Source: Thermoanaerobaculia bacterium (lineage in GTDB: Bacteria; Acidobacteriota; Thermoanaerobaculia; Multivoradales; UBA5704). From it: a stretch of DNA of 64,000 nt. Position 1 is the stretch's first letter, and every line of letters begins with the position of its first letter. The DNA lies in NCBI GenBank assembly GCA_036402955.1, contig DASWRX010000022.1:1442-65441 (forward strand), written 5' to 3'. Under the pieces are notes generated by a model. It saw only the letters and a list, made by a program, of their open reading frames with translations, did not search any database and had not been told where the DNA came from. This document shows, one piece after another, positions 1-64,000 of the stretch. The translations under genes were made by a program, and so were the position numbers.

Positions 1-3000
1 GCGTCCGCGTTACGAGAGCCATCGCGCGGCTGTCCTCCAGGGCCCAGACCACGCGTTCGCGGGGCCAGTGGGGATCGAGGGGGAGGAAGGCGCTCCCGGC
101 CTTCCAGACCCCGAGGGCGGCGGCGGCGAAATCGGCGGTGGCGGCGAGCTGGAGCGCGACGATGCGCTCCGGCCCCGCGCCGAGGGCCCGCAGGTGGTGC
201 GCCAGGCGGTTGGCCCGGCGGTCGAGCTCCTCGTAGGAGACCTCGCTCCCCTTCCAGACCAGGGCGGCGGCGGCCGGCCGTTGCCGGACCCGCTCCTCGA
301 ACAGCGCCAGGACGGACGGGGGGGTGGGCGGCTCGGGGACCGCGCCGCTCCACTCCGCGAGGAGCTGGCGGCGCTCCTCCGGCGCGAGCAGGCCGGCGTC
401 CGCGGCGGGCCGGCGCGGGTCGTCCAGCAGGCTCGCCAGCAGGGTCTCCAGATGGCCCCCCATGCGCCGGATCGTGGCGGCGTCGAAGAGATCGGCGTTG
501 TAGGCCAGCCGCGCCTCCAGGCCGTAGGAGGTCGCGGTGACCTGCAGCGTCAGGTCGTACAGCTCGACGGTGGAGCCCACGTCGAGGAAGCCGAGGGTGA
601 GGCCGGGGAGCTCCAGGGCGTGCCAGGGGGCGCTGCCCATGGCGAAGCAGACCTGGAAGACCGGGTGCCGCGACAGGTCGCGCGCCGGCTGCAGCTCCTC
701 GACCAGCCGCTCGAAGGGGAGATCCTGATGGGCGTAGGCGCCCAGCGCCATCTCGCGCACCCGCGCCAGCAGCCGGTCGAAGCCGGGATCGCCCGCGAGG
801 TCGGTCCGCAGCACCAGCATGTTGACGAAGAAGCCGATCAGCTTCGCCGTCTCCGCCCGGTTGCGGTTGGCGATCGGCGTGCCCAGGAGGAGGTCGCGCC
901 GTCCGGTGTAGCGCTGGAGCAGCGAGCCGAACGCCGCCAACAGGGCCATGAACAGGGTGACCCGGTGCGCGCGGGCGAGCGCGTGCAGGTCCTCCACCCG
1001 GGGGATCGGCACCACCACGAGGCCGCCGTCGTAGGTCTGCACGGCGGGGCGCGGCCGGTCGGCCGGCAGCTCGAAGACCAGCTCCGCGCCGGCGAGCTGC
1101 CGCCGCCAGTAGGCGAGCTGGGCGTCGAGGGCGGCGCCGCCGAGCCAGCGGCGCTGCCAGAGGGCGAAGTCCGCGTACTGGACCGGCAGCTCGGGCAGCG
1201 CGGAGGAGCGCCGCTCGACGAAAGCCGTATAGAGGGCCGCCAGCTCGCGGACGAACAGCTCCAGCGACCAGCCGTCGGAGACGATGTGGTGCATCGAGAG
1301 CAGGAGGACGTGGTTGTCGCTCTCCATGCGGAGCAGCGCGGCCCGCAGCAGCGGCCCGCGGGTCAGCGAGAACGGCCGCGCCATCTCCTGGCGGGCCTGG
1401 CGGAGCGCCTCCTCCTCGCGCGCCGCGGGAGCCAGCGGGCGCAGGTCGGCGAGCGGCAGCGCGAAGGGGCTGTGGGCATGGACGGTCTGCGCCGGCTGCC
1501 CCGCCGAGCCGACGCGGAAGGTGGTGCGCAGCGCCTCGTGCCGGCGGACGATCCCGTCGAGGGCGCGCTCCAGCGCCGCGGCGTCCAGCCGGCCGGTCAG
1601 CGAGAAGGCGGCCGCGACGTTGTAGAACGGGCTCTCGCCGCCGGCCATCTCGTCGAGGAACCAGAGCCGCTGCTGGGCGAAGGAGAGCGGGATCTCCGCC
1701 GGCCGCGGCATGGGGACGATCGGCGGCAGCTCCAGCCCCTCGCCCGCCAGCAGCAGAGCCTCGACGTGGTCGGCCAGCTCGGCCAGCGTGGGGTGCTCGA
1801 ACAGCGCCCGCGTCGGCAGCTCGACCCGGAAGGTGGCGCGGGCGAGCGAGGTCACGGCGGTGGCCGTCAGCGAGTGGCCGCCGAGGTCGAAGAAATTGTC
1901 GTGCGCCCCGACTCGCCGCGGCGGGACGATGCGCAGCACCTCCGTCCAGATCCCGGCGAGCACCTCCTCGACCGGCGTGCGGGGAGCCACCCAGCCGGCC
2001 GTCGCCGCGCTCTCCACCGCGCCGGGGTCCGGCAGCGCGGCGCGGTCCACCTTGCCGTTGGGCGTGCGGGGGAGGGCGGCGACCTCGACGAAGGCGGCGG
2101 GCAGCAGCGGCTCCGGCAGCTTCGCGGCCAGGAAGTCGCGCAGCTCCCGCGCGGCGGGGGCGGGAGCGCGCCGCGGCACCACCCAGGCGATCAGCGCCAG
2201 CTCTCCCGCCGCGTCGCGTCGGCCCCCCACGGCGCAGCCGGCGAGGGCGGGATGGACGGCGAGCGCGGCCTCCACCTCCGCCGGCTCGACGCGGAAGCCG
2301 CGGATCTTGAGCTGGCCGTCCACCCGGCCCAGGAACTCGACGGCGCCGTCCGGCCGGAAGCGGGCGAGATCCCCCGTCCCGTAGAGGCGGCTGCCGGGCG
2401 CCGCGTCCTCCCCGAGGACGGACGGGCGGGGCACGAAGCGCTCGGCGGTCAGGGCGGGACGGCCGCAGTAGCCGCGGGCGAGACCGTCGCCGCCGATGTA
2501 GAGCTCCCCGGCCACCCCGACCGGCACCGGCCGCAGGCTGGCGTCGAGCAGCGTCACCGTGGTGTTGGCGAGCGGGCGGCCGATGGGGACCGTGGCGGCC
2601 CCGGACGCCACCTCGCGGACCCGCTGCCAGGTGGTGAAGGTCGTCCCCTCGGTGGGGCCATAGACGTTCAGCAGCCGCGCCGGCGGCCCGGCCGCCAGCA
2701 CCTCCGCCATCCGGGTGGGATCGACCGCCTCGCCACCCACCAGCAGGTGGCGCATCATGGCGAAGCCGCCCGGGTCGAGGCTCGCCAGCCGGTTGAACAG
2801 GGCGGTGGTGAGGAAGCCGGCGGTGATCCCCCGCTCGCGGATCTCACGGTAGAAGTCCTCGGGAGAGAGGGTCACGTCGCGCTCGACCGCAACCAGCCGG
2901 CCGCCGTTGAGCAGCGCTCCCCAGACCTCGAAGGTGGCCGCGTCGAAGGAGGCGTTGGAGACCTGGGCGATCCGGTCGGCGGCGGTCAGCGGCGCGTAGT

Positions 3001-4948
3001 CGGCGTCGCGGACGAGCCGGACGACGGCGCGGTGGGGGACGGCGACACCCTTCGGCAGGCCGGTCGATCCCGAGGTGTAGACCACGTAAGCGAGGCTGTC
3101 CGGCGTGGCGCCGCCCGGGGGGAGATCCCCAGCCTCTTCCGCCGCCGCCAGCTCGTCGAGCAGGAGCGTGGGCGGCCGGGAGGCGGGGAGGCGGGAAGCG
3201 ATGTCCCGGCGGGTGATCAGGGCGCGGACCCGGCCGTCCTCCAGCATGAAGGCGAGCCGCTCGGCGGGATAACCGGGATCGAGCGGCAGGTAGGCGCCCC
3301 CGGCTTCCAGCGCCGCGAGCCAGGAGACCACCATCTCCGGTCCCCGCTCCAGGAAGACGCCGACGAGATCGTCCGGGCCGATCCCCAGCTCCCGCAGCCG
3401 CCGCGCCAGGCCGCGCGACCGCCGGGCCAGCTCGCGATAGCTCACGGTCTCCGCGGGGGAGACCAGGGCGGGGGCGTCGGGCGAGCGCTCCACCTGGGCC
3501 GCGAACAGGCCGGGGATCGTCGCCTCCCGGGGATAGCCGGTGCGGACGTCGTTCCACTCGGCGGCGAGCTGATGGCGCTCGGGATCCGTGAGCAAAGCGA
3601 GCTCCGAGAGGCGCCGCTCGGGGTGGCGCGCGGCGTCGCCGAGCAGGGTCCGCCAGTGGAGGGAGAGGCGGGCGACGGTCGGCGGCTCGAAGAGGGAGGC
3701 GGCGTACTCCCAGAAGCCGTGGATGCCGCCGGGGGCGTCCACCAGATTGAGGCTGAGGTCGAACTTGGAGGTGCCGGAGTGGACCTCGACCAGCTCCAGG
3801 CGAAGCTCCCCGCTTGCGGACGTGGGGACCGGCGGCCGCTGGACGCCGAGCGCTACCCGGAACAGCGGGTTCTGGTCGAGCCGCCGCTCGGGGCGCAGCT
3901 CCTCGACCAGCTTCTCGAACGGCAGGTCCGCGTGGGCGAAGGCCTCCACCGCCGCATCGCGCGTCCGGCCGAGCAGCTCGTGGAACGCCGGGTCTCCCGA
4001 GAGGTCGCCGCGCAGCGCCAGGGTGTTGACGAAGCAGCCGATCACCCCCTCGGTCTCCGTGCGCGTCCGGCCGGCGACCGGCGCGCCCACCACGAGGTCG
4101 GTCTGGCCGCCGTGCCGGGAGAGCAGCGCCTGGAAGCCGGCGAGGAGGGTCATGAAGAGCGTGCCCCCGGCGTCGCGCGAGAGGTCCCGCAGCTCTCCGG
4201 ACAGCTCCGGCGGCAGCTCGACCGAGTGCATGCCTCCCGCGCCGTCCGCAGTGCCGCGGGCATGGGGATGGTCGGCGGGGAGGGCGAGGTCCGCGGGGGC
4301 CCCTTCGAGGCGGCGGCGCCAGGGGGCGAGCTGCCGCTCCAGCGCCTCCCCCTGCAGCCACTCCCGCTGCCAGACCGCGAAGTCGGCGTACTGGATCGGC
4401 AGCTCGGCGAGCGTCGAGGGACGCCCCGCGCGGAACGCCGCGTAGACCTCCAGCAGCTCGCCGACGAGCAGGCCGAGCGACCAGGCGTCGGTGACGATGT
4501 GGTGCTGGTTGAGGAAGAGCAGGTGCTCCTCGCTCCCGAGCCGGAGCAGCAGGACGCGCAGCAGCGGCGCCCGGCCTAGATCGAACGGGCGCGCGGCCTC
4601 GCGCCGGATCAGCGCCCGGGTCTCCGCCTCCCGCCGGTCTGCCGGCAGCGCCGTCAGATCGACGGCGGGGAGGGGGACCGCGAGCGCCGCGGCGATCACC
4701 TGCACCGGCTCGCCCTCCTCCTCGGCGAACGAGGTGCGCAGGGTCTCGTGGCGGGCCACGACCGCGTCCAGGGCGGCGGCGAGCGCGCCGGAATCGAGAG
4801 GACCCCAGAGCCGCAGCGCGAGGGGGACGTTGTAGGTGGCGAGGCCCGGGCTCAGGGCGTCGAGCAGCCAGAGCCGCCGCTGGGCGAAGGAGACCGGGGC
4901 GACGAAAACCTCCGGCTCCAGCTCTTCGTAGGGGATCTCCTGGATCAT
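1..4948 (-). CDS. Non-ribosomal peptide synthetase, C-A-T-C-A(partial); 3' end runs off the window
   Basis: Absent from the ORF track because no stop lies inside the window. ATG at 4948 is 18 nt after the TAG (4967-4969) of the upstream NRPS, with an AGAGGA Shine-Dalgarno-like box. My own translation starts MIQEIPYEELEPEVFVAPVSFAQRRLWLLD. Motifs: C QHHIVTDAWS; A YTSGSTGLPKG / FDAATFEVW / NVYGPTEGTTF; T FFDLGGHSLTA; second C MHHIVSDGWS; then the start of a second A domain. No listed minus-strand ORF terminates in this frame, consistent with it staying open to the window edge. Confidence 0.88.
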   Translation of the reverse strand, partial: MIQEIPYEELEPEVFVAPVSFAQRRLWLLDALSPGLATYNVPLALRLWGPLDSGALAAALDAVVARHETLRTSFAEEEGEPVQVIAAALAVPLPAVDLTALPADRREAETRALIRREAARPFDLGRAPLLRVLLLRLGSEEHLLFLNQHHIVTDAWSLGLLVGELLEVYAAFRAGRPSTLAELPIQYADFAVWQREWLQGEALERQLAPWRRRLEGAPADLALPADHPHARGTADGAGGMHSVELPPELSGELRDLSRDAGGTLFMTLLAGFQALLSRHGGQTDLVVGAPVAGRTRTETEGVIGCFVNTLALRGDLSGDPAFHELLGRTRDAAVEAFAHADLPFEKLVEELRPERRLDQNPLFRVALGVQRPPVPTSASGELRLELVEVHSGTSKFDLSLNLVDAPGGIHGFWEYAASLFEPPTVARLSLHWRTLLGDAARHPERRLSELALLTDPERHQLAAEWNDVRTGYPREATIPGLFAAQVERSPDAPALVSPAETVSYRELARRSRGLARRLRELGIGPDDLVGVFLERGPEMVVSWLAALEAGGAYLPLDPGYPAERLAFMLEDGRVRALITRRDIASRLPASRPPTLLLDELAAAEEAGDLPPGGATPDSLAYVVYTSGSTGLPKGVAVPHRAVVRLVRDADYAPLTAADRIAQVSNASFDAATFEVWGALLNGGRLVAVERDVTLSPEDFYREIRERGITAGFLTTALFNRLASLDPGGFAMMRHLLVGGEAVDPTRMAEVLAAGPPARLLNVYGPTEGTTFTTWQRVREVASGAATVPIGRPLANTTVTLLDASLRPVPVGVAGELYIGGDGLARGYCGRPALTAERFVPRPSVLGEDAAPGSRLYGTGDLARFRPDGAVEFLGRVDGQLKIRGFRVEPAEVEAALAVHPALAGCAVGGRRDAAGELALIAWVVPRRAPAPAARELRDFLAAKLPEPLLPAAFVEVAALPRTPNGKVDRAALPDPGAVESAATAGWVAPRTPVEEVLAGIWTEVLRIVPPRRVGAHDNFFDLGGHSLTATAVTSLARATFRVELPTRALFEHPTLAELADHVEALLLAGEGLELPPIVPMPRPAEIPLSFAQQRLWFLDEMAGGESPFYNVAAAFSLTGRLDAAALERALDGIVRRHEALRTTFRVGSAGQPAQTVHAHSPFALPLADLRPLAPAAREEEALRQARQEMARPFSLTRGPLLRAALLRMESDNHVLLLSMHHIVSDGWSLELFVRELAALYTAFVERRSSALPELPVQYADFALWQRRWLGGAALDAQLAYWRRQLAGAELVFELPADRPRPAVQTYDGGLVVVPIPRVEDLHALARAHRVTLFMALLAAFGSLLQRYTGRRDLLLGTPIANRNRAETAKLIGFFVNMLVLRTDLAGDPGFDRLLARVREMALGAYAHQDLPFERLVEELQPARDLSRHPVFQVCFAMGSAPWHALELPGLTLGFLDVGSTVELYDLTLQVTATSYGLEARLAYNADLFDAATIRRMGGHLETLLASLLDDPRRPAADAGLLAPEERRQLLAEWSGAVPEPPTPPSVLALFEERVRQRPAAAALVWKGSEVSYEELDRRANRLAHHLRALGAGPERIVALQLAATADFAAAALGVWKAGSAFLPLDPHWPRERVVWALEDSRAMALVTRT

Positions 4949-4966
4949 GGTCCTCTTCTCTTCTCT

Positions 4967-7900
4967 CTAGACGGTGCGCCGGACCCGTCGCGGGAGAGCC
5001 GCGAGGTCGGGCTCCGGCGCGGCGTCTGCCGCGGCTTCGACGGCGCGAGCCATCGCCGCCAGCGTGGGGGCGTGGAAGACGACCTGGGCGGAGAGGTCGC
5101 GGCGGAAGCGGTCGCGCAGCCGGGAGGCCAGCCGCGTCGCCAGCAGGGAATGGCCCCCCAGCTCGAAGAAGTCGTCCTCCCGGCCCACCCGCTCGACCCC
5201 CAGGAGGTCGCGCCAGAGCTCCGCGAGGGCCTGCTCGACGGGGGTGGCGGGCGGCGCGAAGGCGGCGGACCCCTGCCGCTCCGGCGCCGGCAGGGTCCGC
5301 CGGTCCAGCTTGCCGCTGGGCGTGCGCGGCAGGGCGGGGAGGGACTGGAAGGCGGCCGGCAGCATGTGCTCCGGCAGGCTCCGGCGGAGGAAAGCGCGCA
5401 GCTCGGCCGCGTCCGGCAGAGCCGTGCCGGCCGGGCCCGCCGGCACCCACCAGGCGGCGATTCCGGGCTCTCCCGGAGCGATCTCGCGCACCGCCGCCGC
5501 GCACTCGCGCACGGCGGGATGGCGCCCGAGGGCCGACTCGATCTCCCCCAGCTCGATGCGGAAGCCGCGCACCTTCACCTGCCGGTCGACGCGGCCGAGG
5601 AACTCCAGGTCGCCGTCTGGCAGCCGGCGGGCGAGGTCGCCGGCGCGGTACAGACGAGCTCCCGGCTCGCCGCCGAACGGGTCGGGGACGAACCGCTCGG
5701 CCGTCAGCTCCGGCCGCTGGAGATAGCCGCGGGCGAGCCCGGCGCCGCCGACGTTGATCTCGCCGGGGACGCCGATGGGGACCTCCTCGCCGCGCGGTCC
5801 CAGCAGGCGGAGCGAGAGATCCGGCAGCGGTGGGCCGATGCGGCTGCGCGAGGCGGCGGCGTCCGCCCGCTCGACCGGGCGCCAGGTGACGTGCACCGTG
5901 GTCTCGGTGATGCCGTACATGTTGGCCAGCCGGGGTTGCCGGTCGCCGTGGCGCTCGATCCAGGGGCCGAGGCTCCGCGGATCGAGCGCCTCGCCGCCGA
6001 AGATCACCCAGCGCAGGGCGAGGAACCGCGGGGCGCCGGCCTCGGCATCGACGAGACTGAGCTGGCGGAAAGCGGAGGGGGTCTGGTTGAGCACCGTTAC
6101 CCCCTCCTCGGCCAGCAGCTGGTGGAAGTCGCGGGGGGAGCGGACGGTCTCGGAGGGGGGCACCACCAGCCGGCCGCCATGGAGCAGGGCGCCCCAGATC
6201 TCCCACACCGAGAAGTCGAAGGCGTAGGAGTGGAAGAGGGTCCAGACGTCCCCGGGGCCGAAGCCGAAGCGGGAGCGGGCGGCCGCGAACAGCCGGGCGA
6301 CGTTGCCGTGGGTGACCACGACCCCCTTGGGGCGGCCGGTCGAGCCGGAGGTGTGGATGACGTAGGCGGGATGGTCCGGCAGCAGACCGGTCTCCGGGGC
6401 GCGCTCCGCCTCGTCGCCGGTCTCCAGGATCACCAGGCGCGCGTCTCCCCGCGGGATCGACTCCGCGAGGGCGGCCTCGACGAGCAGCACCGGCGCGCCC
6501 TCCAGCATCGCCACCAGCCGCTCCGGAGGATAGGCGGGATCGAGGGGGACGTAGGCGCCGCCGGCCTTGAGCACGCCGAGCAGGGCGACCAGCATCTCCA
6601 GGCCCCGGTGGACGCACAGCGCCACCCGCACCTCGGGCCCCACGCCCAGCGCGCGGAGCCGGTGGGCGAGGGCGTTGGCCTTGCGGTCCAGCTCCCGGTA
6701 GGTCAGGCCGTGGCCCTGGTGGATGACCGCGACCACGTCCGGCGTCCGCGCCGCCTGCGCCTCGAACCGGCGGGGGAGGGGAGCGACCGGGAGGCCGTCG
6801 GTACCGGCGGCCTCGGCGTTTCCCCAGGCCCGGAGCTGCTCCCGTTCGGCCGCCGCCAGCATCGGCAGCTCGGATATGCGCCGGCCTGGCTCGGCCACCG
6901 CCGCGGCGAGCAGGGTGGTCAGGTGGCGGCCCATCCGCTCGATCGTGGGGGCCTCGAACAACGAGGTATTGAGCTCGAGTTGCAGGATGCCGAGCCGCCC
7001 GCGCTCCATGCCGGCGAACAGGATGAGGTCGGTCTGCGACGTGCCGTTGTTGATTCCCCGCGGCTCGACGGCGAGGCCGGGCAGCGCGAGGTCGGGGCTC
7101 GGCGTGTTCTGCAGCGAGAACATGGCCTGGAAGATCGGGCCGTAGCTGGGGTCCCGACGGGGGCGCAGCTCCTCGACCAGCTTGTCGAACGGCAGCTCCT
7201 GGTGCTCGTAGACGTCGAGCACCACGTCGCGCACCCGCGCCAGCAACTCGCCGAAGGTGGGATCGCCGTCCAGGCGGACGCGGAACACCACGGTGTTGAC
7301 AAAGAAGCCGATCAGCCCCTCGGTCTCCATGTTCGTGCGCCCCGCCACCGGCGCGCCCAGCACCACGTCGTCCTGGCCGCTCCAGCGGTGGAGCAGGGCG
7401 TCGAAGCCGGCGAGCAGCACCATGTAGAGGCTGGCCCCGGCGAGGTGCGTGTGCCCGGCCAGGGCGTCGGGGAGCCCGGCGGGGAGGTCGAGCGTCACCC
7501 GCTCGCCGCCGTAGGCGCGCGCCGCCGGCCGCGGCCGGTAGGTGGGCAGCTCCAGCCGGTCGGGAGCGCCGGCGAGCTGCCCCTTCCAGAAGCGGAGCTC
7601 CTCCTCCAGCCGCTCCCCCTGGAGCCGCTCGCGCTGCCAGAGCGCGAAGTCCGGATACTGGACGAACGGCTCCGGCAGCGGCGAGGGGAGCCCCTGCGCG
7701 AACGCCGTGTAGAGCACCGACAGCTCGCGGTAGAAGACGCCGAGCGACCAGGCGTCCGAGATGATGTGGTGCATGGTCACCAGCAGCAGATGGACGCGGC
7801 CGCCGAGGCGCAGCAGGTGGGTGCGCCAGAGCGGCCCGCGCGCCAGGTCGAACAACCGGCGGGCCTCCTCCCGGGCGAGCTCCCAGGCGGCCTCTTCGCC

Positions 7901-8308
7901 GCGGTCCGCGGGAAGCGCGGAGAGGTCCACCCGCGGGATCGGGCGGGGCACGTGCGGCTGGATCACCTGGAAGGGGACGCCGTCCTGGTCGGCGAAGACC
8001 GTGCGCAGCGACTCGTGGCGGCGCTCGATCTCCTGGAAACAGCGCTCGAGAGGGCCCGGCCGCAGCTCCCCGGTGAGCCGGAAGCAGAGCAGGGGGAGGT
8101 TGTAGAAGGGATTTCCCGGCTCCATCTGGTCGAGCAGCCAGAGCCGCTGCTGCACCAGCGAGGCGGCCACCGGCGCCTCCCCGGCCGGGCGCGGCAGGAT
8201 CTCCGGCGCCTGCGCGCCCCAGCCGCTCTCGGCCAGCCGGCGGGCGAACAGGGCCCGCTGCTCCGGCGAGAGGGCGGCGAGGCCCTTGTGCAGCTCGCGA
8301 AGACTCAT
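4967..8308 (-). CDS. Non-ribosomal peptide synthetase, single module C-A-T
   Basis: Track ORF 4967..8392. I prefer Met29 (ATG at 8308, MSLRELHKGL...), 22 nt after the radical SAM stop. Motifs: C MHHIISDAWS; A IHTSGSTGRPKG, FDFSVWEIW, NMYGITETTVHVT; T FFELGGHSLLAT. Confidence 0.9.
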   Translation of the reverse strand: MSLRELHKGLAALSPEQRALFARRLAESGWGAQAPEILPRPAGEAPVAASLVQQRLWLLDQMEPGNPFYNLPLLCFRLTGELRPGPLERCFQEIERRHESLRTVFADQDGVPFQVIQPHVPRPIPRVDLSALPADRGEEAAWELAREEARRLFDLARGPLWRTHLLRLGGRVHLLLVTMHHIISDAWSLGVFYRELSVLYTAFAQGLPSPLPEPFVQYPDFALWQRERLQGERLEEELRFWKGQLAGAPDRLELPTYRPRPAARAYGGERVTLDLPAGLPDALAGHTHLAGASLYMVLLAGFDALLHRWSGQDDVVLGAPVAGRTNMETEGLIGFFVNTVVFRVRLDGDPTFGELLARVRDVVLDVYEHQELPFDKLVEELRPRRDPSYGPIFQAMFSLQNTPSPDLALPGLAVEPRGINNGTSQTDLILFAGMERGRLGILQLELNTSLFEAPTIERMGRHLTTLLAAAVAEPGRRISELPMLAAAEREQLRAWGNAEAAGTDGLPVAPLPRRFEAQAARTPDVVAVIHQGHGLTYRELDRKANALAHRLRALGVGPEVRVALCVHRGLEMLVALLGVLKAGGAYVPLDPAYPPERLVAMLEGAPVLLVEAALAESIPRGDARLVILETGDEAERAPETGLLPDHPAYVIHTSGSTGRPKGVVVTHGNVARLFAAARSRFGFGPGDVWTLFHSYAFDFSVWEIWGALLHGGRLVVPPSETVRSPRDFHQLLAEEGVTVLNQTPSAFRQLSLVDAEAGAPRFLALRWVIFGGEALDPRSLGPWIERHGDRQPRLANMYGITETTVHVTWRPVERADAAASRSRIGPPLPDLSLRLLGPRGEEVPIGVPGEINVGGAGLARGYLQRPELTAERFVPDPFGGEPGARLYRAGDLARRLPDGDLEFLGRVDRQVKVRGFRIELGEIESALGRHPAVRECAAAVREIAPGEPGIAAWWVPAGPAGTALPDAAELRAFLRRSLPEHMLPAAFQSLPALPRTPSGKLDRRTLPAPERQGSAAFAPPATPVEQALAELWRDLLGVERVGREDDFFELGGHSLLATRLASRLRDRFRRDLSAQVVFHAPTLAAMARAVEAAADAAPEPDLAALPRRVRRTV

Positions 8309-8330
8309 CGGGTGTCTCCAGATCCCGGCC

Positions 8331-10223
8331 TTACGCGGGGACCGCCTCCATCGGGGCGTAGCGCCGGAGAATCCGTTCCGGCCGGGTCTCATCCGGAAGG
8401 ACGAGGCTCACCAGCCGCGGCCCGTCCTCGAAAACGAGCTCCAGGGCGCGCAGCCGGTCCAGCCCGGCGTCGAGGTCCAGCGGCGGATCGAAGGCGACCT
8501 TGGCCAGCTCCTGCAGGGTGGTCGGCTCGGCCAGGGCCTCCAGCAGCCGGCGGCCCGCCTCGCCGACGTCGTGGACGACCGTGGACCCGGAGCGGGTGTC
8601 GCGCACCGTCCGGCCGCCGGGCCGCTCGAAGTGGAGCACCGGGGGTCTCCCCTCGACCCAGGCGGCGCGCCAGGTCCCTTGAGCCTTGCGCATCCGGTTG
8701 ATCCAGCGGGCGACGGCCAGGAAGTAGGGGGCCGCCATGTTGCGATCGGCGAAGTAGTAGGCCAGGTTGCGCAGGCTCTCCGGCGGCAGGGGATAGACCT
8801 GTGGGTAGAAGTCGAGCGGCGTCAGGTCCAGCCCATACTGCGCGGCCTGGGTGAAGTAGGGGCTGAAGCGGTCGAAGCGGACGGGGAAGACCCCGGACGG
8901 GGGAGGCAGGTGGACCAGCCGCGGGATCACCTCGACGTAGCGCTTGAAGACCTCCTCACCCTCGCCGGGGAAGCCGACCAGGAGGTTCCACGCGGGGTGG
9001 AGGTCGTGGACCAGGCAGTGCCGGAGGAAGGCGACGTTCCGCACCGAGGTCATCCCCTTGCGCATCAGCTTGAGCGTCGAGGTCGCCAGCGCCTCGATCC
9101 CGGGCTGGACGGAGTGCACCCCGCCGGCCGCGAGCAGCTCGATCTCCTCTTCGGTGAGATCGGCCTTGACCTCGTAGAAGATGGCCGCCCCGGGCGGCGT
9201 CTCGAGCCTGGCGAGCACCTCGCGCGGGTACTCCTTCGGCATGATGTTGTCCACGCAGTTGAACTGCCGGGCCCGCGGGAAGTAGGCGAAGAGGGAGCGG
9301 ATCGCCGCCACCGCCTTCTCCGGCTGCATCCAGCGGAAGCCCATGGTCGAGCCGTTGAGCCCGCAGAAGGTGCAGTGGGCCCGCTCCCCCCACCAGCAGC
9401 CGCGCGAGGTCTCGAACATCAGCGCGGGCTCCAGCCCCGCGCCGGCGAAGGCCCCCTCGAAGGAGCGCAGGAAGGAGTCGTAGTCGAGCGGCACCTCCTC
9501 GTCGATGTCCAGCTCGGCGCCGATCACCGCGGCGCCGGGAGAGCCAGCGCCGTCATAGCGGCCCGAGCGGCGGGTGAAGACGCCGTCGATCCGCTCCGCC
9601 CGCTCGCGGTCCCCGGCCAGGAGGCCGTCGACCAGCTCGGGGAAGGAGAGCAGGGCGGGACCCGAGAAGACATAGTCGATCGCCGCCACCCGGCGGGCGA
9701 TCTCCTCCCCCATGGGGGACTCGCAGTTGGCGCCCCCGATGGCGGTGACCACCCGCGGGTTGCGCTCCTTGAGCCGCCGGGCGAGGGCGAAGGAGGCCAC
9801 GTTCTGGCCGAACATGGAGGTGAACCCCACCAGGTCGGACTGATCGAGCCGGTAGGTCTCGATCACCCCGTCCAGCCAGCGGCTGAGCCCCGGGCGCGCC
9901 GCCAGCAGGCGGTCGAACGCCGCCTGCCGCTCGTCCCGCGCCGGGAAGTAGCGCTGCCGGTACGTGACGGCGTTGTCCGGCGCCTCCGGGAAGGCGAGCT
10001 GGCGGAAGAGCCAGTCCCCCAGCCCCGAGTGCGAGGCCTCGTCGCACGCCTGGAGATAGTCGGCGAGCCCCAGCAGGCGGCAGGCGTCGTGCGAGGCGTA
10101 GCAGATGTCGACCGGGACCCCGGACCCGAACCGGCGGCGGATCATGGTCTGGAGCTGGGTCAGGGCGATCGAGGGGATCTCGATCGAGGAGAAGGGCATG
10201 TTGACGAGAGAGATCCGGAACAT
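8331..10223 (-). CDS. B12-binding-domain radical SAM enzyme of the RiPP-maturation (C-methyltransferase-like) type
   Basis: 630-aa ORF starting MFRISLVNMPFSSIEIPSIALTQL. Rossmann-like cobalamin-domain segment VGFTSMFGQNVASFALARRLKERNPRVVTAIGGANCE. Cys triad with CX7CX2C spacing in SRGCWWGERAHCTFCGLNG. GAGGAG Shine-Dalgarno box 5-6 nt before the ATG. The family assignment is from memory of the CWWG...CxFCGLN signature, not from a search. Confidence 0.8.
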   Translation of the reverse strand: MFRISLVNMPFSSIEIPSIALTQLQTMIRRRFGSGVPVDICYASHDACRLLGLADYLQACDEASHSGLGDWLFRQLAFPEAPDNAVTYRQRYFPARDERQAAFDRLLAARPGLSRWLDGVIETYRLDQSDLVGFTSMFGQNVASFALARRLKERNPRVVTAIGGANCESPMGEEIARRVAAIDYVFSGPALLSFPELVDGLLAGDRERAERIDGVFTRRSGRYDGAGSPGAAVIGAELDIDEEVPLDYDSFLRSFEGAFAGAGLEPALMFETSRGCWWGERAHCTFCGLNGSTMGFRWMQPEKAVAAIRSLFAYFPRARQFNCVDNIMPKEYPREVLARLETPPGAAIFYEVKADLTEEEIELLAAGGVHSVQPGIEALATSTLKLMRKGMTSVRNVAFLRHCLVHDLHPAWNLLVGFPGEGEEVFKRYVEVIPRLVHLPPPSGVFPVRFDRFSPYFTQAAQYGLDLTPLDFYPQVYPLPPESLRNLAYYFADRNMAAPYFLAVARWINRMRKAQGTWRAAWVEGRPPVLHFERPGGRTVRDTRSGSTVVHDVGEAGRRLLEALAEPTTLQELAKVAFDPPLDLDAGLDRLRALELVFEDGPRLVSLVLPDETRPERILRRYAPMEAVPA

Positions 10224-10281
10224 ATCTGGTCTCCTCAGGAGAGACTCATTCTGACATTGAACATTGTAAATAATCTGGCCG

Positions 10282-21449
<11,168 letters not shown>

Positions 21450-21453
<4 letters not shown>

Positions 21454-24400
21454 CCGGCCGTCACGGCCTCCCGCGCGGCCAGCCGCCGCAACTCGGCTAG
21501 GTGCTGGAGACTGTCCATCACCGAGGGGACGTCCACCCCGAAGTCGAGCAGGCAGCCGACCTCGTCCACCCCGATCTCGCGCAGGCGGTGGACCATGGCG
21601 AGGCAGCTCTCGGGCGTCCCCAGCAGCGAGCCGCTCTGGAAGTAGCGCTCGAACTCCATCATCAGCAGCTCCTCCAGATCCTCCTTGGAGAAGCTCTCCT
21701 CGTCGAAGCTCTGGTGGAGGCTGCGGGCGAGCGAGGTGAGCAGCTCGGTGTGCGAGCGCAGGTAGTCGCAGAAGGGGGCGCGCACCGTCTCCTTGACCCG
21801 CGCGAGATCGTCGCCCACGAAGGTGTGGAGCATCACCGCCACCTGTCCCGACTTCGGATCGTGGCCGGCCCTGGCGCGGCTGTCGCGGTAGAGGGCGATC
21901 CGCTGGGCGAGGACCTCGGGGCTGAGCCCGATCAGCGAGGTGAGGACGTTGGCGCCGATCCGCCCCGTATCCTCGAAGGTCTGCGGATTGTTGGCGCAGG
22001 TCACCCAGACCGGCACCTCGGGCTGCACCGGCCTGGGGAAGAGCTCGACCTGGATCTCGTTGCCGGCGCCGCCGCGCACGGTGATCCTCTCCCCCCGCCA
22101 GAGGCGGCGGACGGTCTCGATGCGTTCGAACATCACCTCGCGCCGGTTGGCGTAGACGTCGGGGAAGAAGGCGAAGTCGTTGGGGTGGAACCCGGAGGCG
22201 AAGGCGAGCCCCACCCGCCCGCGCGAGAGGTTGTCGACGATCGACCACTCCTCGGCCACCCGGATCGGGTCGTGGAGGGGAAGCACGACACTGCCGGCGC
22301 GGATGTGGAGGCGCTCGGTGACCATGGCGAGGCCGGCGCTCAGCACCGAGGGGTTGGGGTAGAGGCCGCCGAAGCTGTGGAAGTGGCGCTCCGGGGTCCA
22401 GATGGCGGTGAAGCCGTTGCGGTCGGCGAACTTCGCCCCCTCGACGATGAGCTGGTATTTGTACTCCGGGAACATCGCCTCGTTGCCGGAGAAGAAGAAC
22501 AGGCTGAAGCGCAGGCCGCTCTCCTTCCCGCCGCCCGGACGGACGGCCGCCGGCGCGGGCGCGGCCGGAACGACCGGAACGGTGGGCGGCGTGGCGGCGG
22601 GGACCGCCGCCCGCACCTCCTCCAGGATGCGGGCGCGGGCGGTGAGCGCCTCGAGCCCCGGCTGGCGCTCGGCCACGATGCGGGCGAGGCCGCCGACCGT
22701 CGGGCTCTCGAAGAAGGAGCGCACCGAGAGCTTGACGCCGAACACCGACTGGATGCGCGAGATGGCCTGGAGGGCGATCAGCGAGTTGCCGTTGAGGCGG
22801 AAGAAGTTGTCCTCCACCCCCACGCGCTCGATCCCCAGCAGGGTCTGCCAGAGGTCGGCCAGGATCTCCTCGACCTCGTTGCGCGGGGCCACGTAGCCGC
22901 CCGGCGCGGCCTTCGAGTCGTAGCGGCTGTCGACGTAGGAGAGGGCTGGAGCGGCGATCGGCGGCGCGGCCTCGGCGGCCAGCGCCAGCGGCGCCGCGGT
23001 CTCGGCGCGCGGGGCCACGGCGGGGCCCGCGGTTCCCGCCAGCTTCTCGAAGTCGATCCAGTGGCGCTGCCGCTGGAAGGGATAGGTGGGGAGCGGCACG
23101 CGCCGGCGCCGACGGCCGTTGTGGAAGGCGCTCCAGTCCACCTCCACCCCCGCCACCCAGAGGCCGCCGAGGGCCTGTAGCAGGGTGTCGAAGGGATCGC
23201 GCGGGTCCTTGGGGTGGGGGAGGCACGGGAGGCACGGCAGCACCACCTGGCCGGCTGTGCGCGCCGCGCGCGCCGGATGCTGCCGCGCCGCGCCGGAGAG
23301 CGCCTGCGCCGGTCCGACCTCCAGGAGCGCCGCCCCGGGCCGGGCGAGCAGGGCGCCGATCCCTTCGGCCAGCCGCACTGTGCGGCGGAGCTGGCGGCTC
23401 CAGTAGCCGGGATCGGTGGCCTCGGCGGGGGTGATCCAGCCGCCGGTGACGTTGGAGACGAAGGGGATGCGCGGCGGTGAGAGCCTCACCTTCCGCACCT
23501 CCTCCCGGAACGGCTCCATGACGGGATCCATCATCGGTGAATGGAAGGCGTGGGAGGTGTGGAGCGTGCGGCTCTCGACCTCGCGCCCGGCGAGGAGGGC
23601 CGTCAGCCGCTCGATCTCGTCCGGCGGGCCGGCGACCACGCACATCTCGGGCCCGTGGACCGTCGAGAGGGCGAGGTTGCCGCCGAGCAGCGGCGCGACC
23701 TCCGCCTCGGAGAGGGGGATCGCCAGCATGTCTCCCTTGGGGCACGCGCCCATCAGCCGGCCGCGGGCCGCCACCAGCCGCGCCGCGTCTTCCAGCGAGA
23801 AGACCCCGGCCACGCAGGCCGCCACCAGCTCGCCCAGGCTGTGGCCCAGCAGGGCCTTCGGCTGCACCCCCCAGCTCATCCAGAGCCGCGCCAGCGCCCA
23901 CTCGACGGCGAACAGGGCCGGCTGGGCGACCTCGGTCCGCTCCAGCCGGGCGGCGAGATCCGCCGGGTCCAGACCGCCCGCGAGAGCGGGGTCCACGAAG
24001 GTCCGCACGTCGATCCCGGCGTGCTCCTGGAACAGCGCGGCGCAGCGGTCGAGCTCGGCGCGGAAGGTCTCCTCGCCCCGGTAGAGCTCCCGCGCCATGC
24101 CGGGGTGCTGCGCGCCCTGGCCGGGGAAGAGGAAGCAGACCGTGCGGTTGCCGCCGTCGTGGACGCCGGTGGTCACCCGGGGGGCGTCGAGAGCCGTGAG
24201 GGCCGCCCGCGCGTCCTCCGTCCCGCACGCCGTGACGGCCCGCCGGTGCTCGAAGGGCCGGCGGCCCACCTGCAGAGTGAACGCGACGTCGGCGAGGTCG
24301 GTGCCCGGGCGCTCGGCGAGGAAGCCCGCGAGGTCGCGGGTGGCGGCGTCGAGCGCAGAGGCGTCGCGGGCGGAGAGGACCAGGAGCTGCCAGGGCCGGT

Positions 24401-25745
24401 CCGGATCGGTGGGCGCGGGCACGGGCGCCTCCTCCAGCACCACGTGGGCGTTGGTGCCGCCGAAGCCGAACGAGCTGACGCCGGCCCGCCGCGGCCCCTC
24501 CGGCCAGGGGGCGAGGTCGGGGTTGACGAAGAACGGGCTGGCCGCGAAGTCGATCTGCGGATTGGGCCGCTCGAAGTGGAGGCTCGGCGGGATCTCCCCG
24601 CGCTCGACCGCCAGCGCCGCCTTGATCAGCCCGGCGATCCCCGCCGCCACCTCCAGGTGGCCGAGATTCGTCTTCACCGAGCCGACGGCGCAGAACCCCC
24701 GGCGCGAGGAGGTGCGGCGGAAGGCCTTGGTGAGCGCCGCGATCTCCACCGGATCGCCGAGGGCGGTCGCGGTGCCGTGGGCCTCGACGTAGCCGATCGA
24801 GTCGGCGTCCACGCCGGCGTTGGCGAGCGCCTCGGAGATCACCTCCGCCTGGCCGGCCACGCTGGGGGCGGTGAAGCCGGCCTTGGTGGCGCCGTCGTTG
24901 TTGACCGCCGAGCCCTTGAGCACGGCGTGGATCGTGTCGCCGCCGGCGAGCGCGTCCTCCAGCCGCTTGAGCACCACGACGCCGGCGCCGCAGCCGAAGA
25001 CGGTGCCGGCGGCGCGGGCGTCGAAGGCCCGGCAGTGCCCGTCGGGCGAGAGGACCCCCCCCTCCTGGTAGACGTAGCCGCTCTTCATCGGCACCGTCAG
25101 CGACACGGCGCCGGCGAGCGCCATGTCGGTCTCCCCCGCGATCAGCCCCTGGGCCGCCATGTGGACGGCGACCAGCGAGGTGGAGCAGGCGGTCTGCACG
25201 GTGACGGCGGGGCCGCGCAGGTCGAGCTTGTAGGCGACGCGCGGCGCCAGCGAGTCCTTGTCGTTGCCCACCGCCAGCATCGTGGTGTCGACGCCGATCG
25301 CCTGCAGCCGGTCGCGCAACGGATCGAGCGCCAGCAGGTAGCTCGACAGGGTGACGCCGCCATAGACGCCGATCACCCCGGGGGACCGTGACGGGTCGTA
25401 GCCGGCCCGCTCCAGCGCCTCCCACGCGCACTCGAGGAAGAGGCGCTGCTGGGGGTCCATCACCTCCGCCTCGCGGGGGGAGTAGCCGAAGAAGCCGGCG
25501 TCGAAGAGCTCGATCCCCTCCAGCGCGGCGTGGGCGGGGACGTAGCCGGGAGCCTCGTAGACCGCCGGCGGGATGCCCGCCGCCCGCAGCTCCTCGGCGG
25601 AGAAGAAGGAGACCGATTCGACCCCGTTGCGCAGGTTGCGCCAGAATCGCTCGGGGTCCGCCGCGCCGGGGAAGCGACAGGCGAGGCCCACGATGGCGAC
25701 GTCGGTCGGGGATCCAGTGGAGGAGGGGGTCTCGTCGCGGCTCAT
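21450..25745 (-). CDS. Type I polyketide synthase module KS-AT-carrier protein fused to a C-terminal luciferase-like (FMN-dependent) monooxygenase domain
   Basis: Real part of track ORF 21450..26573, from Met277 (MSRDETPSS...). The ATG at 25745 overlaps the upstream TGA (ATGA). KS motifs TACSTSLVA, EAHGTAT, NLGH. AT motifs GHSLGE and HAFHS. Carrier motif FFRLNGNSLIAL. LLM domain begins GLRFSLFFFSGNEAMFPEYKYQLIVEGAKFADRNGFTAIWTPERHF... and is contiguous to the stop. Confidence 0.9.
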
Positions 25746-28700
25746 GGGCGCGTCCTCTTGAGGCTGGTCCGGCGGTCCCTCCGGAGCTCGCCCCGGCTCG
25801 ACCGCGCTTCGAACGGATCGGCCCGCTCCCCGCCGGTGTCCTCCGCCACGAAGCGGGCGATGGCATCCACCGTGGGGTGCTCGTACAGACTGAAGGTGCG
25901 TCCGTCCAGGTCGAAACGTGCCTGGACTGCGTGGACCACCTGGAGGCCGACCAGTGAGTCCCCCCCGAGCTCCAGAAAGTTGTCGAGGGCGCCGATCCGC
26001 TCGATGCCGAGGGCCCGGCTCCAGATCTCGGCGACCGCCCGCTCGGTCTCGTCCCGGGGAGCGACATAGGGATTGCGGAGGAGGGGCCGGTCGTGGATCG
26101 CCTGGAGCGCGGCCGGGGAGGGGAGAGCGGGAAGCCGTTCCTCGACGCTCTCCGGAGCCTCCGGATGGTCTCCCCCGGACCGCCGCGCCGCCGTCACTCC
26201 TTTCGCGAGGAGGAGGTCGGCTGCCGGGCCGATCCCGTCCTCGCTCTCCCACAGCAGGGCCAGGATGCCGGTCCGGCGCTCCGCCAGGGCCGCGAGATAG
26301 CGGAAGGTGGGGGGATCGGCCGTATGGAGGACGGCAGAGAGGGGGGTCCGCTCCGGCTCGCGGAGCGTCCGTGCCTCGGCGAGGTCGCGGACGAAGAGGA
26401 CCTTCGTTCCTTCCACCCGCTCCGCGGGCCGGCGGGCCACGAGCAGGGCGGAGTCCCCAGCTCCCGAGCAGGCCTGAGGCTCGGCGAAGCCGCAGCGGGC
26501 GAGCAGCCCCTCCCAGGCCTCGGGACCGAGCAGCGGCGAACCCCGCCGCAGCTCCCCGTCCTCGAAGCTCCACCAGCCGTCGGTCAATCCCCAGACCAGG
26601 GTCCCCCAGCGCTGGGGATGGACGGTCTCGACCAGGCCCAGCAGGCCGCCGGGGGCGAGCAGCGAGCGCAGGTTCGCCAGGGTCTCCGCCAGGCGCGGCG
26701 TGGCATGGACCACGTCGGCCCCGATCACGGCGTCGAAGGTTCCCGGCGCGAACCCCTGCGACGCCGGATCGCGGGTGACGTCCAGCATCCCGAAACGGAG
26801 GAAGCCCTGGCCGGCCTCCCGCGCCCGCCGCTCGGCGCGCAGCACGAAGGCGCGGCCGACGTCCGTGAAGTGGTACTCGACCTCCCGTCCATTGAGGGCG
26901 GGGAGCAGCTCCGCCGTCAGCGTCCCCTGGCCGGCGCCGATCTCCAGGATTCTATAGGGCGGGTCATTCGACGGCCGCTCCCGGACCGCGGCGGCCAGCA
27001 CCTCGCGCAGCAGGCGGGCGGCGGCGTTCGGCCCCTCTCCCTGCCGGGAGAACAGCTCGGAGCTCCCGTCGGGATAGAGCACCGCGAGCCCCGGCACCTC
27101 GCCGGAGAGGGCCGCGGGGTAGTGATGGCCGCAGTGGTCGATCAGGTCATAGAGCGGGCCGAAGCCGGGGAAGCGCGTCTCCAGGGCCCGGCGGGTCTCG
27201 GCGGGGAACGGAGCCGCGGCCATGGCGGGGAGGAACCGGACGGCGTCCCCGTCCACCTCGGCCAAGCCGTCCTCTCGCAGTACGCCAAGAAGGAAGTCCA
27301 GGAGGCGCTCGTACTTCGGGAGCAGCCGGAGGCGGCGGCGCAGCTCGGGAAGGGGGATGGCGGGCCCTTGCGGGAGGCCGTCCCGAAAATACTCGACGGC
27401 GTGGCTCGTCACCAGCGGATCGGTCGCCTCGGCCATCTGCGAGGCGGGCTCCGCGGAAGATTCCGCCGCGATCTCCCGGGCCATCCGCCCGATCTCGGCG
27501 GCGTCCGGCCCGGTCTCCTGGCGGCCGGGCGCGGGGGCCACGTTTTCCCAGGTCTCGCGCCAGCGCTTGCCGCCGCGGTGGGCGATCACCGTTCCGGCCT
27601 CGAAGGGGGCGGCGATCTCGGCCAGGACGCGGGCGGTCCACCGGCGCGCCTCCGGGCCCTCCAGAACTGGGGGCGGCTCCACGTCCAACCCGCGCCCGGG
27701 GATGCCCAGGGCCGCGCAGACTCCCAGCAGAGCCGCGCGCTCGGGGTCGGCGTCCGCTCCCGAGGTGATCACGTCCACCTTCACCGCAAGAGGTCTGCCG
27801 CGGAGGGCCGCGGCGAGCGCGTCGAGACCCCGCGCCGCCGCATGGACGATCCGCAGCGGCCGGCCCTCCTCCATGCCCTCCAGGACCGCGGCCAGCAGCG
27901 CCGCGAAATCCTCCGCCCGCCCGGGATCGACGGTGAAGGCGCCGGCCGACAGCCGCGAGAACCCCGCGCCGGGGACCGCGACGACCGGCTCCAGCCGTTC
28001 CGCCTGGAGGCCCTGGACGATCAGGGAGCCCATCCCTCCCTCCTCGATGACGGCCAGCCAGACCGCGCCCTCCCCCCGCAGGTCGTCTTGCGAGGAGACC
28101 GGGAGCGTCTGCCGCCAGAGCGGCGTCTGGAGGACAGGGCCGGTCGTCCCGGCCGTTTCCGGCTGGGATTGAATCCAGTAACGCCGCCGCTCGAAGGGAT
28201 AGGTCGGGAGAGAGACCTTCCGCCCCGGCGTGCCCACCGCGCTCCAGTCCACCTCCACACCCGCCAGCCAGAGCCGGCCCAGGGCTTCGAGCAGGCTCTC
28301 CCGCGCGGCGGTGGGCGCTGCCGGATGGGGGAGTGAGGGGACCGCCTCCCCCCCGTGCCGGCGGACCAGCGAGGCGAGCGTCCGCCCCGGACCCACCTCC
28401 AGCAGCACCCGCCGCCGGTCGGCCAGCAGCTCGGCCACGGCGGGCGAGAAGCGCACGGTCCGCCGCAGCGATTTTCCCCAGGTGGCGGGGTCCATCGCCT
28501 GCTCGATGGTGATCCAGCCGCCGGTGAGGTTCGACAGCCAGGGGATCTCCGGCGCGCCGGGCCGGGTCCGCCGCACCGCGTCCACGAAGGCGTCCAGGAT
28601 CGGCTCCAGGCTGCGCGAGTGGAACGCCCGGCGCACCGGCAGCGGGCGCGCGTCGATCCCCCGCGCCGCCAGCCTCTCTCGGAGCCGCCCGACCGCCTCG

Positions 28701-30765
28701 GGAGAGCCCGCGACGACGCAGCGGTCCGGAGCGTTGACCGCCGCGAGCTCGACCTCGCCATCCAGGTCCTCCAGCCACGGCCCGAGGTCCGCCTCGGCCA
28801 AGGGAACGGCGAGCATGGCCCCCTCGGCGGCCGACTGCATGAGCTGGCCGCGCCGGACCACCAGCCGCAGGGCGTCCGGGAGCGAAAAGACCCCGGCGAT
28901 GCAGGCCGCCACGTACTCGCCCAGGCTGTGGCCGAGCACGGCGGCCGGCTTCACCCCCCACGACATCCAGAGCCGCGCCAGGGCGTACTCGACCGCGAAC
29001 AGCGCCGGCTGGACCTCCGCGGTCTCGGTGAAGTCACCGGTGGCGAGGAGCCGCCGCAGATCGATCCCGAGCGGCGCCAGCGCCGCGCCGCAGGAATCGA
29101 GCGCCGCGCGGAAGGCCGGCTCCCGCTCGTAGAGGCCGGCGGCCATGCCCGCGTGCTGCGCTCCCTGCCCCGGGAAGAGGAAGACGACCGGGCGCTCCCC
29201 AGCCGGCGGCGTCCCGCTGAGCGCCTCCCCGCCGGCGAGCTTCCGTGCGGCCTCGGCGGCGCTCCCGGCCACCGCGAAGCGGCGGACCGCCATGGGCTGG
29301 CGGCCGAGGCGCAGCGTGCGGGCCACGGCGGCCAGCCGCAGTTCGGGACTCCGTTCCAGATGCCGGGCGAGGCGCGCCGTGGCGGCCTCCAGGGCGGTGG
29401 CCGTGCGCGCGGAGACGAGCAGCAGCTCCGGGCCGTCCTCTTCGTCCTCCTCGTCCCTCCGGGGGGGCGCCTCCTCCAGCACCACGTGGGCGTTGGTGCC
29501 GCCGATGCCGAAGGAGCTGACCCCCGCCCTGCGCGGCGCCGCCGACTCCCAGGGCTCCAGGCGCGAGCTCACCCGGAACGGACCGGCGTCGAGATCGATC
29601 TCCGGGTTGGGCCGCTCGAAGTGCAGGGTGGGAGGGATCTCCCGGTGCTCCAGCGCCAGCACGGTCTTGATCAGGCCGGTCACGCCGGCCGCCGCGTCCA
29701 GGTGGCCAAGGTTCGACTTGACCGAGCCGAGGACGCACGAGCCCTGGGGGGCGCCGCGGAAGGCCCGCTCCAGGGCGCGGACCTCGATCGGATCCCCCAT
29801 CGGCGTCGCGGTGCCGTGCGCCTCGACATAGCCGATCTCCCCCGGCTCCACGCCGGCGATGGCGAGGGCCAGCGCCACCACCTCGGCCTGCCCCGCCACG
29901 CCGGGCGCCGTGTAGCCCACCTTGCCGGCGCCGTCGTTGTTGAGGGCGGTGCCGCGGATCACGGCGCGGATCGGGTCCCCCGCCGCCAGTGCGTCTTCCA
30001 GACGCTTGAGCGCCACGACCCCCACGCCGTTACCGGGGACGGTGCCGCGCGCCCGGGCGTCGAACGGGCGGCAGTGGCCGTCGGGGGAGAGAATCCCCTG
30101 CTCCTGGTGGAGATAGCCCGTCCGCTGCGGCTCCCGCACCGAGACGCCGCCCGCCAGCGCGAGGTCGCACTGGTAGTTGAGGAGGCTCTGGCAGGCGAGC
30201 GCCACCGCCACCAGCGAGGTGGAGCAGGCGGTCTGCACGTCGAGGCTGGGGCCGGTGAGGTTCAGCTTGTAGGAGACCCGGGTGGTCAGGAAGTCCTTGT
30301 CGCTGGCGATGGCGACCTGCGGGTCGGCGATCGCCTCGCCGGCCGGCAGCAGGTTGTGCAGCAGGTAGGTGTTGAGGCTGGCGCCGCCGAAGACGCCGAT
30401 CGCGCCCGGTGAATCGCCGGACATCCGGCCGGGATCGCACCCGGCGTCCTCCAGGGCCTCCCAGGCGCACTCCAGGAACAGCCGGTGCTGGGGATCGAGC
30501 CGCTCCGCCTCTCGCGGGGTGACCTGGAAGAAGGGAGCGTCGAAGCGGTCGGCGCCCTCCAGCGCTCCCCCGGCCGGCACCCAGCGGGGATCGGCGAGCA
30601 GAGCGGGATCGGCCCCCGCCGCCAGCATCTCGTCCCGGGTGAAGCGGGAGATCGACTCGACGCCCCGCCGCAAGTTGTCCCACAGCTCGTCGGGATCGCG
30701 CGCGCCGGGCCAGCGTCCCGCCAGGCCGACGACCGCAATACCAGAGGTAATCCCAGGCTCGTCGC

Positions 30766-30769
<4 letters not shown>
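25742..30769 (-). CDS. Type I polyketide synthase module KS-AT-(unassigned ~330 aa)-methyltransferase-ACP
   Basis: 1675-aa ORF. KS motifs TACSTSLVAV, EAHGTATPMGDP, NLGHLDAAAG. AT motifs GHSLGE and RAFHS. SAM-MT motif I YRILEIGAGQGTLT. Carrier motif FLELGGDSLVGL. No NADPH-binding KR, DH or ER signature seen. The ATG at 30769 overlaps the permease stop. Confidence 0.9.
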
Positions 30770-33186
<2,417 letters not shown>

Positions 33187-33310
33187 CCGTCCTCTCCCCT
33201 CCGGCCGGTGGCTCCTGAAGGGTCTCTCAGAATACACCAATGTCTATAAGCCATTGCCTGGAGCGCGCCGGGGGGGTGGGCTGAGGGGAGGGTCGGCGCC
33301 GCTGTGGATC

Positions 33311-34825
33311 TCAGGAGTAGCCGTACTGGCCGCGGGTCATGCTGACGAAGTTCTCGTAGTCGATCTCCTTGACCAGCCGCAGCCGGCGCTCGAACAGCTC
33401 CCGGGCGGTGAAGTTGTTGCCGTCGTAGACCGGGAAATAGAAGTTCCAGCCTTCCGGGAAATCCCACACCGAGTACTTGGTCGGCATGCTGCGGAACAGC
33501 GAGATGGGGATCAGGTGGAAGACCGCGTAACGGGCCTTGGAGTCGCCGCTGGCGGTGACGAGCTCCCGGAGGTCCTGATAGCCGTCGCGGGTGTGCTCGA
33601 ACGTCTCCTCGGTCGCGTTGGGCGGGATGACCACCCCGAAGTTCATCTCCGGCAGCCCGGCGCTGGCGATCCGGGAGAGGATGCGGTTCTGGTCCTGGAC
33701 CGACTTCAGCTTCTTGTAGTTGCCCCGGCGGTCGAACGTCTCGACGGGGATGTAGACGCGGTACGCGCCCACCAGACGGCCGGTCTCGGCGTCGATCGTA
33801 TGGCTGAAGAGGGCCTCCATCACGTCTTCGTCGAGCTCGTTTTCCTTTCCCAGCAGCCGGCCGATCTCCAGGCCGTTCGGGAACTCCCAGGCGAACCTCA
33901 TCTTGCGCATCGCGGCGAACAGGTTCAGCAGATCCTCGCGCCCGCCCTTGCGGGCCGCCAGCAGGAGCAGGTTGTCGTCGGCGAAGTTGACGGTCTGGAT
34001 TCCGGCACGCTGGTAGTTCTCGAGCATGGCGAGGGAGGCGTCCAGGTCGAGAGCCTCGAACTTCGTCTGCCGGCTCTCGCAGAAATCGCATTCCCTGGGA
34101 CACCCGCGGGTGAAGTAGATGAACCCGATCGGCGAGGAGACCCCCGCCGGCACCGGACCGTCGTGGCTGTCGCTGTAGTTGTTGAGCTCCCGCAGCTTCG
34201 AGAAGGACGGATCGATGAGCTCCGGGAAGGGGTGGCTGTAGGGGCCGACGACGTTTCTGCCCGAGATGGCCATCGGCCGCGAGGAGGAGGACTGGCTGTT
34301 CAGGAAGCCCTCCGGGTCGAAGTCCCCGACGAAGGCGAGATCGGCTCCCATCGTCAGGTAGTCCTGGGCGCGCGCTTTGACGTCGGCACCGCCGACCATC
34401 ACCTTGATCGACGGCTTGCGCCGCTTGGCGTATGCGATGAGGTCGCGGATGACGCCCGACTCGTAGGTGAAGTGGCTCGACAGGCCGATCCATTCGGATC
34501 CGTCGATCGCCTCGTCCGCCGCGCTGAACGGTGCCCCCACCCGCTCGACGTCGATCCTGTATCCCTCCCAGTCGATGGTGCGGTAGATCTCGTCATGATC
34601 CGAGTCCATCACCCGGAGATCGAGGATGTCCACTTCCGCTGCGGCGTCTCTCTCGAGGATGGAGGCCACCCGCGGCAGGCTGGGTGGGATGATCTTCCGG
34701 TAGACGTTCCCGAGATAGCCGCCGGTCGTCTCGAGCTCCTCGAAGTCGGGATCCGTGAAGCCTGAGATCCTCAAGGCGACGGTGGGATGGTGGATCAGAG
34801 TCACCCTCGTCTTCGCAATTCCCAT
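33311..34825 (-). CDS. B12-binding-domain radical SAM enzyme (canonical CX3CX2C)
   Basis: Track ORF 33311..35275. The real start is probably Met151 (ATG at 34825, MGIAKTRVTLIHH...), preceded by GAGGGAAGGA. Cobalamin-domain-like segment IGLSSHFTYESGVIRDLIAYAKRRKPSIKVMVGGADV. Radical SAM motif FTRGCPRECDFCES. GC content is visibly lower than in the neighbouring synthase genes. Confidence 0.8.
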   Translation of the reverse strand: MGIAKTRVTLIHHPTVALRISGFTDPDFEELETTGGYLGNVYRKIIPPSLPRVASILERDAAAEVDILDLRVMDSDHDEIYRTIDWEGYRIDVERVGAPFSAADEAIDGSEWIGLSSHFTYESGVIRDLIAYAKRRKPSIKVMVGGADVKARAQDYLTMGADLAFVGDFDPEGFLNSQSSSSRPMAISGRNVVGPYSHPFPELIDPSFSKLRELNNYSDSHDGPVPAGVSSPIGFIYFTRGCPRECDFCESRQTKFEALDLDASLAMLENYQRAGIQTVNFADDNLLLLAARKGGREDLLNLFAAMRKMRFAWEFPNGLEIGRLLGKENELDEDVMEALFSHTIDAETGRLVGAYRVYIPVETFDRRGNYKKLKSVQDQNRILSRIASAGLPEMNFGVVIPPNATEETFEHTRDGYQDLRELVTASGDSKARYAVFHLIPISLFRSMPTKYSVWDFPEGWNFYFPVYDGNNFTARELFERRLRLVKEIDYENFVSMTRGQYGYS

Positions 34826-34942
34826 GCATCCTTCCCTCAGCCATCCTCTGGACCTGGTTGATTCCGAGTCCCAGAAGCAGCAGATTGACACCTGTGTGGT
34901 GCTTCTCAAGGGCTTATACGTGACAACTTCGGAGCTTTTGGA

Positions 34943-34971
34943 TCTATATGAAAAATGAATAATCTTAACAA
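34943..34971 (-). promoter_or_regulatory. Candidate sigma70-type promoter for the megasynthase operon (TTGTTA-17 nt-TATAGA) inside an AT-rich divergent intergenic region (34826-35018)
   Basis: Minus-strand read: TTGTTA (34971-34966), a 17-nt spacer, then TATAGA (34948-34943), about 115 nt upstream of the radical SAM ATG. This is the only strongly AT-rich stretch within about 35 kb. A plus-strand TTGGAT-16 nt-TAATCT pair could serve the divergent lipoprotein gene. Confidence 0.35.
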
Positions 34972-35018
34972 TTGCAACGGTGGGGCGTGGAGGCGGCGGC
35001 CGGAACCAGTCCTGCGGT

Positions 35019-36077
35019 ATGGTACGCCGTGCTCTCGGCCCCCGTCGGGCCGGGCTTGGAAGGGATACTCCTCTGAACGCGCACACCCGCTGGCTGGCCT
35101 TTCTGCTGGCCCTTCTGATGACTCTGCTGCTCGGTGCGGCCGCCTGCGAACCGGCGGGAGGGGTGCCGTCCGCCCTCGCCCGGCGGCGGGCTCGGGCCGC
35201 GGCCTTCAGGCCGCCGGAGGTGGCCATCGAGCTGCAGCGGGGGACGGAGCCCCGCGAGCTGGTGCGGATCGGCACCCGGGGCGTGGTGATCGGGCCGGCC
35301 GACGGGAGGCTGGAATGGAAGTTCTTCGCCGACCCCCGCCGCGCCGACGAAGCCTGGTACTTCCTGCGCGCCTACGCGCCCTTCGTGGCGAAGACGGACG
35401 CGGGAGAGCTCTCCTTCCAGGGGCGCGGCAAGGCCAGAGCCGGCGCCACCGAGCAGCGGATGATCCTCGAATGGACGCGCCAGGTGGCGTCGGAGGCGGC
35501 CGGTGGGCGCGGAGGGGCCGCCTATGGGCTCGTTCTCGCCTGGCACCAGGGAGGATCCTCGGGGATCTGCTCGGACGTGGTCCTCTACCGGACGGGCGAG
35601 GCCGTGGCCACCGCCTGCGGCTGGGAGGGGGAGGTCCGGAACCGGCTCGATCCCGGGCCGCTCGGCCGCGTCTACGGGTGGTTCGATCGCCTGCAGCCCT
35701 TCCAGGCGGGGAGCGAGACGCAGGAAGGCCCGAACCCTCACGTCGGCTCGCTCGACACCCGCCTGATCTTCGCCGGCCGGGGATCGCGGCCGGCGAAGGC
35801 GGCCGAGCAGGAAGAGATCCAGTCCTTCGCGCTGTCGCTCTTCTCGGAGCTCGCGGCGAGGAAGGGAGGAGCCCCGCCGCCGATTCCGGCTGCCCCTGGC
35901 AAGCCCGTGGGGAAGGCCGCGCCCGCCGAAGCTCCGCCCTCGCGCCTGCTCCTGCCGCCGAACGTTGCCACCCCGAAGCCGGAGGAGATCACCCTCCAGC
36001 TCCCCGAGAAGCCGCCGCCCCCACCGCCGGTGCCCGGGGGACCTACTTCGCCACCACCCCGCGGAACCCCCGGCTGA
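35019..36077 (+). CDS. Hypothetical lipoprotein with Pro-rich C-terminal tail
   Basis: Track ORF 34980..36077 (GTG start). ATG at 35019 gives MVRRALGPRRAGLGRDTPLNAHTRWLAFLLALLMTLLLGAAAC, a signal peptide plus a lipobox-like Cys. The composition is protein-like (EWKFFADPRRADEAWYFLRAYAPFVAK). No family recognised. The 3' end overlaps the convergent mprF by 35 nt. Confidence 0.55.
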   Translation: MVRRALGPRRAGLGRDTPLNAHTRWLAFLLALLMTLLLGAAACEPAGGVPSALARRRARAAAFRPPEVAIELQRGTEPRELVRIGTRGVVIGPADGRLEWKFFADPRRADEAWYFLRAYAPFVAKTDAGELSFQGRGKARAGATEQRMILEWTRQVASEAAGGRGGAAYGLVLAWHQGGSSGICSDVVLYRTGEAVATACGWEGEVRNRLDPGPLGRVYGWFDRLQPFQAGSETQEGPNPHVGSLDTRLIFAGRGSRPAKAAEQEEIQSFALSLFSELAARKGGAPPPIPAAPGKPVGKAAPAEAPPSRLLLPPNVATPKPEEITLQLPEKPPPPPPVPGGPTSPPPRGTPG

Positions 36078-38604
36078 TGAGGGCCGCGATGTCCGCCAGG
36101 ACGAGCGGGAAGGCGAGGCCGCCCGGGCAGGCGAGGTAGCGGGGCTCCCAGACCGGGTCGTACTTGTCCTTGTAGGCGCGCAGCCCCTGGAAGTTGTAGA
36201 AGTGCTCGCCGTGGCGGTAGACCAGCGCCCCCAGGCGGCTCCACAGGGGCGCGATCGACCGCGCCTCCAGCCCGGCGAGCGGCGCCATCCCGAGGTTGAA
36301 CCAGCGGTACCCCTGCGCCGACCCGTAGAGCATCAGCTCGATGAACAGGTAGTCCATCACCCCGAGCGGCGCGTCCACCGTGTGGCGCATCAAGTCGATC
36401 GAGATCTCCTCGCCCTCCCCCCCCTTCCACACGTTGGCGAAGGCCACGATCGCGCCCTCCTTGCGCACCAGGGCGAGGGGCAGGCGCCGCAGGTAGCCCG
36501 GGTCGAAGAAGCCGAGCGAGAACCCCTTCTCCCGCGTGTTCTTGGTGCGCAGCCAGTCGTCCGAGATGCGCTCGATCTCCGGCACCAGGGCCGGGACCTC
36601 CTCCGGCGGGACCACCTCGAAGGTGCAGCCCTCCTCGGCGCAGCGGCGCCAGGCGTGCCGCAGCTTCTTGCGGTTCCTGCCCTCGATGGTGAAGCCGGTG
36701 AGCGGCACGCGCGCCTCCTCGCCCAGCTTGACCAGGGTCAACCCGAGATCGACGTACATGTGCAGCATCCGCTCGCTCACCTGGTAGAAGCAGGTCCAGC
36801 CGTCGTGCCGGTCCACCAGCTCGCGGAACTTCCAGACCAGCTCCCCGCGCTCCTTCTCGGGCCCCACCGGGCCGCCCATCGACACCCAGCTCCGGCGCTC
36901 GACGCCGAACATCACGAAGGCGGTCCCCGTGTCGTTGAACAGCAGCTCCTTGTCGCCGAGCAGGGCGAGGAAGGCGTAGGTGCGCGGCGTGGCGGCGGCG
37001 ATCACGGCCGCGCGGTCGATCTCCTCCTCCGTGGGGGGGGCAGGCTCGGGTCCCGCGGGGCGCATCAGGTGGCGCATGGCGATGCCGAGCGCCACCGCCG
37101 CCACGGCCACCGAGGCGCGCAGGAAGCGCGGCGCGTTGCCGGTGCGGGAGATGGTGAACTGCCACCACAGCTCGCGCGAGTATTCGACGTGCTTGTAGGC
37201 GAAGAACCCCAGCCAGAGCGACCCCAGGATGACAATGGTGATGGCCACGCTCCAGCCCGGCGTGAACGGCTCGGCGGTGAGCGAGGTCTTGCGGTAGAAG
37301 TAACGATGGCAGGGCGCCAGCGCGGCGAACATCAGGGCCAGGATCAGCGCCTCTTCCCAGTCGAGGCCCTTGGCGAGCGAGAACACGACGCCGCCACCGA
37401 GCATCACCAGGGTGAGCTGGTAGGCCGCGTCGAGCCGCCGTTGCAGGCCGATCGCCAGGAAGAGGAGCGCGACCCCCGCCAGGCTGCCGGCGAAGTGGGA
37501 GACCTCGATGACCGGCAGCGGCAGCACGTCGTTCAGCCAGGAGAGACGCGAGTGCACCTCTGGCGTGGCCCCCGAGATGAGCAGGATGGCGCCGCCCAGG
37601 AAGGTGGTGACGGCGAGGATCTGAGGTACCACGTCCGGCGCCCGGCCGCCGAAGACACGGGCGATCTTTCCCACCTGCTCCCGCCGGCGCACGACCTCGT
37701 GCGCGCCGAGCGAGACGGCGGCGATCAGCAGCGGCAGGAAGTAGTAGACGCCACGGAAGGCGACCATCGCCGCCAGCAACTCGCCGCGCGGCAGATCCTG
37801 CGGCACCAGCAGCACCATCATCGACTCGAATACGCCGAGTCCGCCGGGCACATGGCTGAGCAGACCCGCCACCTGGGCGAACAGGAATACCCCGAGAAAG
37901 TGGAGGAAGGTGATGTTCCAGGAGGAGGGGAGGAGGGCGTAGAGCACCGTCGCCGCGAACGTCCAGTCGAGCGAAGCGATAACGATCTGCGCCGCCGCCA
38001 TCGGCGGGCGGGGGACGGTGAGCTCCAATCCCTTGAAGGTGAACGGCCGCCGGCGCGCGAACGACATGACGAGGAACGCGGCGATCAGGCTGAGGAACAG
38101 GATCCCGATCGGCCGGGCGCTCGCCATCGGCAGGTGCAGCCGCGCGGGCACGGCGATCGGATCGAGCAGGAAGGCCACCCCCGAGAGCCCGATGAACCCC
38201 AGCCAGAAGGTGATGTAGCTGAACAGTACGACGCGCGTGATGTCGATCGCCGTCATCCCCCAACCCGAATAGAGGCGGGCGCGCAGGGGGGTGCCGGTGA
38301 ACAGCGGCATCCCGAGGGTGTTGCTGAAGGCGTAGCCCGCGAAGGAGGCGAGCGCAACCTTCCAATAGGCGATGCGCTTGCCGATGTAGCGCAGGGCGAG
38401 CGCGTCGTAGCAGGTGAGGGCGAGGTAGCTCAGGGCGGTGAAGGCCAGCGCCATGACCACCCGCTGCGCCGGCAGGTCGTGGAAGAAGCGGACGATGTCC
38501 TTGTAACGGAAGTCGCGCAGCTCGCCGCGGAGCAGCCACAGGGCCAGCGCGAAGAAGAACAGGCTGAGCAGCGAGGTGAGCTTGGAGAGCTGGATTTTCT
38601 TCAA
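36043..38604 (-). CDS. mprF: Bifunctional lysylphosphatidylglycerol flippase/synthetase
   Basis: 853 aa with a TTG start 2 nt after the corA stop. N-terminal polytopic membrane part (MKKIQLSKLTSLLSLFFFALALWLLRGELRDFRYKDI...). C-terminal aminoacyl-PG synthase domain (...FYQVSERMLHMYVDLGLTLVKLGEEA...FSLGFFD...DLMRH...). Confidence 0.88.
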   Translation of the reverse strand: MKKIQLSKLTSLLSLFFFALALWLLRGELRDFRYKDIVRFFHDLPAQRVVMALAFTALSYLALTCYDALALRYIGKRIAYWKVALASFAGYAFSNTLGMPLFTGTPLRARLYSGWGMTAIDITRVVLFSYITFWLGFIGLSGVAFLLDPIAVPARLHLPMASARPIGILFLSLIAAFLVMSFARRRPFTFKGLELTVPRPPMAAAQIVIASLDWTFAATVLYALLPSSWNITFLHFLGVFLFAQVAGLLSHVPGGLGVFESMMVLLVPQDLPRGELLAAMVAFRGVYYFLPLLIAAVSLGAHEVVRRREQVGKIARVFGGRAPDVVPQILAVTTFLGGAILLISGATPEVHSRLSWLNDVLPLPVIEVSHFAGSLAGVALLFLAIGLQRRLDAAYQLTLVMLGGGVVFSLAKGLDWEEALILALMFAALAPCHRYFYRKTSLTAEPFTPGWSVAITIVILGSLWLGFFAYKHVEYSRELWWQFTISRTGNAPRFLRASVAVAAVALGIAMRHLMRPAGPEPAPPTEEEIDRAAVIAAATPRTYAFLALLGDKELLFNDTGTAFVMFGVERRSWVSMGGPVGPEKERGELVWKFRELVDRHDGWTCFYQVSERMLHMYVDLGLTLVKLGEEARVPLTGFTIEGRNRKKLRHAWRRCAEEGCTFEVVPPEEVPALVPEIERISDDWLRTKNTREKGFSLGFFDPGYLRRLPLALVRKEGAIVAFANVWKGGEGEEISIDLMRHTVDAPLGVMDYLFIELMLYGSAQGYRWFNLGMAPLAGLEARSIAPLWSRLGALVYRHGEHFYNFQGLRAYKDKYDPVWEPRYLACPGGLAFPLVLADIAALISRGFRGVVAK

Positions 38605-38606
38605 CT

Positions 38607-39698
<1,092 letters not shown>

Positions 39699-39777
39699 GT
39701 CTCCTCCCGGGCGTCCGCCGGCGGGCGGGGCGCCAGGGGGATTATGTCGCAGAGCCGGGCCGGGAGGGGGAAAGGGC

Positions 39778-41013
39778 CTACTGGCAACCGCCCCCGGCCA
39801 CGCTCGCCACGGCGGCGCAGGCGTCCACCTGGCCGATGGCACCGGGGGAGAGGGGATGGGCGGTCTTGTGGAGGATCCCCGCGAGCTGCGCGGGGGTGAG
39901 CTTCGGGCTCCGCTCGAGCAGGAGCGCGGCGATGCCGGCGACCTGGGCCGCGGCGAGGGAGCTGCCGGAGAAGAAATCGTAGGAGCCGTGCGGGGCGGTG
40001 GTCAGGATGTCCACCGAGGGCGCCGCCAGGGTCGAGACGCCGTGGCCGACGGGGACCGCGGGCTCCCGCATGTCATCGCTGCCCAGGGTGCCGATCACCC
40101 CCTGGTAGCTGGCGGGGAAGTCGCGGGCGGGCGCGCCGCCGTCGGCCGCCACCACCACGATCCCCTTCGCCAGGGCGTGGCCGATCAGCCGACCGAGCAG
40201 CGGATCCGGCGGCCCGGCGAGGCTGAAGTTGAGCACCTGCGCCCCCTGGGCGATGGCGAAGTCCACCGCCTTGGCCAGCGTATAGCTGTTGCACACCGCC
40301 TCGCGCGCTCCCGGCGGCTCCTGCCAGCAGGCCTTGAGGGCATAGATCTCCGCTCCCGGGGCCACGCTCACGATCCCCGACTCGTTGCCGCCGGTGGCGG
40401 CGATCAGGCCGGCGACGGCGGTGCCGTGGATGTCCGTGGTGAAACTCAGCTCGCCGCGGTCGACGAAGCTCTGCGCCTTGACCACCCGGCCCCGCAGGTC
40501 GGGGTGGTCGATGTCCACCCCGGTGTCCACCACGGCGACGCGGACCCCCTTGCCGGTGGCGAGGCGGTGCGCCTGTTCGAGGCGGATCGTCTGCGCGCTG
40601 TGCTGGAGATGGGCGTAGCGCGCGCCGCTGCCGCCGCCCTCGGTATGGAAGGTCTCCAGCTTCTGGACGGTTCCCACCCGCGGGTCCGAGGCGAGGCGGC
40701 GGACGAGGTCGCGCGACGGGCCCCGGAACGGACGGAAGACCACGCACTGCTCGCCGAGCGTGGACAGCTTCCAGGAGTAGACGACGATCAGGGCGTAATC
40801 GTGCGCGATCTCGTCGGTGTGCTGCTTCCAGATCTGCGCCGGGGCCGGCGGGTAGGTGACCATCACCTGGTCGTCCGTCGGCGGGGCGGCGGCCGCAGGC
40901 GGCCCGCCGGGCTTCGGGGAGCCGGAGGGCGTTCCCGCGCAGTCCATGGCGAGGAGGACGGGGAGCAGCGCTCCGGCGACCACCGCGCGGCGTAAGGGCC
41001 CGCTCGTCCTCAT
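39778..41013 (-). CDS. Secreted S8 (subtilisin-family) serine peptidase with propeptide
   Basis: Real part of track ORF 39778..41616, from Met202 (MRTSGPLRRAVVAGALLPVLLA...). Catalytic triad contexts VAVVDTGVD, HGTAVAGLIA and SGSSLAAAQVAG. The ATG at 41013 overlaps the anti-sigma TGA (ATGA). Confidence 0.85.
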   Translation of the reverse strand: MRTSGPLRRAVVAGALLPVLLAMDCAGTPSGSPKPGGPPAAAAPPTDDQVMVTYPPAPAQIWKQHTDEIAHDYALIVVYSWKLSTLGEQCVVFRPFRGPSRDLVRRLASDPRVGTVQKLETFHTEGGGSGARYAHLQHSAQTIRLEQAHRLATGKGVRVAVVDTGVDIDHPDLRGRVVKAQSFVDRGELSFTTDIHGTAVAGLIAATGGNESGIVSVAPGAEIYALKACWQEPPGAREAVCNSYTLAKAVDFAIAQGAQVLNFSLAGPPDPLLGRLIGHALAKGIVVVAADGGAPARDFPASYQGVIGTLGSDDMREPAVPVGHGVSTLAAPSVDILTTAPHGSYDFFSGSSLAAAQVAGIAALLLERSPKLTPAQLAGILHKTAHPLSPGAIGQVDACAAVASVAGGGCQ

Positions 41014-41744
41014 CGGCCGCTCAGGCCCTCCGGCGGCCTTCCCGGAGAGGTGGCGCCGTCGCCGGCGGCCGGCTCGGCGAAGACCACCTGCGACTCGGTG
41101 CGCAGGCGGGCGAGCACGATCCCCACCGGATCGCCGGTGGCCGGAACCTCGACCGTGTAGACCCCGAGCGGCGACGGACCGGCGACGATCTCGCAGCGGA
41201 TGCCGAGCAGGATCTCGCGGACCTCGCGCTCCGTCGCTCTGGGCGAGAACATCAACCGCAGCCGCAGGACGCGGGCCGGCCGCGCCACCGGGTCCGACAG
41301 CGTGCGGTAGGTGACCCCCGGCGCCGACGGGGAAGGCGCCGCGGGCGCCGGGGCCGGCCGCCCCGCGCCCCACGCCAGCGCTCCCACCAGCAGGAGGATC
41401 ATGGCGGCCTGGGCCAGCAGGGCGCCGCGCAACGGCCGGGGCGTCGCCTGGAGCAGCGCGGCCAGCCGGCCGCGCCGGGGCAGCTCCTCCTGCTCGATGC
41501 GGTCGAGGAGCCGCCGGAACTGCGCCGGATGGGGCGAGGGGGACATCTCCCCGGCACCGCTCACCGCCACGGCCGTCCGCCGGCACGCCCGCTCCTCCGC
41601 CTGGCAGCCGGCGCACCCGGCGAGGTGGGTTTCGACCTGCTGGCGTTCCCGCTCGGCGAGGGAGCCGTTGACGTACCAGGGCAGCAGCTCCCAGATCCGC
41701 CGGTGGATCCGCTCGCCGTGATCCTCCCGTTCTCGCATGGTCAT
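41010..41744 (-). CDS. Anti-sigma factor, zf-HC2 type, single-pass membrane protein
   Basis: Track ORF 41010..41789. Start at ATG 41744, or 41738, which has better AGGAGA spacing. H-x3-C-x2-C motif in THLAGCAGCQ. TM segment LLAQAAMILLLVGALAW. Periplasmic C-terminal domain of about 110 aa. Confidence 0.75.
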   Translation of the reverse strand: MTMREREDHGERIHRRIWELLPWYVNGSLAERERQQVETHLAGCAGCQAEERACRRTAVAVSGAGEMSPSPHPAQFRRLLDRIEQEELPRRGRLAALLQATPRPLRGALLAQAAMILLLVGALAWGAGRPAPAPAAPSPSAPGVTYRTLSDPVARPARVLRLRLMFSPRATEREVREILLGIRCEIVAGPSPLGVYTVEVPATGDPVGIVLARLRTESQVVFAEPAAGDGATSPGRPPEGLSGR

Positions 41745-41778
41745 TCTCCTGATCTCTCTCGAAGGTCCGACCGGGTTC

Positions 41779-42339
41779 CTAGCCCGCATATCCCGAGACG
41801 CCCAGCTCCGGCAGGAGCTCCTTCAGGCGCCGGCGGGCATGGAACATCCGCGTCTTCACCGTATTCACCGGGCAGCCCACGATCTCCGCGATCTCCTGAT
41901 AGGCGAGCCCGTAGTAATAGGTCAGCTCCACCACCGCCCGCTGCTCCGGCGACAGGGCGCCGATCGCCCGCCCCAGCACGCTCGCGAGCTCCCGCCGCAC
42001 CGCCAGGCGTTCGGGCTCCTCGGTATCCACCGGCTCGGCGCTCTCCTCCGCGGTCCCCTGCGGCTCCTGCGGCCGGCGGGCGATGGCCTTCAGCGCCTTG
42101 TGGTAGGCGATGCCGAAGATCCAGGTCGACGGGCGCGAGCGGCCGTCGAAGCTGGCCGCCCCTTTCCAGATGGCGAGCATGACGTCGTTGAGCACTTCCT
42201 CCACCAGGTCCGCCCGCCGGGTGAGCTTCAATAGATACCCGAACAGGCGGCGGTAGTAGAGATGGTAGAGCGCCTCGAAGGCCCGGCGGTCCTTCGTGGC
42301 CACCCGTCGCAGCAGAGTCAGCTCGTCGTTGGACGGCAT
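41779..42339 (-). CDS. ECF-subfamily RNA polymerase sigma-70 factor
   Basis: Track ORF 41779..42468. Start at Met44 (ATG at 42339, MPSNDELTLLRRVATKDRRAFEALY...). Region 2 (VMLAIWKGAASFDGRSRPSTWIFGIAYHKA) and region 4 (LSPEQRAVVELTYYYGLAYQEIAEIVGCPVNTVKTRMFHARRRLKE). Confidence 0.9.
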   Translation of the reverse strand: MPSNDELTLLRRVATKDRRAFEALYHLYYRRLFGYLLKLTRRADLVEEVLNDVMLAIWKGAASFDGRSRPSTWIFGIAYHKALKAIARRPQEPQGTAEESAEPVDTEEPERLAVRRELASVLGRAIGALSPEQRAVVELTYYYGLAYQEIAEIVGCPVNTVKTRMFHARRRLKELLPELGVSGYAG

Positions 42340-42351
42340 TGCATCCAGTCT

Positions 42352-42425
42352 GTCCCGGCGGTTGGGGAAAAGGTTCAACGGCGAGTGTACACTGTCCCTA
42401 GAACCTTTTTTCCCCTGCCGGGAAC
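42352..42425. promoter_or_regulatory. Mirror-symmetric element in the divergent sigma/cupredoxin intergenic region (candidate operator and/or paired divergent promoters)
   Basis: Perfect 9-bp inverted repeat AAAAGGTTC (42368-42376) / GAACCTTTT (42401-42409), sharing its centre (42388.5) with the 8-bp palindrome GTGTACAC (42385-42392). Read outward, both arms continue similarly: GAACCTTTTCCCCAACCGCCGGGAC on the minus strand and GAACCTTTTTTCCCCTGCCGGGAAC on the plus strand. Confidence 0.4.
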
Positions 42426-42485
42426 CTATCGATGAACGCCCGCGGGCCGCCCGCGGCGCCGCTTTCATCCAAGGAGGAGATCCGA

Positions 42486-43859
42486 ATGTACCGCCGCATC
42501 ATGGTCCTCGCCACCCTGGTCCTCGCCTCCCTGACGGCCACGCCGCCGTCCTGGGCCGCCACCGTCAACGTCGTGGCGGGTGGGGCTGCGGGCCTGGTCT
42601 TCACCCCGCACGAGGTCCACGTTCATCCCGGCGACACGGTGATCTGGACGAACGGCGGCGGTCTTCACAGCGTCACCGCGGACGACGGGAGCTTCGGCAA
42701 CACGGCGGACACCTCGGCCTGGACCGTCTCTCATACCTTCTCCACGGTCGGCACCGTGGGCTATCACTGCGAGGAGCACGGCTCCCCGGGCCACGGCATG
42801 TTCGGCACCGTCGTCGTCGAGGACGCCGGTGGTGGTGGCGGCAGCCATCCGGGGACGCTCGGCTTCAGCCTGGCCAACTTCTCGGTCAACGAGGGAGCGG
42901 GCACGGCCACCCTCGCCGTCCAGCGCACCGGCGGCGCGGACGGGGCGGTCTCCGTCGCGTATGCCGCCACGGCCGGCACCGCCACCGCGGGACAGGACTT
43001 CACCTCCGCGAGCGGCACCCTGTCCTGGGCCGACCAGGACGGCTCGACCAAGACGTTCACCGTGACGGTGATCAATGACACGAACCCCGAGCCCACCGAG
43101 ACGGTCCTGCTGGCGCTGTCGAACCCCACCGGCGGCGCGGTCCTGGACGCCGCTCACAAGAACGCCACGCTGAGCATCCAGGACAACGACTCGGGCGGCG
43201 GTGGCGGCGGTCCGGTGAAGGCGCCCTCCAATCTGCAGGCGGTGGCGCACTCGACCAGCGAGATCGACCTCACCTGGACCGACAACTCGACCAACGAGAC
43301 CGGTTTCTCGGTCGAGCGCCGGACGGTCGGCGGCACCTACGAGGTGGTCGCCACCGTGAGCGCCAACACCACGAGCGCTCCGGTGTCCGGGCTCGATCCG
43401 GCCTCCTTCTCCCTGTTCCGCGTCCGCGCGACGGGCTCCAGCAGCAGCAACTTCTCCCCGTACTCCGCGGAGATCGCGGCGGCGACCCTGGCCGATCCCG
43501 GCGCCTGCGTCGCCGGGGCCAACGCCCTGTGCCTGAACAACGGCCGTTTCAAGGCCACGATCGACTTCCACGCCACCACCAGCGACGGCCACGGCTCCGC
43601 CGTGCCGCTCCCCGCGGCCCCGGACTCCGGCCTGTTCTACTTCTTCAACCCCACCAACATCGAGATGCTGATCAAGGTGCTCAACGCCTGCGTGGCTCCG
43701 TTCAACCACTACTGGGTCTTCTTCGCGGCGACCACCAACGTCGAGTTCGACGTCGTCGTCACCGACACCCAGACGGGCAAGACCAAGACCTACTACAACC
43801 CGCTCAACCAGGCCGCCGCGCCGATTCAGGACATCAATGCGTTCGCGACCTGCCCGTAG
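42486..43859 (+). CDS. Secreted mosaic protein: cupredoxin (type-1 Cu) - Calx-beta - fibronectin type III - unassigned Cys-bounded C-terminal domain
   Basis: Track ORF 42432..43859. Start at Met19 (ATG at 42486), behind AAGGAGGAG. Signal peptide MYRRIMVLATLVLASLTATPPSWA. Cu-ligand context LHSV...GYHCEEHGSPGHGMFG. Calx-beta segment FSVNEGAGTATLAVQRTGGADGAVSVAYAT...DFT...TVTVINDTNPEPTE. FN3 segment PSNLQAVAHSTSEIDLTWTDNSTNETGFSVERR. Confidence 0.8.
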   Translation: MYRRIMVLATLVLASLTATPPSWAATVNVVAGGAAGLVFTPHEVHVHPGDTVIWTNGGGLHSVTADDGSFGNTADTSAWTVSHTFSTVGTVGYHCEEHGSPGHGMFGTVVVEDAGGGGGSHPGTLGFSLANFSVNEGAGTATLAVQRTGGADGAVSVAYAATAGTATAGQDFTSASGTLSWADQDGSTKTFTVTVINDTNPEPTETVLLALSNPTGGAVLDAAHKNATLSIQDNDSGGGGGGPVKAPSNLQAVAHSTSEIDLTWTDNSTNETGFSVERRTVGGTYEVVATVSANTTSAPVSGLDPASFSLFRVRATGSSSSNFSPYSAEIAAATLADPGACVAGANALCLNNGRFKATIDFHATTSDGHGSAVPLPAAPDSGLFYFFNPTNIEMLIKVLNACVAPFNHYWVFFAATTNVEFDVVVTDTQTGKTKTYYNPLNQAAAPIQDINAFATCP

Positions 43860-43881
43860 ACATGAGGACGCCGGCGGCTCT

Positions 43882-43926
43882 CCCCCTCTCCCGGTGAGGG
43901 AGGGTGGGAGGGGCCGGGAGAGGGGG
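43882..43926 (+). other. Strong GC-rich hairpin, 13-bp perfect stem with 19-nt G-rich loop, between the cupredoxin gene and the next gene
   Basis: CCCCCTCTCCCGG (43882-43894) pairs perfectly with CCGGGAGAGGGGG (43914-43926). No U-tract follows, so it is not a canonical intrinsic terminator. Confidence 0.45.
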
Positions 43927-43944
43927 CCGGGGGGTGAGGGCCCG

Positions 43945-44355
43945 GTGGTGCTCCTCGCCCTCGCTCTCCTCCTCGCCGGCTGCGGCACGGTGAAGAGCCC
44001 CACCGAGCCGACGTCCGTGACGCCCGGCGTCGCGGCCTTCACCTTCGCGCAGATCCAGTCGCAGATTTTCACCCCGGTCTGCGCGAAGGCGGGCTGCCAC
44101 GCCGCGGGCTCGGCCCCTTCCGGCCTGGTGCTGGACGCGGGCCAGAGCTACGGCAACCTGGTGGGGCATGCGTCGAGCGAGAGCCCGCTCAACCGCGTCT
44201 CGCCCGGAAATCCGGACGGCAGCTACATCATCCTGAAGCTCCGCGGCGATCCCAGCATCACGGGCGAGCGGATGCCGCTCGGCGGCCCCTATCTCACCTC
44301 CGCGCAGATCGAGGGCATCGCGGCCTGGATCCGCGCGGGCGCTCCGAACAATTGA
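43945..44355 (+). CDS. Lipoprotein with cytochrome-c-like (planctomycete PSCyt-type layout) domain carrying CX4CH instead of CXXCH
   Basis: Track ORF 43837..44355. GTG at 43945 gives (M)VLLALALLLAGCGT, a lipobox. FTPVCAKAGCHAAG...PGNPDGSYIILKLRG...MPLGGPYLTSAQIEGIAAWIRAGAPNN resembles the PSCyt layout. The start codon is ambiguous: an ATG at 43837 would add an Arg-rich 36-aa extension spanning the hairpin. Confidence 0.6.
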   Translation: MVLLALALLLAGCGTVKSPTEPTSVTPGVAAFTFAQIQSQIFTPVCAKAGCHAAGSAPSGLVLDAGQSYGNLVGHASSESPLNRVSPGNPDGSYIILKLRGDPSITGERMPLGGPYLTSAQIEGIAAWIRAGAPNN

Positions 44356-44369
44356 TGAGAGGAAGAGGA

Positions 44370-45176
44370 ATGCGAACGTTCGCCGCCGCGGCCCTCCTGG
44401 CCGCCCTGCTCGCCACCGCTCCCGCGGTGGCTCAGCCCGACGCCGGGCCGTACGAGCCCATCCGCCGCGATCCGCTGGGCACGATCCTGATCAACGGCGC
44501 CACCCCCTACACGCTGGGGGCGCGCAAGCTCGAGGTGCTCTTCACCCATCGCTTCCAGCAGCCGGTCAACGACGGCGACTCCCACAATCTCTGGGGGCTG
44601 GACAACGGCGCCGACGTCGGCATCGGCCTCGCCTGGGGAGTCGCTCCCCATCTCGACCTCTCGCTCTACCGTGCCTCCTTCCAGGAGGACTTCGAGCTGG
44701 CGGGCAAGTTCCTCGTTCTCGAGCAGGCCCGCCGGATTCCCCTGACCTTCGCCGTGCGCGCGGGCGCCGATCTCCTCCGGCGGCCCGGGGTGGCGGACCA
44801 CAGCCGGCCCTTCGCCCAGCTCCTGCTGTCGCGCCAGCTCGCGCCGGGGATCAACCTCCTCCTCTCCCCGTCCTGGGTGAGCGACACGCCGCGGCTCAAG
44901 AACGCCTTCAACGTGCCGATCGGGCTCACCTTCCCGCTGCCGGGCAAGCAGTTGATCGAGATCGAGTACATCCCCGCCAACCGCGACCTGAAGGACAGCC
45001 GCGACGCCTGGCACGTCGCCCTTTCCAAGGCCCTGGGCGGCCACATCTTCGAGATCGTCCTCGGCGACTCGCGCGCCACCACGGTCGACCAGATGCTGGG
45101 CGGCGACTCGGCCGCCGGCTTCAAGACCCGGGACATCCGCCTCGGCTTCAACATCGTCCGTGACTTCGGTTTCTGA
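44370..45176 (+). CDS. Putative outer-membrane beta-barrel protein
   Basis: Track ORF 44352..45176. ATG at 44370 gives MRTFAAAALLAALLATAPAVAQP, a signal peptide. Alternating hydrophobic strand pattern. C-terminal ...RLGFNIVRDFGF ends in an aromatic residue. No family confidently recognised. Confidence 0.55.
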   Translation: MRTFAAAALLAALLATAPAVAQPDAGPYEPIRRDPLGTILINGATPYTLGARKLEVLFTHRFQQPVNDGDSHNLWGLDNGADVGIGLAWGVAPHLDLSLYRASFQEDFELAGKFLVLEQARRIPLTFAVRAGADLLRRPGVADHSRPFAQLLLSRQLAPGINLLLSPSWVSDTPRLKNAFNVPIGLTFPLPGKQLIEIEYIPANRDLKDSRDAWHVALSKALGGHIFEIVLGDSRATTVDQMLGGDSAAGFKTRDIRLGFNIVRDFGF

Positions 45177-45189
45177 GGGAGGAAATCCC

Positions 45190-45681
45190 ATGCTGCGCAA
45201 TCCTTTGATCCGCCTCTTCTCCCTCTTCCTCGCCCTCCTGCTCACCGCCTGCGCCGCCTACCAGTCCCAGCACTCGCCGCCGCCCGCCGCGCCGGCGGCG
45301 AGCGAGCCCGGCGACGCCCTCCCCGACGCCGTCCATCCCGCGGGGGAGTTCACCGCGCTCTCCGACGAGGCGCAGATCTCCCGCGTCAAGGGCGAGGCGG
45401 AGGAGGCCAAGTCCAACCTCGCCCGCAAGGGCAAGTACGCCTGCTGCGTCCACCCGGCGTGCACCGAGTGCCTGCTGAAGTACGGCCACTGCCACTGCCG
45501 CGAAGCCGTCCGCAAGGAAGGCCCCTGCTGTGGCGAGTGCACCGAGGCCTGGATCGAGGGCCGCGGCGCCGTCGAAGGGGTGACCGCCTGGGACGTGCTG
45601 GAGAGGAAGAAGAAGATCCTGGAGGACGCCAACAAGAAGGACGGCGGGACGCCGCAGAAGCAGGAGCAGCACCTGCGCTGA
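45190..45681 (+). CDS. Cys/His-rich lipoprotein (9-Cys cluster), function unknown
   Basis: Track ORF 45160..45681. ATG at 45190 after GGGAGGAAA. Lipobox in MLRNPLIRLFSLFLALLLTAC. Cluster YACCVHPACTECLLKYGHCHCREAVRKEGPCCGECTEAW. Confidence 0.65.
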   Translation: MLRNPLIRLFSLFLALLLTACAAYQSQHSPPPAAPAASEPGDALPDAVHPAGEFTALSDEAQISRVKGEAEEAKSNLARKGKYACCVHPACTECLLKYGHCHCREAVRKEGPCCGECTEAWIEGRGAVEGVTAWDVLERKKKILEDANKKDGGTPQKQEQHLR

Positions 45682-45718
45682 TCCCTTTCGGGCACATCTT
45701 TCGCAACCGCTTCCCCGC

Positions 45719-46480
45719 ATGGCCGACCTCCGCCTGCGGGTGATGTCCTACAACGCCGGGGGACATGGCGCGCGGTGGTCCCGGCGGCACATCGAGAAGG
45801 TGGCGATGGCGATCTCCGCGGCCTCCCCGGACGTGGTGGGTCTCCAGGAGGTCCACCGCGGCACCCGGCAATCCCGGCTCGAGGACCAGGCCGAGACGCT
45901 CGGCCGCCTGACCGGAATGGCCGTCCACTTCGGCAAGAGCTTCGCCATGGAGAGCGGCGGCGAGTTCGGCAACGCCGTGCTCACCCGTTGCGAGCTGCTC
46001 GCCGCGGCGGTCCTCCCCCTGCCCGGTCCGGGCGAGCCCCGGACTCTCCTCCATACCCGCGTCGCCCTGGGCGATGCCGCGATCCATTTCTACGTCACCC
46101 ACCTCGCCGCCTGGGGGCGCTGGGGGAGGACGGCACGAAGTATGCAAATCGCAGCTCTCGTCGAGCAGTTGAAGCAGTCGGATGGACCTTTCGTCCTCGT
46201 GGGAGACCTGAACGCTCCGCCGGACGCGCCCGAGATCGGGACGCTGATGGCTGCCGAGCTGTTCCGGATGTGCGGTGACGACATCGCCTTCACCCACCGG
46301 TTCATGCGGCAGCGCATCGATTACGTCTTCGCCGATCCGGGCTGGACGACCACGTCGTACCAGGTGATCCGGTCGGGACCTTCGGATCATTGGCCCGTGC
46401 TCGTCGAGCTGCGACGGGACACTGCCTTGAAAGCCGTGACGGAAGCCGTCGGCGTGCCGGCGGGGAGAGCGAGCCCATGA
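45719..46480 (+). CDS. Endonuclease/exonuclease/phosphatase (EEP) family protein
   Basis: 253 aa with MSYNAGG, VVGLQEV, VLVGDLNAPPD and GPSDHWPVLVEL motifs. Its stop overlaps the start of the next gene (ATGA). Confidence 0.85.
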   Translation: MADLRLRVMSYNAGGHGARWSRRHIEKVAMAISAASPDVVGLQEVHRGTRQSRLEDQAETLGRLTGMAVHFGKSFAMESGGEFGNAVLTRCELLAAAVLPLPGPGEPRTLLHTRVALGDAAIHFYVTHLAAWGRWGRTARSMQIAALVEQLKQSDGPFVLVGDLNAPPDAPEIGTLMAAELFRMCGDDIAFTHRFMRQRIDYVFADPGWTTTSYQVIRSGPSDHWPVLVELRRDTALKAVTEAVGVPAGRASP

Positions 46481-47829
46481 GTCTGCCACTGCAGAAGGCT
46501 GAGAAGGCTGGAAAGAGCAGAAAAGCCGCCTCTCCCGCCGCGTCGAAAAAGCCGCGCCGGACGATCCAGCTCTCCTACCTGGAGGCCACCCTCCTCTTCC
46601 TGGTTCTGATCTTACTGATCGCCCTCCTCTGGTCGACCGACCGGACGCACGCGTCGCACGTGCGCGTGCCGAACATCGACAACTTCGAGCAGGCCCTGCC
46701 GTCGATCGCCAGCCTCTCCGGCTCCACGATCCTGACGGGCAACGCCGTCCAGGTGCTGCAGAACGGGGACCAGTTCTTCCCCGCCCTCTTCGCCGACATC
46801 GCGCACGCCGGCAACAGCATCCATCTCGAGACCTACGTCTGGTGGAAAGGAGAGATCTGCGACCGCCTCGGGCGCGCCCTCGCCGACCGGGCCCGCCACG
46901 GGGTCGAGGTCCGCGTCACCCTCGATGCCGGCGGCGCCTTCAAGGCCGACGACCATCTGTTCGACATGATGCAGAAGGCGGGAGTCAAGGTCGCCTATTT
47001 CCATCCGTTCCGTCTCAGCCAACTCGGGCTGCTCAACAGCCGCACCCACCGCAAGCTCGCCATCTTCGACGGCAAGGTGGCCTACGTCTTCGGCCACGGC
47101 ATCGCCGAGGAGTGGGTCGGCCATGCCCAGGACGCCGAGCACTGGCGCGACACCGGCGTGCGCCTCACCGGGCCGATCGTCAACAGCGTCCAGGCCGTCT
47201 TCGCCCAGAACTGGGTGGACGAGACCGCCGAGGTGCTGGTGGGGGAGAGATACTTCCCGCCGCTCCCTCCCGTGGGAACGGTGCGGGCGCACATCACGGC
47301 GAGCGCCCCCCATGGCGGCGTCTCCCAGATCGAGATGATCGACAAGCTCGCGATCGCCACGGCGCAGAAGGAGCTGATCATCCAGAATCCCTACTTCATC
47401 CCCCGCCGGGAGATGGTGAACCTCCTCGTCAACGCCGCCAGGCGGGGCGTGCGCGTGCGCATCATGATCCCGGGACCGGTCACCGACAGCGCGGTCGTCC
47501 GCCACGCCGGGCACAAGCGCCTCCAGCCCCTGCTCGACAATGGAGTCGAGATCTACGAGTTCCAGACCACTCTCAGCCATCAGAAAATCATGATCATCGA
47601 CGGCACGTGGTCGTTCGTCGGCTCGGCCAACTTCGACGGCCGCTCGCTCAACATCAACGACGAGGCGAGCGTGGGCTTGATCGATCGGCAGGTGGCCGCC
47701 CAGCTCAGGGACGCTTTCGAGGCCGACCTCAAACAGTGCAAGCGGTTCGACGCCCGGACCTGGCGCCGGCGTTCGCTCTGGCATCGGCTGGAGGACGCGG
47801 TGTCCTACACCTTCAACCCACAGCTCTGA
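46477..47829 (+). CDS. Phospholipase D-family / cardiolipin-synthase-like protein (two HKD motifs), membrane anchored
   Basis: Track ORF 46390..47829. Start at Met30 (ATG at 46477). TM segment LLFLVLILLIALLW. HKD motifs HRKLAIFDG and HQKIMIIDGTWSFVGSANFDGRS. Confidence 0.85.
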   Translation: MSLPLQKAEKAGKSRKAASPAASKKPRRTIQLSYLEATLLFLVLILLIALLWSTDRTHASHVRVPNIDNFEQALPSIASLSGSTILTGNAVQVLQNGDQFFPALFADIAHAGNSIHLETYVWWKGEICDRLGRALADRARHGVEVRVTLDAGGAFKADDHLFDMMQKAGVKVAYFHPFRLSQLGLLNSRTHRKLAIFDGKVAYVFGHGIAEEWVGHAQDAEHWRDTGVRLTGPIVNSVQAVFAQNWVDETAEVLVGERYFPPLPPVGTVRAHITASAPHGGVSQIEMIDKLAIATAQKELIIQNPYFIPRREMVNLLVNAARRGVRVRIMIPGPVTDSAVVRHAGHKRLQPLLDNGVEIYEFQTTLSHQKIMIIDGTWSFVGSANFDGRSLNINDEASVGLIDRQVAAQLRDAFEADLKQCKRFDARTWRRRSLWHRLEDAVSYTFNPQL

Positions 47830-47836
47830 GAAAGCC

Positions 47837-49105
47837 ATGATCCACATTCACCTCTGGCTGCTCCTCGCGATGATCGCGCTCATCCTCCTCCTGGGGACGA
47901 TGCTGTGGAACAACCTGCGCGAGCGGAAGTTCCACCTCCGCGTGCCCGACCTCGATTGCTTCGAGCAGGCCCTCCCCTCGATAGCCGGCATGACCAAGGC
48001 GATCATCATGGACGGCAACCGCGCCGAGATCCTCCAGAATGGCGAACTCTTCACTGCGCTTTTCGAATCGATCGCAGCGGCCAAGGTGACGATCCACTTC
48101 GAGACCTACGTCTGGTGGACCGGCGACATCTGCGCCGAGGTCGCCGAGGCCTTCGCCAAGCGGGCGCGCGAGGGGCTCGAGGTGCGGGTCATGGTCGACG
48201 CCATGGGCGCGCTGAAGATGAAGCCACGGCTGCGGGAGCTGATGCAGGAAGCGGGCGTCAAGCTGATCCGCTACCATCCGATCCGCCTGAAGGACATCGG
48301 CCAGCTCAACAAGCGTACCCACCGCAAGCTCGCTGTCTTCGACGGCTGCACGGCCTACATCTGCGGTCACGGCGTCGCGAGCGAGTGGACGGGCAACGCG
48401 GAGAACAAAGAGCACTGGCGCGACACCGGCGTGCGGCTCCACGGGCCGGTGGTCAACGCCGTGCAGTCGGTCTTCTCCCAGCACTGGGTGGAGGAGACCG
48501 GCGAGGTGCTGGTGGGAGAGAAGTACTTCCCCGCCATCGACCTGATCGGAAATCTGAAGATGCACGTTCTCGCCGGCGCTCCGCTCGGCGGCATCTCCGA
48601 CCTCGAGCTGATGTTCAAGATGTCGCTCGCCACCGCCCAGAAAGAGATCGTGATCCAGAACCCTTACTTCATCGCCGACGAGCAGACGACGTCTCTGCTC
48701 AAGCGCGCGGTCAAGCGCGGGGTGGAGGTCAAGATCATGGTGCCCGGCCAGGTCACCGACAACCCCGTGGTCAACCATGCCGGCCACCGCCACTTCGGCG
48801 ACATGTTGAAGGCTGGCGTGAGGATCTTCTGTTTCGAGCGGACGATGATCCACCAGAAGATCCTGATCATCGACGGTCTCTGGTCGCACGTCGGCTCGAC
48901 CAATCTCGACTCCCGCTCCTTCAACATCAACGAGGAGGCCGGCGTCGGCATCATCGACGAAGGCATCGCCGCCGAGCTGAAGGCCGCCTTCGAGGATGAC
49001 CTCAAGGACTGCGTGGAGATGAAGGCCGAGACCTGGACCCGCGAGTATCACGTCTGGCACCGGGCCCTCGACCGGGCGTGCTATCTGCTCAGCGGGCAGC
49101 TCTGA
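47837..49105 (+). CDS. Phospholipase D-family / cardiolipin-synthase-like paralog
   Basis: 422 aa. TM segment LWLLLAMIALILLLGTMLW. HKD motifs HRKLAVFDG and HQKILIIDGLWSHVGSTNLDSRS. By eye roughly 55-60% identical to the upstream paralog. Confidence 0.85.
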   Translation: MIHIHLWLLLAMIALILLLGTMLWNNLRERKFHLRVPDLDCFEQALPSIAGMTKAIIMDGNRAEILQNGELFTALFESIAAAKVTIHFETYVWWTGDICAEVAEAFAKRAREGLEVRVMVDAMGALKMKPRLRELMQEAGVKLIRYHPIRLKDIGQLNKRTHRKLAVFDGCTAYICGHGVASEWTGNAENKEHWRDTGVRLHGPVVNAVQSVFSQHWVEETGEVLVGEKYFPAIDLIGNLKMHVLAGAPLGGISDLELMFKMSLATAQKEIVIQNPYFIADEQTTSLLKRAVKRGVEVKIMVPGQVTDNPVVNHAGHRHFGDMLKAGVRIFCFERTMIHQKILIIDGLWSHVGSTNLDSRSFNINEEAGVGIIDEGIAAELKAAFEDDLKDCVEMKAETWTREYHVWHRALDRACYLLSGQL

Positions 49106-49110
49106 AATAC

Positions 49111-49153
49111 GGATGAAGATCGTCATCCGCGCGCGCCGGGGCGAAGCGCGCGC
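49111..49153 (+). terminator. Two adjacent hairpins after the PLD operon (possible terminator; no U-tract)
   Basis: First hairpin GGATGA-AGATCG-TCATCC (49111-49128). Second hairpin GCGCGCGC-CGGGGCGAA-GCGCGCGC (49129-49153). Confidence 0.3.
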
Positions 49154-49168
49154 TATCATCCCGTCATC

Positions 49169-49744
49169 ATGGCCTGGATCCGCACCGTCGCCCCAGGGGA
49201 GGCCCAGGGTCTCCTCAAGCGCCTCTACGACGAAGCCGTCGCGCGGGCGGGACGGGTGTTCAACGTCCTGCGGATCCAGAGCCTCCGTCCGGAGGTGCTC
49301 GAGGCGGGCGTCAGGCTCTACGAGGAGCTGATGATCTCGCCGCGCAGCCCCCTGAGCCGGGCGCAGCGGGAGATGATCGCCGTCGCCGTCTCCCGCGCCA
49401 ACGGCTGTCACTACTGAACCGACGCCCACGCGGACGACCTCCGGGCCGAGGTCGCGGGACAGGGAGAGCGGGGCGAGGCGCTGATCGCCGCCCTGCGCGG
49501 TGCCGGCCGGGAGGAGGACCCGTCTCCGCTCTCCGCGGCTGACCGGACGATGCTCGACTTCGCCGTCAAGCTCGCCCGCGAGCCCCGCTCCGTCCGCCGC
49601 GACGACGTCGAGGCCCTCCGCGCCGCCGGCTTCGACGACACCGCCATCCACGACATCGTCCAGATCGCGGGCTTCTTCTCCTACTACAACCGGCTTACCG
49701 ACGGGCTCGGAATCGATCCCGAGCCTCCCACCTCCGGACGCTGA
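49169..49744 (+). CDS. AhpD/carboxymuconolactone-decarboxylase-fold peroxidase-related protein with in-frame TGA (49415-49417); candidate selenoprotein, 191 aa
   Basis: Track ORFs 49169..49417 and 49550..49744 share one frame, and the 44 codons between them have no stop. Read-through gives ...AVAVSRANGCHY[TGA]TDAHADDL..., so the TGA occupies the second Cys of the fold's C-x-x-C-x-x-x-H motif. Confidence 0.7.
49435..49454 (+). promoter_or_regulatory. SECIS-like hairpin 17 nt downstream of the in-frame UGA
   Basis: CGACCTC (49435-49441), loop CGGGCC, then GAGGTCG (49448-49454). This is a perfect 7-bp stem with a G-containing apical loop about 26-28 nt after the UGA. Confidence 0.45.
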
Positions 49745-49869
49745 TCCGTCCGTCTTTGAGGACGGCCGCGGCCTCGTTTGGCAACGAAACCTTCCTTTGC
49801 TTGGCCCTCTGCAGGCCGGGAATGAATTTTGCGAAGGGCGAAGGCGTCAGCTTTTTCAGAAAGGGAGGG

Positions 49870-51519
49870 ATGATGCCCGTCTCGCTTCACTCCGCAGGCT
49901 CGCGCGTGCTGCTCTCCGCCCTGGCTCTGGCCCTCGCCGTCGCCCCTGGGACTTTCGGGAAGGCGCCTCCCCGGTTCGCCTCCGGCGAGACGGTCAACGT
50001 CGAGGTCAAGATCGTTCCGTTCTACGCCGTCGACGCCGACGGCCGGGCCGTCACCGATCTGCGGCGCGACGAGATCGAGCTGCGGGTGGGCGGCGCCCCG
50101 GTGCCGGTCGAGTCGTTCGACCGCTACGCGAGCGCTCCCGGCGCCGCCGGCGCGCCGGCCGCATCGCCGTCATCGCCGCCGTCGCCGGCGGCCCCGATCC
50201 CCTCCCGCAACGTGTTTTTCCTGTTCGACACGGTCTTCTCGTCCGCCGCCGCCTTCCATACGGACAAGACGCTGGCCGCCCGGATGCTGGCGAGCTGGCC
50301 CGCCGGGGACCATGTATCCCTGCTCGTCAACGGCAGCGCCGGGATGGAGAGCCGGCTGGGTCCGGTCGCGGCCGCAGGCGAGGGCAAGAGGCGGTTGCTC
50401 GCCGCCATCGAGGACCTGAACCCGGAGGTCCGGCGCGTCGGCATGCAGTACGCGCCGGAGGAGGATTTCGGTCCCAACGGCGAGCGGGCGAGCCGCGCCG
50501 GCCGCATCGTCGGCGGCTTCGGAATTCCCCAGGAGCAGGTCCACGCCGCCTGGGACGGCTTGCAGGGGAACGCGCGCGGCGAGTACATGAACATCGCGAA
50601 GAGCTACGCGAGCTCGCTCGGGGCGCTCGCCGCCGAGCTGCGGGGCCTCCCCGGTCCCAAGGTGCTGGCGATCTTCTCCCAGGGCCTGAACTACCTTCCT
50701 TATTTCGAGGGTGACAACGGGACCAGCCTCGGCCTCGACGATTCCGTCCTGGTGGACACGCGGCGCTCGGCGCCGCTGCTGGACCGCTTCCGGGTGCCGA
50801 TGGCCGCCCTCGCCGAGTCGGGCACGATGTCCATGTTCGTCAACACCCAGCGTTTCGGGCCCGACGCCGACGCTCCCCTGCGCGACATGGCGAAGAACGC
50901 CGGCGGTCTCTACTTCACCGGCGACGACGCCGGCGAGTTGGGAACGCGCATCGCCGGCTCGACCGCGGCCTATTACGAGGCGGGCTTCCGTCCGTCGGGT
51001 CCGGCGCTGGCCGCCTCCCACGCCAGCGTGGAGGTGGTCGTCCGCCGGCCGGGAGTGCGGGCCTGGGCGCCCGCCAGCGTGCGGATGTGGGAGCCGTACC
51101 GCGAGCTGAGCGTCGTCGAGAAGCGGCAGATGGTGGTCGATCTGGTGGTCGGCGGTCCCGGGTCCCAGAGCGCCCACTCGCCGGTGCGGCTGAAGCTGCA
51201 GGAGCTCGGCGGCAAGGTGGTGGGCCAGGCGGCGTCCGGGCATCCCCGGCTCAAGTTGGAGGCGGCATGGCCGGCGAGCTCCGCGAATCGCAAGCTGGAC
51301 TTCTACAACGTCCTGCTGGCCCCTCCCGGCAACGGCCAGAAGGGTCAGGTCCTCGCCTTCGATCATCGGGAAGGGACGGCGGCCGACCGCCCGGATCTGG
51401 AGGCGACGCTGGACGGCGAGGGCGCGCGGGTCTGGGGCATCCTCGCCGTTGATCCCGAGACCGAGCAGGCGTGGGTCCGCCGGCTGATGCTGCGGGCGCC
51501 GGGCAGGGGATCGAAGTAA
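49870..51519 (+). CDS. Secreted VWA-related (Acidobacterial VWFA-type) protein, paralog 1
   Basis: Track ORF 49756..51519. ATG at 49870 after AAGGGAGGG. Signal peptide MMPVSLHSAGSRVLLSALALALAVAPGTFG. N-terminal beta-sandwich-like ETVNVEVKIVPFYAVDADGRAVTDLRRDEIELRVGG. VWA beta1 strand NVFFLFDTVFSS. Confidence 0.8.
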   Translation: MMPVSLHSAGSRVLLSALALALAVAPGTFGKAPPRFASGETVNVEVKIVPFYAVDADGRAVTDLRRDEIELRVGGAPVPVESFDRYASAPGAAGAPAASPSSPPSPAAPIPSRNVFFLFDTVFSSAAAFHTDKTLAARMLASWPAGDHVSLLVNGSAGMESRLGPVAAAGEGKRRLLAAIEDLNPEVRRVGMQYAPEEDFGPNGERASRAGRIVGGFGIPQEQVHAAWDGLQGNARGEYMNIAKSYASSLGALAAELRGLPGPKVLAIFSQGLNYLPYFEGDNGTSLGLDDSVLVDTRRSAPLLDRFRVPMAALAESGTMSMFVNTQRFGPDADAPLRDMAKNAGGLYFTGDDAGELGTRIAGSTAAYYEAGFRPSGPALAASHASVEVVVRRPGVRAWAPASVRMWEPYRELSVVEKRQMVVDLVVGGPGSQSAHSPVRLKLQELGGKVVGQAASGHPRLKLEAAWPASSANRKLDFYNVLLAPPGNGQKGQVLAFDHREGTAADRPDLEATLDGEGARVWGILAVDPETEQAWVRRLMLRAPGRGSK

Positions 51520-51571
51520 AGGGATCAGGCCGTGAAAGAAACCAAATCGATAGTCTGAGAAAGGATCGATC

Positions 51572-53236
51572 ATGCCCGTCTCGCTTCACAGACTCAGCAT
51601 CATCAGCATCAAAGGATCGCGCGCGCTGCTCTCCGTCCTGGCTCTGGCTCTCGTAGCCCCTGGAGCTTTCGGGAAGACGCCTCCGGCGGCGCCCCCGCGG
51701 TTTGCCTCCGGCGAGACCGTCAACGTCGAGGTCAAGATCGTCCCGTTCTATGCCGTCGACGCCAAGGGCCGGGCCGTCACCGATCTGCGGCGCGACGAGA
51801 TCGAGCTGCGGGTGGGGGGCGCCGCGGTGCCGGTCGAATCGTTCGACCGCTACGTGATCTCGCCCGGGGTCGCCGGCGCGGCCGCATCGCCGTCCTCGTC
51901 GGCGGCGCCGATCCCCTCGCGCAACGTGTTCCTCCTGTTCGACACCGCCTTCTCGTCCGCCGCCGGCTTCAACACGGACAAGAAGCTGGCCGCCCGGATG
52001 CTGGCGACCTGGCCCGCCGGGGACCGCCTGTCCCTGATCGTCAACGGCACCTCCGGGATGGAGAGCCGGCTGGGTCCGGTCGCGGCTGAGGGCGAGGGCA
52101 AGCGGCAGCTCCTCGCCGCCATCGAGGATCTGAAGCCGGAGGTGCGGCGCATCGGGCTGCAGAACCACCCACAGGATGATTTCGGTCCCAACGGCGAGCG
52201 GGCGAGCCGCGCCGGCGGCGTCATCGACGGCGCCGGTATGCCCCAGGAGCAGATCCACGCCGCCTGGGACGGCCTGCGGGGGAGCGCGCGCGGCGAGTAC
52301 ATCGACGTCGCGAAGAGCTTCGCGAGCTCGCTCGGCACCCTCGCCGCCGCGCTGCGCGGCATCCCCGGTCCCAAGCTGCTGGTGATCTTCTCCCAGGGCA
52401 TGGACGACACCCTCTATTTCATCGGGGACGACGGAGTCAGGGTCGGCACCGACGAGTCCATCCTGGTGGACACGCGGCGCGCGCCGCCGCTGGTGGACCA
52501 ATTCCGGGCGCCGATGGCCGCCCTCGCCGAGTCGGGCGCGATGTCCATGTTCGTCAATACCCAGCGCTTCGAGGCGATGGACGCCGACGCTCCCCTGCGC
52601 GACATGGCGAAGACCGCCGGCGGCCTCTACTTCGTCGGCAACGACGCTGGGGAGCTGGGAACGCGCATCGCCGGCTCGACCGCGGCCTACTACGAGGCGG
52701 GCTTCCGTCCGTCGGGTCCGGCGCTCGCCGCCTCCCGCGCCAACGTGGAGGTGGTCGTCCGCCGGCCGGGAGTGCGGGCCTGGGCGCCCGCCAGGGTGCG
52801 GATGTGGGAGCCCTACCGCGAGCTGAGCGTCGCCGAGAAGCGGCAGATGGTGGTCGATCTGGTGGTCGGCGGTCCCGGGTCCCAGAGCGCCCACTCGCCG
52901 GTACGGCTGAAGCTGCAGGAGCTCGGCGGCAAGGTGGTCGGCCAGGCGGCGTCCGGGCACCCCCGGCTCAAGTTCGAGGCGGCGTGGCCGGCGAGCCTCG
53001 CCAACCGCAAGCTGGACTTCTACAACGTCCTGCTGGCCCCTCCCGGCAACGGCCAGAAGGGTCAGGTCCTCGCCTTCGATCATCGGGAAGGGACGGCGGC
53101 CGACCGCCCGGACCTCGAGGCGACCCTGGACGGCGAGGGCGCGCGGGTCTGGGGCATCCTCGCCGTCGATCCCGAGACCGAGCAGGCGTGGGTCCGCCGG
53201 CTGATGCTGCGGGCGCCGGGAAAGGGGGCGAAGTAA
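51572..53236 (+). CDS. Secreted VWA-related protein, paralog 2
   Basis: 554 aa with the same architecture (ETVNVEVKIVPFYAVDAKGRAVTDLRRDEIELRVGG; NVFLLFDTAFSS). The last 163 codons are near-identical to paralog 1. Confidence 0.8.
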   Translation: MPVSLHRLSIISIKGSRALLSVLALALVAPGAFGKTPPAAPPRFASGETVNVEVKIVPFYAVDAKGRAVTDLRRDEIELRVGGAAVPVESFDRYVISPGVAGAAASPSSSAAPIPSRNVFLLFDTAFSSAAGFNTDKKLAARMLATWPAGDRLSLIVNGTSGMESRLGPVAAEGEGKRQLLAAIEDLKPEVRRIGLQNHPQDDFGPNGERASRAGGVIDGAGMPQEQIHAAWDGLRGSARGEYIDVAKSFASSLGTLAAALRGIPGPKLLVIFSQGMDDTLYFIGDDGVRVGTDESILVDTRRAPPLVDQFRAPMAALAESGAMSMFVNTQRFEAMDADAPLRDMAKTAGGLYFVGNDAGELGTRIAGSTAAYYEAGFRPSGPALAASRANVEVVVRRPGVRAWAPARVRMWEPYRELSVAEKRQMVVDLVVGGPGSQSAHSPVRLKLQELGGKVVGQAASGHPRLKFEAAWPASLANRKLDFYNVLLAPPGNGQKGQVLAFDHREGTAADRPDLEATLDGEGARVWGILAVDPETEQAWVRRLMLRAPGKGAK

Positions 53237-53237
53237 G

Positions 53238-54854
53238 ATGCCGGTCTCGCCTCCCATCGTAGGCTCGCGCGCGCTGGTCGCCGCCCTGGCCGTGGCCGCC
53301 CTCGCTCTCCCGGGGGCCTTCGGGCAGGACCGCCCGGCGCCGGCTCCCCGGTTCAACGCCGGGGAGACGGTCGACGTCGAGGTCAAGATCGTCCCCTTCT
53401 ACGCCGTCGACGCCAAGGGGAACCCCGTCTACGACCTCAAGCCCGGCGAGGTCGAGCTGCGCGTGGGCGGCGCTCCCATTGCGATCGAGTCCTTCGATTC
53501 GTACGTCATCCCGTCCGGACCCGCCGGCGCCCAGGCGTCGCCGCTGACGCCGACGCCGTCGCGCACCGTGTTCTTCCTGTTCGACACGACCTTCTCTTCG
53601 CCGGCCGGCTTCAAGACGGACAAGCGGCTCGCCGCCCGGCTGGTCGAGGGCTGGCCCGGCGGCGACCGGCTGTTCCTGATCCTCCACGGCACCCGCGCCG
53701 GTCTGGAGCGGAAGCTGGGGCCGGTGCCGCCGGACGCCCAGGGGAAGAAGGAGCTGCTCGCCGCCATCGAGGCCCTCAGGCCGGAGACGCGGCGCGTCGA
53801 GCTGCAGGACGACCCCACCGTCGACTTCAGCCCTCCCGCCGGCAAGGCGAGCCGCACGGACACCGGCGCGCCGGACAGCCAGATGGCCCACGCCTACAAC
53901 AACATCCAGGGAGCGGTGCGCGGCGAGTACCACAGCGTGGCGCGGGATCTCGCCAGCTCGCTCGGGGATTTCGCCAGCGAGTTGCGGCGCATCTCCGGGC
54001 CCAAGCTGCTGGTGCTCTTCTCGCAGGGCATGAATGACGAGCTCTACTTCCAGGGGGACAGCGGCTTCAAGGTCGGCAGCGACGAGAGCGTCGAGGTCGA
54101 CACCCGGCGCGCGCCGCCGCTGGTGGACCGCTTCCGGGAGCCGCTCGCCGCGCTCGCCGAGTCGGGCACGGCGACCCTGTTCGTCAACACGGACCGGGAT
54201 CTGGAGAACGACGGCGACGGGGTGCTCCGCAACATGGCGCAGACCACGGGCGGCCTCTACGTCGAGGGGAAGGACCCGCGGGATCTCGAGAAGCGCATCG
54301 CCGGCTCCACCGCGGCCTACTACGAGGCGGGCTTCCATCCCGCCGGCGACCTGCTCCAGAAGACCCGCGCCGGCGTGGAAGTCGTGATCCGGCGGCCCGG
54401 AGTGCGGGCCTGGGCGCCCGCCGCGGTGCAGACGCGGGAGTCCTACCGCAGCCTGAGCGATTTCGAGAAGCGGCGGATGGTGATCGATCTCGTCGCCGGC
54501 GGCGCCGCGGCCCAGCACGCCCACAGCTCGGCGAAGCTGGGGCTCCAGAGCCTCACCGGCAAGACGGTGGGAATCGGCAAGAACGGGCGGCCCGTGCTGC
54601 GGTTCGAAGCGGCCTGGCCGGGGGGCCTCGCCGCCCGCAAGCTCGACCTCTACAACGTGGTGCTCGCGCTGCCCACGAAGGAGACCAAGGGCAAGATCCT
54701 CCAGTTCGAGAAGCGCGAGGGGATCGCCGCCGTCGACCAGGAGCTGCTCGAGACGCCCCTGCAGAAGCAGTTCGCCCAGACCTGGGGGATCGTCGCCGTC
54801 GATCCCGACACCGAGCAGCTCTGGCTCTGCCGGTTGCTGATCCAGCCCCCGTAG
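53238..54854 (+). CDS. Secreted VWA-related protein, paralog 3 (more diverged)
   Basis: 538 aa. Its ATG lies 1 nt after the TAA of paralog 2. ETVDVEVKIVPFYAVDAKGNPVYDLKPGEVELRVGG; TVFFLFDTTFSS. Confidence 0.8.
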   Translation: MPVSPPIVGSRALVAALAVAALALPGAFGQDRPAPAPRFNAGETVDVEVKIVPFYAVDAKGNPVYDLKPGEVELRVGGAPIAIESFDSYVIPSGPAGAQASPLTPTPSRTVFFLFDTTFSSPAGFKTDKRLAARLVEGWPGGDRLFLILHGTRAGLERKLGPVPPDAQGKKELLAAIEALRPETRRVELQDDPTVDFSPPAGKASRTDTGAPDSQMAHAYNNIQGAVRGEYHSVARDLASSLGDFASELRRISGPKLLVLFSQGMNDELYFQGDSGFKVGSDESVEVDTRRAPPLVDRFREPLAALAESGTATLFVNTDRDLENDGDGVLRNMAQTTGGLYVEGKDPRDLEKRIAGSTAAYYEAGFHPAGDLLQKTRAGVEVVIRRPGVRAWAPAAVQTRESYRSLSDFEKRRMVIDLVAGGAAAQHAHSSAKLGLQSLTGKTVGIGKNGRPVLRFEAAWPGGLAARKLDLYNVVLALPTKETKGKILQFEKREGIAAVDQELLETPLQKQFAQTWGIVAVDPDTEQLWLCRLLIQPP

Positions 54855-54857
54855 CCC

Positions 54858-55916
54858 CTACGGCCGGATCACCACCTTGAGAGCCTCGCGCCGCCGCATG
54901 CTGCGCAGGGCGGCTTCGAGCTCGGCGAGGGGGCGCTCGGCGGAGAGGAGGGCCTGGGGGTGGAGCTTGCCGCTCGCCAGCAGGGCGAGGGCGCGCTGGA
55001 AGGTCGCCGGGCGGTGGTGGTAGGCGCTCTTGACCGTGATCTCGGAGTAGTGGAGGCGGTGGGCGTCCAGCGGCACGGTGGTGCCCGGCGGGCAGCCGCC
55101 GAAGAGCTGCACGACACCGCCCGGACGCACCGACGCCAGGGCATCCTGCCAGGCGGCGGGGGAACCGGTGGCCTCGATGGCGACGTCGAAGCCGTCGCCG
55201 GTCCGCGAGCGGCGGCAGAGGCGGCCCGCTTCGCCGCCGTCCCGGCTGACCTGCACGGTGGCGTGGGCGCCCACGGTCCGGCCCACCTCCAGACGCCAGG
55301 GGTTGGGGTCCGCCAGCACGATGTGGTGCTCGCCCCGGGCGGGAAAATCCGCCGGCGAGTTGGCGAGCACGTCCACGAACAGTAGGCCGATCGGGCCGCC
55401 GCCGTAGACCACGATCTCCGAGGCCCGCTCGAGCCCTGAGATCTCCAGGCCGTGCAGCACGCAGGCGAGCGGCTCGGCGAGCGCGCCGATCTCGAAGGGG
55501 AGCTTCGCCGGCAGCGGATAGGTGCTCCCGGTCGTGAAGCGGCGAGGGATCAGCAGGTATTCGGAGAACGCGCCGTTCAGATAGTGGAGGTCCGAGCAGA
55601 GGTTCTCGCGCCCGCGGACGCACCATTCGCAGACGCCGCACGGCGCGGAGTTCGCCACTACCACCCGGTCGCCCGGCCGCCAGCGCTCGACGCCCGGACC
55701 CACGGCGGTGATCGTGCCCGCCATCTCGTGGCCGAACGGGGTCGGGGCCCTGAGCATGCGCGGATGGCCGCCGCGCTGAAAGGCCTTGAGGTCGGTGCCG
55801 CAGGTGGTGGCGGCGCCGATCCGCAGCAGCAGCTCCCCCTCGCCCGGCTCCGGCACCGGGACGTCGCGCAACTCCAGCCGCTCCGGCCCGATCAGGAAGG
55901 CGGTGGTGGAGATCAT
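54858..55916 (-). CDS. Zn-dependent medium-chain dehydrogenase/reductase (sorbitol/threonine dehydrogenase-like)
   Basis: 352 aa with CGTDL, GHEMAG and CGVCEWCVRGRENLC (structural Zn) motifs and a GGGPIG nucleotide-binding loop. Confidence 0.85.
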   Translation of the reverse strand: MISTTAFLIGPERLELRDVPVPEPGEGELLLRIGAATTCGTDLKAFQRGGHPRMLRAPTPFGHEMAGTITAVGPGVERWRPGDRVVVANSAPCGVCEWCVRGRENLCSDLHYLNGAFSEYLLIPRRFTTGSTYPLPAKLPFEIGALAEPLACVLHGLEISGLERASEIVVYGGGPIGLLFVDVLANSPADFPARGEHHIVLADPNPWRLEVGRTVGAHATVQVSRDGGEAGRLCRRSRTGDGFDVAIEATGSPAAWQDALASVRPGGVVQLFGGCPPGTTVPLDAHRLHYSEITVKSAYHHRPATFQRALALLASGKLHPQALLSAERPLAELEAALRSMRRREALKVVIRP

Positions 55917-56995
55917 CCGGGCATCCCGTCCGGCACCAGCAGCACCTTGAGCGCCCGCCGCTCGCGGGCGAGGGTCACCGCTTCTTCAAAACGGGAGAGC
56001 GGCAGCCGGTGGGTGACGAGCGGAGAAGGGTCCAGCCGCCGCGAGACGAGCAGGCGGTAGGCCTCGCGCTGTTCGGTGAGCCCGCTCGAGTAGGTGCCGA
56101 GCAGTCGGCGCTCGCCCTTGAAGAAGGCGTTGAGGCTGAACCCGGCCGGCTCGTCGTGATCCTCGGAATCGGCGTGGGCGAAGAGGACCACGGCGCCGCC
56201 GGGACGGGAGATCGCCAGCGCCGTCTCCAGCAAATCCGCGCCGCCCACCGTGTCGAAGACGGCGTCGGCGCCGAGGTCGCTGGAGAGCTCGTCGATCGCT
56301 CTCCGGGTCGCCGCGCCCGGAGGCATCGCGGCGTCCGCGCCCAGCCGCCGGGCGAGGTCGCGGCGGTCTTCCAGGGGATCGGAGACCGCGACCCGGAGAT
56401 CCGGATGGACGGCCTTGAGGACCAGCAGGTGGAGGAGCCCCATGCTGCCACCGCCCAGGATCGCGGCGCTGCCGGGGACGGGGCCGGCGAGGGCCGTCTC
56501 GGTCAGGCGCGCATGGCGGACGCCGCGCAGCACGCACGCCGCCGGCTCCAGGAAGACGGCGGCCTCGTCCGAGAGGTGGGGCGGCAGCCCGAAGGCCGCC
56601 TGGCGGACGGCCCGCTCGCGCACCAGCACCCACTCGGAGAAGCCGCCGGGCACGAGCAGGTTCTCGCGGAAGGCGGGGCAGAGCGGCTCGCCGCCACGGC
56701 GGCAGAGAGCGCACTCGCCGCAGGCCACGTGATGGGGAACGGCGACGCGGTCGCCGGGCGCGAAGCCCCGCACCCCCTCGCCCAGGACCGCGACCGTGCC
56801 GACGATCTCATGGCCGAGCACGGAGCCGGCGGTGGCGGTCGCGTGGCGCAGCTTGAACAGGTCGGTGCCGCAGAGGCCGGCGCAGCGCAGGCGCAGCAGC
56901 ATCTCGCCCGGTCCGGGAGCGGGGCGCGGGCGGGATTCGATGCGCACGGCGCCCCCCACGGCGCAGGCGGCCACGGTCGTCGAGGTCGTCTCCAT
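55913..56995 (-). CDS. Zn-dependent medium-chain dehydrogenase/reductase, second copy
   Basis: Track ORF 55913..57040. Start at Met16 (ATG at 56995, METTSTT...). Motifs CGTDL, GHEIVG, CGECALCRRGGEPLC and GGGSMG. Its stop overlaps the downstream dehydrogenase start (ATGA). Confidence 0.85.
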   Translation of the reverse strand: METTSTTVAACAVGGAVRIESRPRPAPGPGEMLLRLRCAGLCGTDLFKLRHATATAGSVLGHEIVGTVAVLGEGVRGFAPGDRVAVPHHVACGECALCRRGGEPLCPAFRENLLVPGGFSEWVLVRERAVRQAAFGLPPHLSDEAAVFLEPAACVLRGVRHARLTETALAGPVPGSAAILGGGSMGLLHLLVLKAVHPDLRVAVSDPLEDRRDLARRLGADAAMPPGAATRRAIDELSSDLGADAVFDTVGGADLLETALAISRPGGAVVLFAHADSEDHDEPAGFSLNAFFKGERRLLGTYSSGLTEQREAYRLLVSRRLDPSPLVTHRLPLSRFEEAVTLARERRALKVLLVPDGMPG

Positions 56996-57027
56996 TCCGC
57001 GTGAATCGTAGTGGCACGATAGAATGG

Positions 57028-57846
57028 ATGTCCATGTCATCCCGCAGACGGGCCGTCCGCCGCCCCCGCAGAGTCCAGGTCCAGTTCTGGCGGCAGGGCG
57101 ATCCCACCTCTCACGTCGGGTACACCACGAACATCTCGATGACGGGGATGTTCATCGCCACCAACAGCCCCATCGTGAGCGGCGCGCGGATCCGGGTCGA
57201 GGTGATCGACCGCGAGCGCGGGTTCATGGTGGAGGGGGTCGTGGCCCACGCGCGGAAGATCCAGTTGGAGCTGACGCGCGTCCATCAGTCTGGGATGGGG
57301 GTGCGCTTCCTCACCGTGGAGGATCTGGTGCGGGAGCTGATTCCGGCCGGCTACGGCGAGTCGGAGGAGATCCCCCGGGAGATGACCCGGATGGCGCCCA
57401 TGGCTCCGCCGCCGGCCGAGCCGCCGCCCCTCATTCCACCGCCCGACATCCCACCGTTGCCGGATCTCGGAGCTCCCGAGCCCGTGGCCGCGCCGCCTCC
57501 CCCGCCAGCCAGACCTCCGGTCTCGGTGGCGCCGTCGGGCGGGGTCTTCGCGGTGCGCTTCTCCGGCGTCGAGGAGTTCATGGAGGTCTACCGGCGGGAC
57601 ATCCTCCAGGGAGGGCTCTTCGTCTCGACGCTCTACCCCGCGCGGCTCCAGGAGACCGTCCACGTCGAGATGTTCCCGCCGCTCCTCCACGCCGAGCCCT
57701 TGCTGGTGCGGGCCCGCGTCGTCCAGCGCTTCGAGCCGCACGCCGACTCCGGTCGCAACCTGCTGTCGGGGATGGGACTGGAGCTGACGGACCTGCCGGA
57801 GCTGCTGAAGCGGCTGGAGCCGGTGATGGAGCGGCTGAGGGGGTAG
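57028..57846 (+). CDS. Tandem PilZ-domain protein with Pro-rich linker
   Basis: Track ORF 57001..57846. ATG at 57028 (MSMSSRRRAVRRPRR...). The first domain has RxxxR plus N-I-S-x-x-G (YTTNISMTGMFI) and GMGVRF. The second PilZ-like domain has FMEVYRRDILQGGLFVST...GMGLEL and lacks a clear RxxxR. Confidence 0.72.
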   Translation: MSMSSRRRAVRRPRRVQVQFWRQGDPTSHVGYTTNISMTGMFIATNSPIVSGARIRVEVIDRERGFMVEGVVAHARKIQLELTRVHQSGMGVRFLTVEDLVRELIPAGYGESEEIPREMTRMAPMAPPPAEPPPLIPPPDIPPLPDLGAPEPVAAPPPPPARPPVSVAPSGGVFAVRFSGVEEFMEVYRRDILQGGLFVSTLYPARLQETVHVEMFPPLLHAEPLLVRARVVQRFEPHADSGRNLLSGMGLELTDLPELLKRLEPVMERLRG

Positions 57847-57871
57847 GGTAAGCCTCCTGCTGGTATCCCCC

Positions 57872-57880
57872 TGCTACAAT
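57872..57880 (+). promoter_or_regulatory. Extended -10 element TGCTACAAT, 9 nt before the ATG at 57890 (near-leaderless transcript?)
   Basis: TG at 57872-57873 and TACAAT at 57875-57880. No Shine-Dalgarno box lies between it and the ATG, and no good -35 is seen. Confidence 0.3.
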
Positions 57881-57889
57881 CCCCGCGCT

Positions 57890-59992
57890 ATGTCGAAGTG
57901 GAGTTTCGCGGCGGTCGCCGCGTTGGCGGGACTGCTGCTCGCCGCGGCGCCGGCCGCGAAGAGCGCGGCGCGGCCTTCCGCCTCAGGTTCCCGGGACATC
58001 GTCCTCATCACCATCGACACCCTGCGGGCGGACGCTACGGGGTTCGCGGGCAACCCGCGGTCGCGGACCCCGATGCTCGACCGCCTGGCCGCTCAGGGGA
58101 GAGTGTTCGCCAACGCCCATGCCCACAACGTGGTGACCCTGCCCTCGCACACCAACATCCTCACCGGCCTCTACCCCTTCCAGCACGGCGTGCGCGACAA
58201 CAGCGGCTTCCGGCTGCCGGCCAACGTGCCGACGCTCGCCACGGTGCTGCACGGCGTGGGCTACGCGACCGGCGCCTTCGTGGGGGCCTTCCCGCTCGAC
58301 TCGCAGTTCGGGCTCGACCACGGGTTCGACGTCTACGACGACCGCTATCCCAAGGGCGGCAACGAGACCGAGTTCGTGCTCGCCGAGCGCCGCGGGGACG
58401 AGGTGGTACGCCCGGCGCTCGCCTGGTGGCGGGCGCACCAGGGGAAGCCCCGGTTCCTATGGGTCCACCTCTACGATCCGCACGCCCCGTACGAGCCGCC
58501 CGAGCCGTTCGCCTCGCGGTTCAAGGACAACCCTTATCTCGGCGAGGTGGCCGCCGCCGACTCTTTCCTCGCGCCGCTGCTCGGACCCTTCCTCGACGGC
58601 AGGGAGAAGCCCGCGCTGGTCGTCGTCACCGGCGATCACGGCGAGTCGCTCGGCGAGCACGGCGAGCCCACGCACGGCCTGTTCGCCTACGAGGCCACGC
58701 TCAAGGTGCCGCTGGTGGTGTGGGGCCGCGGCGTCGCGCCGGGGCGGGACGGGCGCCCGGCGCGGCACGTGGACATCTTCCCGACGGTGCTCCAGGCCGC
58801 CGGGGTCGACGCGCCGGCTCCACCCGGCCTGCGCCGGCCCGGCCGGTCGCTCCTGGCGCCTCCCGCGCCGCCCGGTGACGCGGCGGGCGACTCCTACTTC
58901 GAGGCCCTCTCGACCACGCTCAACCGCGGCTGGGCGCCCCTGCGCGGGCTGCTGCGCGGCGGCACCAAGTTCATCGCGCTGCCGCTGCCCGAGGTCTACG
59001 ACCTGCCGAAGGACCCGCACGAGAAGGACAACCGCTTCGATGCCGAGCGCCAGGCGGCGCGGGGCGTCTTCGCCGCGCTGCCGAAGGAGTCGGCTTGGCC
59101 GCCGCGGCGGGAGAGCCTCACCCCCGAGGACGAGGCGCGGATGCGCAGCCTCGGCTACATTTCGGGCGCGGCCGCCGCGCGCGAGAGCTACGGGCCGGAG
59201 GACGATCCCAAGCGGCTGATCGCGCTGGATCAGAAGGTCCACGACGTGATCGATTTCTACATGCGGGGCAAGCTGGACGACTCGATCCGCCTGGCGCGCG
59301 AGCTGGTGCGGGAGCGTCCCACGATGTCGCTCGGCCACGGGCTGCTCTCCCAGGCGCTGCTCCAGGCGGGGCGGACGCAGGAGGCGCTCGACGTCATGCT
59401 GAAGGCCCGCGCTCAGGGGGCGGTCTCGGACGCGCTGCTGCGCCAGCTCGGCCTCACCCTCTCCGAGGTGGGACGGGCGGCGGAGGCGGTCACCATCCTC
59501 AAGCCGCTGGCCGAGACCCTGGGCGATCCGCAGTCGCTCAACGCCCATGGCCTCGCCCTCTCCGAGGCCGGCCGGCAGAAGGAGGCCGCGGAGGTCCTGC
59601 AACGGGTGATCAGGAGCCATCCGGACGATCCCAAGGCCTACGAGCAGCTCGGACTGGTCGAGCTGCGCCGCGGCCACTGGACGCAGGCGCGGGACCTCTC
59701 CCGCCAGGCCCTGGGGATCAACCCCCGGCTGCCGCGCGCCTGGAACAACCTCGGCGTGGCCCTTTTCCAGCTCGGACGCAAGGACGAGGCGTTGGACGCC
59801 TGGCAGAAGGCGGTCGATCTCCAGTCCGATCTCTGGGACGCCCTCTGGAACCTCGGCACCGAGGCCGCCGGGCGGGGCCGCACCGAGCAGGCGCGCAAAG
59901 CCCTGGAGCGCTTCGCCGCCGGAGCCCCACCGGAGCGCTACGGGCCGGACATCGAGAAGGCGCGGGCGTTTCTGCGGCAGGTGAAGCCATGA
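57890..59992 (+). CDS. Alkaline-phosphatase-superfamily (sulfatase/NPP-like) hydrolase fused to C-terminal TPR repeats, secreted
   Basis: 700 aa. Signal peptide MSKWSFAAVAALAGLLLAAAPAAKS. Metal-site motif VLITIDTLRAD. Nucleophile region VTLPSHTNILTGLYPFQHGVRDN. GDHGESLGEHGE. TPR-like repeats in the last ~250 aa. Confidence 0.85.
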   Translation: MSKWSFAAVAALAGLLLAAAPAAKSAARPSASGSRDIVLITIDTLRADATGFAGNPRSRTPMLDRLAAQGRVFANAHAHNVVTLPSHTNILTGLYPFQHGVRDNSGFRLPANVPTLATVLHGVGYATGAFVGAFPLDSQFGLDHGFDVYDDRYPKGGNETEFVLAERRGDEVVRPALAWWRAHQGKPRFLWVHLYDPHAPYEPPEPFASRFKDNPYLGEVAAADSFLAPLLGPFLDGREKPALVVVTGDHGESLGEHGEPTHGLFAYEATLKVPLVVWGRGVAPGRDGRPARHVDIFPTVLQAAGVDAPAPPGLRRPGRSLLAPPAPPGDAAGDSYFEALSTTLNRGWAPLRGLLRGGTKFIALPLPEVYDLPKDPHEKDNRFDAERQAARGVFAALPKESAWPPRRESLTPEDEARMRSLGYISGAAAARESYGPEDDPKRLIALDQKVHDVIDFYMRGKLDDSIRLARELVRERPTMSLGHGLLSQALLQAGRTQEALDVMLKARAQGAVSDALLRQLGLTLSEVGRAAEAVTILKPLAETLGDPQSLNAHGLALSEAGRQKEAAEVLQRVIRSHPDDPKAYEQLGLVELRRGHWTQARDLSRQALGINPRLPRAWNNLGVALFQLGRKDEALDAWQKAVDLQSDLWDALWNLGTEAAGRGRTEQARKALERFAAGAPPERYGPDIEKARAFLRQVKP

Positions 59993-62169
59993 AGAATCCC
60001 TGGATCCTTCTGGCCCCGTCGCTGCTGCTCCTTGCCGCCTGCTCCCACGGCAACGGCGATGGCGGCGCCGACATCCCCAAGGGCACGCCGGTCATCCTGA
60101 TCTCCATTGACACGCTGCGGGCGGACCACCTGCCGGCCTACGGCTACAAGGGGGTGGAGACGCCGGCGCTCGACGCGCTGCGGCGGGACGGCGTCCTCTA
60201 CGAGCGCGCCTTCTCGACGACGCCGCTCACCTTTCCGTCGCACACCACATTGCTGACCGGCGTGCTGCCGGCGGTGCACGGCGTGCGCGACAACGTCGGC
60301 TACAAGCTCGACGCGGCCAAGGTGCAGCGCGGCGAGATGCCCTTCCTGCCCGCGATCCTGAAGAGGGCGGGCTATGCCACCGGCGGCGCCGTCTCGGCCT
60401 ACGTGCTCCAGGGGAAGACAGGGCTCTCCACCGGCTTCGACTTCTACGAGGACGGCATCGAGTTCCGCTCCGGCACCGGCCTCGGCGGCCTGCAACGGCC
60501 GGGGAGCGAGACGCTCCGGCTCTCCCAGGGCTGGCTGCGCTCGGTCAAGGACAAGCCGTTCTTCTTCTTCTTTCACATCTACGAGCCGCACGCTCCCTAC
60601 ACGCCGCCCGAGCCCTACGCCTCGCGTTATGCGAGCAAGTACGACGGCGAGATCGCCACCGCCGATCACATCGTGGGCGACCTGATCGGCGAGCTGAAAT
60701 CGCTGGGCGTCTACGACCGCGCGATCGTCGTCCTGCTCTCCGATCACGGCGAGGGGCTGGGCGACCATGGCGAGGAGGAGCACGGCGTGCTCCTCTACAA
60801 CGAGGCGATCCACGTGCCGCTGATCCTCAAGCTGCCGCGCGCCCGGCAGGCCGGCGGCGTCACGGCGCGCCCCGTCCAGTTGCTCGACGTGGCCCCCACG
60901 GTGCTGGGCCTGCTGGGCCTCGAGGTGCCGAAGCCGATGCCCGGCGTCTCGCTGCTGGCGGCGAACGTGGCGCCGCGGCGGATCTACTCCGAAACCTTTT
61001 ATCCCCGCCTCCACTTCGGCTGGAGCGAGCTGTTCTCGCTGAGCGACGAGAAAAACCATTACATCGAGGGTCCGGACCCCGAGCTCTACGACCGCGAGAA
61101 GGACCCGGGGGAGAAGACGAACGTGCTGCGCGCCGAGCGGCGGGTCTACGCCTCGATGCGCAAGGACCTCGAGGGGTACGACCGGCGTCTCGCGCCGCCC
61201 GCGGCGGTGGACGAGGAGACGCGGCAGGCCATGCAGGCGCTCGGCTACATCGGCTCCGGCGCCGGAGCGACCCAGGGGCCGTTGCCCGATCCCAAGAGCA
61301 AGATCGGCTCGCTGGCCGACCTGCGGGCGGGGTTCCGGCTGATCGCGGCCAAGTCCTATCCGGAGGCGGTGGTCGCCTTCCGCAAAGTGATCGCCGAGAA
61401 CCCGAAGATGGTGGACGCCTGGGAGTATCTCGCCCGCGCCCTCCAGCGCAGCGGCCGGACCGACGAGGCGCTCGCCGCCTACCAGGAGGCGCTCAAGGTA
61501 TCGAACGGCTCGCCGCAGATCGCCGTGGCGGCGGCCTCGCTCTACTACGACCTCGGCCGGCTCGACGACGCGGCGGCGCACGCGAAGATGGCACTCGGCA
61601 CCCATCCCGCCTTCGCGCACGGCCTGCTGGCGCAGATCGCCCTGCAGCGCGACGATCTCGCCAGGGCGGAGCGCGAGGCGCGGGCGGCGATGGAGGACAA
61701 GAGCCTGCGCATCGGCCCGATGGTCACGCTCGCCGAGGTGCTCCACGCCCGCAAGGACGATGCGGGAGCGCTGGAGCTCACCCGCAAGGCGGCCGAGATC
61801 TACGACCGGCGCCAGGCCAAGGACCCGGAGCTGATCCGCGGCCTCGCCCTGATCCGTGGCAAGCTCCTGGCCGACCAGGGGGACGCGCAGGGGGCGGAGG
61901 CCGCTTTCAAGTCCGAGATCCAGATGTTCCCGGACGGCATCCGCGCCTACTCCAGCCTGGCGATCCTCTACGCCTTGGCGGGCCGCCCCGCCGCGGTGGC
62001 GCCCACCCTGCGGCAGATGGTCGACAGGAACCCCTCCCCGCTGGCCTATGCCGAGGCGGTGAAGACGCTGCGCATCCTGAACGATCCCGGCTCCGCCGCG
62101 AAGCTCCTGAGCTACGCGCAGTCGCGCTTTCCCGGCGATCCGGGGCTGCGGAAGCTGGCGAGCGGGTAG
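59989..62169 (+). CDS. Alkaline-phosphatase-superfamily hydrolase + TPR paralog, lipoprotein
   Basis: Real part of track ORF 59095..62169. The ATG at 59989 overlaps the upstream TGA (ATGA). Lipobox in MKNPWILLAPSLLLLAAC. ILISIDTLRADHL; LTFPSHTTLLTGVLPAVHGVRDN; SDHGEGLGDHGEEEHG. C-terminal TPR repeats. Confidence 0.85.
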   Translation: MKNPWILLAPSLLLLAACSHGNGDGGADIPKGTPVILISIDTLRADHLPAYGYKGVETPALDALRRDGVLYERAFSTTPLTFPSHTTLLTGVLPAVHGVRDNVGYKLDAAKVQRGEMPFLPAILKRAGYATGGAVSAYVLQGKTGLSTGFDFYEDGIEFRSGTGLGGLQRPGSETLRLSQGWLRSVKDKPFFFFFHIYEPHAPYTPPEPYASRYASKYDGEIATADHIVGDLIGELKSLGVYDRAIVVLLSDHGEGLGDHGEEEHGVLLYNEAIHVPLILKLPRARQAGGVTARPVQLLDVAPTVLGLLGLEVPKPMPGVSLLAANVAPRRIYSETFYPRLHFGWSELFSLSDEKNHYIEGPDPELYDREKDPGEKTNVLRAERRVYASMRKDLEGYDRRLAPPAAVDEETRQAMQALGYIGSGAGATQGPLPDPKSKIGSLADLRAGFRLIAAKSYPEAVVAFRKVIAENPKMVDAWEYLARALQRSGRTDEALAAYQEALKVSNGSPQIAVAAASLYYDLGRLDDAAAHAKMALGTHPAFAHGLLAQIALQRDDLARAEREARAAMEDKSLRIGPMVTLAEVLHARKDDAGALELTRKAAEIYDRRQAKDPELIRGLALIRGKLLADQGDAQGAEAAFKSEIQMFPDGIRAYSSLAILYALAGRPAAVAPTLRQMVDRNPSPLAYAEAVKTLRILNDPGSAAKLLSYAQSRFPGDPGLRKLASG

Positions 62170-62202
62170 GGCCTGAAACATCCCCGCCCTCTCAGCGTAG
62201 GA

Positions 62203-62228
62203 GAGCGAGGCACGCCGTGCCGCCGCTC
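62203..62228 (+). terminator. Two-tier GC hairpin after the second hydrolase gene (weak terminator candidate)
   Basis: Outer stem GAGCG (62203-07) / CGCTC (62224-28). Inner stem GGCAC (62209-13) / GTGCC (62217-21). No U-tract. Confidence 0.2.
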
Positions 62229-62248
62229 GCCGCCAGAAAGGGACCGCC

Positions 62249-64000
62249 ATGGAAGCCCTGACGCAGGACCTGCGCTTCTCCGTCCGGACGCTGCTCAAGA
62301 GCCCGGGCTTCGCCGCCATCGCCGTGCTCTGCGTGGCGATCGGCATCGGCGCCAATACGGCGATCTTCAGCGTCGTCAACGCCATCCTGCTGCGCCCGTT
62401 CCCCTACGCGGACCCCGACAGCATCGTGGCCGTGCACGAGACCCAACCGGCGAACGATGCCAACCACGAGGCGCTCTCCAACCTCGACTACCGGGACCTG
62501 CGCGAGCAGGCGACCTCGTTCTCGTCGACCGCCGCCTATACCCAGCGGAGCCTCACCTTCTCGGGGGCGGGCGATCCCGAGCGGGTCGACGGCGTCTCGA
62601 TCTCCTGGAACCTGTTTCCCTTCCTCGGTGTCAAGCCCGAGCTCGGCCGCACCTTCCACGAGGACGAGGACCGTCCGGGCGCGCCCGGCGCCGTGCTGCT
62701 CAGCCATGAGCTCTGGATGCGCCGCTTCAACGGCGATCCGGGCGTCGTCGGCAAGACCATCCTGGTCAACGCGGCGGCCCACACGGTGGTGGGCGTGATG
62801 CCGCCGCGTTTCGAGTTCCCCGGCAACCAGCTCGCCTGGGTGCCTTTGCAGCCCTTCGTCCAGGACGGGCTGCGCTCCACCCGTAACCTGGCGGTCCTCG
62901 CCCGGCTCAAGCCGGGGGTGGGCCTCGAGCCGGCGCGGGCCGAGGTGAAGGCGGTCGTCCAGCGCATCGCGGCGCAGTCCCCGCAGACCCACGCGGGCTG
63001 GAGCGGCGACATCCGCTCCCTGCGCGAGGATCTCACCGGCCGCGACATGCGCCTGATGGTCCTCACCATGCTGGGCGCCGTGATCTGCGTCCTGATCATC
63101 GCCTGCTCGAACGTGGCCAACCTCCTGCTCGCGCGGGCCACCGTGCGGCAGCGGGAGATGGCGGTGCGGGCGGCCTTCGGCGCCGGACGCGCGCGCCTCG
63201 TCCGGCAGCTCCTGACCGAGAGCGTGGTGATCAGCCTGGTGGGCGGCGCGCTGGGCGTCGTCCTCGCCTATTGGGGCATCCGCTGGATCGAGATCTCCAT
63301 CCCGGCGGACAATCCGACCCCCTACTGGATGCAGTTCAGGATCGACGGTCCGGTGCTCCTCTACACCCTGGGCATCGCGCTCGCGACCGGTCTCCTGTTC
63401 GGGCTCGCCCCCGCGCTCCAGGCGCTCAAGGCCGACCTTCACGAGACCCTGAAGGAGGGCGGGCGCGGCGCCGGCGGGAGCCTCCGGCGCAACCGCCTGC
63501 GGAGCGTCCTCGTGATGGGGCAGGTCGCGCTCTCGCTCGCGCTGCTGGTCAGCGCCGCGCTGTTCATCCGCAGCTTCATCAAGCTCCAGGACGAGCAGGG
63601 CGGTCTCAACACCGCCCACCTGATGACGATGCGGATCTACATGCCGGCCGGTCGCTACGAGAAGGACGAGGAGATGAGCGGCCGGGTGCAGGACGTGGTG
63701 CGGCGGCTGGAGGCCGTGCCCGGAGTGGAAGCGGTCTCGGCGTCGAACAACGTCCCCCTGGGCGACGGCGGCGACGGCGGCCGCGTCGGCGTCGAGGGGC
63801 GGGAGTACCCGCGCGGCGGCGAGCCCAACGTCTTCTGGGCGGGGGTGACGCCGCACTACCTGCGGACGCTCGGCGTCGAGCCGGTCAGCGGCCGGCGCTT
63901 CACCGACGCGGAAGGCTCCTCGCTCTCGCACGTCGCGCTGGTCAACCGGCTGCTCGCGAGCAAGCTCTGGCCGGGCCAGGATCCGGTCGGCCGGCGCTTC
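62249..64000 (+). CDS. ADOP-family duplicated FtsX/MacB-type permease, 3'-truncated by window end
   Basis: Not in the track because no stop lies in the window. ATG at 62249 after AAAGGGA. My translation MEALTQDLRFSVRTLLKSPGFAAIAVLCVAIGIGANTAIFSVVNAILLRPFPYADPDSIVAV... parallels the N-terminus of the 30766..33186 permease. The frame is open to nt 64000 (...LVNRLLASKLWPGQDPVGRRF). Confidence 0.85.
   Translation, partial: MEALTQDLRFSVRTLLKSPGFAAIAVLCVAIGIGANTAIFSVVNAILLRPFPYADPDSIVAVHETQPANDANHEALSNLDYRDLREQATSFSSTAAYTQRSLTFSGAGDPERVDGVSISWNLFPFLGVKPELGRTFHEDEDRPGAPGAVLLSHELWMRRFNGDPGVVGKTILVNAAAHTVVGVMPPRFEFPGNQLAWVPLQPFVQDGLRSTRNLAVLARLKPGVGLEPARAEVKAVVQRIAAQSPQTHAGWSGDIRSLREDLTGRDMRLMVLTMLGAVICVLIIACSNVANLLLARATVRQREMAVRAAFGAGRARLVRQLLTESVVISLVGGALGVVLAYWGIRWIEISIPADNPTPYWMQFRIDGPVLLYTLGIALATGLLFGLAPALQALKADLHETLKEGGRGAGGSLRRNRLRSVLVMGQVALSLALLVSAALFIRSFIKLQDEQGGLNTAHLMTMRIYMPAGRYEKDEEMSGRVQDVVRRLEAVPGVEAVSASNNVPLGDGGDGGRVGVEGREYPRGGEPNVFWAGVTPHYLRTLGVEPVSGRRFTDAEGSSLSHVALVNRLLASKLWPGQDPVGRRF

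Follow-up and report, generated by a model that had tools for sequence, protein, structure and literature searches.

The minus strand from nt 1 to 33,251 probably carries most of a conserved hybrid type I PKS/NRPS biosynthetic operon of an uncultured soil bacterium of the Acidobacteriota, in all likelihood a member of class Thermoanaerobaculia; roles for the parts of the operon are proposed below. The window, which is the whole 64,000-nucleotide stretch of DNA analysed, has eight co-directional minus-strand genes (A to H) between nt 1 and ~34,825. Seven of them, as judged from sequence, make up the operon: the ADOP permease gene G, the PKS genes F and E, the NRPS gene D, the radical-SAM gene C, and the NRPS genes B and A. 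GC3 frame analysis and ORF calls confirm the eight genes of the initial annotation together with their 4-nt overlaps (GTGA at 30766-30769 between G and F, ATGA at 25742-25745 between F and E, GTGA at 21450-21453 between E and D), and the gaps, given there as 18-124 nt, measure 18 nt (A/B), 22 nt (B/C), 58 nt (C/D) and 124 nt (G/H). Domain assignment with Pfam, NCBIfam with curated cut-offs and a phmmer map recovers the content claimed earlier, namely two PKS modules, seven NRPS modules (at least seven had been counted), a cMT domain, an in-line LLM domain, an ADOP permease and two class-B radical-SAM proteins. The window shows neither a TE nor an R domain, in agreement with the same annotation. 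The line does run past nt 1 as it had held, yet the 65,711-bp source contig ends inside gene A ~1.4-1.7 kb further on, and the cluster is therefore truncated. The contig has no near-identical internal repeats, which makes a within-contig mis-assembly unlikely.

Table 1. Position and content of the features in and beside the minus-strand gene series
Feature	Position (nt)	Strand	Content
Gene A (partial)	<1..4948	-	NRPS C-A-T-C-A, modules 6 and 7
Gene B	4967..8308	-	NRPS C-A-T, module 5
Gene C	8331..10223	-	Predicted class-B (cobalamin-type) radical-SAM protein, TIGR03975, embedded between NRPS genes
D-C spacer	10224..10281	-	AT-rich; second-lowest GC region of the window
Gene D	10282..21453	-	NRPS A-T-C-A-T-C-A-T-C-A-T, modules 1-4
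Gene E	21450..25745	-	PKS KS-AT-ACP-LLM
Gene F	25742..30769	-	PKS KS-AT-cMT-ACP
Gene G	30766..33186	-	ADOP-family permease, 806 aa
Conserved non-coding motif GCTTATAGACATTGGTGTATTCTGAGAGACCCT	33219..33251	-	From alignment with the L005 and L011 upstream regions
Gene H	33311..34825 (or 34804)	-	Predicted B12-binding and radical-SAM protein
Lowest-GC intergenic region	34826..35018	.	Between H and a divergent hypothetical gene (35019-36077)

The order G-F-E-D-C-B-A is found in at least five Thermoanaerobaculia/Acidobacteriota MAGs with 56-83% amino acid sequence identity. In L005+L002 (OY970373.1, a closed 7.66-Mb Acidobacteriota chromosome), L011 and L004, each value being drawn from the loci that cover the gene concerned, identity is 77-78% for G, 70% for F (L005/L011), 81-83% for E (83% to L005/L011), 77-79% for C, 77-79% for B (L002/L004) and 74% for A; L009 and L006 share 51-70% with the window genes. 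These nearest relatives are all Thermoanaerobaculia or uncultured Acidobacteriota MAGs, which bears out the earlier suggestion of a phylum with few characterised products. Outside Acidobacteriota the best matches are generic, E reaching 44-55% in Paenibacillus and cyanobacteria, and A 45-49% in named myxobacterial and cyanobacterial records. The position of G is conserved in L005/L002, L011, L004 and L009, and that of C in L002, L004, L005, L006 and L011 (five loci in four genomes/contigs, 67-79% identity). This synteny identifies C and G as true members of the cluster, so that the point on which the initial annotation had made their membership depend, conservation with the synthases in related genomes, is borne out for both. 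Literature searches returned neither a description of such a cluster nor a characterised cluster with the same gene set, in support of the view that the hybrid PKS-NRPS pathway is uncharacterised.

Positional conservation fails for gene H. Its product combines PF02310 and PF04055 domains (Pfam) with a CPRECDFC cluster motif (CxxxCxxC) at residue 242, and its AF2 model (pLDDT 90.1) has CysS, TokK and MgmA as top folds; no NCBIfam family reached its cut-off. Motif and model assign H to the class-B radical-SAM proteins, as a member of a rare family with predicted cofactor domains. H is probably a neighbour or a strain-specific accessory gene and not a core member, and the earlier placing of both radical-SAM genes in one 35-kb operon is not upheld. 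Upstream of G in L005, L011 and L009, the relatives in which this position is readable, it is absent, its slot being filled by a divergent MgtE-like gene or others. Moreover, motif GCTTATAGACATTGGTGTATTCTGAGAGACCCT, common to the window, L005 and L011 in the alignment, lies in the H-G spacer, 33-65 nt upstream of the start of G and so between the two genes. The motif is a candidate promoter/operator of the G-to-A operon; its region gives no sigma-70 consensus match and no Rfam match. That H is nevertheless a functional tailoring enzyme, which would make the window a two-rSAM cluster, appears unlikely. It could perhaps have been acquired with the A1-T1 didomain of gene D, for instance to methylate the extra residue, as H and A1-T1 are both unique to the window among family members. 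H is also co-directional with G, no terminator-like site is found in their spacer, its fold resembles CysS and TokK, which act on pantetheinylated natural-product intermediates, and in L003 its closest homologue (71%) and a 4534-aa NRPS are divergent neighbours. However, two of the three homologue contexts examined, L166 (67%) and L168 of Haliangium (61%), are solitary with no PKS/NRPS nearby, and the family is scattered over CPR, DPANN and proteobacteria.

The sequences of F and E carry the residues that define modular cis-AT type I PKSs (KS Cys-His-His, AT GHSxG and ACP Ser). The motifs TACSTS, EAHGTAT and NLGHL are intact in both KSs, the AT domains have GHSLGE with RAFH in F and the malonyl-type HAFH in E, and the ACP motif is GGDS in F and NGNS in E. 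F starts directly with a condensing KS and continues as AT-linker-cMT-ACP, with no DH or KR detected in the linker; its cMT would alpha-methylate the malonyl-derived unit of F. E likewise has a condensing KS (Cys/His/His), and no KR, DH or ER is detected by Pfam or motif search. The lack of a KR suggests that a beta-ketoacyl-S-ACP is left on E. The C-terminal part of E (residues ~1079-1420, nt ~21486-22511) is a MupA/Atu3671-family FMN-dependent luciferase-like monooxygenase (LLM) matching the full profile (1-341) of TIGR04020 at 524.8 bits for a cut-off of 244.45 (NCBIfam). MupA requires an ACP-bound beta-keto substrate, and MupA and OocM are precedents for alpha-hydroxylation of a beta-ketoacyl-ACP (PMC10952193). 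The architecture of E, with no prior ketoreduction domain, fits the need of TIGR04020 enzymes for an ACP-bound beta-keto thioester, whose alpha carbon would be hydroxylated by E's own LLM domain as in MupA and OocM. No NAD(P)H:flavin reductase partner for the LLM is present among the Pfam-annotated genes of the window; the mupirocin cluster likewise has none (PMC10952193). The same TIGR04020 subfamily includes MupA, OocM and CalD of trans-AT PKSs (PMC10952193) and the in-line LLM of MicD in the microginin pathway (PMC9594780). The substrate logic of E, whose KR-less module leaves an ACP-bound beta-keto thioester, is like that of MupA, OocM and CalD, but here the LLM forms a cis fusion with the C-terminal end of a cis-AT module, and there is no KS0 bimodule. 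MtaG, MelG and CtaG, which act in terminal amide formation in myxothiazol-type lines, also have an LLM-type oxygenase domain in the assembly line. In those lines an NRPS module houses the domain, as is also the case in L030, L034 and L068, whereas that of E follows a PKS ACP and the window has no Gly module with a TE.

NRPS motifs are intact in all domains examined, with HHxxxD(G/A) in 6/6 C domains, D235/K517 in 7/7 A domains and GGxS (GGHS) in 7/7 T domains; a motif search reveals no E domains and no dual E/C motif. The start of gene B at 8308 is supported by orthologues that align from residue 1. The gene A protein is 2129 aa long on the source contig, where the contig end cuts it, and a T domain lies in the 480 aa past the window; its orthologues of 3687-3709 aa continue into a PKS module (KS...). 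Stachelhaus codes were read against a GrsA fragment, and by comparison with published codes four of the seven receive a tentative amino acid, the other three having no assignment. They are DFMNNGLVFK, DIFHFGLILK, DALWLGGTFK (which we take to be Val) and DAWFLGHVVK (presumably Leu-like) in gene D, DFWNIGMVHK (assumed to be Thr) in gene B, and DAFFLGVTFK (taken as Ile/Val-like) and DIEDLGGVSK in gene A. The product would be a peptide-polyketide hybrid with at least seven amino acids, rich in branched hydrophobics (Val, Leu-like, Thr, Ile/Val), and at least three ketide units. That it is a lipopeptide, as first proposed, is unproven, since no FAAL, starter-C or other acyl-loading part is seen. 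Gene D opens with a full A-T didomain and lacks a C domain at its N-terminus, which makes it questionable to say, as before, that no loading module is visible. Residues 1-592 of D (A1-T1) are missing in relatives, and the A3 core is also missing in some. The N-terminus of D varies between genomes (A-T-C, C or none), an A-T start being found in the window, in L006 (with A2 first) and in a D-like protein of L165.

Two orders of the modules have to be weighed. We give an even chance to the one in which the N-terminal A-T of D is the loading module and the chain passes from D to B and A, with its PKS module, and then to F and E. On that reading the LLM and both non-reducing PKS modules would be the last to act, and release would depend on an element that the window does not show. 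This order is consistent with the variable N-terminus of D, which is tolerable at the start of a line, with the lack of a loader for F in any genome and with the PKS domains that end the gene A orthologues. However, we know of no precedent for a terminal LLM without a TE. A line colinear with gene order is possible, if somewhat improbable: an unseen loader would feed F and then E, the chain would be alpha-hydroxylated on the ACP of E and passed to the first C domain of D, and B and A with its PKS module would follow before release. In four relatives (loci L002/L004/L005/L009/L011) the protein after the LLM of E begins with a C domain orthologous to C1 of the window (69%), and the T-LLM-C junction recurs in cis in seven unrelated loci (L007, L008, L018, L024, L041, L042 and L050), both of which favour E passing its chain to D. 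L007, of the same class, has the arrangement A-T-KS-AT-T-LLM-C, and MupA-type enzymes work mid-chain (PMC10952193). The window and L006 nevertheless have no C domain between the ACP of E and the first aminoacyl-T, F carries no loader domain and is preceded in every genome by just the permease gene, and A1 keeps D235/K517, so that it should activate an amino acid and not a polyketide acid. A colinear line would have to treat A1-T1 of the window as a recent insertion that breaks the PKS-to-NRPS hand-over or gives F an amino-acid starter in a looped order. The A-T start of the L165 protein suggests, against this, that such a start is ancestral.

The protein of gene C gives 515.1 bits against TIGR03975 (cut-off 281.85; residues 4-609 on profile positions 1-606; NCBIfam). 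Its AF2 model (pLDDT 88.9) has OxsB, TokK, TsrM, MgmA and CysS as top PDB folds with E values of 1e-12 to 1e-9. Profile match and model assign C to the class-B radical-SAM fold, with a predicted B12-binding Rossmann domain, recorded as PF02310 for many of its homologues, and a radical-SAM barrel with the Cys cluster. The latter lies in an invariant motif, GCWWGExxHCTFCGLNG, whose C276, C284 and C287 have a non-canonical Cx7Cx2C spacing. C would move methyl groups from methylcobalamin onto unactivated sp3 carbons in the peptide, turning Val into tert-Leu for instance, in the manner of DscE on discodermin and of PoyB/PoyC. PoyB and PoyC, which we place in the TIGR03975 family, reportedly methylate such carbons in polytheonamide. 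C is expected from its model to share the fold and the C-methylation chemistry of the TIGR03975/proteusin C-methyltransferases; these act on a ribosomal precursor, whereas no precursor or leader peptide is found near C, whose substrate is presumed to be nonribosomal. Among known systems the discodermin cluster dsc of 'Ca. Entotheonella' (PMC12858407) is alike in being an NRPS cluster with a B12-type rSAM C-methyltransferase. The DscE enzyme, described in 2025, C-methylates Val of the released nonribosomal peptide in vitro (PMC12858407). In dsc a 'RiPP-like' C-methylation of Val/Ala affects a nonribosomal peptide rich in branched hydrophobic residues, as predicted here, but dsc belongs to a sponge symbiont of a different phylum and includes neither PKS modules nor an LLM domain nor an ADOP permease. 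The likeness of C to DscE is one of description; gene C lies between NRPS genes, a position that it keeps in the relatives. CysS (cystobactamid) and TokK/ThnK (carbapenems) are B12-rSAM methylases that work on assembly-line or pantetheinylated intermediates and are class-B rSAM precedents in natural-product clusters. They rank with the nearest solved folds for C and are the nearest for H, but sequence identity is only 12-15% and they have other substrates (an O-methyl ether, carbapenam side chains).

C could alternatively act earlier, a possibility that we entertain only tentatively. Its substrate might be an aminoacyl or peptidyl intermediate tethered to a carrier protein, in the way that TokK and CysS use pantetheinylated substrates, or else a free precursor (SAM or an amino acid, for instance), as in the MeAZE and norcoronamic acid pathways. 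Gene C sits between two NRPS genes with spacers of 22-58 nt and overlaps B by 4 nt in L002/L004, the top fold matches of its product include CysS and TokK structures with pantetheinylated substrates, and C-methylation of SAM by B12-rSAM enzymes in NRPS clusters is published (PMC12930334, PMC7277169). The TIGR03975 model is however built on peptide-modifying enzymes, DscE, the only characterised NRPS-linked case found, works on a released peptide (PMC12858407), and no A-domain code indicates a pre-methylated building block, although this last point is weak evidence. It is very improbable that C is an ordinary RiPP maturase with its precursor encoded elsewhere and an incidental position in an NRPS operon. 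The name of TIGR03975, 'RiPP maturation radical SAM C-methyltransferase', speaks for it, but the RiPP rule that antiSMASH bases on this family is judged prone to false positives (PMC9426513). The association of the family with ribosomal precursors (NHLP/Nif11-type) does not extend to C, which has NRPS flanks and spacers of 58 and 22 nt, too small for a precursor gene. C also keeps its position in the five related loci, and every examined context of its homologues at 44-78% identity is NRPS/PKS. These include C-like rSAMs (44-54%) in other clusters, L165, L170, L171 and L173, the last also having an ADOP-like permease.

G is a full-length member of the ADOP family (TIGR03434, 925.6 bits for a cut-off of 622.3, NCBIfam) with two tandem MacB_PCD+FtsX units, each domain appearing in two stretches in Pfam. 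As in ADOP and MacB-FtsX permeases generally, two halves are found and no adjacent ATPase, with no match to ABC_tran among the window genes. The alignment places its start at ATG 33186. G lies directly upstream of F in L005 (78%), L011 (77%) and L009 (56%) and would export the product or protect the producer. No function is assigned to the ADOP family, and very little has been published on it; G differs in standing first, with translational coupling, in a conserved biosynthetic operon. These genomes are rich in ADOP genes, a second one being found at 62249->64000 of the window, and the argument that G has a dedicated role is weaker for it, though it still stands.

All parts of the cluster have precedents; it is built from known enzyme types, is not a new kind of system and is a good mining target. 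The novelty of its chemistry had been overstated, as publications already describe alpha-hydroxylation by in-line or trans LLMs (PMC10952193) and the C-methylation of a nonribosomal peptide by the B12-rSAM enzyme DscE (PMC12858407). The pathway would join discodermin as a second example of a nonribosomal peptide that is C-methylated by radical chemistry. Such chemistry gives tert-leucine-type residues, which are highly valued in drug leads, and the pathway could reveal whether rSAM enzymes of this kind work on the assembly line or away from it. For an ADOP permease it suggests a role that can be tested. Mining rules that take TIGR03975 as a RiPP marker mislabel these clusters. Acidobacteriota rank with the most abundant bacteria of soil, yet to our knowledge hardly any natural product of theirs is known. 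The conservation of the family across several Thermoanaerobaculia MAGs, including the closed chromosome, makes a complete copy available for synthesis and heterologous expression. A wider reading, which we find rather doubtful, is that C stands for a large unrecognised clade of 'RiPP-annotated' TIGR03975 methylases serving assembly lines of uncultured soil bacteria (Acidobacteriota, Binatia), lines often paired with ADOP-type orphan permeases, the line here perhaps running against gene order to end in ACP-LLM. The ADOP family would then gain a first clue to its function, its members being exporters of such products or immunity proteins against them, and an ACP-LLM end would imply an oxygenase-assisted, thioesterase-free release.

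The intergenic region 34826-35018, previously taken as the only AT-rich promoter-like one, does have the lowest GC content in the window, at 46-52%. It does not stand alone, since 10126-10300, spanning the D-C spacer and the start of C, has 53% GC, and the H-G spacer carries the conserved motif. Region 34826-35018 is a candidate divergent promoter region for H, in which a consensus promoter was not found; the D-C spacer is a possible internal promoter or translation-initiation region for C. The divergent hypothetical gene at 35019-36077 is also kept beside the cluster in relatives.

Genes A to G make up an Acidobacteriota PKS-NRPS cluster that is conserved but uncharacterised. One radical SAM (rSAM) methylase and an ADOP (Acidobacterial duplicated orphan permease) protein are integral to it, and it has an in-line α-hydroxylase domain; the second rSAM gene, H, probably lies outside it. 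Each chemistry of the cluster has published precedent, and no characterised cluster with the same gene set was found within the literature reachable. The initial annotation stands in its reading of an uncharacterised hybrid cluster with rSAM C and the permease as integral parts, and is not supported in counting H among them. Its operon layout and domain content hold with small corrections only. Third-position GC analysis, by which real genes were told from many spurious ORFs in the window (G+C ~72-75%), delineates with the ORFs eight co-directional minus-strand genes between nt 1 and ~34,825, whose domain strings derive from Pfam and a phmmer domain map.

Genes of the cluster and neighbouring features of the window
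Feature	Coordinates	Strand	Content
A	<1..4948	-	NRPS C-A-T-C-A, partial
B	4967..8308	-	NRPS C-A-T
C	8331..10223	-	radical SAM
D-C spacer	10224-10281	-	AT-rich, 58 nt, before rSAM gene C
D	10282..21453	-	NRPS A-T-C-A-T-C-A-T-C-A-T
E	21450..25745	-	PKS KS-AT-ACP-LLM
F	25742..30769	-	PKS KS-AT-cMT-ACP
G	30766..33186	-	ADOP permease
H-G spacer motif	33219-33251	-	33 nt, non-coding
H	33311..34825	-	B12-binding radical SAM
Flank gene	35019-36077		hypothetical
EEP/PLD genes	45719-49105	+	EEP-family gene, then two tandem PLD-like genes
Tandem paralogues	49822-54851	+	three genes, ~550 aa each: 49822-51519, 51572-53236, 53238-54854
Sulfatase genes	57890-62169	+	two sulfatase+TPR genes in tandem
Second ADOP-like permease	62249->64000	+	MacB_PCD/FtsX, runs off right window end

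The three 4-nt overlaps reported earlier are present as GTGA, ATGA and GTGA, and the remaining spacers measure 18, 22, 58 and 124 nt. Catalytic motifs are all intact (KS Cys-His-His; C HHxxxD(G/A); T GGHS; A-domain Asp235 and Lys517), the AT motif GHSLG going with HAFH in E and with RAFH in F. KR, DH and ER were detected in neither F nor E by Pfam and motif search, neither E domains nor dual E/C motifs occur in the window NRPS, and domain annotation found no TE or R release domain within the window, in agreement with the initial annotation. In the 65,711-bp source contig gene A encodes 2129 aa and is cut off by the contig end, and the ~1.4-1.7 kb that lie beyond nt 1 can only complete module 7 as far as the T domain; truncation of the cluster is already present in the source contig. 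Orthologues of A in relatives are 3687-3709 aa long; they were not among the proteins listed in a protein search, and a metagenome scan with the end of one of them (from relative locus L004) led only to NRPS relatives at 36-46%.

A genome scan with E retrieved OY970373.1, a closed 7.66-Mb 'uncultured Acidobacteriota' chromosome (locus L005, overlapping L002), the Thermoanaerobaculia MAG contigs L011 and L006, and L009, an Acidobacteriota contig of 2.88 Mb. Relatives keep the order G-F-E-D'-C-B-A in tBLASTn with the window proteins. Identities in L005/L002, L011 and L004 are 77-78% for G, 70% for F, 81-83% for E, 77-79% for both C and B, and 74% for A; matches in L009 and L006 are at 51-70%. 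C has its closest homologues, at 60-78% identity, in soil metagenomes and in MAGs labelled Thermoanaerobaculia. Independence of C and G from the synthases had been named as a possible objection to the cluster; both are conserved with them in the relatives and are true operon members. The hypothetical flank gene is also conserved beside the cluster, so that inheritance of the locus is vertical.

C belongs to TIGR03975, 'RiPP maturation radical SAM C-methyltransferase' (515 bits, NCBIfam cut-off 282), a family whose antiSMASH RiPP rule a published study left aside because its calls were likely to be false positives (PMC9426513). In every context inspected, C-like enzymes (44-54% identity) have NRPS/PKS surroundings. 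In L170 the gene adjoins an NRPS and a PPTase, in L171 a PKS is followed by C-A-T, the rSAM and a second rSAM, and in L173 an NRPS precedes a JmjC gene, an ADOP-like permease and the rSAM; the fourth context, L165, is described below. The most direct precedent is DscE, published in November 2025, a cobalamin-dependent rSAM of the 'Entotheonella' discodermin NRPS cluster; in vitro it C-methylates Val once the peptide has been released (PMC12858407). C would act likewise on a released peptide or, like TokK and CysS, on carrier-tethered intermediates; structures of these two with pantetheinylated substrates rank among the top fold matches of C. The A-domain codes were read against a GrsA fragment, which gives the canonical DAWTIAAICK. 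Four of the seven were assigned, and we take DALWLGGTFK to be Val, DAWFLGHVVK Leu-like, DFWNIGMVHK Thr and DAFFLGVTFK Ile/Val-like. The branched hydrophobic peptide predicted from these codes would be of the kind decorated by DscE-type methylases. The AT-rich spacer before gene C, GGCCAGATTATTTACAATGTTCAATGTCAGAATGAG..., and the beginning of the gene together rank second-lowest in GC within the window. The spacer may be an internal promoter; relatives have a shorter one (33 nt in L002).

AlphaFold models of C and H are confident (pLDDT 88.9 and 90.1) and have as best PDB matches the cobalamin-dependent rSAM enzymes OxsB, TokK, TsrM, MgmA and CysS, so that the initial call of two B12-type radical SAM proteins is correct at fold level. 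Phmmer searches of either protein against PDB sequences gave no matches, B12-rSAM structures being reached only by profile and fold searches. A paralogous origin of C and H was rejected, as they are unrelated beyond the superfamily. H remains under every NCBIfam family cut-off, and its family is very small (104 of 5.8 billion proteins at E<=1e-10) and patchily spread over Acidobacteriota, Haliangium, Bradyrhizobium, Salinarimonas, alphaproteobacteria, CPR and DPANN archaea, with no conserved neighbours in the contexts of three homologue loci (L003, L166, L168). One close homologue (71%) adjoins an NRPS in L003, in divergent orientation; those at 67% and 61% are solitary, with PKS/NRPS absent nearby. 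Where H would stand, L005 and L011 have a divergent MgtE-like gene between G and the flank gene, and L009 has other genes. H is unlikely to belong to the pathway and, placed in the operon by the initial annotation, probably lies outside it.

Between H and G, 30-65 nt upstream of G, lies the motif GCTTATAGACATTGGTGTATTCTGAGAGACCCT, which is conserved between the window and both L005 and L011. It has no match to the sigma-70 consensus or to any Rfam family; its position is where the control region of a G-to-A operon would be expected, and it may be the operon's promoter or operator. A scan of 30000-36500 for sigma-70 promoters and intrinsic terminators gave no sites and an Rfam scan of the whole window no matches, so that no riboswitch or promoter can be called.

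G is a member of the ADOP family TIGR03434 (926 bits, NCBIfam cut-off 622), on which a literature search returned essentially nothing. Since G heads the operon and is translationally coupled, it is most simply predicted to be an exporter or immunity component. The second ADOP-like permease of the window is 39% identical to G, indicating that ADOP paralogues are frequent in the genome. At L173:7284-11965 the C-like rSAM (51%) also has, directly upstream, a duplicated permease of ADOP-like type (39% to G); the L173 cluster being unrelated, the permease-rSAM pairing recurs outside this cluster family.

The carboxyl-terminal luciferase-like monooxygenase (LLM) domain of E falls in the MupA/Atu3671 family TIGR04020 (525 bits, NCBIfam cut-off 244). 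MupA, the founding member, α-hydroxylates an ACP-bound β-ketoacyl thioester and refuses the β-hydroxy form, and OocM performs the same reaction (PMC10952193). Since E has no KR, a MupA-type β-keto substrate would be presented to the fused LLM, which would α-hydroxylate it on E's own ACP. An in-line LLM in a PKS module is already a known feature: KS-AT-ACP-LLM modules are widespread in cyanobacteria, Paenibacillus, Opitutaceae and Pyrinomonadaceae, and an LLM domain is annotated in MicD of microginin (PMC9594780). Three loci (L030, L034, L068) have the other known architecture, MtaG-like, with the LLM inside an NRPS A domain, in contrast to the ACP-LLM fusion of E.

No loading module had been seen initially; D opens with a complete and apparently functional A-T didomain (A1-T1) without a preceding C domain. 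Re-activation of a polyketide acid by A1 was rejected, Asp235 and Lys517 being kept. A1-T1 as a copy of another module was also rejected: nothing matches it better than 56%, and internal repeats above 80% nt identity are absent. Their absence likewise makes mis-assembly within the contig unlikely. The window and the more distant L165 share the start A-T-C-..., in L005, L011, L004 and L009 an orthologue of the window's first C domain (C1, 69%) directly follows the LLM of E, and in L006 C1 is absent and D begins at the next A domain. The E-D junction is thus plastic across loci. In L005, L011 and L004 the core of one A domain is lost, leaving a C-T module. In these loci and in L002:1769-9967, the closest relatives, the N-terminal A-T is also lost from the D orthologue (~2731 aa); the T domain of its C-T module is still intact, and its first A domain, with the Val code DALWLGGTFK, may load two carrier domains.

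A line colinear with gene order would run from F to E to D. The T-LLM-C junction it implies recurs in seven unrelated loci, but a loader for F is absent from all genomes, and neither the window nor L006 has a C domain that could link polyketide and first amino acid; we regard this order as possible but doubtful. Our preference for the window, held with even confidence, goes to an NRPS-first order in which D would act as loader, followed by B, by A with a PKS module, and then by F and E. Such an order leaves every variant of the D start unbroken, explains its N-terminal erosion series and places both non-reducing modules last; however, it needs a terminal ACP-LLM, with no TE visible. Another hint that such lines may not follow gene order comes from the layout of L165:10001-21635, a more distant relative (A-like protein 63% identical) in which the last NRPS protein ends in a lone KS and linker, followed by the C-like rSAM (44%) and an MFS transporter, a TE being absent. 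A C-domain tree built for a 'polyketide-accepting' subtype was uninformative, C domains after the LLM grouping by lineage and not by function. A more novel reading, which we hold to be improbable, would combine a TE-free, LLM-terminated line with a so far unrecognised clade of 'RiPP' rSAM methylases that are dedicated to assembly lines and occur together with ADOP permeases.

Genes between 35 and 64 kb were rejected as cluster members, their content being unrelated to natural-product synthesis: beside the flank gene and the second permease there are an MprF-like lysyl-PG synthase, CorA, a subtilase, an ECF sigma/anti-sigma pair, PLD-like genes, ADHs, PilZ and sulfatase-TPR genes. The three tandem paralogues have no Pfam match, the first two sharing 89% nt identity and the third ~73%. 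Local tandem duplication seems common on the source contig, as judged from the PLD-like pair (~72% nt identity), the sulfatase+TPR tandem and other repeats.

Follow-up and report, generated by a model that had tools for sequence, protein, structure and literature searches.

PoyB/PoyC, the bottromycin methyltransferases and MpcB are reported to carry a CX7CX2C cluster motif, and all of them are linked to C-methylation of peptide side chains (PMC5682303, PMC11285071, PMC10849626). Radical SAM (rSAM) methyltransferases are also found in non-ribosomal peptide synthetase (NRPS) clusters, e.g., Arg1, which converts argyrins A/B to the methylated C/D, and Swb7/Orf29 of the MeACC pathway, where Orf29 methylates SAM itself to yield a building block (PMC8719831, PMC7277169), i.e., the combination of an rSAM methyltransferase and an NRPS cluster predates 2025. 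The closest described case is DscE, the B12-rSAM methyltransferase of the discodermin NRPS cluster of 'Ca. Entotheonella monilis' (PMC12858407, Nat Chem Biol, Nov 2025), which in vitro converts free discodermin D to B (Val5 to t-Leu) and then B to A, and whose nearest homolog, MCL4542996.1 (52% identity), bears the product name of TIGR03975 (PMC12858407). Several predicted NRPS/PKS products, e.g., hemiasterlin and plocabulin, contain tert-Leucine or other C-methylated residues of unexplained biosynthetic origin (PMC12858407). Literature searches for TIGR03975 by name returned pipeline mentions only, and none were found for rSAM_ocin_1.

The window, i.e., the whole 64,000-nucleotide stretch of DNA analysed here, carries an rSAM gene of this type inside a PKS-NRPS operon. 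The first-pass annotation had described it as a 630-aa ORF with a CX7CX2C motif, set between NRPS genes by spacers of 58 and 22 nt, and every one of these observed details was reproduced. The features discussed below are:

2..4966, minus strand: further NRPS gene (C-A-T-C...), cut off by the edge of the window (Pfam)
4967..8308, minus strand: single-module NRPS (C-A-T) with code DFWNIG.., starting 22 nt past the rSAM stop (Pfam, code extraction)
8331..10223, minus strand: rSAM gene, TIGR03975-type (PoyC/DscE-like) cobalamin-dependent radical SAM enzyme, 630 aa (ORF, NCBIfam, Pfam Radical_SAM, AF2, Foldseek)
8388..8666, minus strand: C-terminal winged-helix domain, aa 520-612, with RRE-like topology (secondary structure of the model)
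9351..9407, minus strand: [4Fe-4S]/SAM cluster motif SRGCWWGERAHCTFCGLNG, CX7CX2C, aa 273-291
9594..10223, minus strand: putative N-terminal Rossmann-like cobalamin-binding domain, about aa 1-210, boundaries approximate (weak Pfam, AF2, Foldseek)
10224..10281, minus strand: 58-nt spacer, AT-richer, with a GAGGAG ribosome-binding-like site and MFNVRMSLS-stop (9 aa) as its sole ORF
10282..21470 (start approximate), minus strand: four-module NRPS, A-T-C-A-T-C-A-T-C-A-T (4 A, 3 C, 4 T; Pfam, frame plot)
21450..25760 (start approximate), minus strand: PKS module KS-AT-ACP with a luciferase-like monooxygenase domain (Pfam)
25742..30769, minus strand: PKS module KS-AT-methyltransferase-ACP (Pfam)
30766..33240, minus strand: ADOP-family duplicated permease, MacB/FtsX type (TIGR03434, 925 bits)
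33311..34804, minus strand: second B12-binding radical SAM protein, 497 aa

The rSAM gene starts with an ATG at 10223, next to the TGA (10282-10284) of the upstream NRPS gene, and ends with a TAA (8331-8333) next to the ATG (8308) of the downstream one. Given the two short spacers, the single strand and the fact that neither promoter-like nor terminator-like sites were found within 8200-10400, we argue for co-transcription with the flanking NRPS genes. Its GC3 (0.94) is similar to that of the flanking genes in a window of 72% GC. The protein begins with MFRISLVNMPFSSIEIPSIALTQL, and the three cysteines of its cluster motif (C276, C284 and C287) are invariant in an alignment across 44 homologs.

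The upstream synthetase ends in a T domain and a short tail, as read from its translation. A 5261-aa ORF (10282..26067) was considered as its gene and rejected as over-extended, the first ca. 1500 aa crossing the PKS gene out of frame; the frame plot places the true start near 21.47 kb. A GrsA reference and a code table served to extract the A-domain codes (the GrsA control returned DAWTIAAIC), which read DFMNNGLVF, DIFHFGLIL, DALWLGGTF and DAWFLGHVV for the four modules. We take DALWLGGTF to be Val-like, DAWFLGHVV to be Leu-like and the DFWNIG.. of the downstream single-module protein to be Thr-like. The DALWLGGTF and DAWFLGHVV modules, just upstream of the rSAM gene, are kept across the close clade; Val/Ile-like codes are seen in only about 21/45 NRPS-type loci. 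Beyond the PKS genes, the ADOP-family permease is likely an exporter and the second B12-binding rSAM protein a possible further tailoring enzyme. This second gene was also considered as a paralog of the rSAM gene, and comparison shows the two to be unrelated; its homologs adjoin an NRPS in one locus (L089) and lie within a tailoring-gene cluster in another (L090).

Membership in the family of RiPP-maturation rSAM C-methyltransferases, proposed in the first-pass annotation from the motif, is borne out by the NCBIfam model TIGR03975, which matches the protein collinearly over profile positions 1-606 of 606 with 515.1 bits (cutoff 281.85). A sequence search of the PDB gave a sole match at E = 0.36, and we thus turned to a fold search. 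The AF2 model (pLDDT 90.9) found the B12-rSAM enzymes TokK, OxsB, MgmA and CysS as top Foldseek matches (E = 1e-13 to 1e-10) and aligns with TokK, OxsB and CysS over about 550 columns, the TokK alignment including the cobalamin domain. Together with an alternating strand-helix pattern in the N-terminal part of the model, this supports a cobalamin-binding domain at the fold level; the corresponding Pfam B12-binding match (aa 120-197) is below its cutoff (19.1 vs 32.1 bits).

The C-terminal part (aa 502-630) has no Pfam match. Modelled alone, the winged-helix domain reaches a pLDDT of 94.4 and its elements are predicted to run E530-532, E539-542, E549-552, H554-563, H570-574 and H584-593, followed by two strands, i.e., the order of three strands and then three helices that defines the RRE fold. 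Foldseek retrieved generic winged-helix matches only (E > 0.3; McbB ranked 34th), and hhalign of the domain profile against PqqD gave a probability of 1%; with Pfam, hhalign and Foldseek, neither RRE nor carrier-binding domains were thus matched significantly.

A precursor peptide was searched for in several ways. Seeds for NHLP and Nif11 precursors gave no phmmer match in the window, and owing to their recovering only 3 of the RiPP-type loci we adopted screens with all NCBIfam models instead. None of the 129 small ORFs in positions 1-45000 of the window matched any of these models. Applied to RiPP-type loci, where the enzyme is 31-39% identical to that of the window, the screen did recover precursor families of the NHLP, Nif11 and sactipeptide types. 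Clustering of small ORFs near rSAM genes across loci revealed no conserved precursor; most clusters consisted of shadow ORFs lying out of frame within NRPS genes, and MbtH was the only real conserved small protein. Nor does the window hold any further gene for RiPP maturation or export; a RiPP protease, a RiPP transporter and a cyclodehydratase are all missing from it. The earlier observations that no precursor ORF lies nearby and that the 58-nt spacer could encode at most 9 aa therefore both stand.

To place the gene in a broader context, 86 related loci were fetched, 80 from species genomes and 6 from metagenomes. Those from species genomes are the 80 with the highest scores out of at least 599, and all proportions given here hence describe relatives of the window protein rather than the whole family. 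In the subclade of the window protein (60-78% identity, window included) an NRPS condensation domain starts just downstream of the rSAM gene in 8/8 loci. Such a domain lies within 10 kb in 43 of the 58 loci at 40% enzyme identity or more, across many phyla, and in none of the 28 at 39% or less, among which are the sampled RiPP-linked members (31-39%). Among loci flanked by 5 kb or more of sequence on each side, the contrast is 29/33 vs 0/16 (Fisher p = 1.4e-9, a value overstated by the shared kinship of the loci). The order NRPS-rSAM-NRPS is seen in L001-L005, L044 and L052; a C-A-T gene follows the rSAM gene in L001, L002, L003 and L005, and a gene of the KS-AT-ACP/monooxygenase type lies upstream in L001, L002 and L005. 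Further afield, P0101 and P0103 (50-51% identity) lie in NRPS clusters that also contain MbtH and thioesterase genes, and in Streptomyces and Verrucosispora loci the rSAM gene is part of operons with TauD, MbtH, halogenase and NRPS genes. Members of the group at 40% or more without an NRPS within 10 kb include L006, L016, L022, L041 and L043. As the same gene order recurs in every close relative examined, the arrangement is not a matter of chance: the NRPS adjacency is conserved, and the window protein belongs to a large NRPS-associated branch of the TIGR03975 family. The statement that this family normally adjoins NHLP/Nif11 precursor genes consequently holds for one branch, where both precursor types were found, and fails for the NRPS-linked one, which is the larger among the fetched relatives. 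A recruitment from RiPP to NRPS pathways had also been proposed, but its direction is not established, the neighbor-joining tree being midpoint-rooted and without an outgroup.

Given this context, we consider it likely that the rSAM enzyme is a class B C-methyltransferase of PoyC/DscE descent, that its gene is co-transcribed with the PKS-NRPS line and that the enzyme tailors the product of that line, not a ribosomal peptide. By analogy to PoyC and DscE, the [4Fe-4S] cluster held by the CX7CX2C motif would reductively cleave SAM to a 5'-deoxyadenosyl radical, which would take a hydrogen from an aliphatic side chain, at an unactivated sp3 carbon. The methyl group would then come from methylcobalamin held by the N-terminal Rossmann domain, and a second SAM would re-methylate the cobalamin. 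Owing to the putatively Val-like and Leu-like modules just upstream of the gene, the target is most likely a peptide residue of the Val, Leu or Ile type, e.g., Val turned into tert-Leu. Methyl transfer as such is predicted from the characterised relatives, and it may take place on the released peptide, as with DscE, or on a carrier-bound intermediate.

The latter option can be phrased more specifically: the enzyme may act in trans on a carrier-tethered amino acid or peptidyl intermediate, or make a methylated building block, with its winged-helix domain docking on the NRPS (T domain or inter-protein tails). We regard this as doubtful, even though several observations point towards it. The gene sits at the junction of two NRPS proteins, between a T domain with its tail and a C domain, in all eight close-clade loci, and for 17 of the 43 NRPS-type loci the downstream distance to the start of a C domain on the same strand is 130-580 nt; crystals of the fold relatives TokK and CysS contain pantetheinylated substrates; the conserved, non-canonical Leu-like code DAWFLGHVV of the adjacent upstream module could fit a pre-methylated residue; and several of the few clade-discriminating residues and indels map in or beside the winged-helix domain, with L561, L564 and a 4-residue insertion (524-527) inside it. 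However, gene position is weak evidence on timing, the rSAM gene lies 1-7 kb from the NRPS in many NRPS-type loci, and the winged-helix domain resembles neither RRE nor carrier-binding domains at a significant level. Moreover, DscE, the only characterised NRPS-linked relative, uses the free mature peptide in vitro, and discodermin congeners suggest late methylation (PMC12858407). The broader proposal that the NRPS-linked TIGR03975 branch as a whole methylates T-domain-tethered intermediates at an inter-protein junction, its winged-helix domain re-purposed from leader-peptide binding to NRPS docking, we think unlikely; if true, it would amount to trans-acting radical tailoring gated by a RiPP-style recognition module, unlike the post-release activity of DscE in vitro.

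Two further readings would change the substrate or the chemistry. That the protein is a true RiPP maturase, with a precursor gene elsewhere in the genome and an incidental NRPS neighbourhood, would agree with its passing the TIGR03975 cutoff and its full RiPP-linked domain architecture including the C-terminal winged-helix domain, and of the genome only 64 kb lie within the window. Yet the NRPS embedding is kept at 60-78% identity in independent metagenomes and at 40-53% in many phyla, the gene lies within an operon between tight spacers, and neither a precursor family nor a RiPP protease, transporter or cyclodehydratase accompanies it in the parts of the window screened for each, all of which renders this reading highly improbable. 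A non-methylating B12-rSAM action on the NRPS/PKS product (rearrangement, ring contraction or cyclisation, C-C crosslink, epimerisation) we hold to be quite improbable as well. The non-methylating OxsB is the second-best structural match, and some functional drift is conceivable given that TIGR03975 scores in the NRPS-linked branch are 100-170 bits lower (515-547, with members other than the window protein at 523-547, vs 630-682 for RiPP-linked members) and that this branch differs at a few otherwise fixed positions. Against this, the TIGR03975 match spans the model from end to end, the OxsB fold match is no better than those of the methylases TokK, CysS and MgmA, and the characterised CX7CX2C members named in the cited papers are all C-methyltransferases (PoyC in vitro, MpcB in vivo, DscE in vitro, the motif of DscE being unstated there). 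C-methylation of the assembly-line product hence stays our preferred reading.

The TIGR03975 label names RiPPs, but the branch with the window protein travels with NRPS genes, not precursors, among the fetched relatives. It thereby provides a ready candidate list for the C-methylating enzymes of tert-Leucine-type products, and it includes cultured, genetically tractable Streptomyces, Kitasatospora, Nonomuraea and Verrucosispora, among them Streptomyces musisoli CH5-8 (L031), Streptomyces canus 299MFChir4.1 (L039), Kitasatospora sp. NPDC006697 (L037), Nonomuraea soli DSM 45533 (L026) and Verrucosispora sp. TAA-831 (L024). The conserved mid-operon site and the retained winged-helix domain make the choice between on-line and post-release methylation testable.

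How does this locus compare with the systems named at the outset? PoyB/PoyC, the bottromycin methyltransferases and MpcB (clavusporin) have the CX7CX2C motif and B12-rSAM architecture in common with the window enzyme, and methylation of unactivated side-chain carbons, their chemistry, would be expected of it too. The window enzyme passes the cutoff of a model named for RiPP maturation C-methyltransferases, and PoyB/PoyC are likened to it by motif; they, the bottromycin enzymes and MpcB use ribosomal precursors encoded nearby, whereas the neighbours of the window enzyme are NRPS/PKS genes. The class B rSAM methyltransferases TokK/ThnK and CysS, whose substrates are pantetheinyl or carrier-linked, provide the best structural matches of the model (TokK 7kdy, E = 1.5e-13, TM about 0.5; CysS 9n1b, E = 9e-11), and CysS serves an NRPS pathway (cystobactamid), a context like that of the window enzyme. 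They are, however, only 12-14% identical to it, share no NCBIfam family with it and, over the aligned region, lack the C-terminal winged-helix domain that it has. Arg1 and Swb7/Orf29 are likewise rSAM methyltransferases of NRPS clusters, a likeness by description, neither being reported as of TIGR03975 or CX7CX2C type in the cited papers.

DscE comes nearest. Both enzymes belong to NRPS clusters without a precursor peptide, and the name of the nearest DscE homolog suggests their kinship; the discodermin NRPS has Val modules and that of the window a putatively Val-like code, and radical C-methylation of a non-ribosomal peptide, the DscE reaction, would be expected of the window enzyme as well. 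The differences lie in length (693 aa vs 630 aa), in source phylum ('Tectomicrobia' sponge symbiont vs a likely Thermoanaerobaculia bacterium) and in gene order, DscE being listed after four NRPS proteins in the published table and the window gene lying between two NRPS genes in a hybrid PKS-NRPS operon. The first-pass annotation had suggested that a non-ribosomal peptide would be a new substrate class for the family, a claim that is outdated, as DscE already methylates free discodermin (PMC12858407). The presence of this family in an NRPS pathway was first proven experimentally in 2025, with DscE and discodermin, and the window enzyme adds to this very recently known type.

The radical SAM gene sits within a tightly packed operon, where the gaps between genes are 22, 58 and 70 nt, and all the elements described in the first-pass annotation (ORF, motif, flanking NRPS genes, 58- and 22-nt spacers) are present:

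10282-10284, minus strand: stop codon (TGA) of the upstream NRPS gene, 58 nt before the radical SAM gene
10224-10281, minus strand: the 58-nt spacer, which carries a GAGGAG ribosome-binding-like site and whose sole ORF is 9 codons long
8331..10223, minus strand: radical SAM ORF, 630 aa, N-terminus MFRISLVNMPFSSIEIPSIALTQL
8331-8333, minus strand: radical SAM stop codon (TAA); the ATG of the next NRPS gene is at 8308, 22 nt on

The upstream NRPS gene encodes four adenylation, three condensation and four carrier domains; downstream lie a C-A-T gene and then another NRPS gene extending beyond the window edge; and two PKS genes (KS-AT-MT-ACP and KS-AT-ACP-luciferase-like monooxygenase) stand ahead of the NRPS genes. 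GC3 of the radical SAM gene (0.94) is the same as in the adjoining genes (window GC 72%). No promoter-like or terminator-like sites were found within 8200-10400, and no sigma-70-like promoter was scored in the spacer (10224-10281), which is markedly AT-richer than its 72% GC surroundings (TTATTTACAATGTTCAATGTCAGAATGAG...). A 5261-aa ORF at 10282..26067 (minus strand) was rejected as a real NRPS gene, being over-extended as an artefact of high GC content: its N-terminal third (the first ~1500 residues) is an out-of-frame translation of the PKS gene at 21450-25760, and the true NRPS start lies at ~21.47 kb.

[quoted passage not shown] Pfam found the Radical_SAM core, with the B12-binding match under threshold. 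The top PDB fold matches of an AlphaFold2 model (pLDDT 90.9, alignment of 44 homologs) were TokK, OxsB, the glutamine methylase MgmA and CysS, all cobalamin-dependent radical SAM enzymes (E 1e-13 to 1e-10, 525-750 alignment columns). All three cysteines of the CX7CX2C motif (segment SRGCWWGERAHCTFCGLNG, aa 273-291) are invariant across the family alignment. This motif has been described for PoyB/PoyC (polytheonamide), the bottromycin methyltransferases and MpcB (clavusporin), B12-dependent radical SAM enzymes for which side-chain C-methylation of ribosomal peptides is proposed or shown, the activity of PoyC having been demonstrated in vitro (PMC5682303, PMC11285071, PMC10849626). The C-terminal 90 residues are predicted to form a winged helix (strand-strand-strand-helix-helix-helix), an order typical of RiPP recognition elements (RREs); kinship with PqqD-type RREs could not be shown by Pfam, Foldseek or hhalign against PqqD.

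Whether the NRPS adjacency is conserved had been left to a neighborhood comparison, and it is, both in the close clade and in the wider family. The nearest homologs (60-78% identity) form a tight clade from Thermoanaerobaculia/Acidobacteriota MAGs and unbinned metagenome contigs. NRPS genes flank the radical SAM gene on both sides in all five Pfam-annotated loci of this clade (L001-L005), a single-module C-A-T gene follows it in four of the five, and in the related loci L044 and L052 a condensation domain begins 267-380 nt downstream. Adenylation codes, extracted by reference to a fragment of GrsA and assigned from a specificity-code table (the self-check reproduced DAWTIAAIC), are also kept in the close clade: Val-like DALWLGGTF, then Leu-like DAWFLGHVV, the radical SAM gene, and a Thr-/Ser-/Pro-like module. 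With the same table, Val/Ile-like codes occur in ~21 of 45 NRPS-type loci.

For the wider family, one genome per GTDB species was scanned, yielding a member in at least 599 genomes; the best 80 were analyzed together with six metagenomic loci (L001-L006) obtained by exact protein look-up, and NRPS/PKS neighbors were detected by tblastn, for which C, A and KS domains from the window served as queries. Where the enzyme shares 40% identity or more with that of the window (58 loci), condensation domains were present in the available flank of 43 loci, versus none of the 28 at 39% or less (Fisher p = 9e-12, which overstates the evidence given the kinship among loci; the 40% split is descriptive, with no defined boundary). 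Restricting the comparison to loci that have 5 kb or more of sequence on each side gave 29/33 versus 0/16. The two groups split cleanly in a neighbor-joining tree that is midpoint-rooted, and therefore the order of derivation between NRPS-linked and RiPP-linked members cannot be told from it. NRPS-type loci span Acidobacteriota, Planctomycetota, Actinomycetota, Proteobacteria, Gemmatimonadota, Bacteroidota and others. Two more metagenomic homologs (50-51% identity) lie in NRPS clusters that also encode MbtH and thioesterases, and in Streptomyces musisoli and Verrucosispora the gene belongs to operons that also encode TauD-type dioxygenases, MbtH, a tryptophan halogenase and NRPSs. A few members at or above 40% have no NRPS nearby, e.g., in the metagenomic locus L006, of exopolysaccharide-type neighborhood:

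10001-11890 (L006): TIGR03975-type gene, 53% identity, no NRPS within 10 kb

The L006 neighbors include exopolysaccharide and PEP-CTERM-type genes, a phosphopantetheinyl transferase and another B12-dependent radical SAM gene, and two unannotated small ORFs, 9143-9568 (minus) and 9546-9872 (plus), are seen just upstream of the TIGR03975-type gene.

RiPP-type relatives (32-38% identity) in three comparison loci do have precursors close by:

7068-7730, plus strand (L072): NHLP-type ORF ending ...SEEQLESVAGG, then an aliphatic glycine-rich core
5287-6916, plus strand (L073): several NHLP-like tandem copies
7297-7545, minus strand (L071): Nif11-type peptide

In the window, none of 129 small ORFs (35-160 aa, six frames, positions 1-45000) matched any of 18,950 NCBIfam models at E <= 0.01, upholding the earlier remark that no precursor is nearby; as a control, the same screen of intergenic small ORFs near distant family members picked up precursor families (NHLP, Nif11, aroma-sacti and sactipeptide-type). 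The window likewise lacks any RiPP protease, transporter or cyclodehydratase, and a RiPP maturase with a distal precursor seems extremely improbable. No feature to be expected in a class B radical SAM methylase is missing from the enzyme, none of its features points elsewhere, and non-methylating chemistry is very unlikely. We consider that it is probably a B12-dependent radical C-methyltransferase tailoring a non-ribosomal product. If the enzyme works as PoyC and DscE do, the [4Fe-4S] cluster would cleave SAM to a 5'-deoxyadenosyl radical, which would take hydrogen from an unactivated side-chain carbon, and methylcobalamin would supply the methyl group. The substrate would be expected to be a product or intermediate of the surrounding PKS-NRPS line, with aliphatic residues the obvious targets (the Val-like and Leu-like modules lie just upstream of the gene). 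Methylation might also occur on-line, on a carrier-bound intermediate instead of the free peptide, a possibility we hold to be rather doubtful. It would fit the retention of the gene at a junction between NRPS proteins, the structural similarity to TokK and CysS (both crystallized with pantetheinylated substrates), and the concentration of clade-specific changes in or beside the winged-helix domain (L561, L564, insertion 524-527, Y500); however, DscE acts on the free peptide in vitro (PMC12858407).

Elsewhere the window encodes two ADOP permeases, an MprF-like lysyl-PG synthase, CorA, an S8 protease, an ECF sigma/anti-sigma pair, phospholipase D and sulfatase-TPR paralogs, and dehydrogenases. 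Genes noted in this part:

33311-34804, minus strand: second B12-binding radical SAM gene, 497 aa, just upstream of an ADOP permease and PKS genes
36043-38604, minus strand: MprF-like lysyl-phosphatidylglycerol synthase, ~3 kb upstream of the cluster's transporter
46390-49105: phospholipase D tandem pair
49756-51519, plus strand: third family-less gene of similar size, just upstream of the tandem pair at 51572-54854
51572-53236 and 53238-54854, plus strand: tandem pair, 59% identical to each other, no Pfam family
54858-57040: Zn-dehydrogenase tandem pair
57890-62169: sulfatase-TPR tandem pair

The second B12-dependent radical SAM gene is unrelated to the TIGR03975 gene, reached no NCBIfam cutoff, and has only ~100 homologs found, named 'cobalamin-dependent protein'. 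Given that one homolog adjoins, in divergent orientation, an NRPS of >4534 aa (L089) and a second has as neighbors an SfmD-like peroxidase, methyltransferases, P450s and a SAM synthetase (L090), two different B12-dependent radical SAM tailoring enzymes may be encoded in the cluster. As MprF protects membranes from cationic peptides, the MprF-like gene could confer self-resistance to the cluster product.

The discodermin NRPS cluster encodes DscE (693 aa), a cobalamin-dependent radical SAM methyltransferase that in vitro methylates discodermin D at Val5, yielding discodermin B, and also converts B to A; the authors who described it term the pairing of NRPS and radical SAM C-methyltransferase 'an unusual enzyme combination' (PMC12858407). 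Thus, the central first-pass proposal of a tailoring enzyme for a non-ribosomal product holds up, whereas its new substrate class falls, as DscE came first (PMC12858407); the interpretation as a whole is partly supported. A literature search leaving aside most subscription journals returned no published account of the size and taxonomic breadth of the NRPS-linked branch, no statement that it is systematically labeled as a RiPP enzyme, and no report of the gene fixed mid-operon in Thermoanaerobaculia clusters; priority is not claimed for any of these points. The closest homolog of DscE carries the TIGR03975 product name and the window's enzyme passes the cutoff of that model; it is a new, uncharacterized example of a type of enzyme that was first described roughly a year ago.

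Follow-up and report, generated by a model that had tools for sequence, protein, structure and literature searches.

The window, by which we mean the whole 64-kb stretch of DNA that was analysed, carries on its forward strand a single reading frame at 49169-49744, which starts with an ATG at 49169, ends with a TGA terminator at 49742-49744 and, on direct reading, is interrupted only once, by a TGA at 49415-49417. Public gene calls divide this locus into an 82-aa ORF (49169-49417), ending ...SRANGCHY-TGA, and a 64-aa ORF (49550-49744), which is in the same frame and starts 381 nt beyond the start of the first. The 44 codons between the two ORFs are free of stops, and the local peptide around the internal TGA is C80-H-Y-[TGA]-T-D-A-H87. 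A preliminary description of this DNA had given the coordinates of both ORFs, their 381-nt offset, the 44 stop-free codons, the position of the TGA, the motif and a 191-aa product, and all of these are exact. It had also held that ORF calling misses the gene, and public gene callers indeed split or mistranslate it.

Read through the internal TGA, 49169-49744 (forward strand) is a complete predicted selenoprotein gene of 191 codons plus a TGA stop, encoding an AhpD-like (TIGR01926) peroxidase-related enzyme. The internal TGA (49415-49417, forward strand) is codon 83, the predicted selenocysteine (Sec) codon, and occupies the second position of a C-x-x-C/U redox motif, and the true terminator of the gene (49742-49744, forward strand) is also a TGA. 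The active-site segment extends over 49370-49429 (forward strand) and holds the residues of an AhpD-type proton relay, namely E68 (49370-49372), C80 (49406-49408), Y82, U83 and H87 (49427-49429). Within 10 kb on either side, the neighbours encode PLD-like and EEP proteins, unknown secreted proteins and zinc ADHs. The gene order DUF5777-EEP-PLD-PLD-[AhpD-like gene]-unknown-ADH-ADH is kept in Acidobacteriota MAGs, in which the counterparts of the neighbouring PLD-like and ADH proteins are approximately 90% identical.

We scanned the 191-residue read-through product, with Cys substituted for the TGA, against protein family models and structures. The NCBIfam model TIGR01926, "peroxidase-related enzyme", matches with 142.4 bits (E=1.2e-41), above its cutoff of 81.8, and the alignment is continuous, from residues 2-186 of the protein to positions 1-177 of the 178 in the model. 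Pfam CMD (PF02627) matches as well (E=1.8e-14), and the AhpD core-domain model TIGR00778 passes with 50.2 bits against a cutoff of 27.8. Three neighbouring families were considered and rejected. Canonical AhpD (TIGR00777) scores 27.8 bits, below its cutoff of 191.95; NF041238 (AhpD_rel_CFYUT), with a cutoff of 175, reaches 63.5 bits, and the motif in the window is C-H-Y-U-T, not C-F-Y-U-T; and for gamma-carboxymuconolactone decarboxylase proper only the generic Pfam CMD domain matches, the CxxC/U...H relay being that of the AhpD-like branch (PMC3141380).

The nearest solved structures, all full-length relatives, are the structural-genomics entries 2pfx, 3c1l (Mlr4105), 2oyo and 2prr, deposited as uncharacterized "peroxidase-related proteins", together with the AhpD structure 6k40, with E-values from 5.5e-25 to 1.2e-17 (2pfx and 3c1l at about 1e-24). 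In these alignments C-H-Y-U-T-D-A-H falls on C-[FY]-Y-C-x-x-A-H, with the TGA opposite the second Cys; the structures themselves are all Cys forms. The AhpD-type proton relay has been described as E36/C48/Y50/C51/H55 in PA0269 and as E118/C130/H132/C133/H137 in the AhpD of M. tuberculosis (PMC3141380). The spacing of E68/C80/Y82/U83/H87 is identical to both, a likeness read from the sequence. The M. tuberculosis protein, an adaptor that reduces AhpC, thus shares with the window gene the C-x-x-C-x-x-x-H active-site helix hairpin and an upstream Glu at the same spacing (PMC3141380). The window gene differs from it in having Sec for the second Cys, in having Tyr in place of His132, as PA0269 does, and in its surroundings: the Pfam-annotated genes within 10 kb on either side include no member of the AhpC-TSA family, so the pairing with ahpC is not seen here. 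The preliminary description had assigned the protein to the AhpD/CMD family and had placed the TGA at the second Cys of CxxCxxxH. The model scores and full-length relatives bear out the first claim, and the PDB homologues, together with the Cys-form loci described below, confirm the identity of the column.

The same alignments bear on the possibility that the locus encodes two separate small proteins, of 82 and 64 aa, with termination at the UGA. This is how public gene calls annotate it, and some termination at a Sec UGA is normal for selenoprotein mRNAs. However, TIGR01926 aligns without a break from residue 2 to residue 186, the intervening 44 codons, which encode the catalytic His87, are conserved to the same degree as the remainder of the gene, and an 82-aa product would lack half of the fold as well as the second redox residue. 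We therefore regard two separate proteins as highly improbable.

To place the TGA in a wider context, 141 related loci were retrieved from species-representative genomes and metagenomes, using an alignment of C-terminal halves. The aligned codon could be compared among 133 of these loci and is TGA in 77, TGC in 52 and TGT in 4, which gives 56 Cys forms. TGA forms are found in Thermoanaerobaculia and other Acidobacteriota, Vicinamibacterales, Holophagales, Polyangiaceae, Gaiellaceae (Gaiellales) and Gemmataceae, and the closest ones belong to Thermoanaerobaculia and other Acidobacteriota, at 70-78% identity over the C-terminal half. On the protein level, the most similar database matches (61-88% identity) are half-length fragments: three N-terminal fragments end in ...CHY or ...CDY, and seven C-terminal ones begin with V/M-EAHADDLRAEV, just past the position of the TGA. 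Full-length database relatives at 40-50% identity have Cys at the TGA column. Judged from these alignments, the conservation of the TGA position is far beyond chance.

A nonsense mutation in a Cys-type AhpD-like gene, with the downstream frame decaying, would place a TGA at the same codon. The TGA is one mutation away from TGC or TGT, and gene callers take it as a stop. Such a pseudogene is nevertheless very unlikely, given that the TGA stands at the same column in 77 loci from several phyla and that the frame stays open for at least 83 codons beyond it in every one of the 77. Median pairwise dN/dS (1,146 pairs) is 0.44 upstream of the TGA and 0.41 downstream, which shows purifying selection across the TGA. 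In addition, the sole difference between strains is synonymous, and synteny is kept. The open frames and the even dN/dS effectively refute the pseudogene reading.

A sequencing or assembly error, with a true codon TGC or TGT, would likewise need only a single-base difference. The locus was recovered from one ENA and two JGI assemblies, and both of the assemblies that cover the site (ENA ERZ27256986 and JGI 3300041409; loci L003 and L004) have TGA. They come from separate projects, and in both the gene is set apart from the window's copy by a single synonymous change, at position 540 of the gene and 3' of the TGA. With TGA at the column in 76 further related loci as well, an error at this codon is vanishingly improbable. 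The preliminary description had raised both concerns, naming additional disabling mutations as the sign of a pseudogene and reads with a Cys codon as the sign of a faulty assembly; no such mutations are present, and the independent assemblies show TGA.

Two JGI proteins among the database orthologues (P0002 and P0005) have Trp at the column, which might suggest a reassigned genetic code in which UGA stands for Trp or Gly. When the DNA of P0002 was checked, the codon at the column was TGA; the Trp arises because the gene caller mistranslated it. Furthermore, TGA is the stop codon of 9 of the 18 neighbouring genes and of the gene itself, and a scan of the window found no other convincing TGA-interrupted coding frame in 64 kb. 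Code reassignment, which we consider next to impossible, is refuted by this stop-codon usage.

Just 3' of the TGA lies a hairpin, CGACCTC/CGGGCC/GAGGTCG, that forms the predicted bacterial SECIS core (49435-49454, forward strand). Its stem, a perfect 7 bp, pairs 49435-49441 with 49448-49454 and starts 17 nt past the TGA, and its apical loop, CGGGCC (49442-49447), begins 24 nt past the TGA. The element overlaps codons D89-D90-L91-R92-A93-E94-V95-A96. Published criteria for a bacterial SECIS (bSECIS) are a loop of 3-9 nt, a stem of 4-16 bp, a G at loop position 1 or 2, mostly with G or U after it, a spacing of 16-37 nt and an MFE of -7.5 kcal/mol or lower (PMC13188914). The hairpin in the window falls within all of these limits, with its 6-nt loop CGGGCC, 7 bp, 24 nt and -10.5 kcal/mol. 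However, the same generic rules are also passed by 11 of the 56 Cys forms and are thus weak evidence when taken alone.

Thermodynamic stability was rejected as support for the hairpin. Its folding z-score is an unremarkable -0.47, and the Cys-form homologues, whose GC content is slightly higher, are at least as stably folded as the Sec forms. Because the window DNA has a GC content of 69%, a perfect hairpin is not evidence by itself, and the support lies in the comparative data. Rfam returned no SECIS or other relevant family, either for the whole window at the gathering threshold or for 49350-49550 at E<=10. Compared with the SECIS of the E. coli fdhF type and the bSECIS consensus, the hairpin is alike in lying within the coding region, with a loop 16-37 nt past the UGA, a G followed by G/U where the small loop begins and a stem that reaches the minimum of 4 bp; it differs in having no primary-sequence similarity and no Rfam match.

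The comparative data separate the two forms of the gene. The specific hairpin motif is present in 60 of 78 Sec forms and in none of the 56 Cys forms, and the family-wide loop pattern C-G-[G/U]-G-N-N reproduces the SECIS consensus G[G|U]. For a test at synonymous sites, 54 Sec-form genes with 32-94% pairwise identity were chosen by peptide only. The six hairpin codons have the lowest synonymous diversity of the 93 windows in the gene. All 54 genes have CTC for Leu91, whereas each of the 13 other conserved Leu columns contains CTG 6-33 times. For Arg92 only CGG and CGT are found, and CGC is absent (0 of 54), compared with 11-37 occurrences of CGC per column at other Arg columns. Across the same Sec forms, no GTG occurs at Val95 and no GCG at Ala93, and the residue after Arg92 varies (A, V, D, E or G) while its codon always begins with G.

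Pairing of the helix is also conserved, at 97.3%; with the 3' arm shifted by 1-3 columns as a control, the value drops to 21-48%. Compensatory changes occur at two of the seven pairs, 21-40 (CG 44, GC 7, UA 1) and 24-37 (CG 49, UA 2, UG 2), and they involve amino-acid changes in both arms, for example Asp GAT together with a Val-to-Ile ATC. The observed covariation score was reached by none of 500 shuffles, with the covariation confined to these two pairs and most stem pairs invariant. Since the hairpin also encodes the conserved peptide DLRAEV, part of the conservation could be at the protein level. Taken as a whole, the codon constraint and the covariation support the view that the hairpin behaves as a selected RNA element. 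The preliminary description had pointed to a SECIS-like hairpin at these exact coordinates, and constraint and covariation now mark it as a selected element; the perfect stem that it had stressed is, with z = -0.47, no evidence alone. The locus offers what appears to be a clear example of a SECIS within a coding region that dictates both codon choice and peptide, with DLRAEV tied to the hairpin and changes in its arms paired.

We searched for Sec-decoding machinery with ARAGORN on all retrieved loci and with tblastn, for which approximate sequences of E. coli SelA, SelB and SelD served purely as bait. The 64-kb window has no tRNA gene, and no tRNA-Sec, selA, selB or selD was found in it or in approximately 600 kb of Acidobacteriota flanks. 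For this reason, the Sec-decoding capacity of the window's organism is something we infer. It has indirect support on two counts: Acidobacteria are documented as selenoprotein users (PMC1794560), and one Acidobacteria contig with an orthologue carries a second selenoprotein candidate, described below. A literature search returned nothing relevant on selenocysteine in Thermoanaerobaculia. ARAGORN found 10 tRNAs among all retrieved loci. Seven of them are tRNA-Sec genes with the anticodon TCA, located in Gaiellaceae MAGs (7 loci) at a distance of 3-7 kb from the gene with the TGA. In nine Gaiellaceae loci, the only ones matched by tblastn, selA and selB lie 1-4 kb downstream of the orthologue. 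The selA and selB genes of one of these (L057) were validated with TIGR00474 (521 bits, cutoff 268) and TIGR00475 (364 bits, cutoff 242), respectively. The approximate SelD query gave no tblastn match in any retrieved DNA, and the ORFs around the tRNA-Sec upstream of the gene in another locus (L056) include no sel genes. When the validated Gaiellaceae SelA was searched against a protein database, all matches were Gaiellaceae-like orthologues.

These results bear on the possibility of read-through without Sec, in which a suppressor tRNA (an allo-tRNA or a SelC*-type tRNA-Cys) would insert a different residue, such as Cys or Ser, at the UGA and the hairpin would act as a recoding signal. Allo-tRNAs, possible nonsense suppressors, have been reported in Acidobacteria, and SelC* tRNA-Cys opal suppressors are known from other phyla (PMC5389517); moreover, the Sec machinery was not found in the window or in the Acidobacteriota flanks. 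On the other hand, a near-identical hairpin and motif are present in the Gaiellaceae orthologues that are flanked by tRNA-Sec, selB and selA, the loop agrees with the G[G/U] consensus of the SelB type, selenoproteins are documented in Acidobacteria (PMC1794560), and no flank contains a suppressor tRNA, 7 of the 10 tRNAs being tRNA-Sec. We consider such non-Sec read-through very unlikely. A version specific to the window's Acidobacteriota lineage, in which a tRNA-Sec-like allo-tRNA would decode the UGA and the hairpin would be a SelB-independent recoding signal, is just as unlikely. With the same hairpin and motif beside tRNA-Sec, selB and selA in another phylum, Sec is the parsimonious reading.

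Hence, it is very probable that 49169-49744 encodes one 191-residue AhpD-like (TIGR01926) thiol/selenol oxidoreductase in which the UGA at codon 83 is read as selenocysteine. The preliminary description had arrived at a Sec-containing redox protein of this length, and the column identity, the Sec/Cys homologue pairs, the selection on the frame and the constraint on the hairpin all support it. We infer the actual insertion of Sec, the binding of SelB and the physiological substrate. In the proposed mechanism, the hairpin at 49435-49454 would present the loop C-G-G/U-G-N-N 24 nt past the UGA, SelB carrying Sec-tRNA(Sec) would bind it, and at the ribosomal A site SelB would bring in Sec while competing with release factor 2. 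The terminal UGA of the gene is without such a hairpin and would be read as a stop; given that the terminator is the same codon, recoding of UGA would be site-specific. In the protein, Sec83 and Cys80 would cycle between selenol/thiol and selenenylsulfide, assisted by the Glu68/Tyr82/His87 relay of the AhpD family. The role is likely the reduction of a peroxiredoxin-type partner or of peroxide. An unlikely alternative, prompted by the Gaiellaceae orthologue with tRNA-Sec on one side and selB-selA on the other, is that the protein could work in selenium handling rather than in peroxide defence.

The locus is almost certainly a new member, so far missed by annotation, of a family of selenoproteins that has been known since 2005. 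The analysis of the Sargasso Sea introduced the AhpD-like protein with CxxU (COG2128; 27 sequences) as a new selenoprotein family (PMC1088965), and the GOS data contained 299 "AhpD-like 1" and 70 "AhpD-like 2" sequences (PMC2398784). Members also occur in sequenced genomes (PMC1794560), the entry "AhpD-like protein, TIGR01926, CxxU" appears in a 2026 review (PMC13188914), and AhpD-like is a browsable family in BSepDB (PMC13326102). The preliminary description was therefore right to call AhpD-like/CMD proteins a recognised bacterial selenoprotein family (PMC1088965, PMC2398784, PMC13188914). Like its catalogued members, the window gene scores above the TIGR01926 cutoff, has CxxU with Sec at the second Cys position and widespread Cys homologues, and carries, immediately 3' of the UGA, a bSECIS hairpin whose small apical loop contains G. 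As far as sequence can tell, it has every property by which the AhpD-like CxxU family is recognised. The family was defined from marine metagenomes, whereas the copy in the window comes from an uncultured soil member of the Acidobacteriota (Thermoanaerobaculia-like), and its hairpin, GACCUC-CGKGNN-GAGGUC, is common, nearly unchanged, to the copies of Gaiellales and Polyangiaceae.

Given that the AhpD-like CxxU family is already catalogued, the result is an annotation correction, not a discovery, and with family, motif and mechanism established it raises no new biological question. Its relevance lies in the databases, where the gene and dozens of orthologues in soil MAGs of Acidobacteriota, Gaiellales, Planctomycetota and Myxococcota are stored as two fragments or with a false catalytic Trp. 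Such split or mistranslated entries mean that the use of selenium by abundant uncultured soil bacteria is under-counted.

A further selenoprotein type and a second selenoprotein candidate were seen among the related loci. NF041238 (AhpD_rel_CFYUT) is, like the gene in the window, a CMD-fold CxxU selenoprotein, but it is a longer protein (357-position model) with a different and longer hairpin; planctomycete relatives among the related loci carry its motif, C-F-Y-U-T. On an Acidobacteria contig (L024), the second candidate lies approximately 10 kb from the AhpD-like Sec gene and belongs to the AhpC/TSA family. PF00578 matches this candidate with 108 bits across the TGA, the motif is W-U-P-F-C, and a hairpin of 7 bp with the loop GGC is placed 21 nt past the UGA.

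In nine loci from Gaiellaceae MAGs (L049, L052, L054, L056, L057, L062, L063, L064 and L066), selB-selA lies 1–4 kb downstream of the AhpD-like selenocysteine (Sec) gene on the opposite strand, and in seven of the nine a tRNA-Sec is found 3–7 kb upstream. Flanked by these genes, the AhpD-like gene belongs to a Sec-machinery neighbourhood in this family, a placement that could hint at a selenium-handling role for its product.

The TGA-containing forms from Gemmataceae / Planctomycetota (loci L044, L045, L047, L048, L053, L055, L058 and L061) read C-F-Y-U-[T/K/L]-E-S-H at the TGA. They are without the GACCUC hairpin, the candidate bacterial SECIS of the window, and carry a longer stem, CGAGUUC...GAACUCG, with an inner hairpin within it, which looks like a different SECIS variant inside the wider family.

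Public protein records can show other residues at the Sec column (the second Cys of CxxC), as in the JGI proteins P0002 and P0005, which both have Trp there. The DNA behind P0002 (locus L001:104-682) has TGA at this column, and its Trp is therefore the gene caller's translation of TGA. Databases conceal AhpD-like selenoproteins either as such 'W' variants or as split fragments. One full-length relative (L002:753-1292, Logan SRR22392798) has Gly at the Sec column, encoded by GGA, a single base from TGA. Despite the Gly, this locus retains the hairpin GACCTCCGTGCCGAGGTC and the peptide HDLRAEV; either Sec was recently exchanged for Gly here or the GGA is an error in the reads.

Besides its AhpD-like Sec gene, the contig of the related locus L024 (RFGL01000113.1, Acidobacteria bacterium J023) carries a second selenoprotein candidate. 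This AhpC/TSA-family candidate (L024:1-526, + strand) has a W-U-P-F-C motif at an in-frame TGA (172-174), which falls inside the stretch matched by PF00578 (108 bits). A 7-bp hairpin, GCAGCUC-GGC-GAGCUGC, begins 14 nt 3' of the UGA, and the first nucleotide of its loop is 21 nt past the UGA. The candidate's counterpart among known families is 'Prx-like, UxxC'.

Two further in-frame TGAs in the 64-kb window pass the GC3 coding filter, at 25955 (+) and 43156 (-). The former is opposite long minus-strand ORFs and the latter antisense to a called Calx-beta gene (42486-43859, +); neither TGA has a redox motif, and both frames are probably shadow frames. The very long minus-strand ORF at 10282-26067, listed at 5261 aa, includes an adenylation domain of the AMP-binding type (PF00501, 260 bits) and possibly encodes an NRPS-like megasynthase. 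Pfam matches nothing in the first ~1550 residues of its tested stretch, and the listed ORF may therefore be longer than the real gene.

Directly 3' of the selenoprotein gene, three paralogues stand in tandem on the plus strand at 49873-51519 (548 aa), 51572-53236 (554 aa) and 53238-54854 (538 aa), the last two sharing 59% identity. None of the three has a Pfam match, and all begin with MPVS... and continue into a hydrophobic segment that resembles a signal peptide. Three of the related loci (L007, L008 and L015) each have one region that matches all three paralogues.
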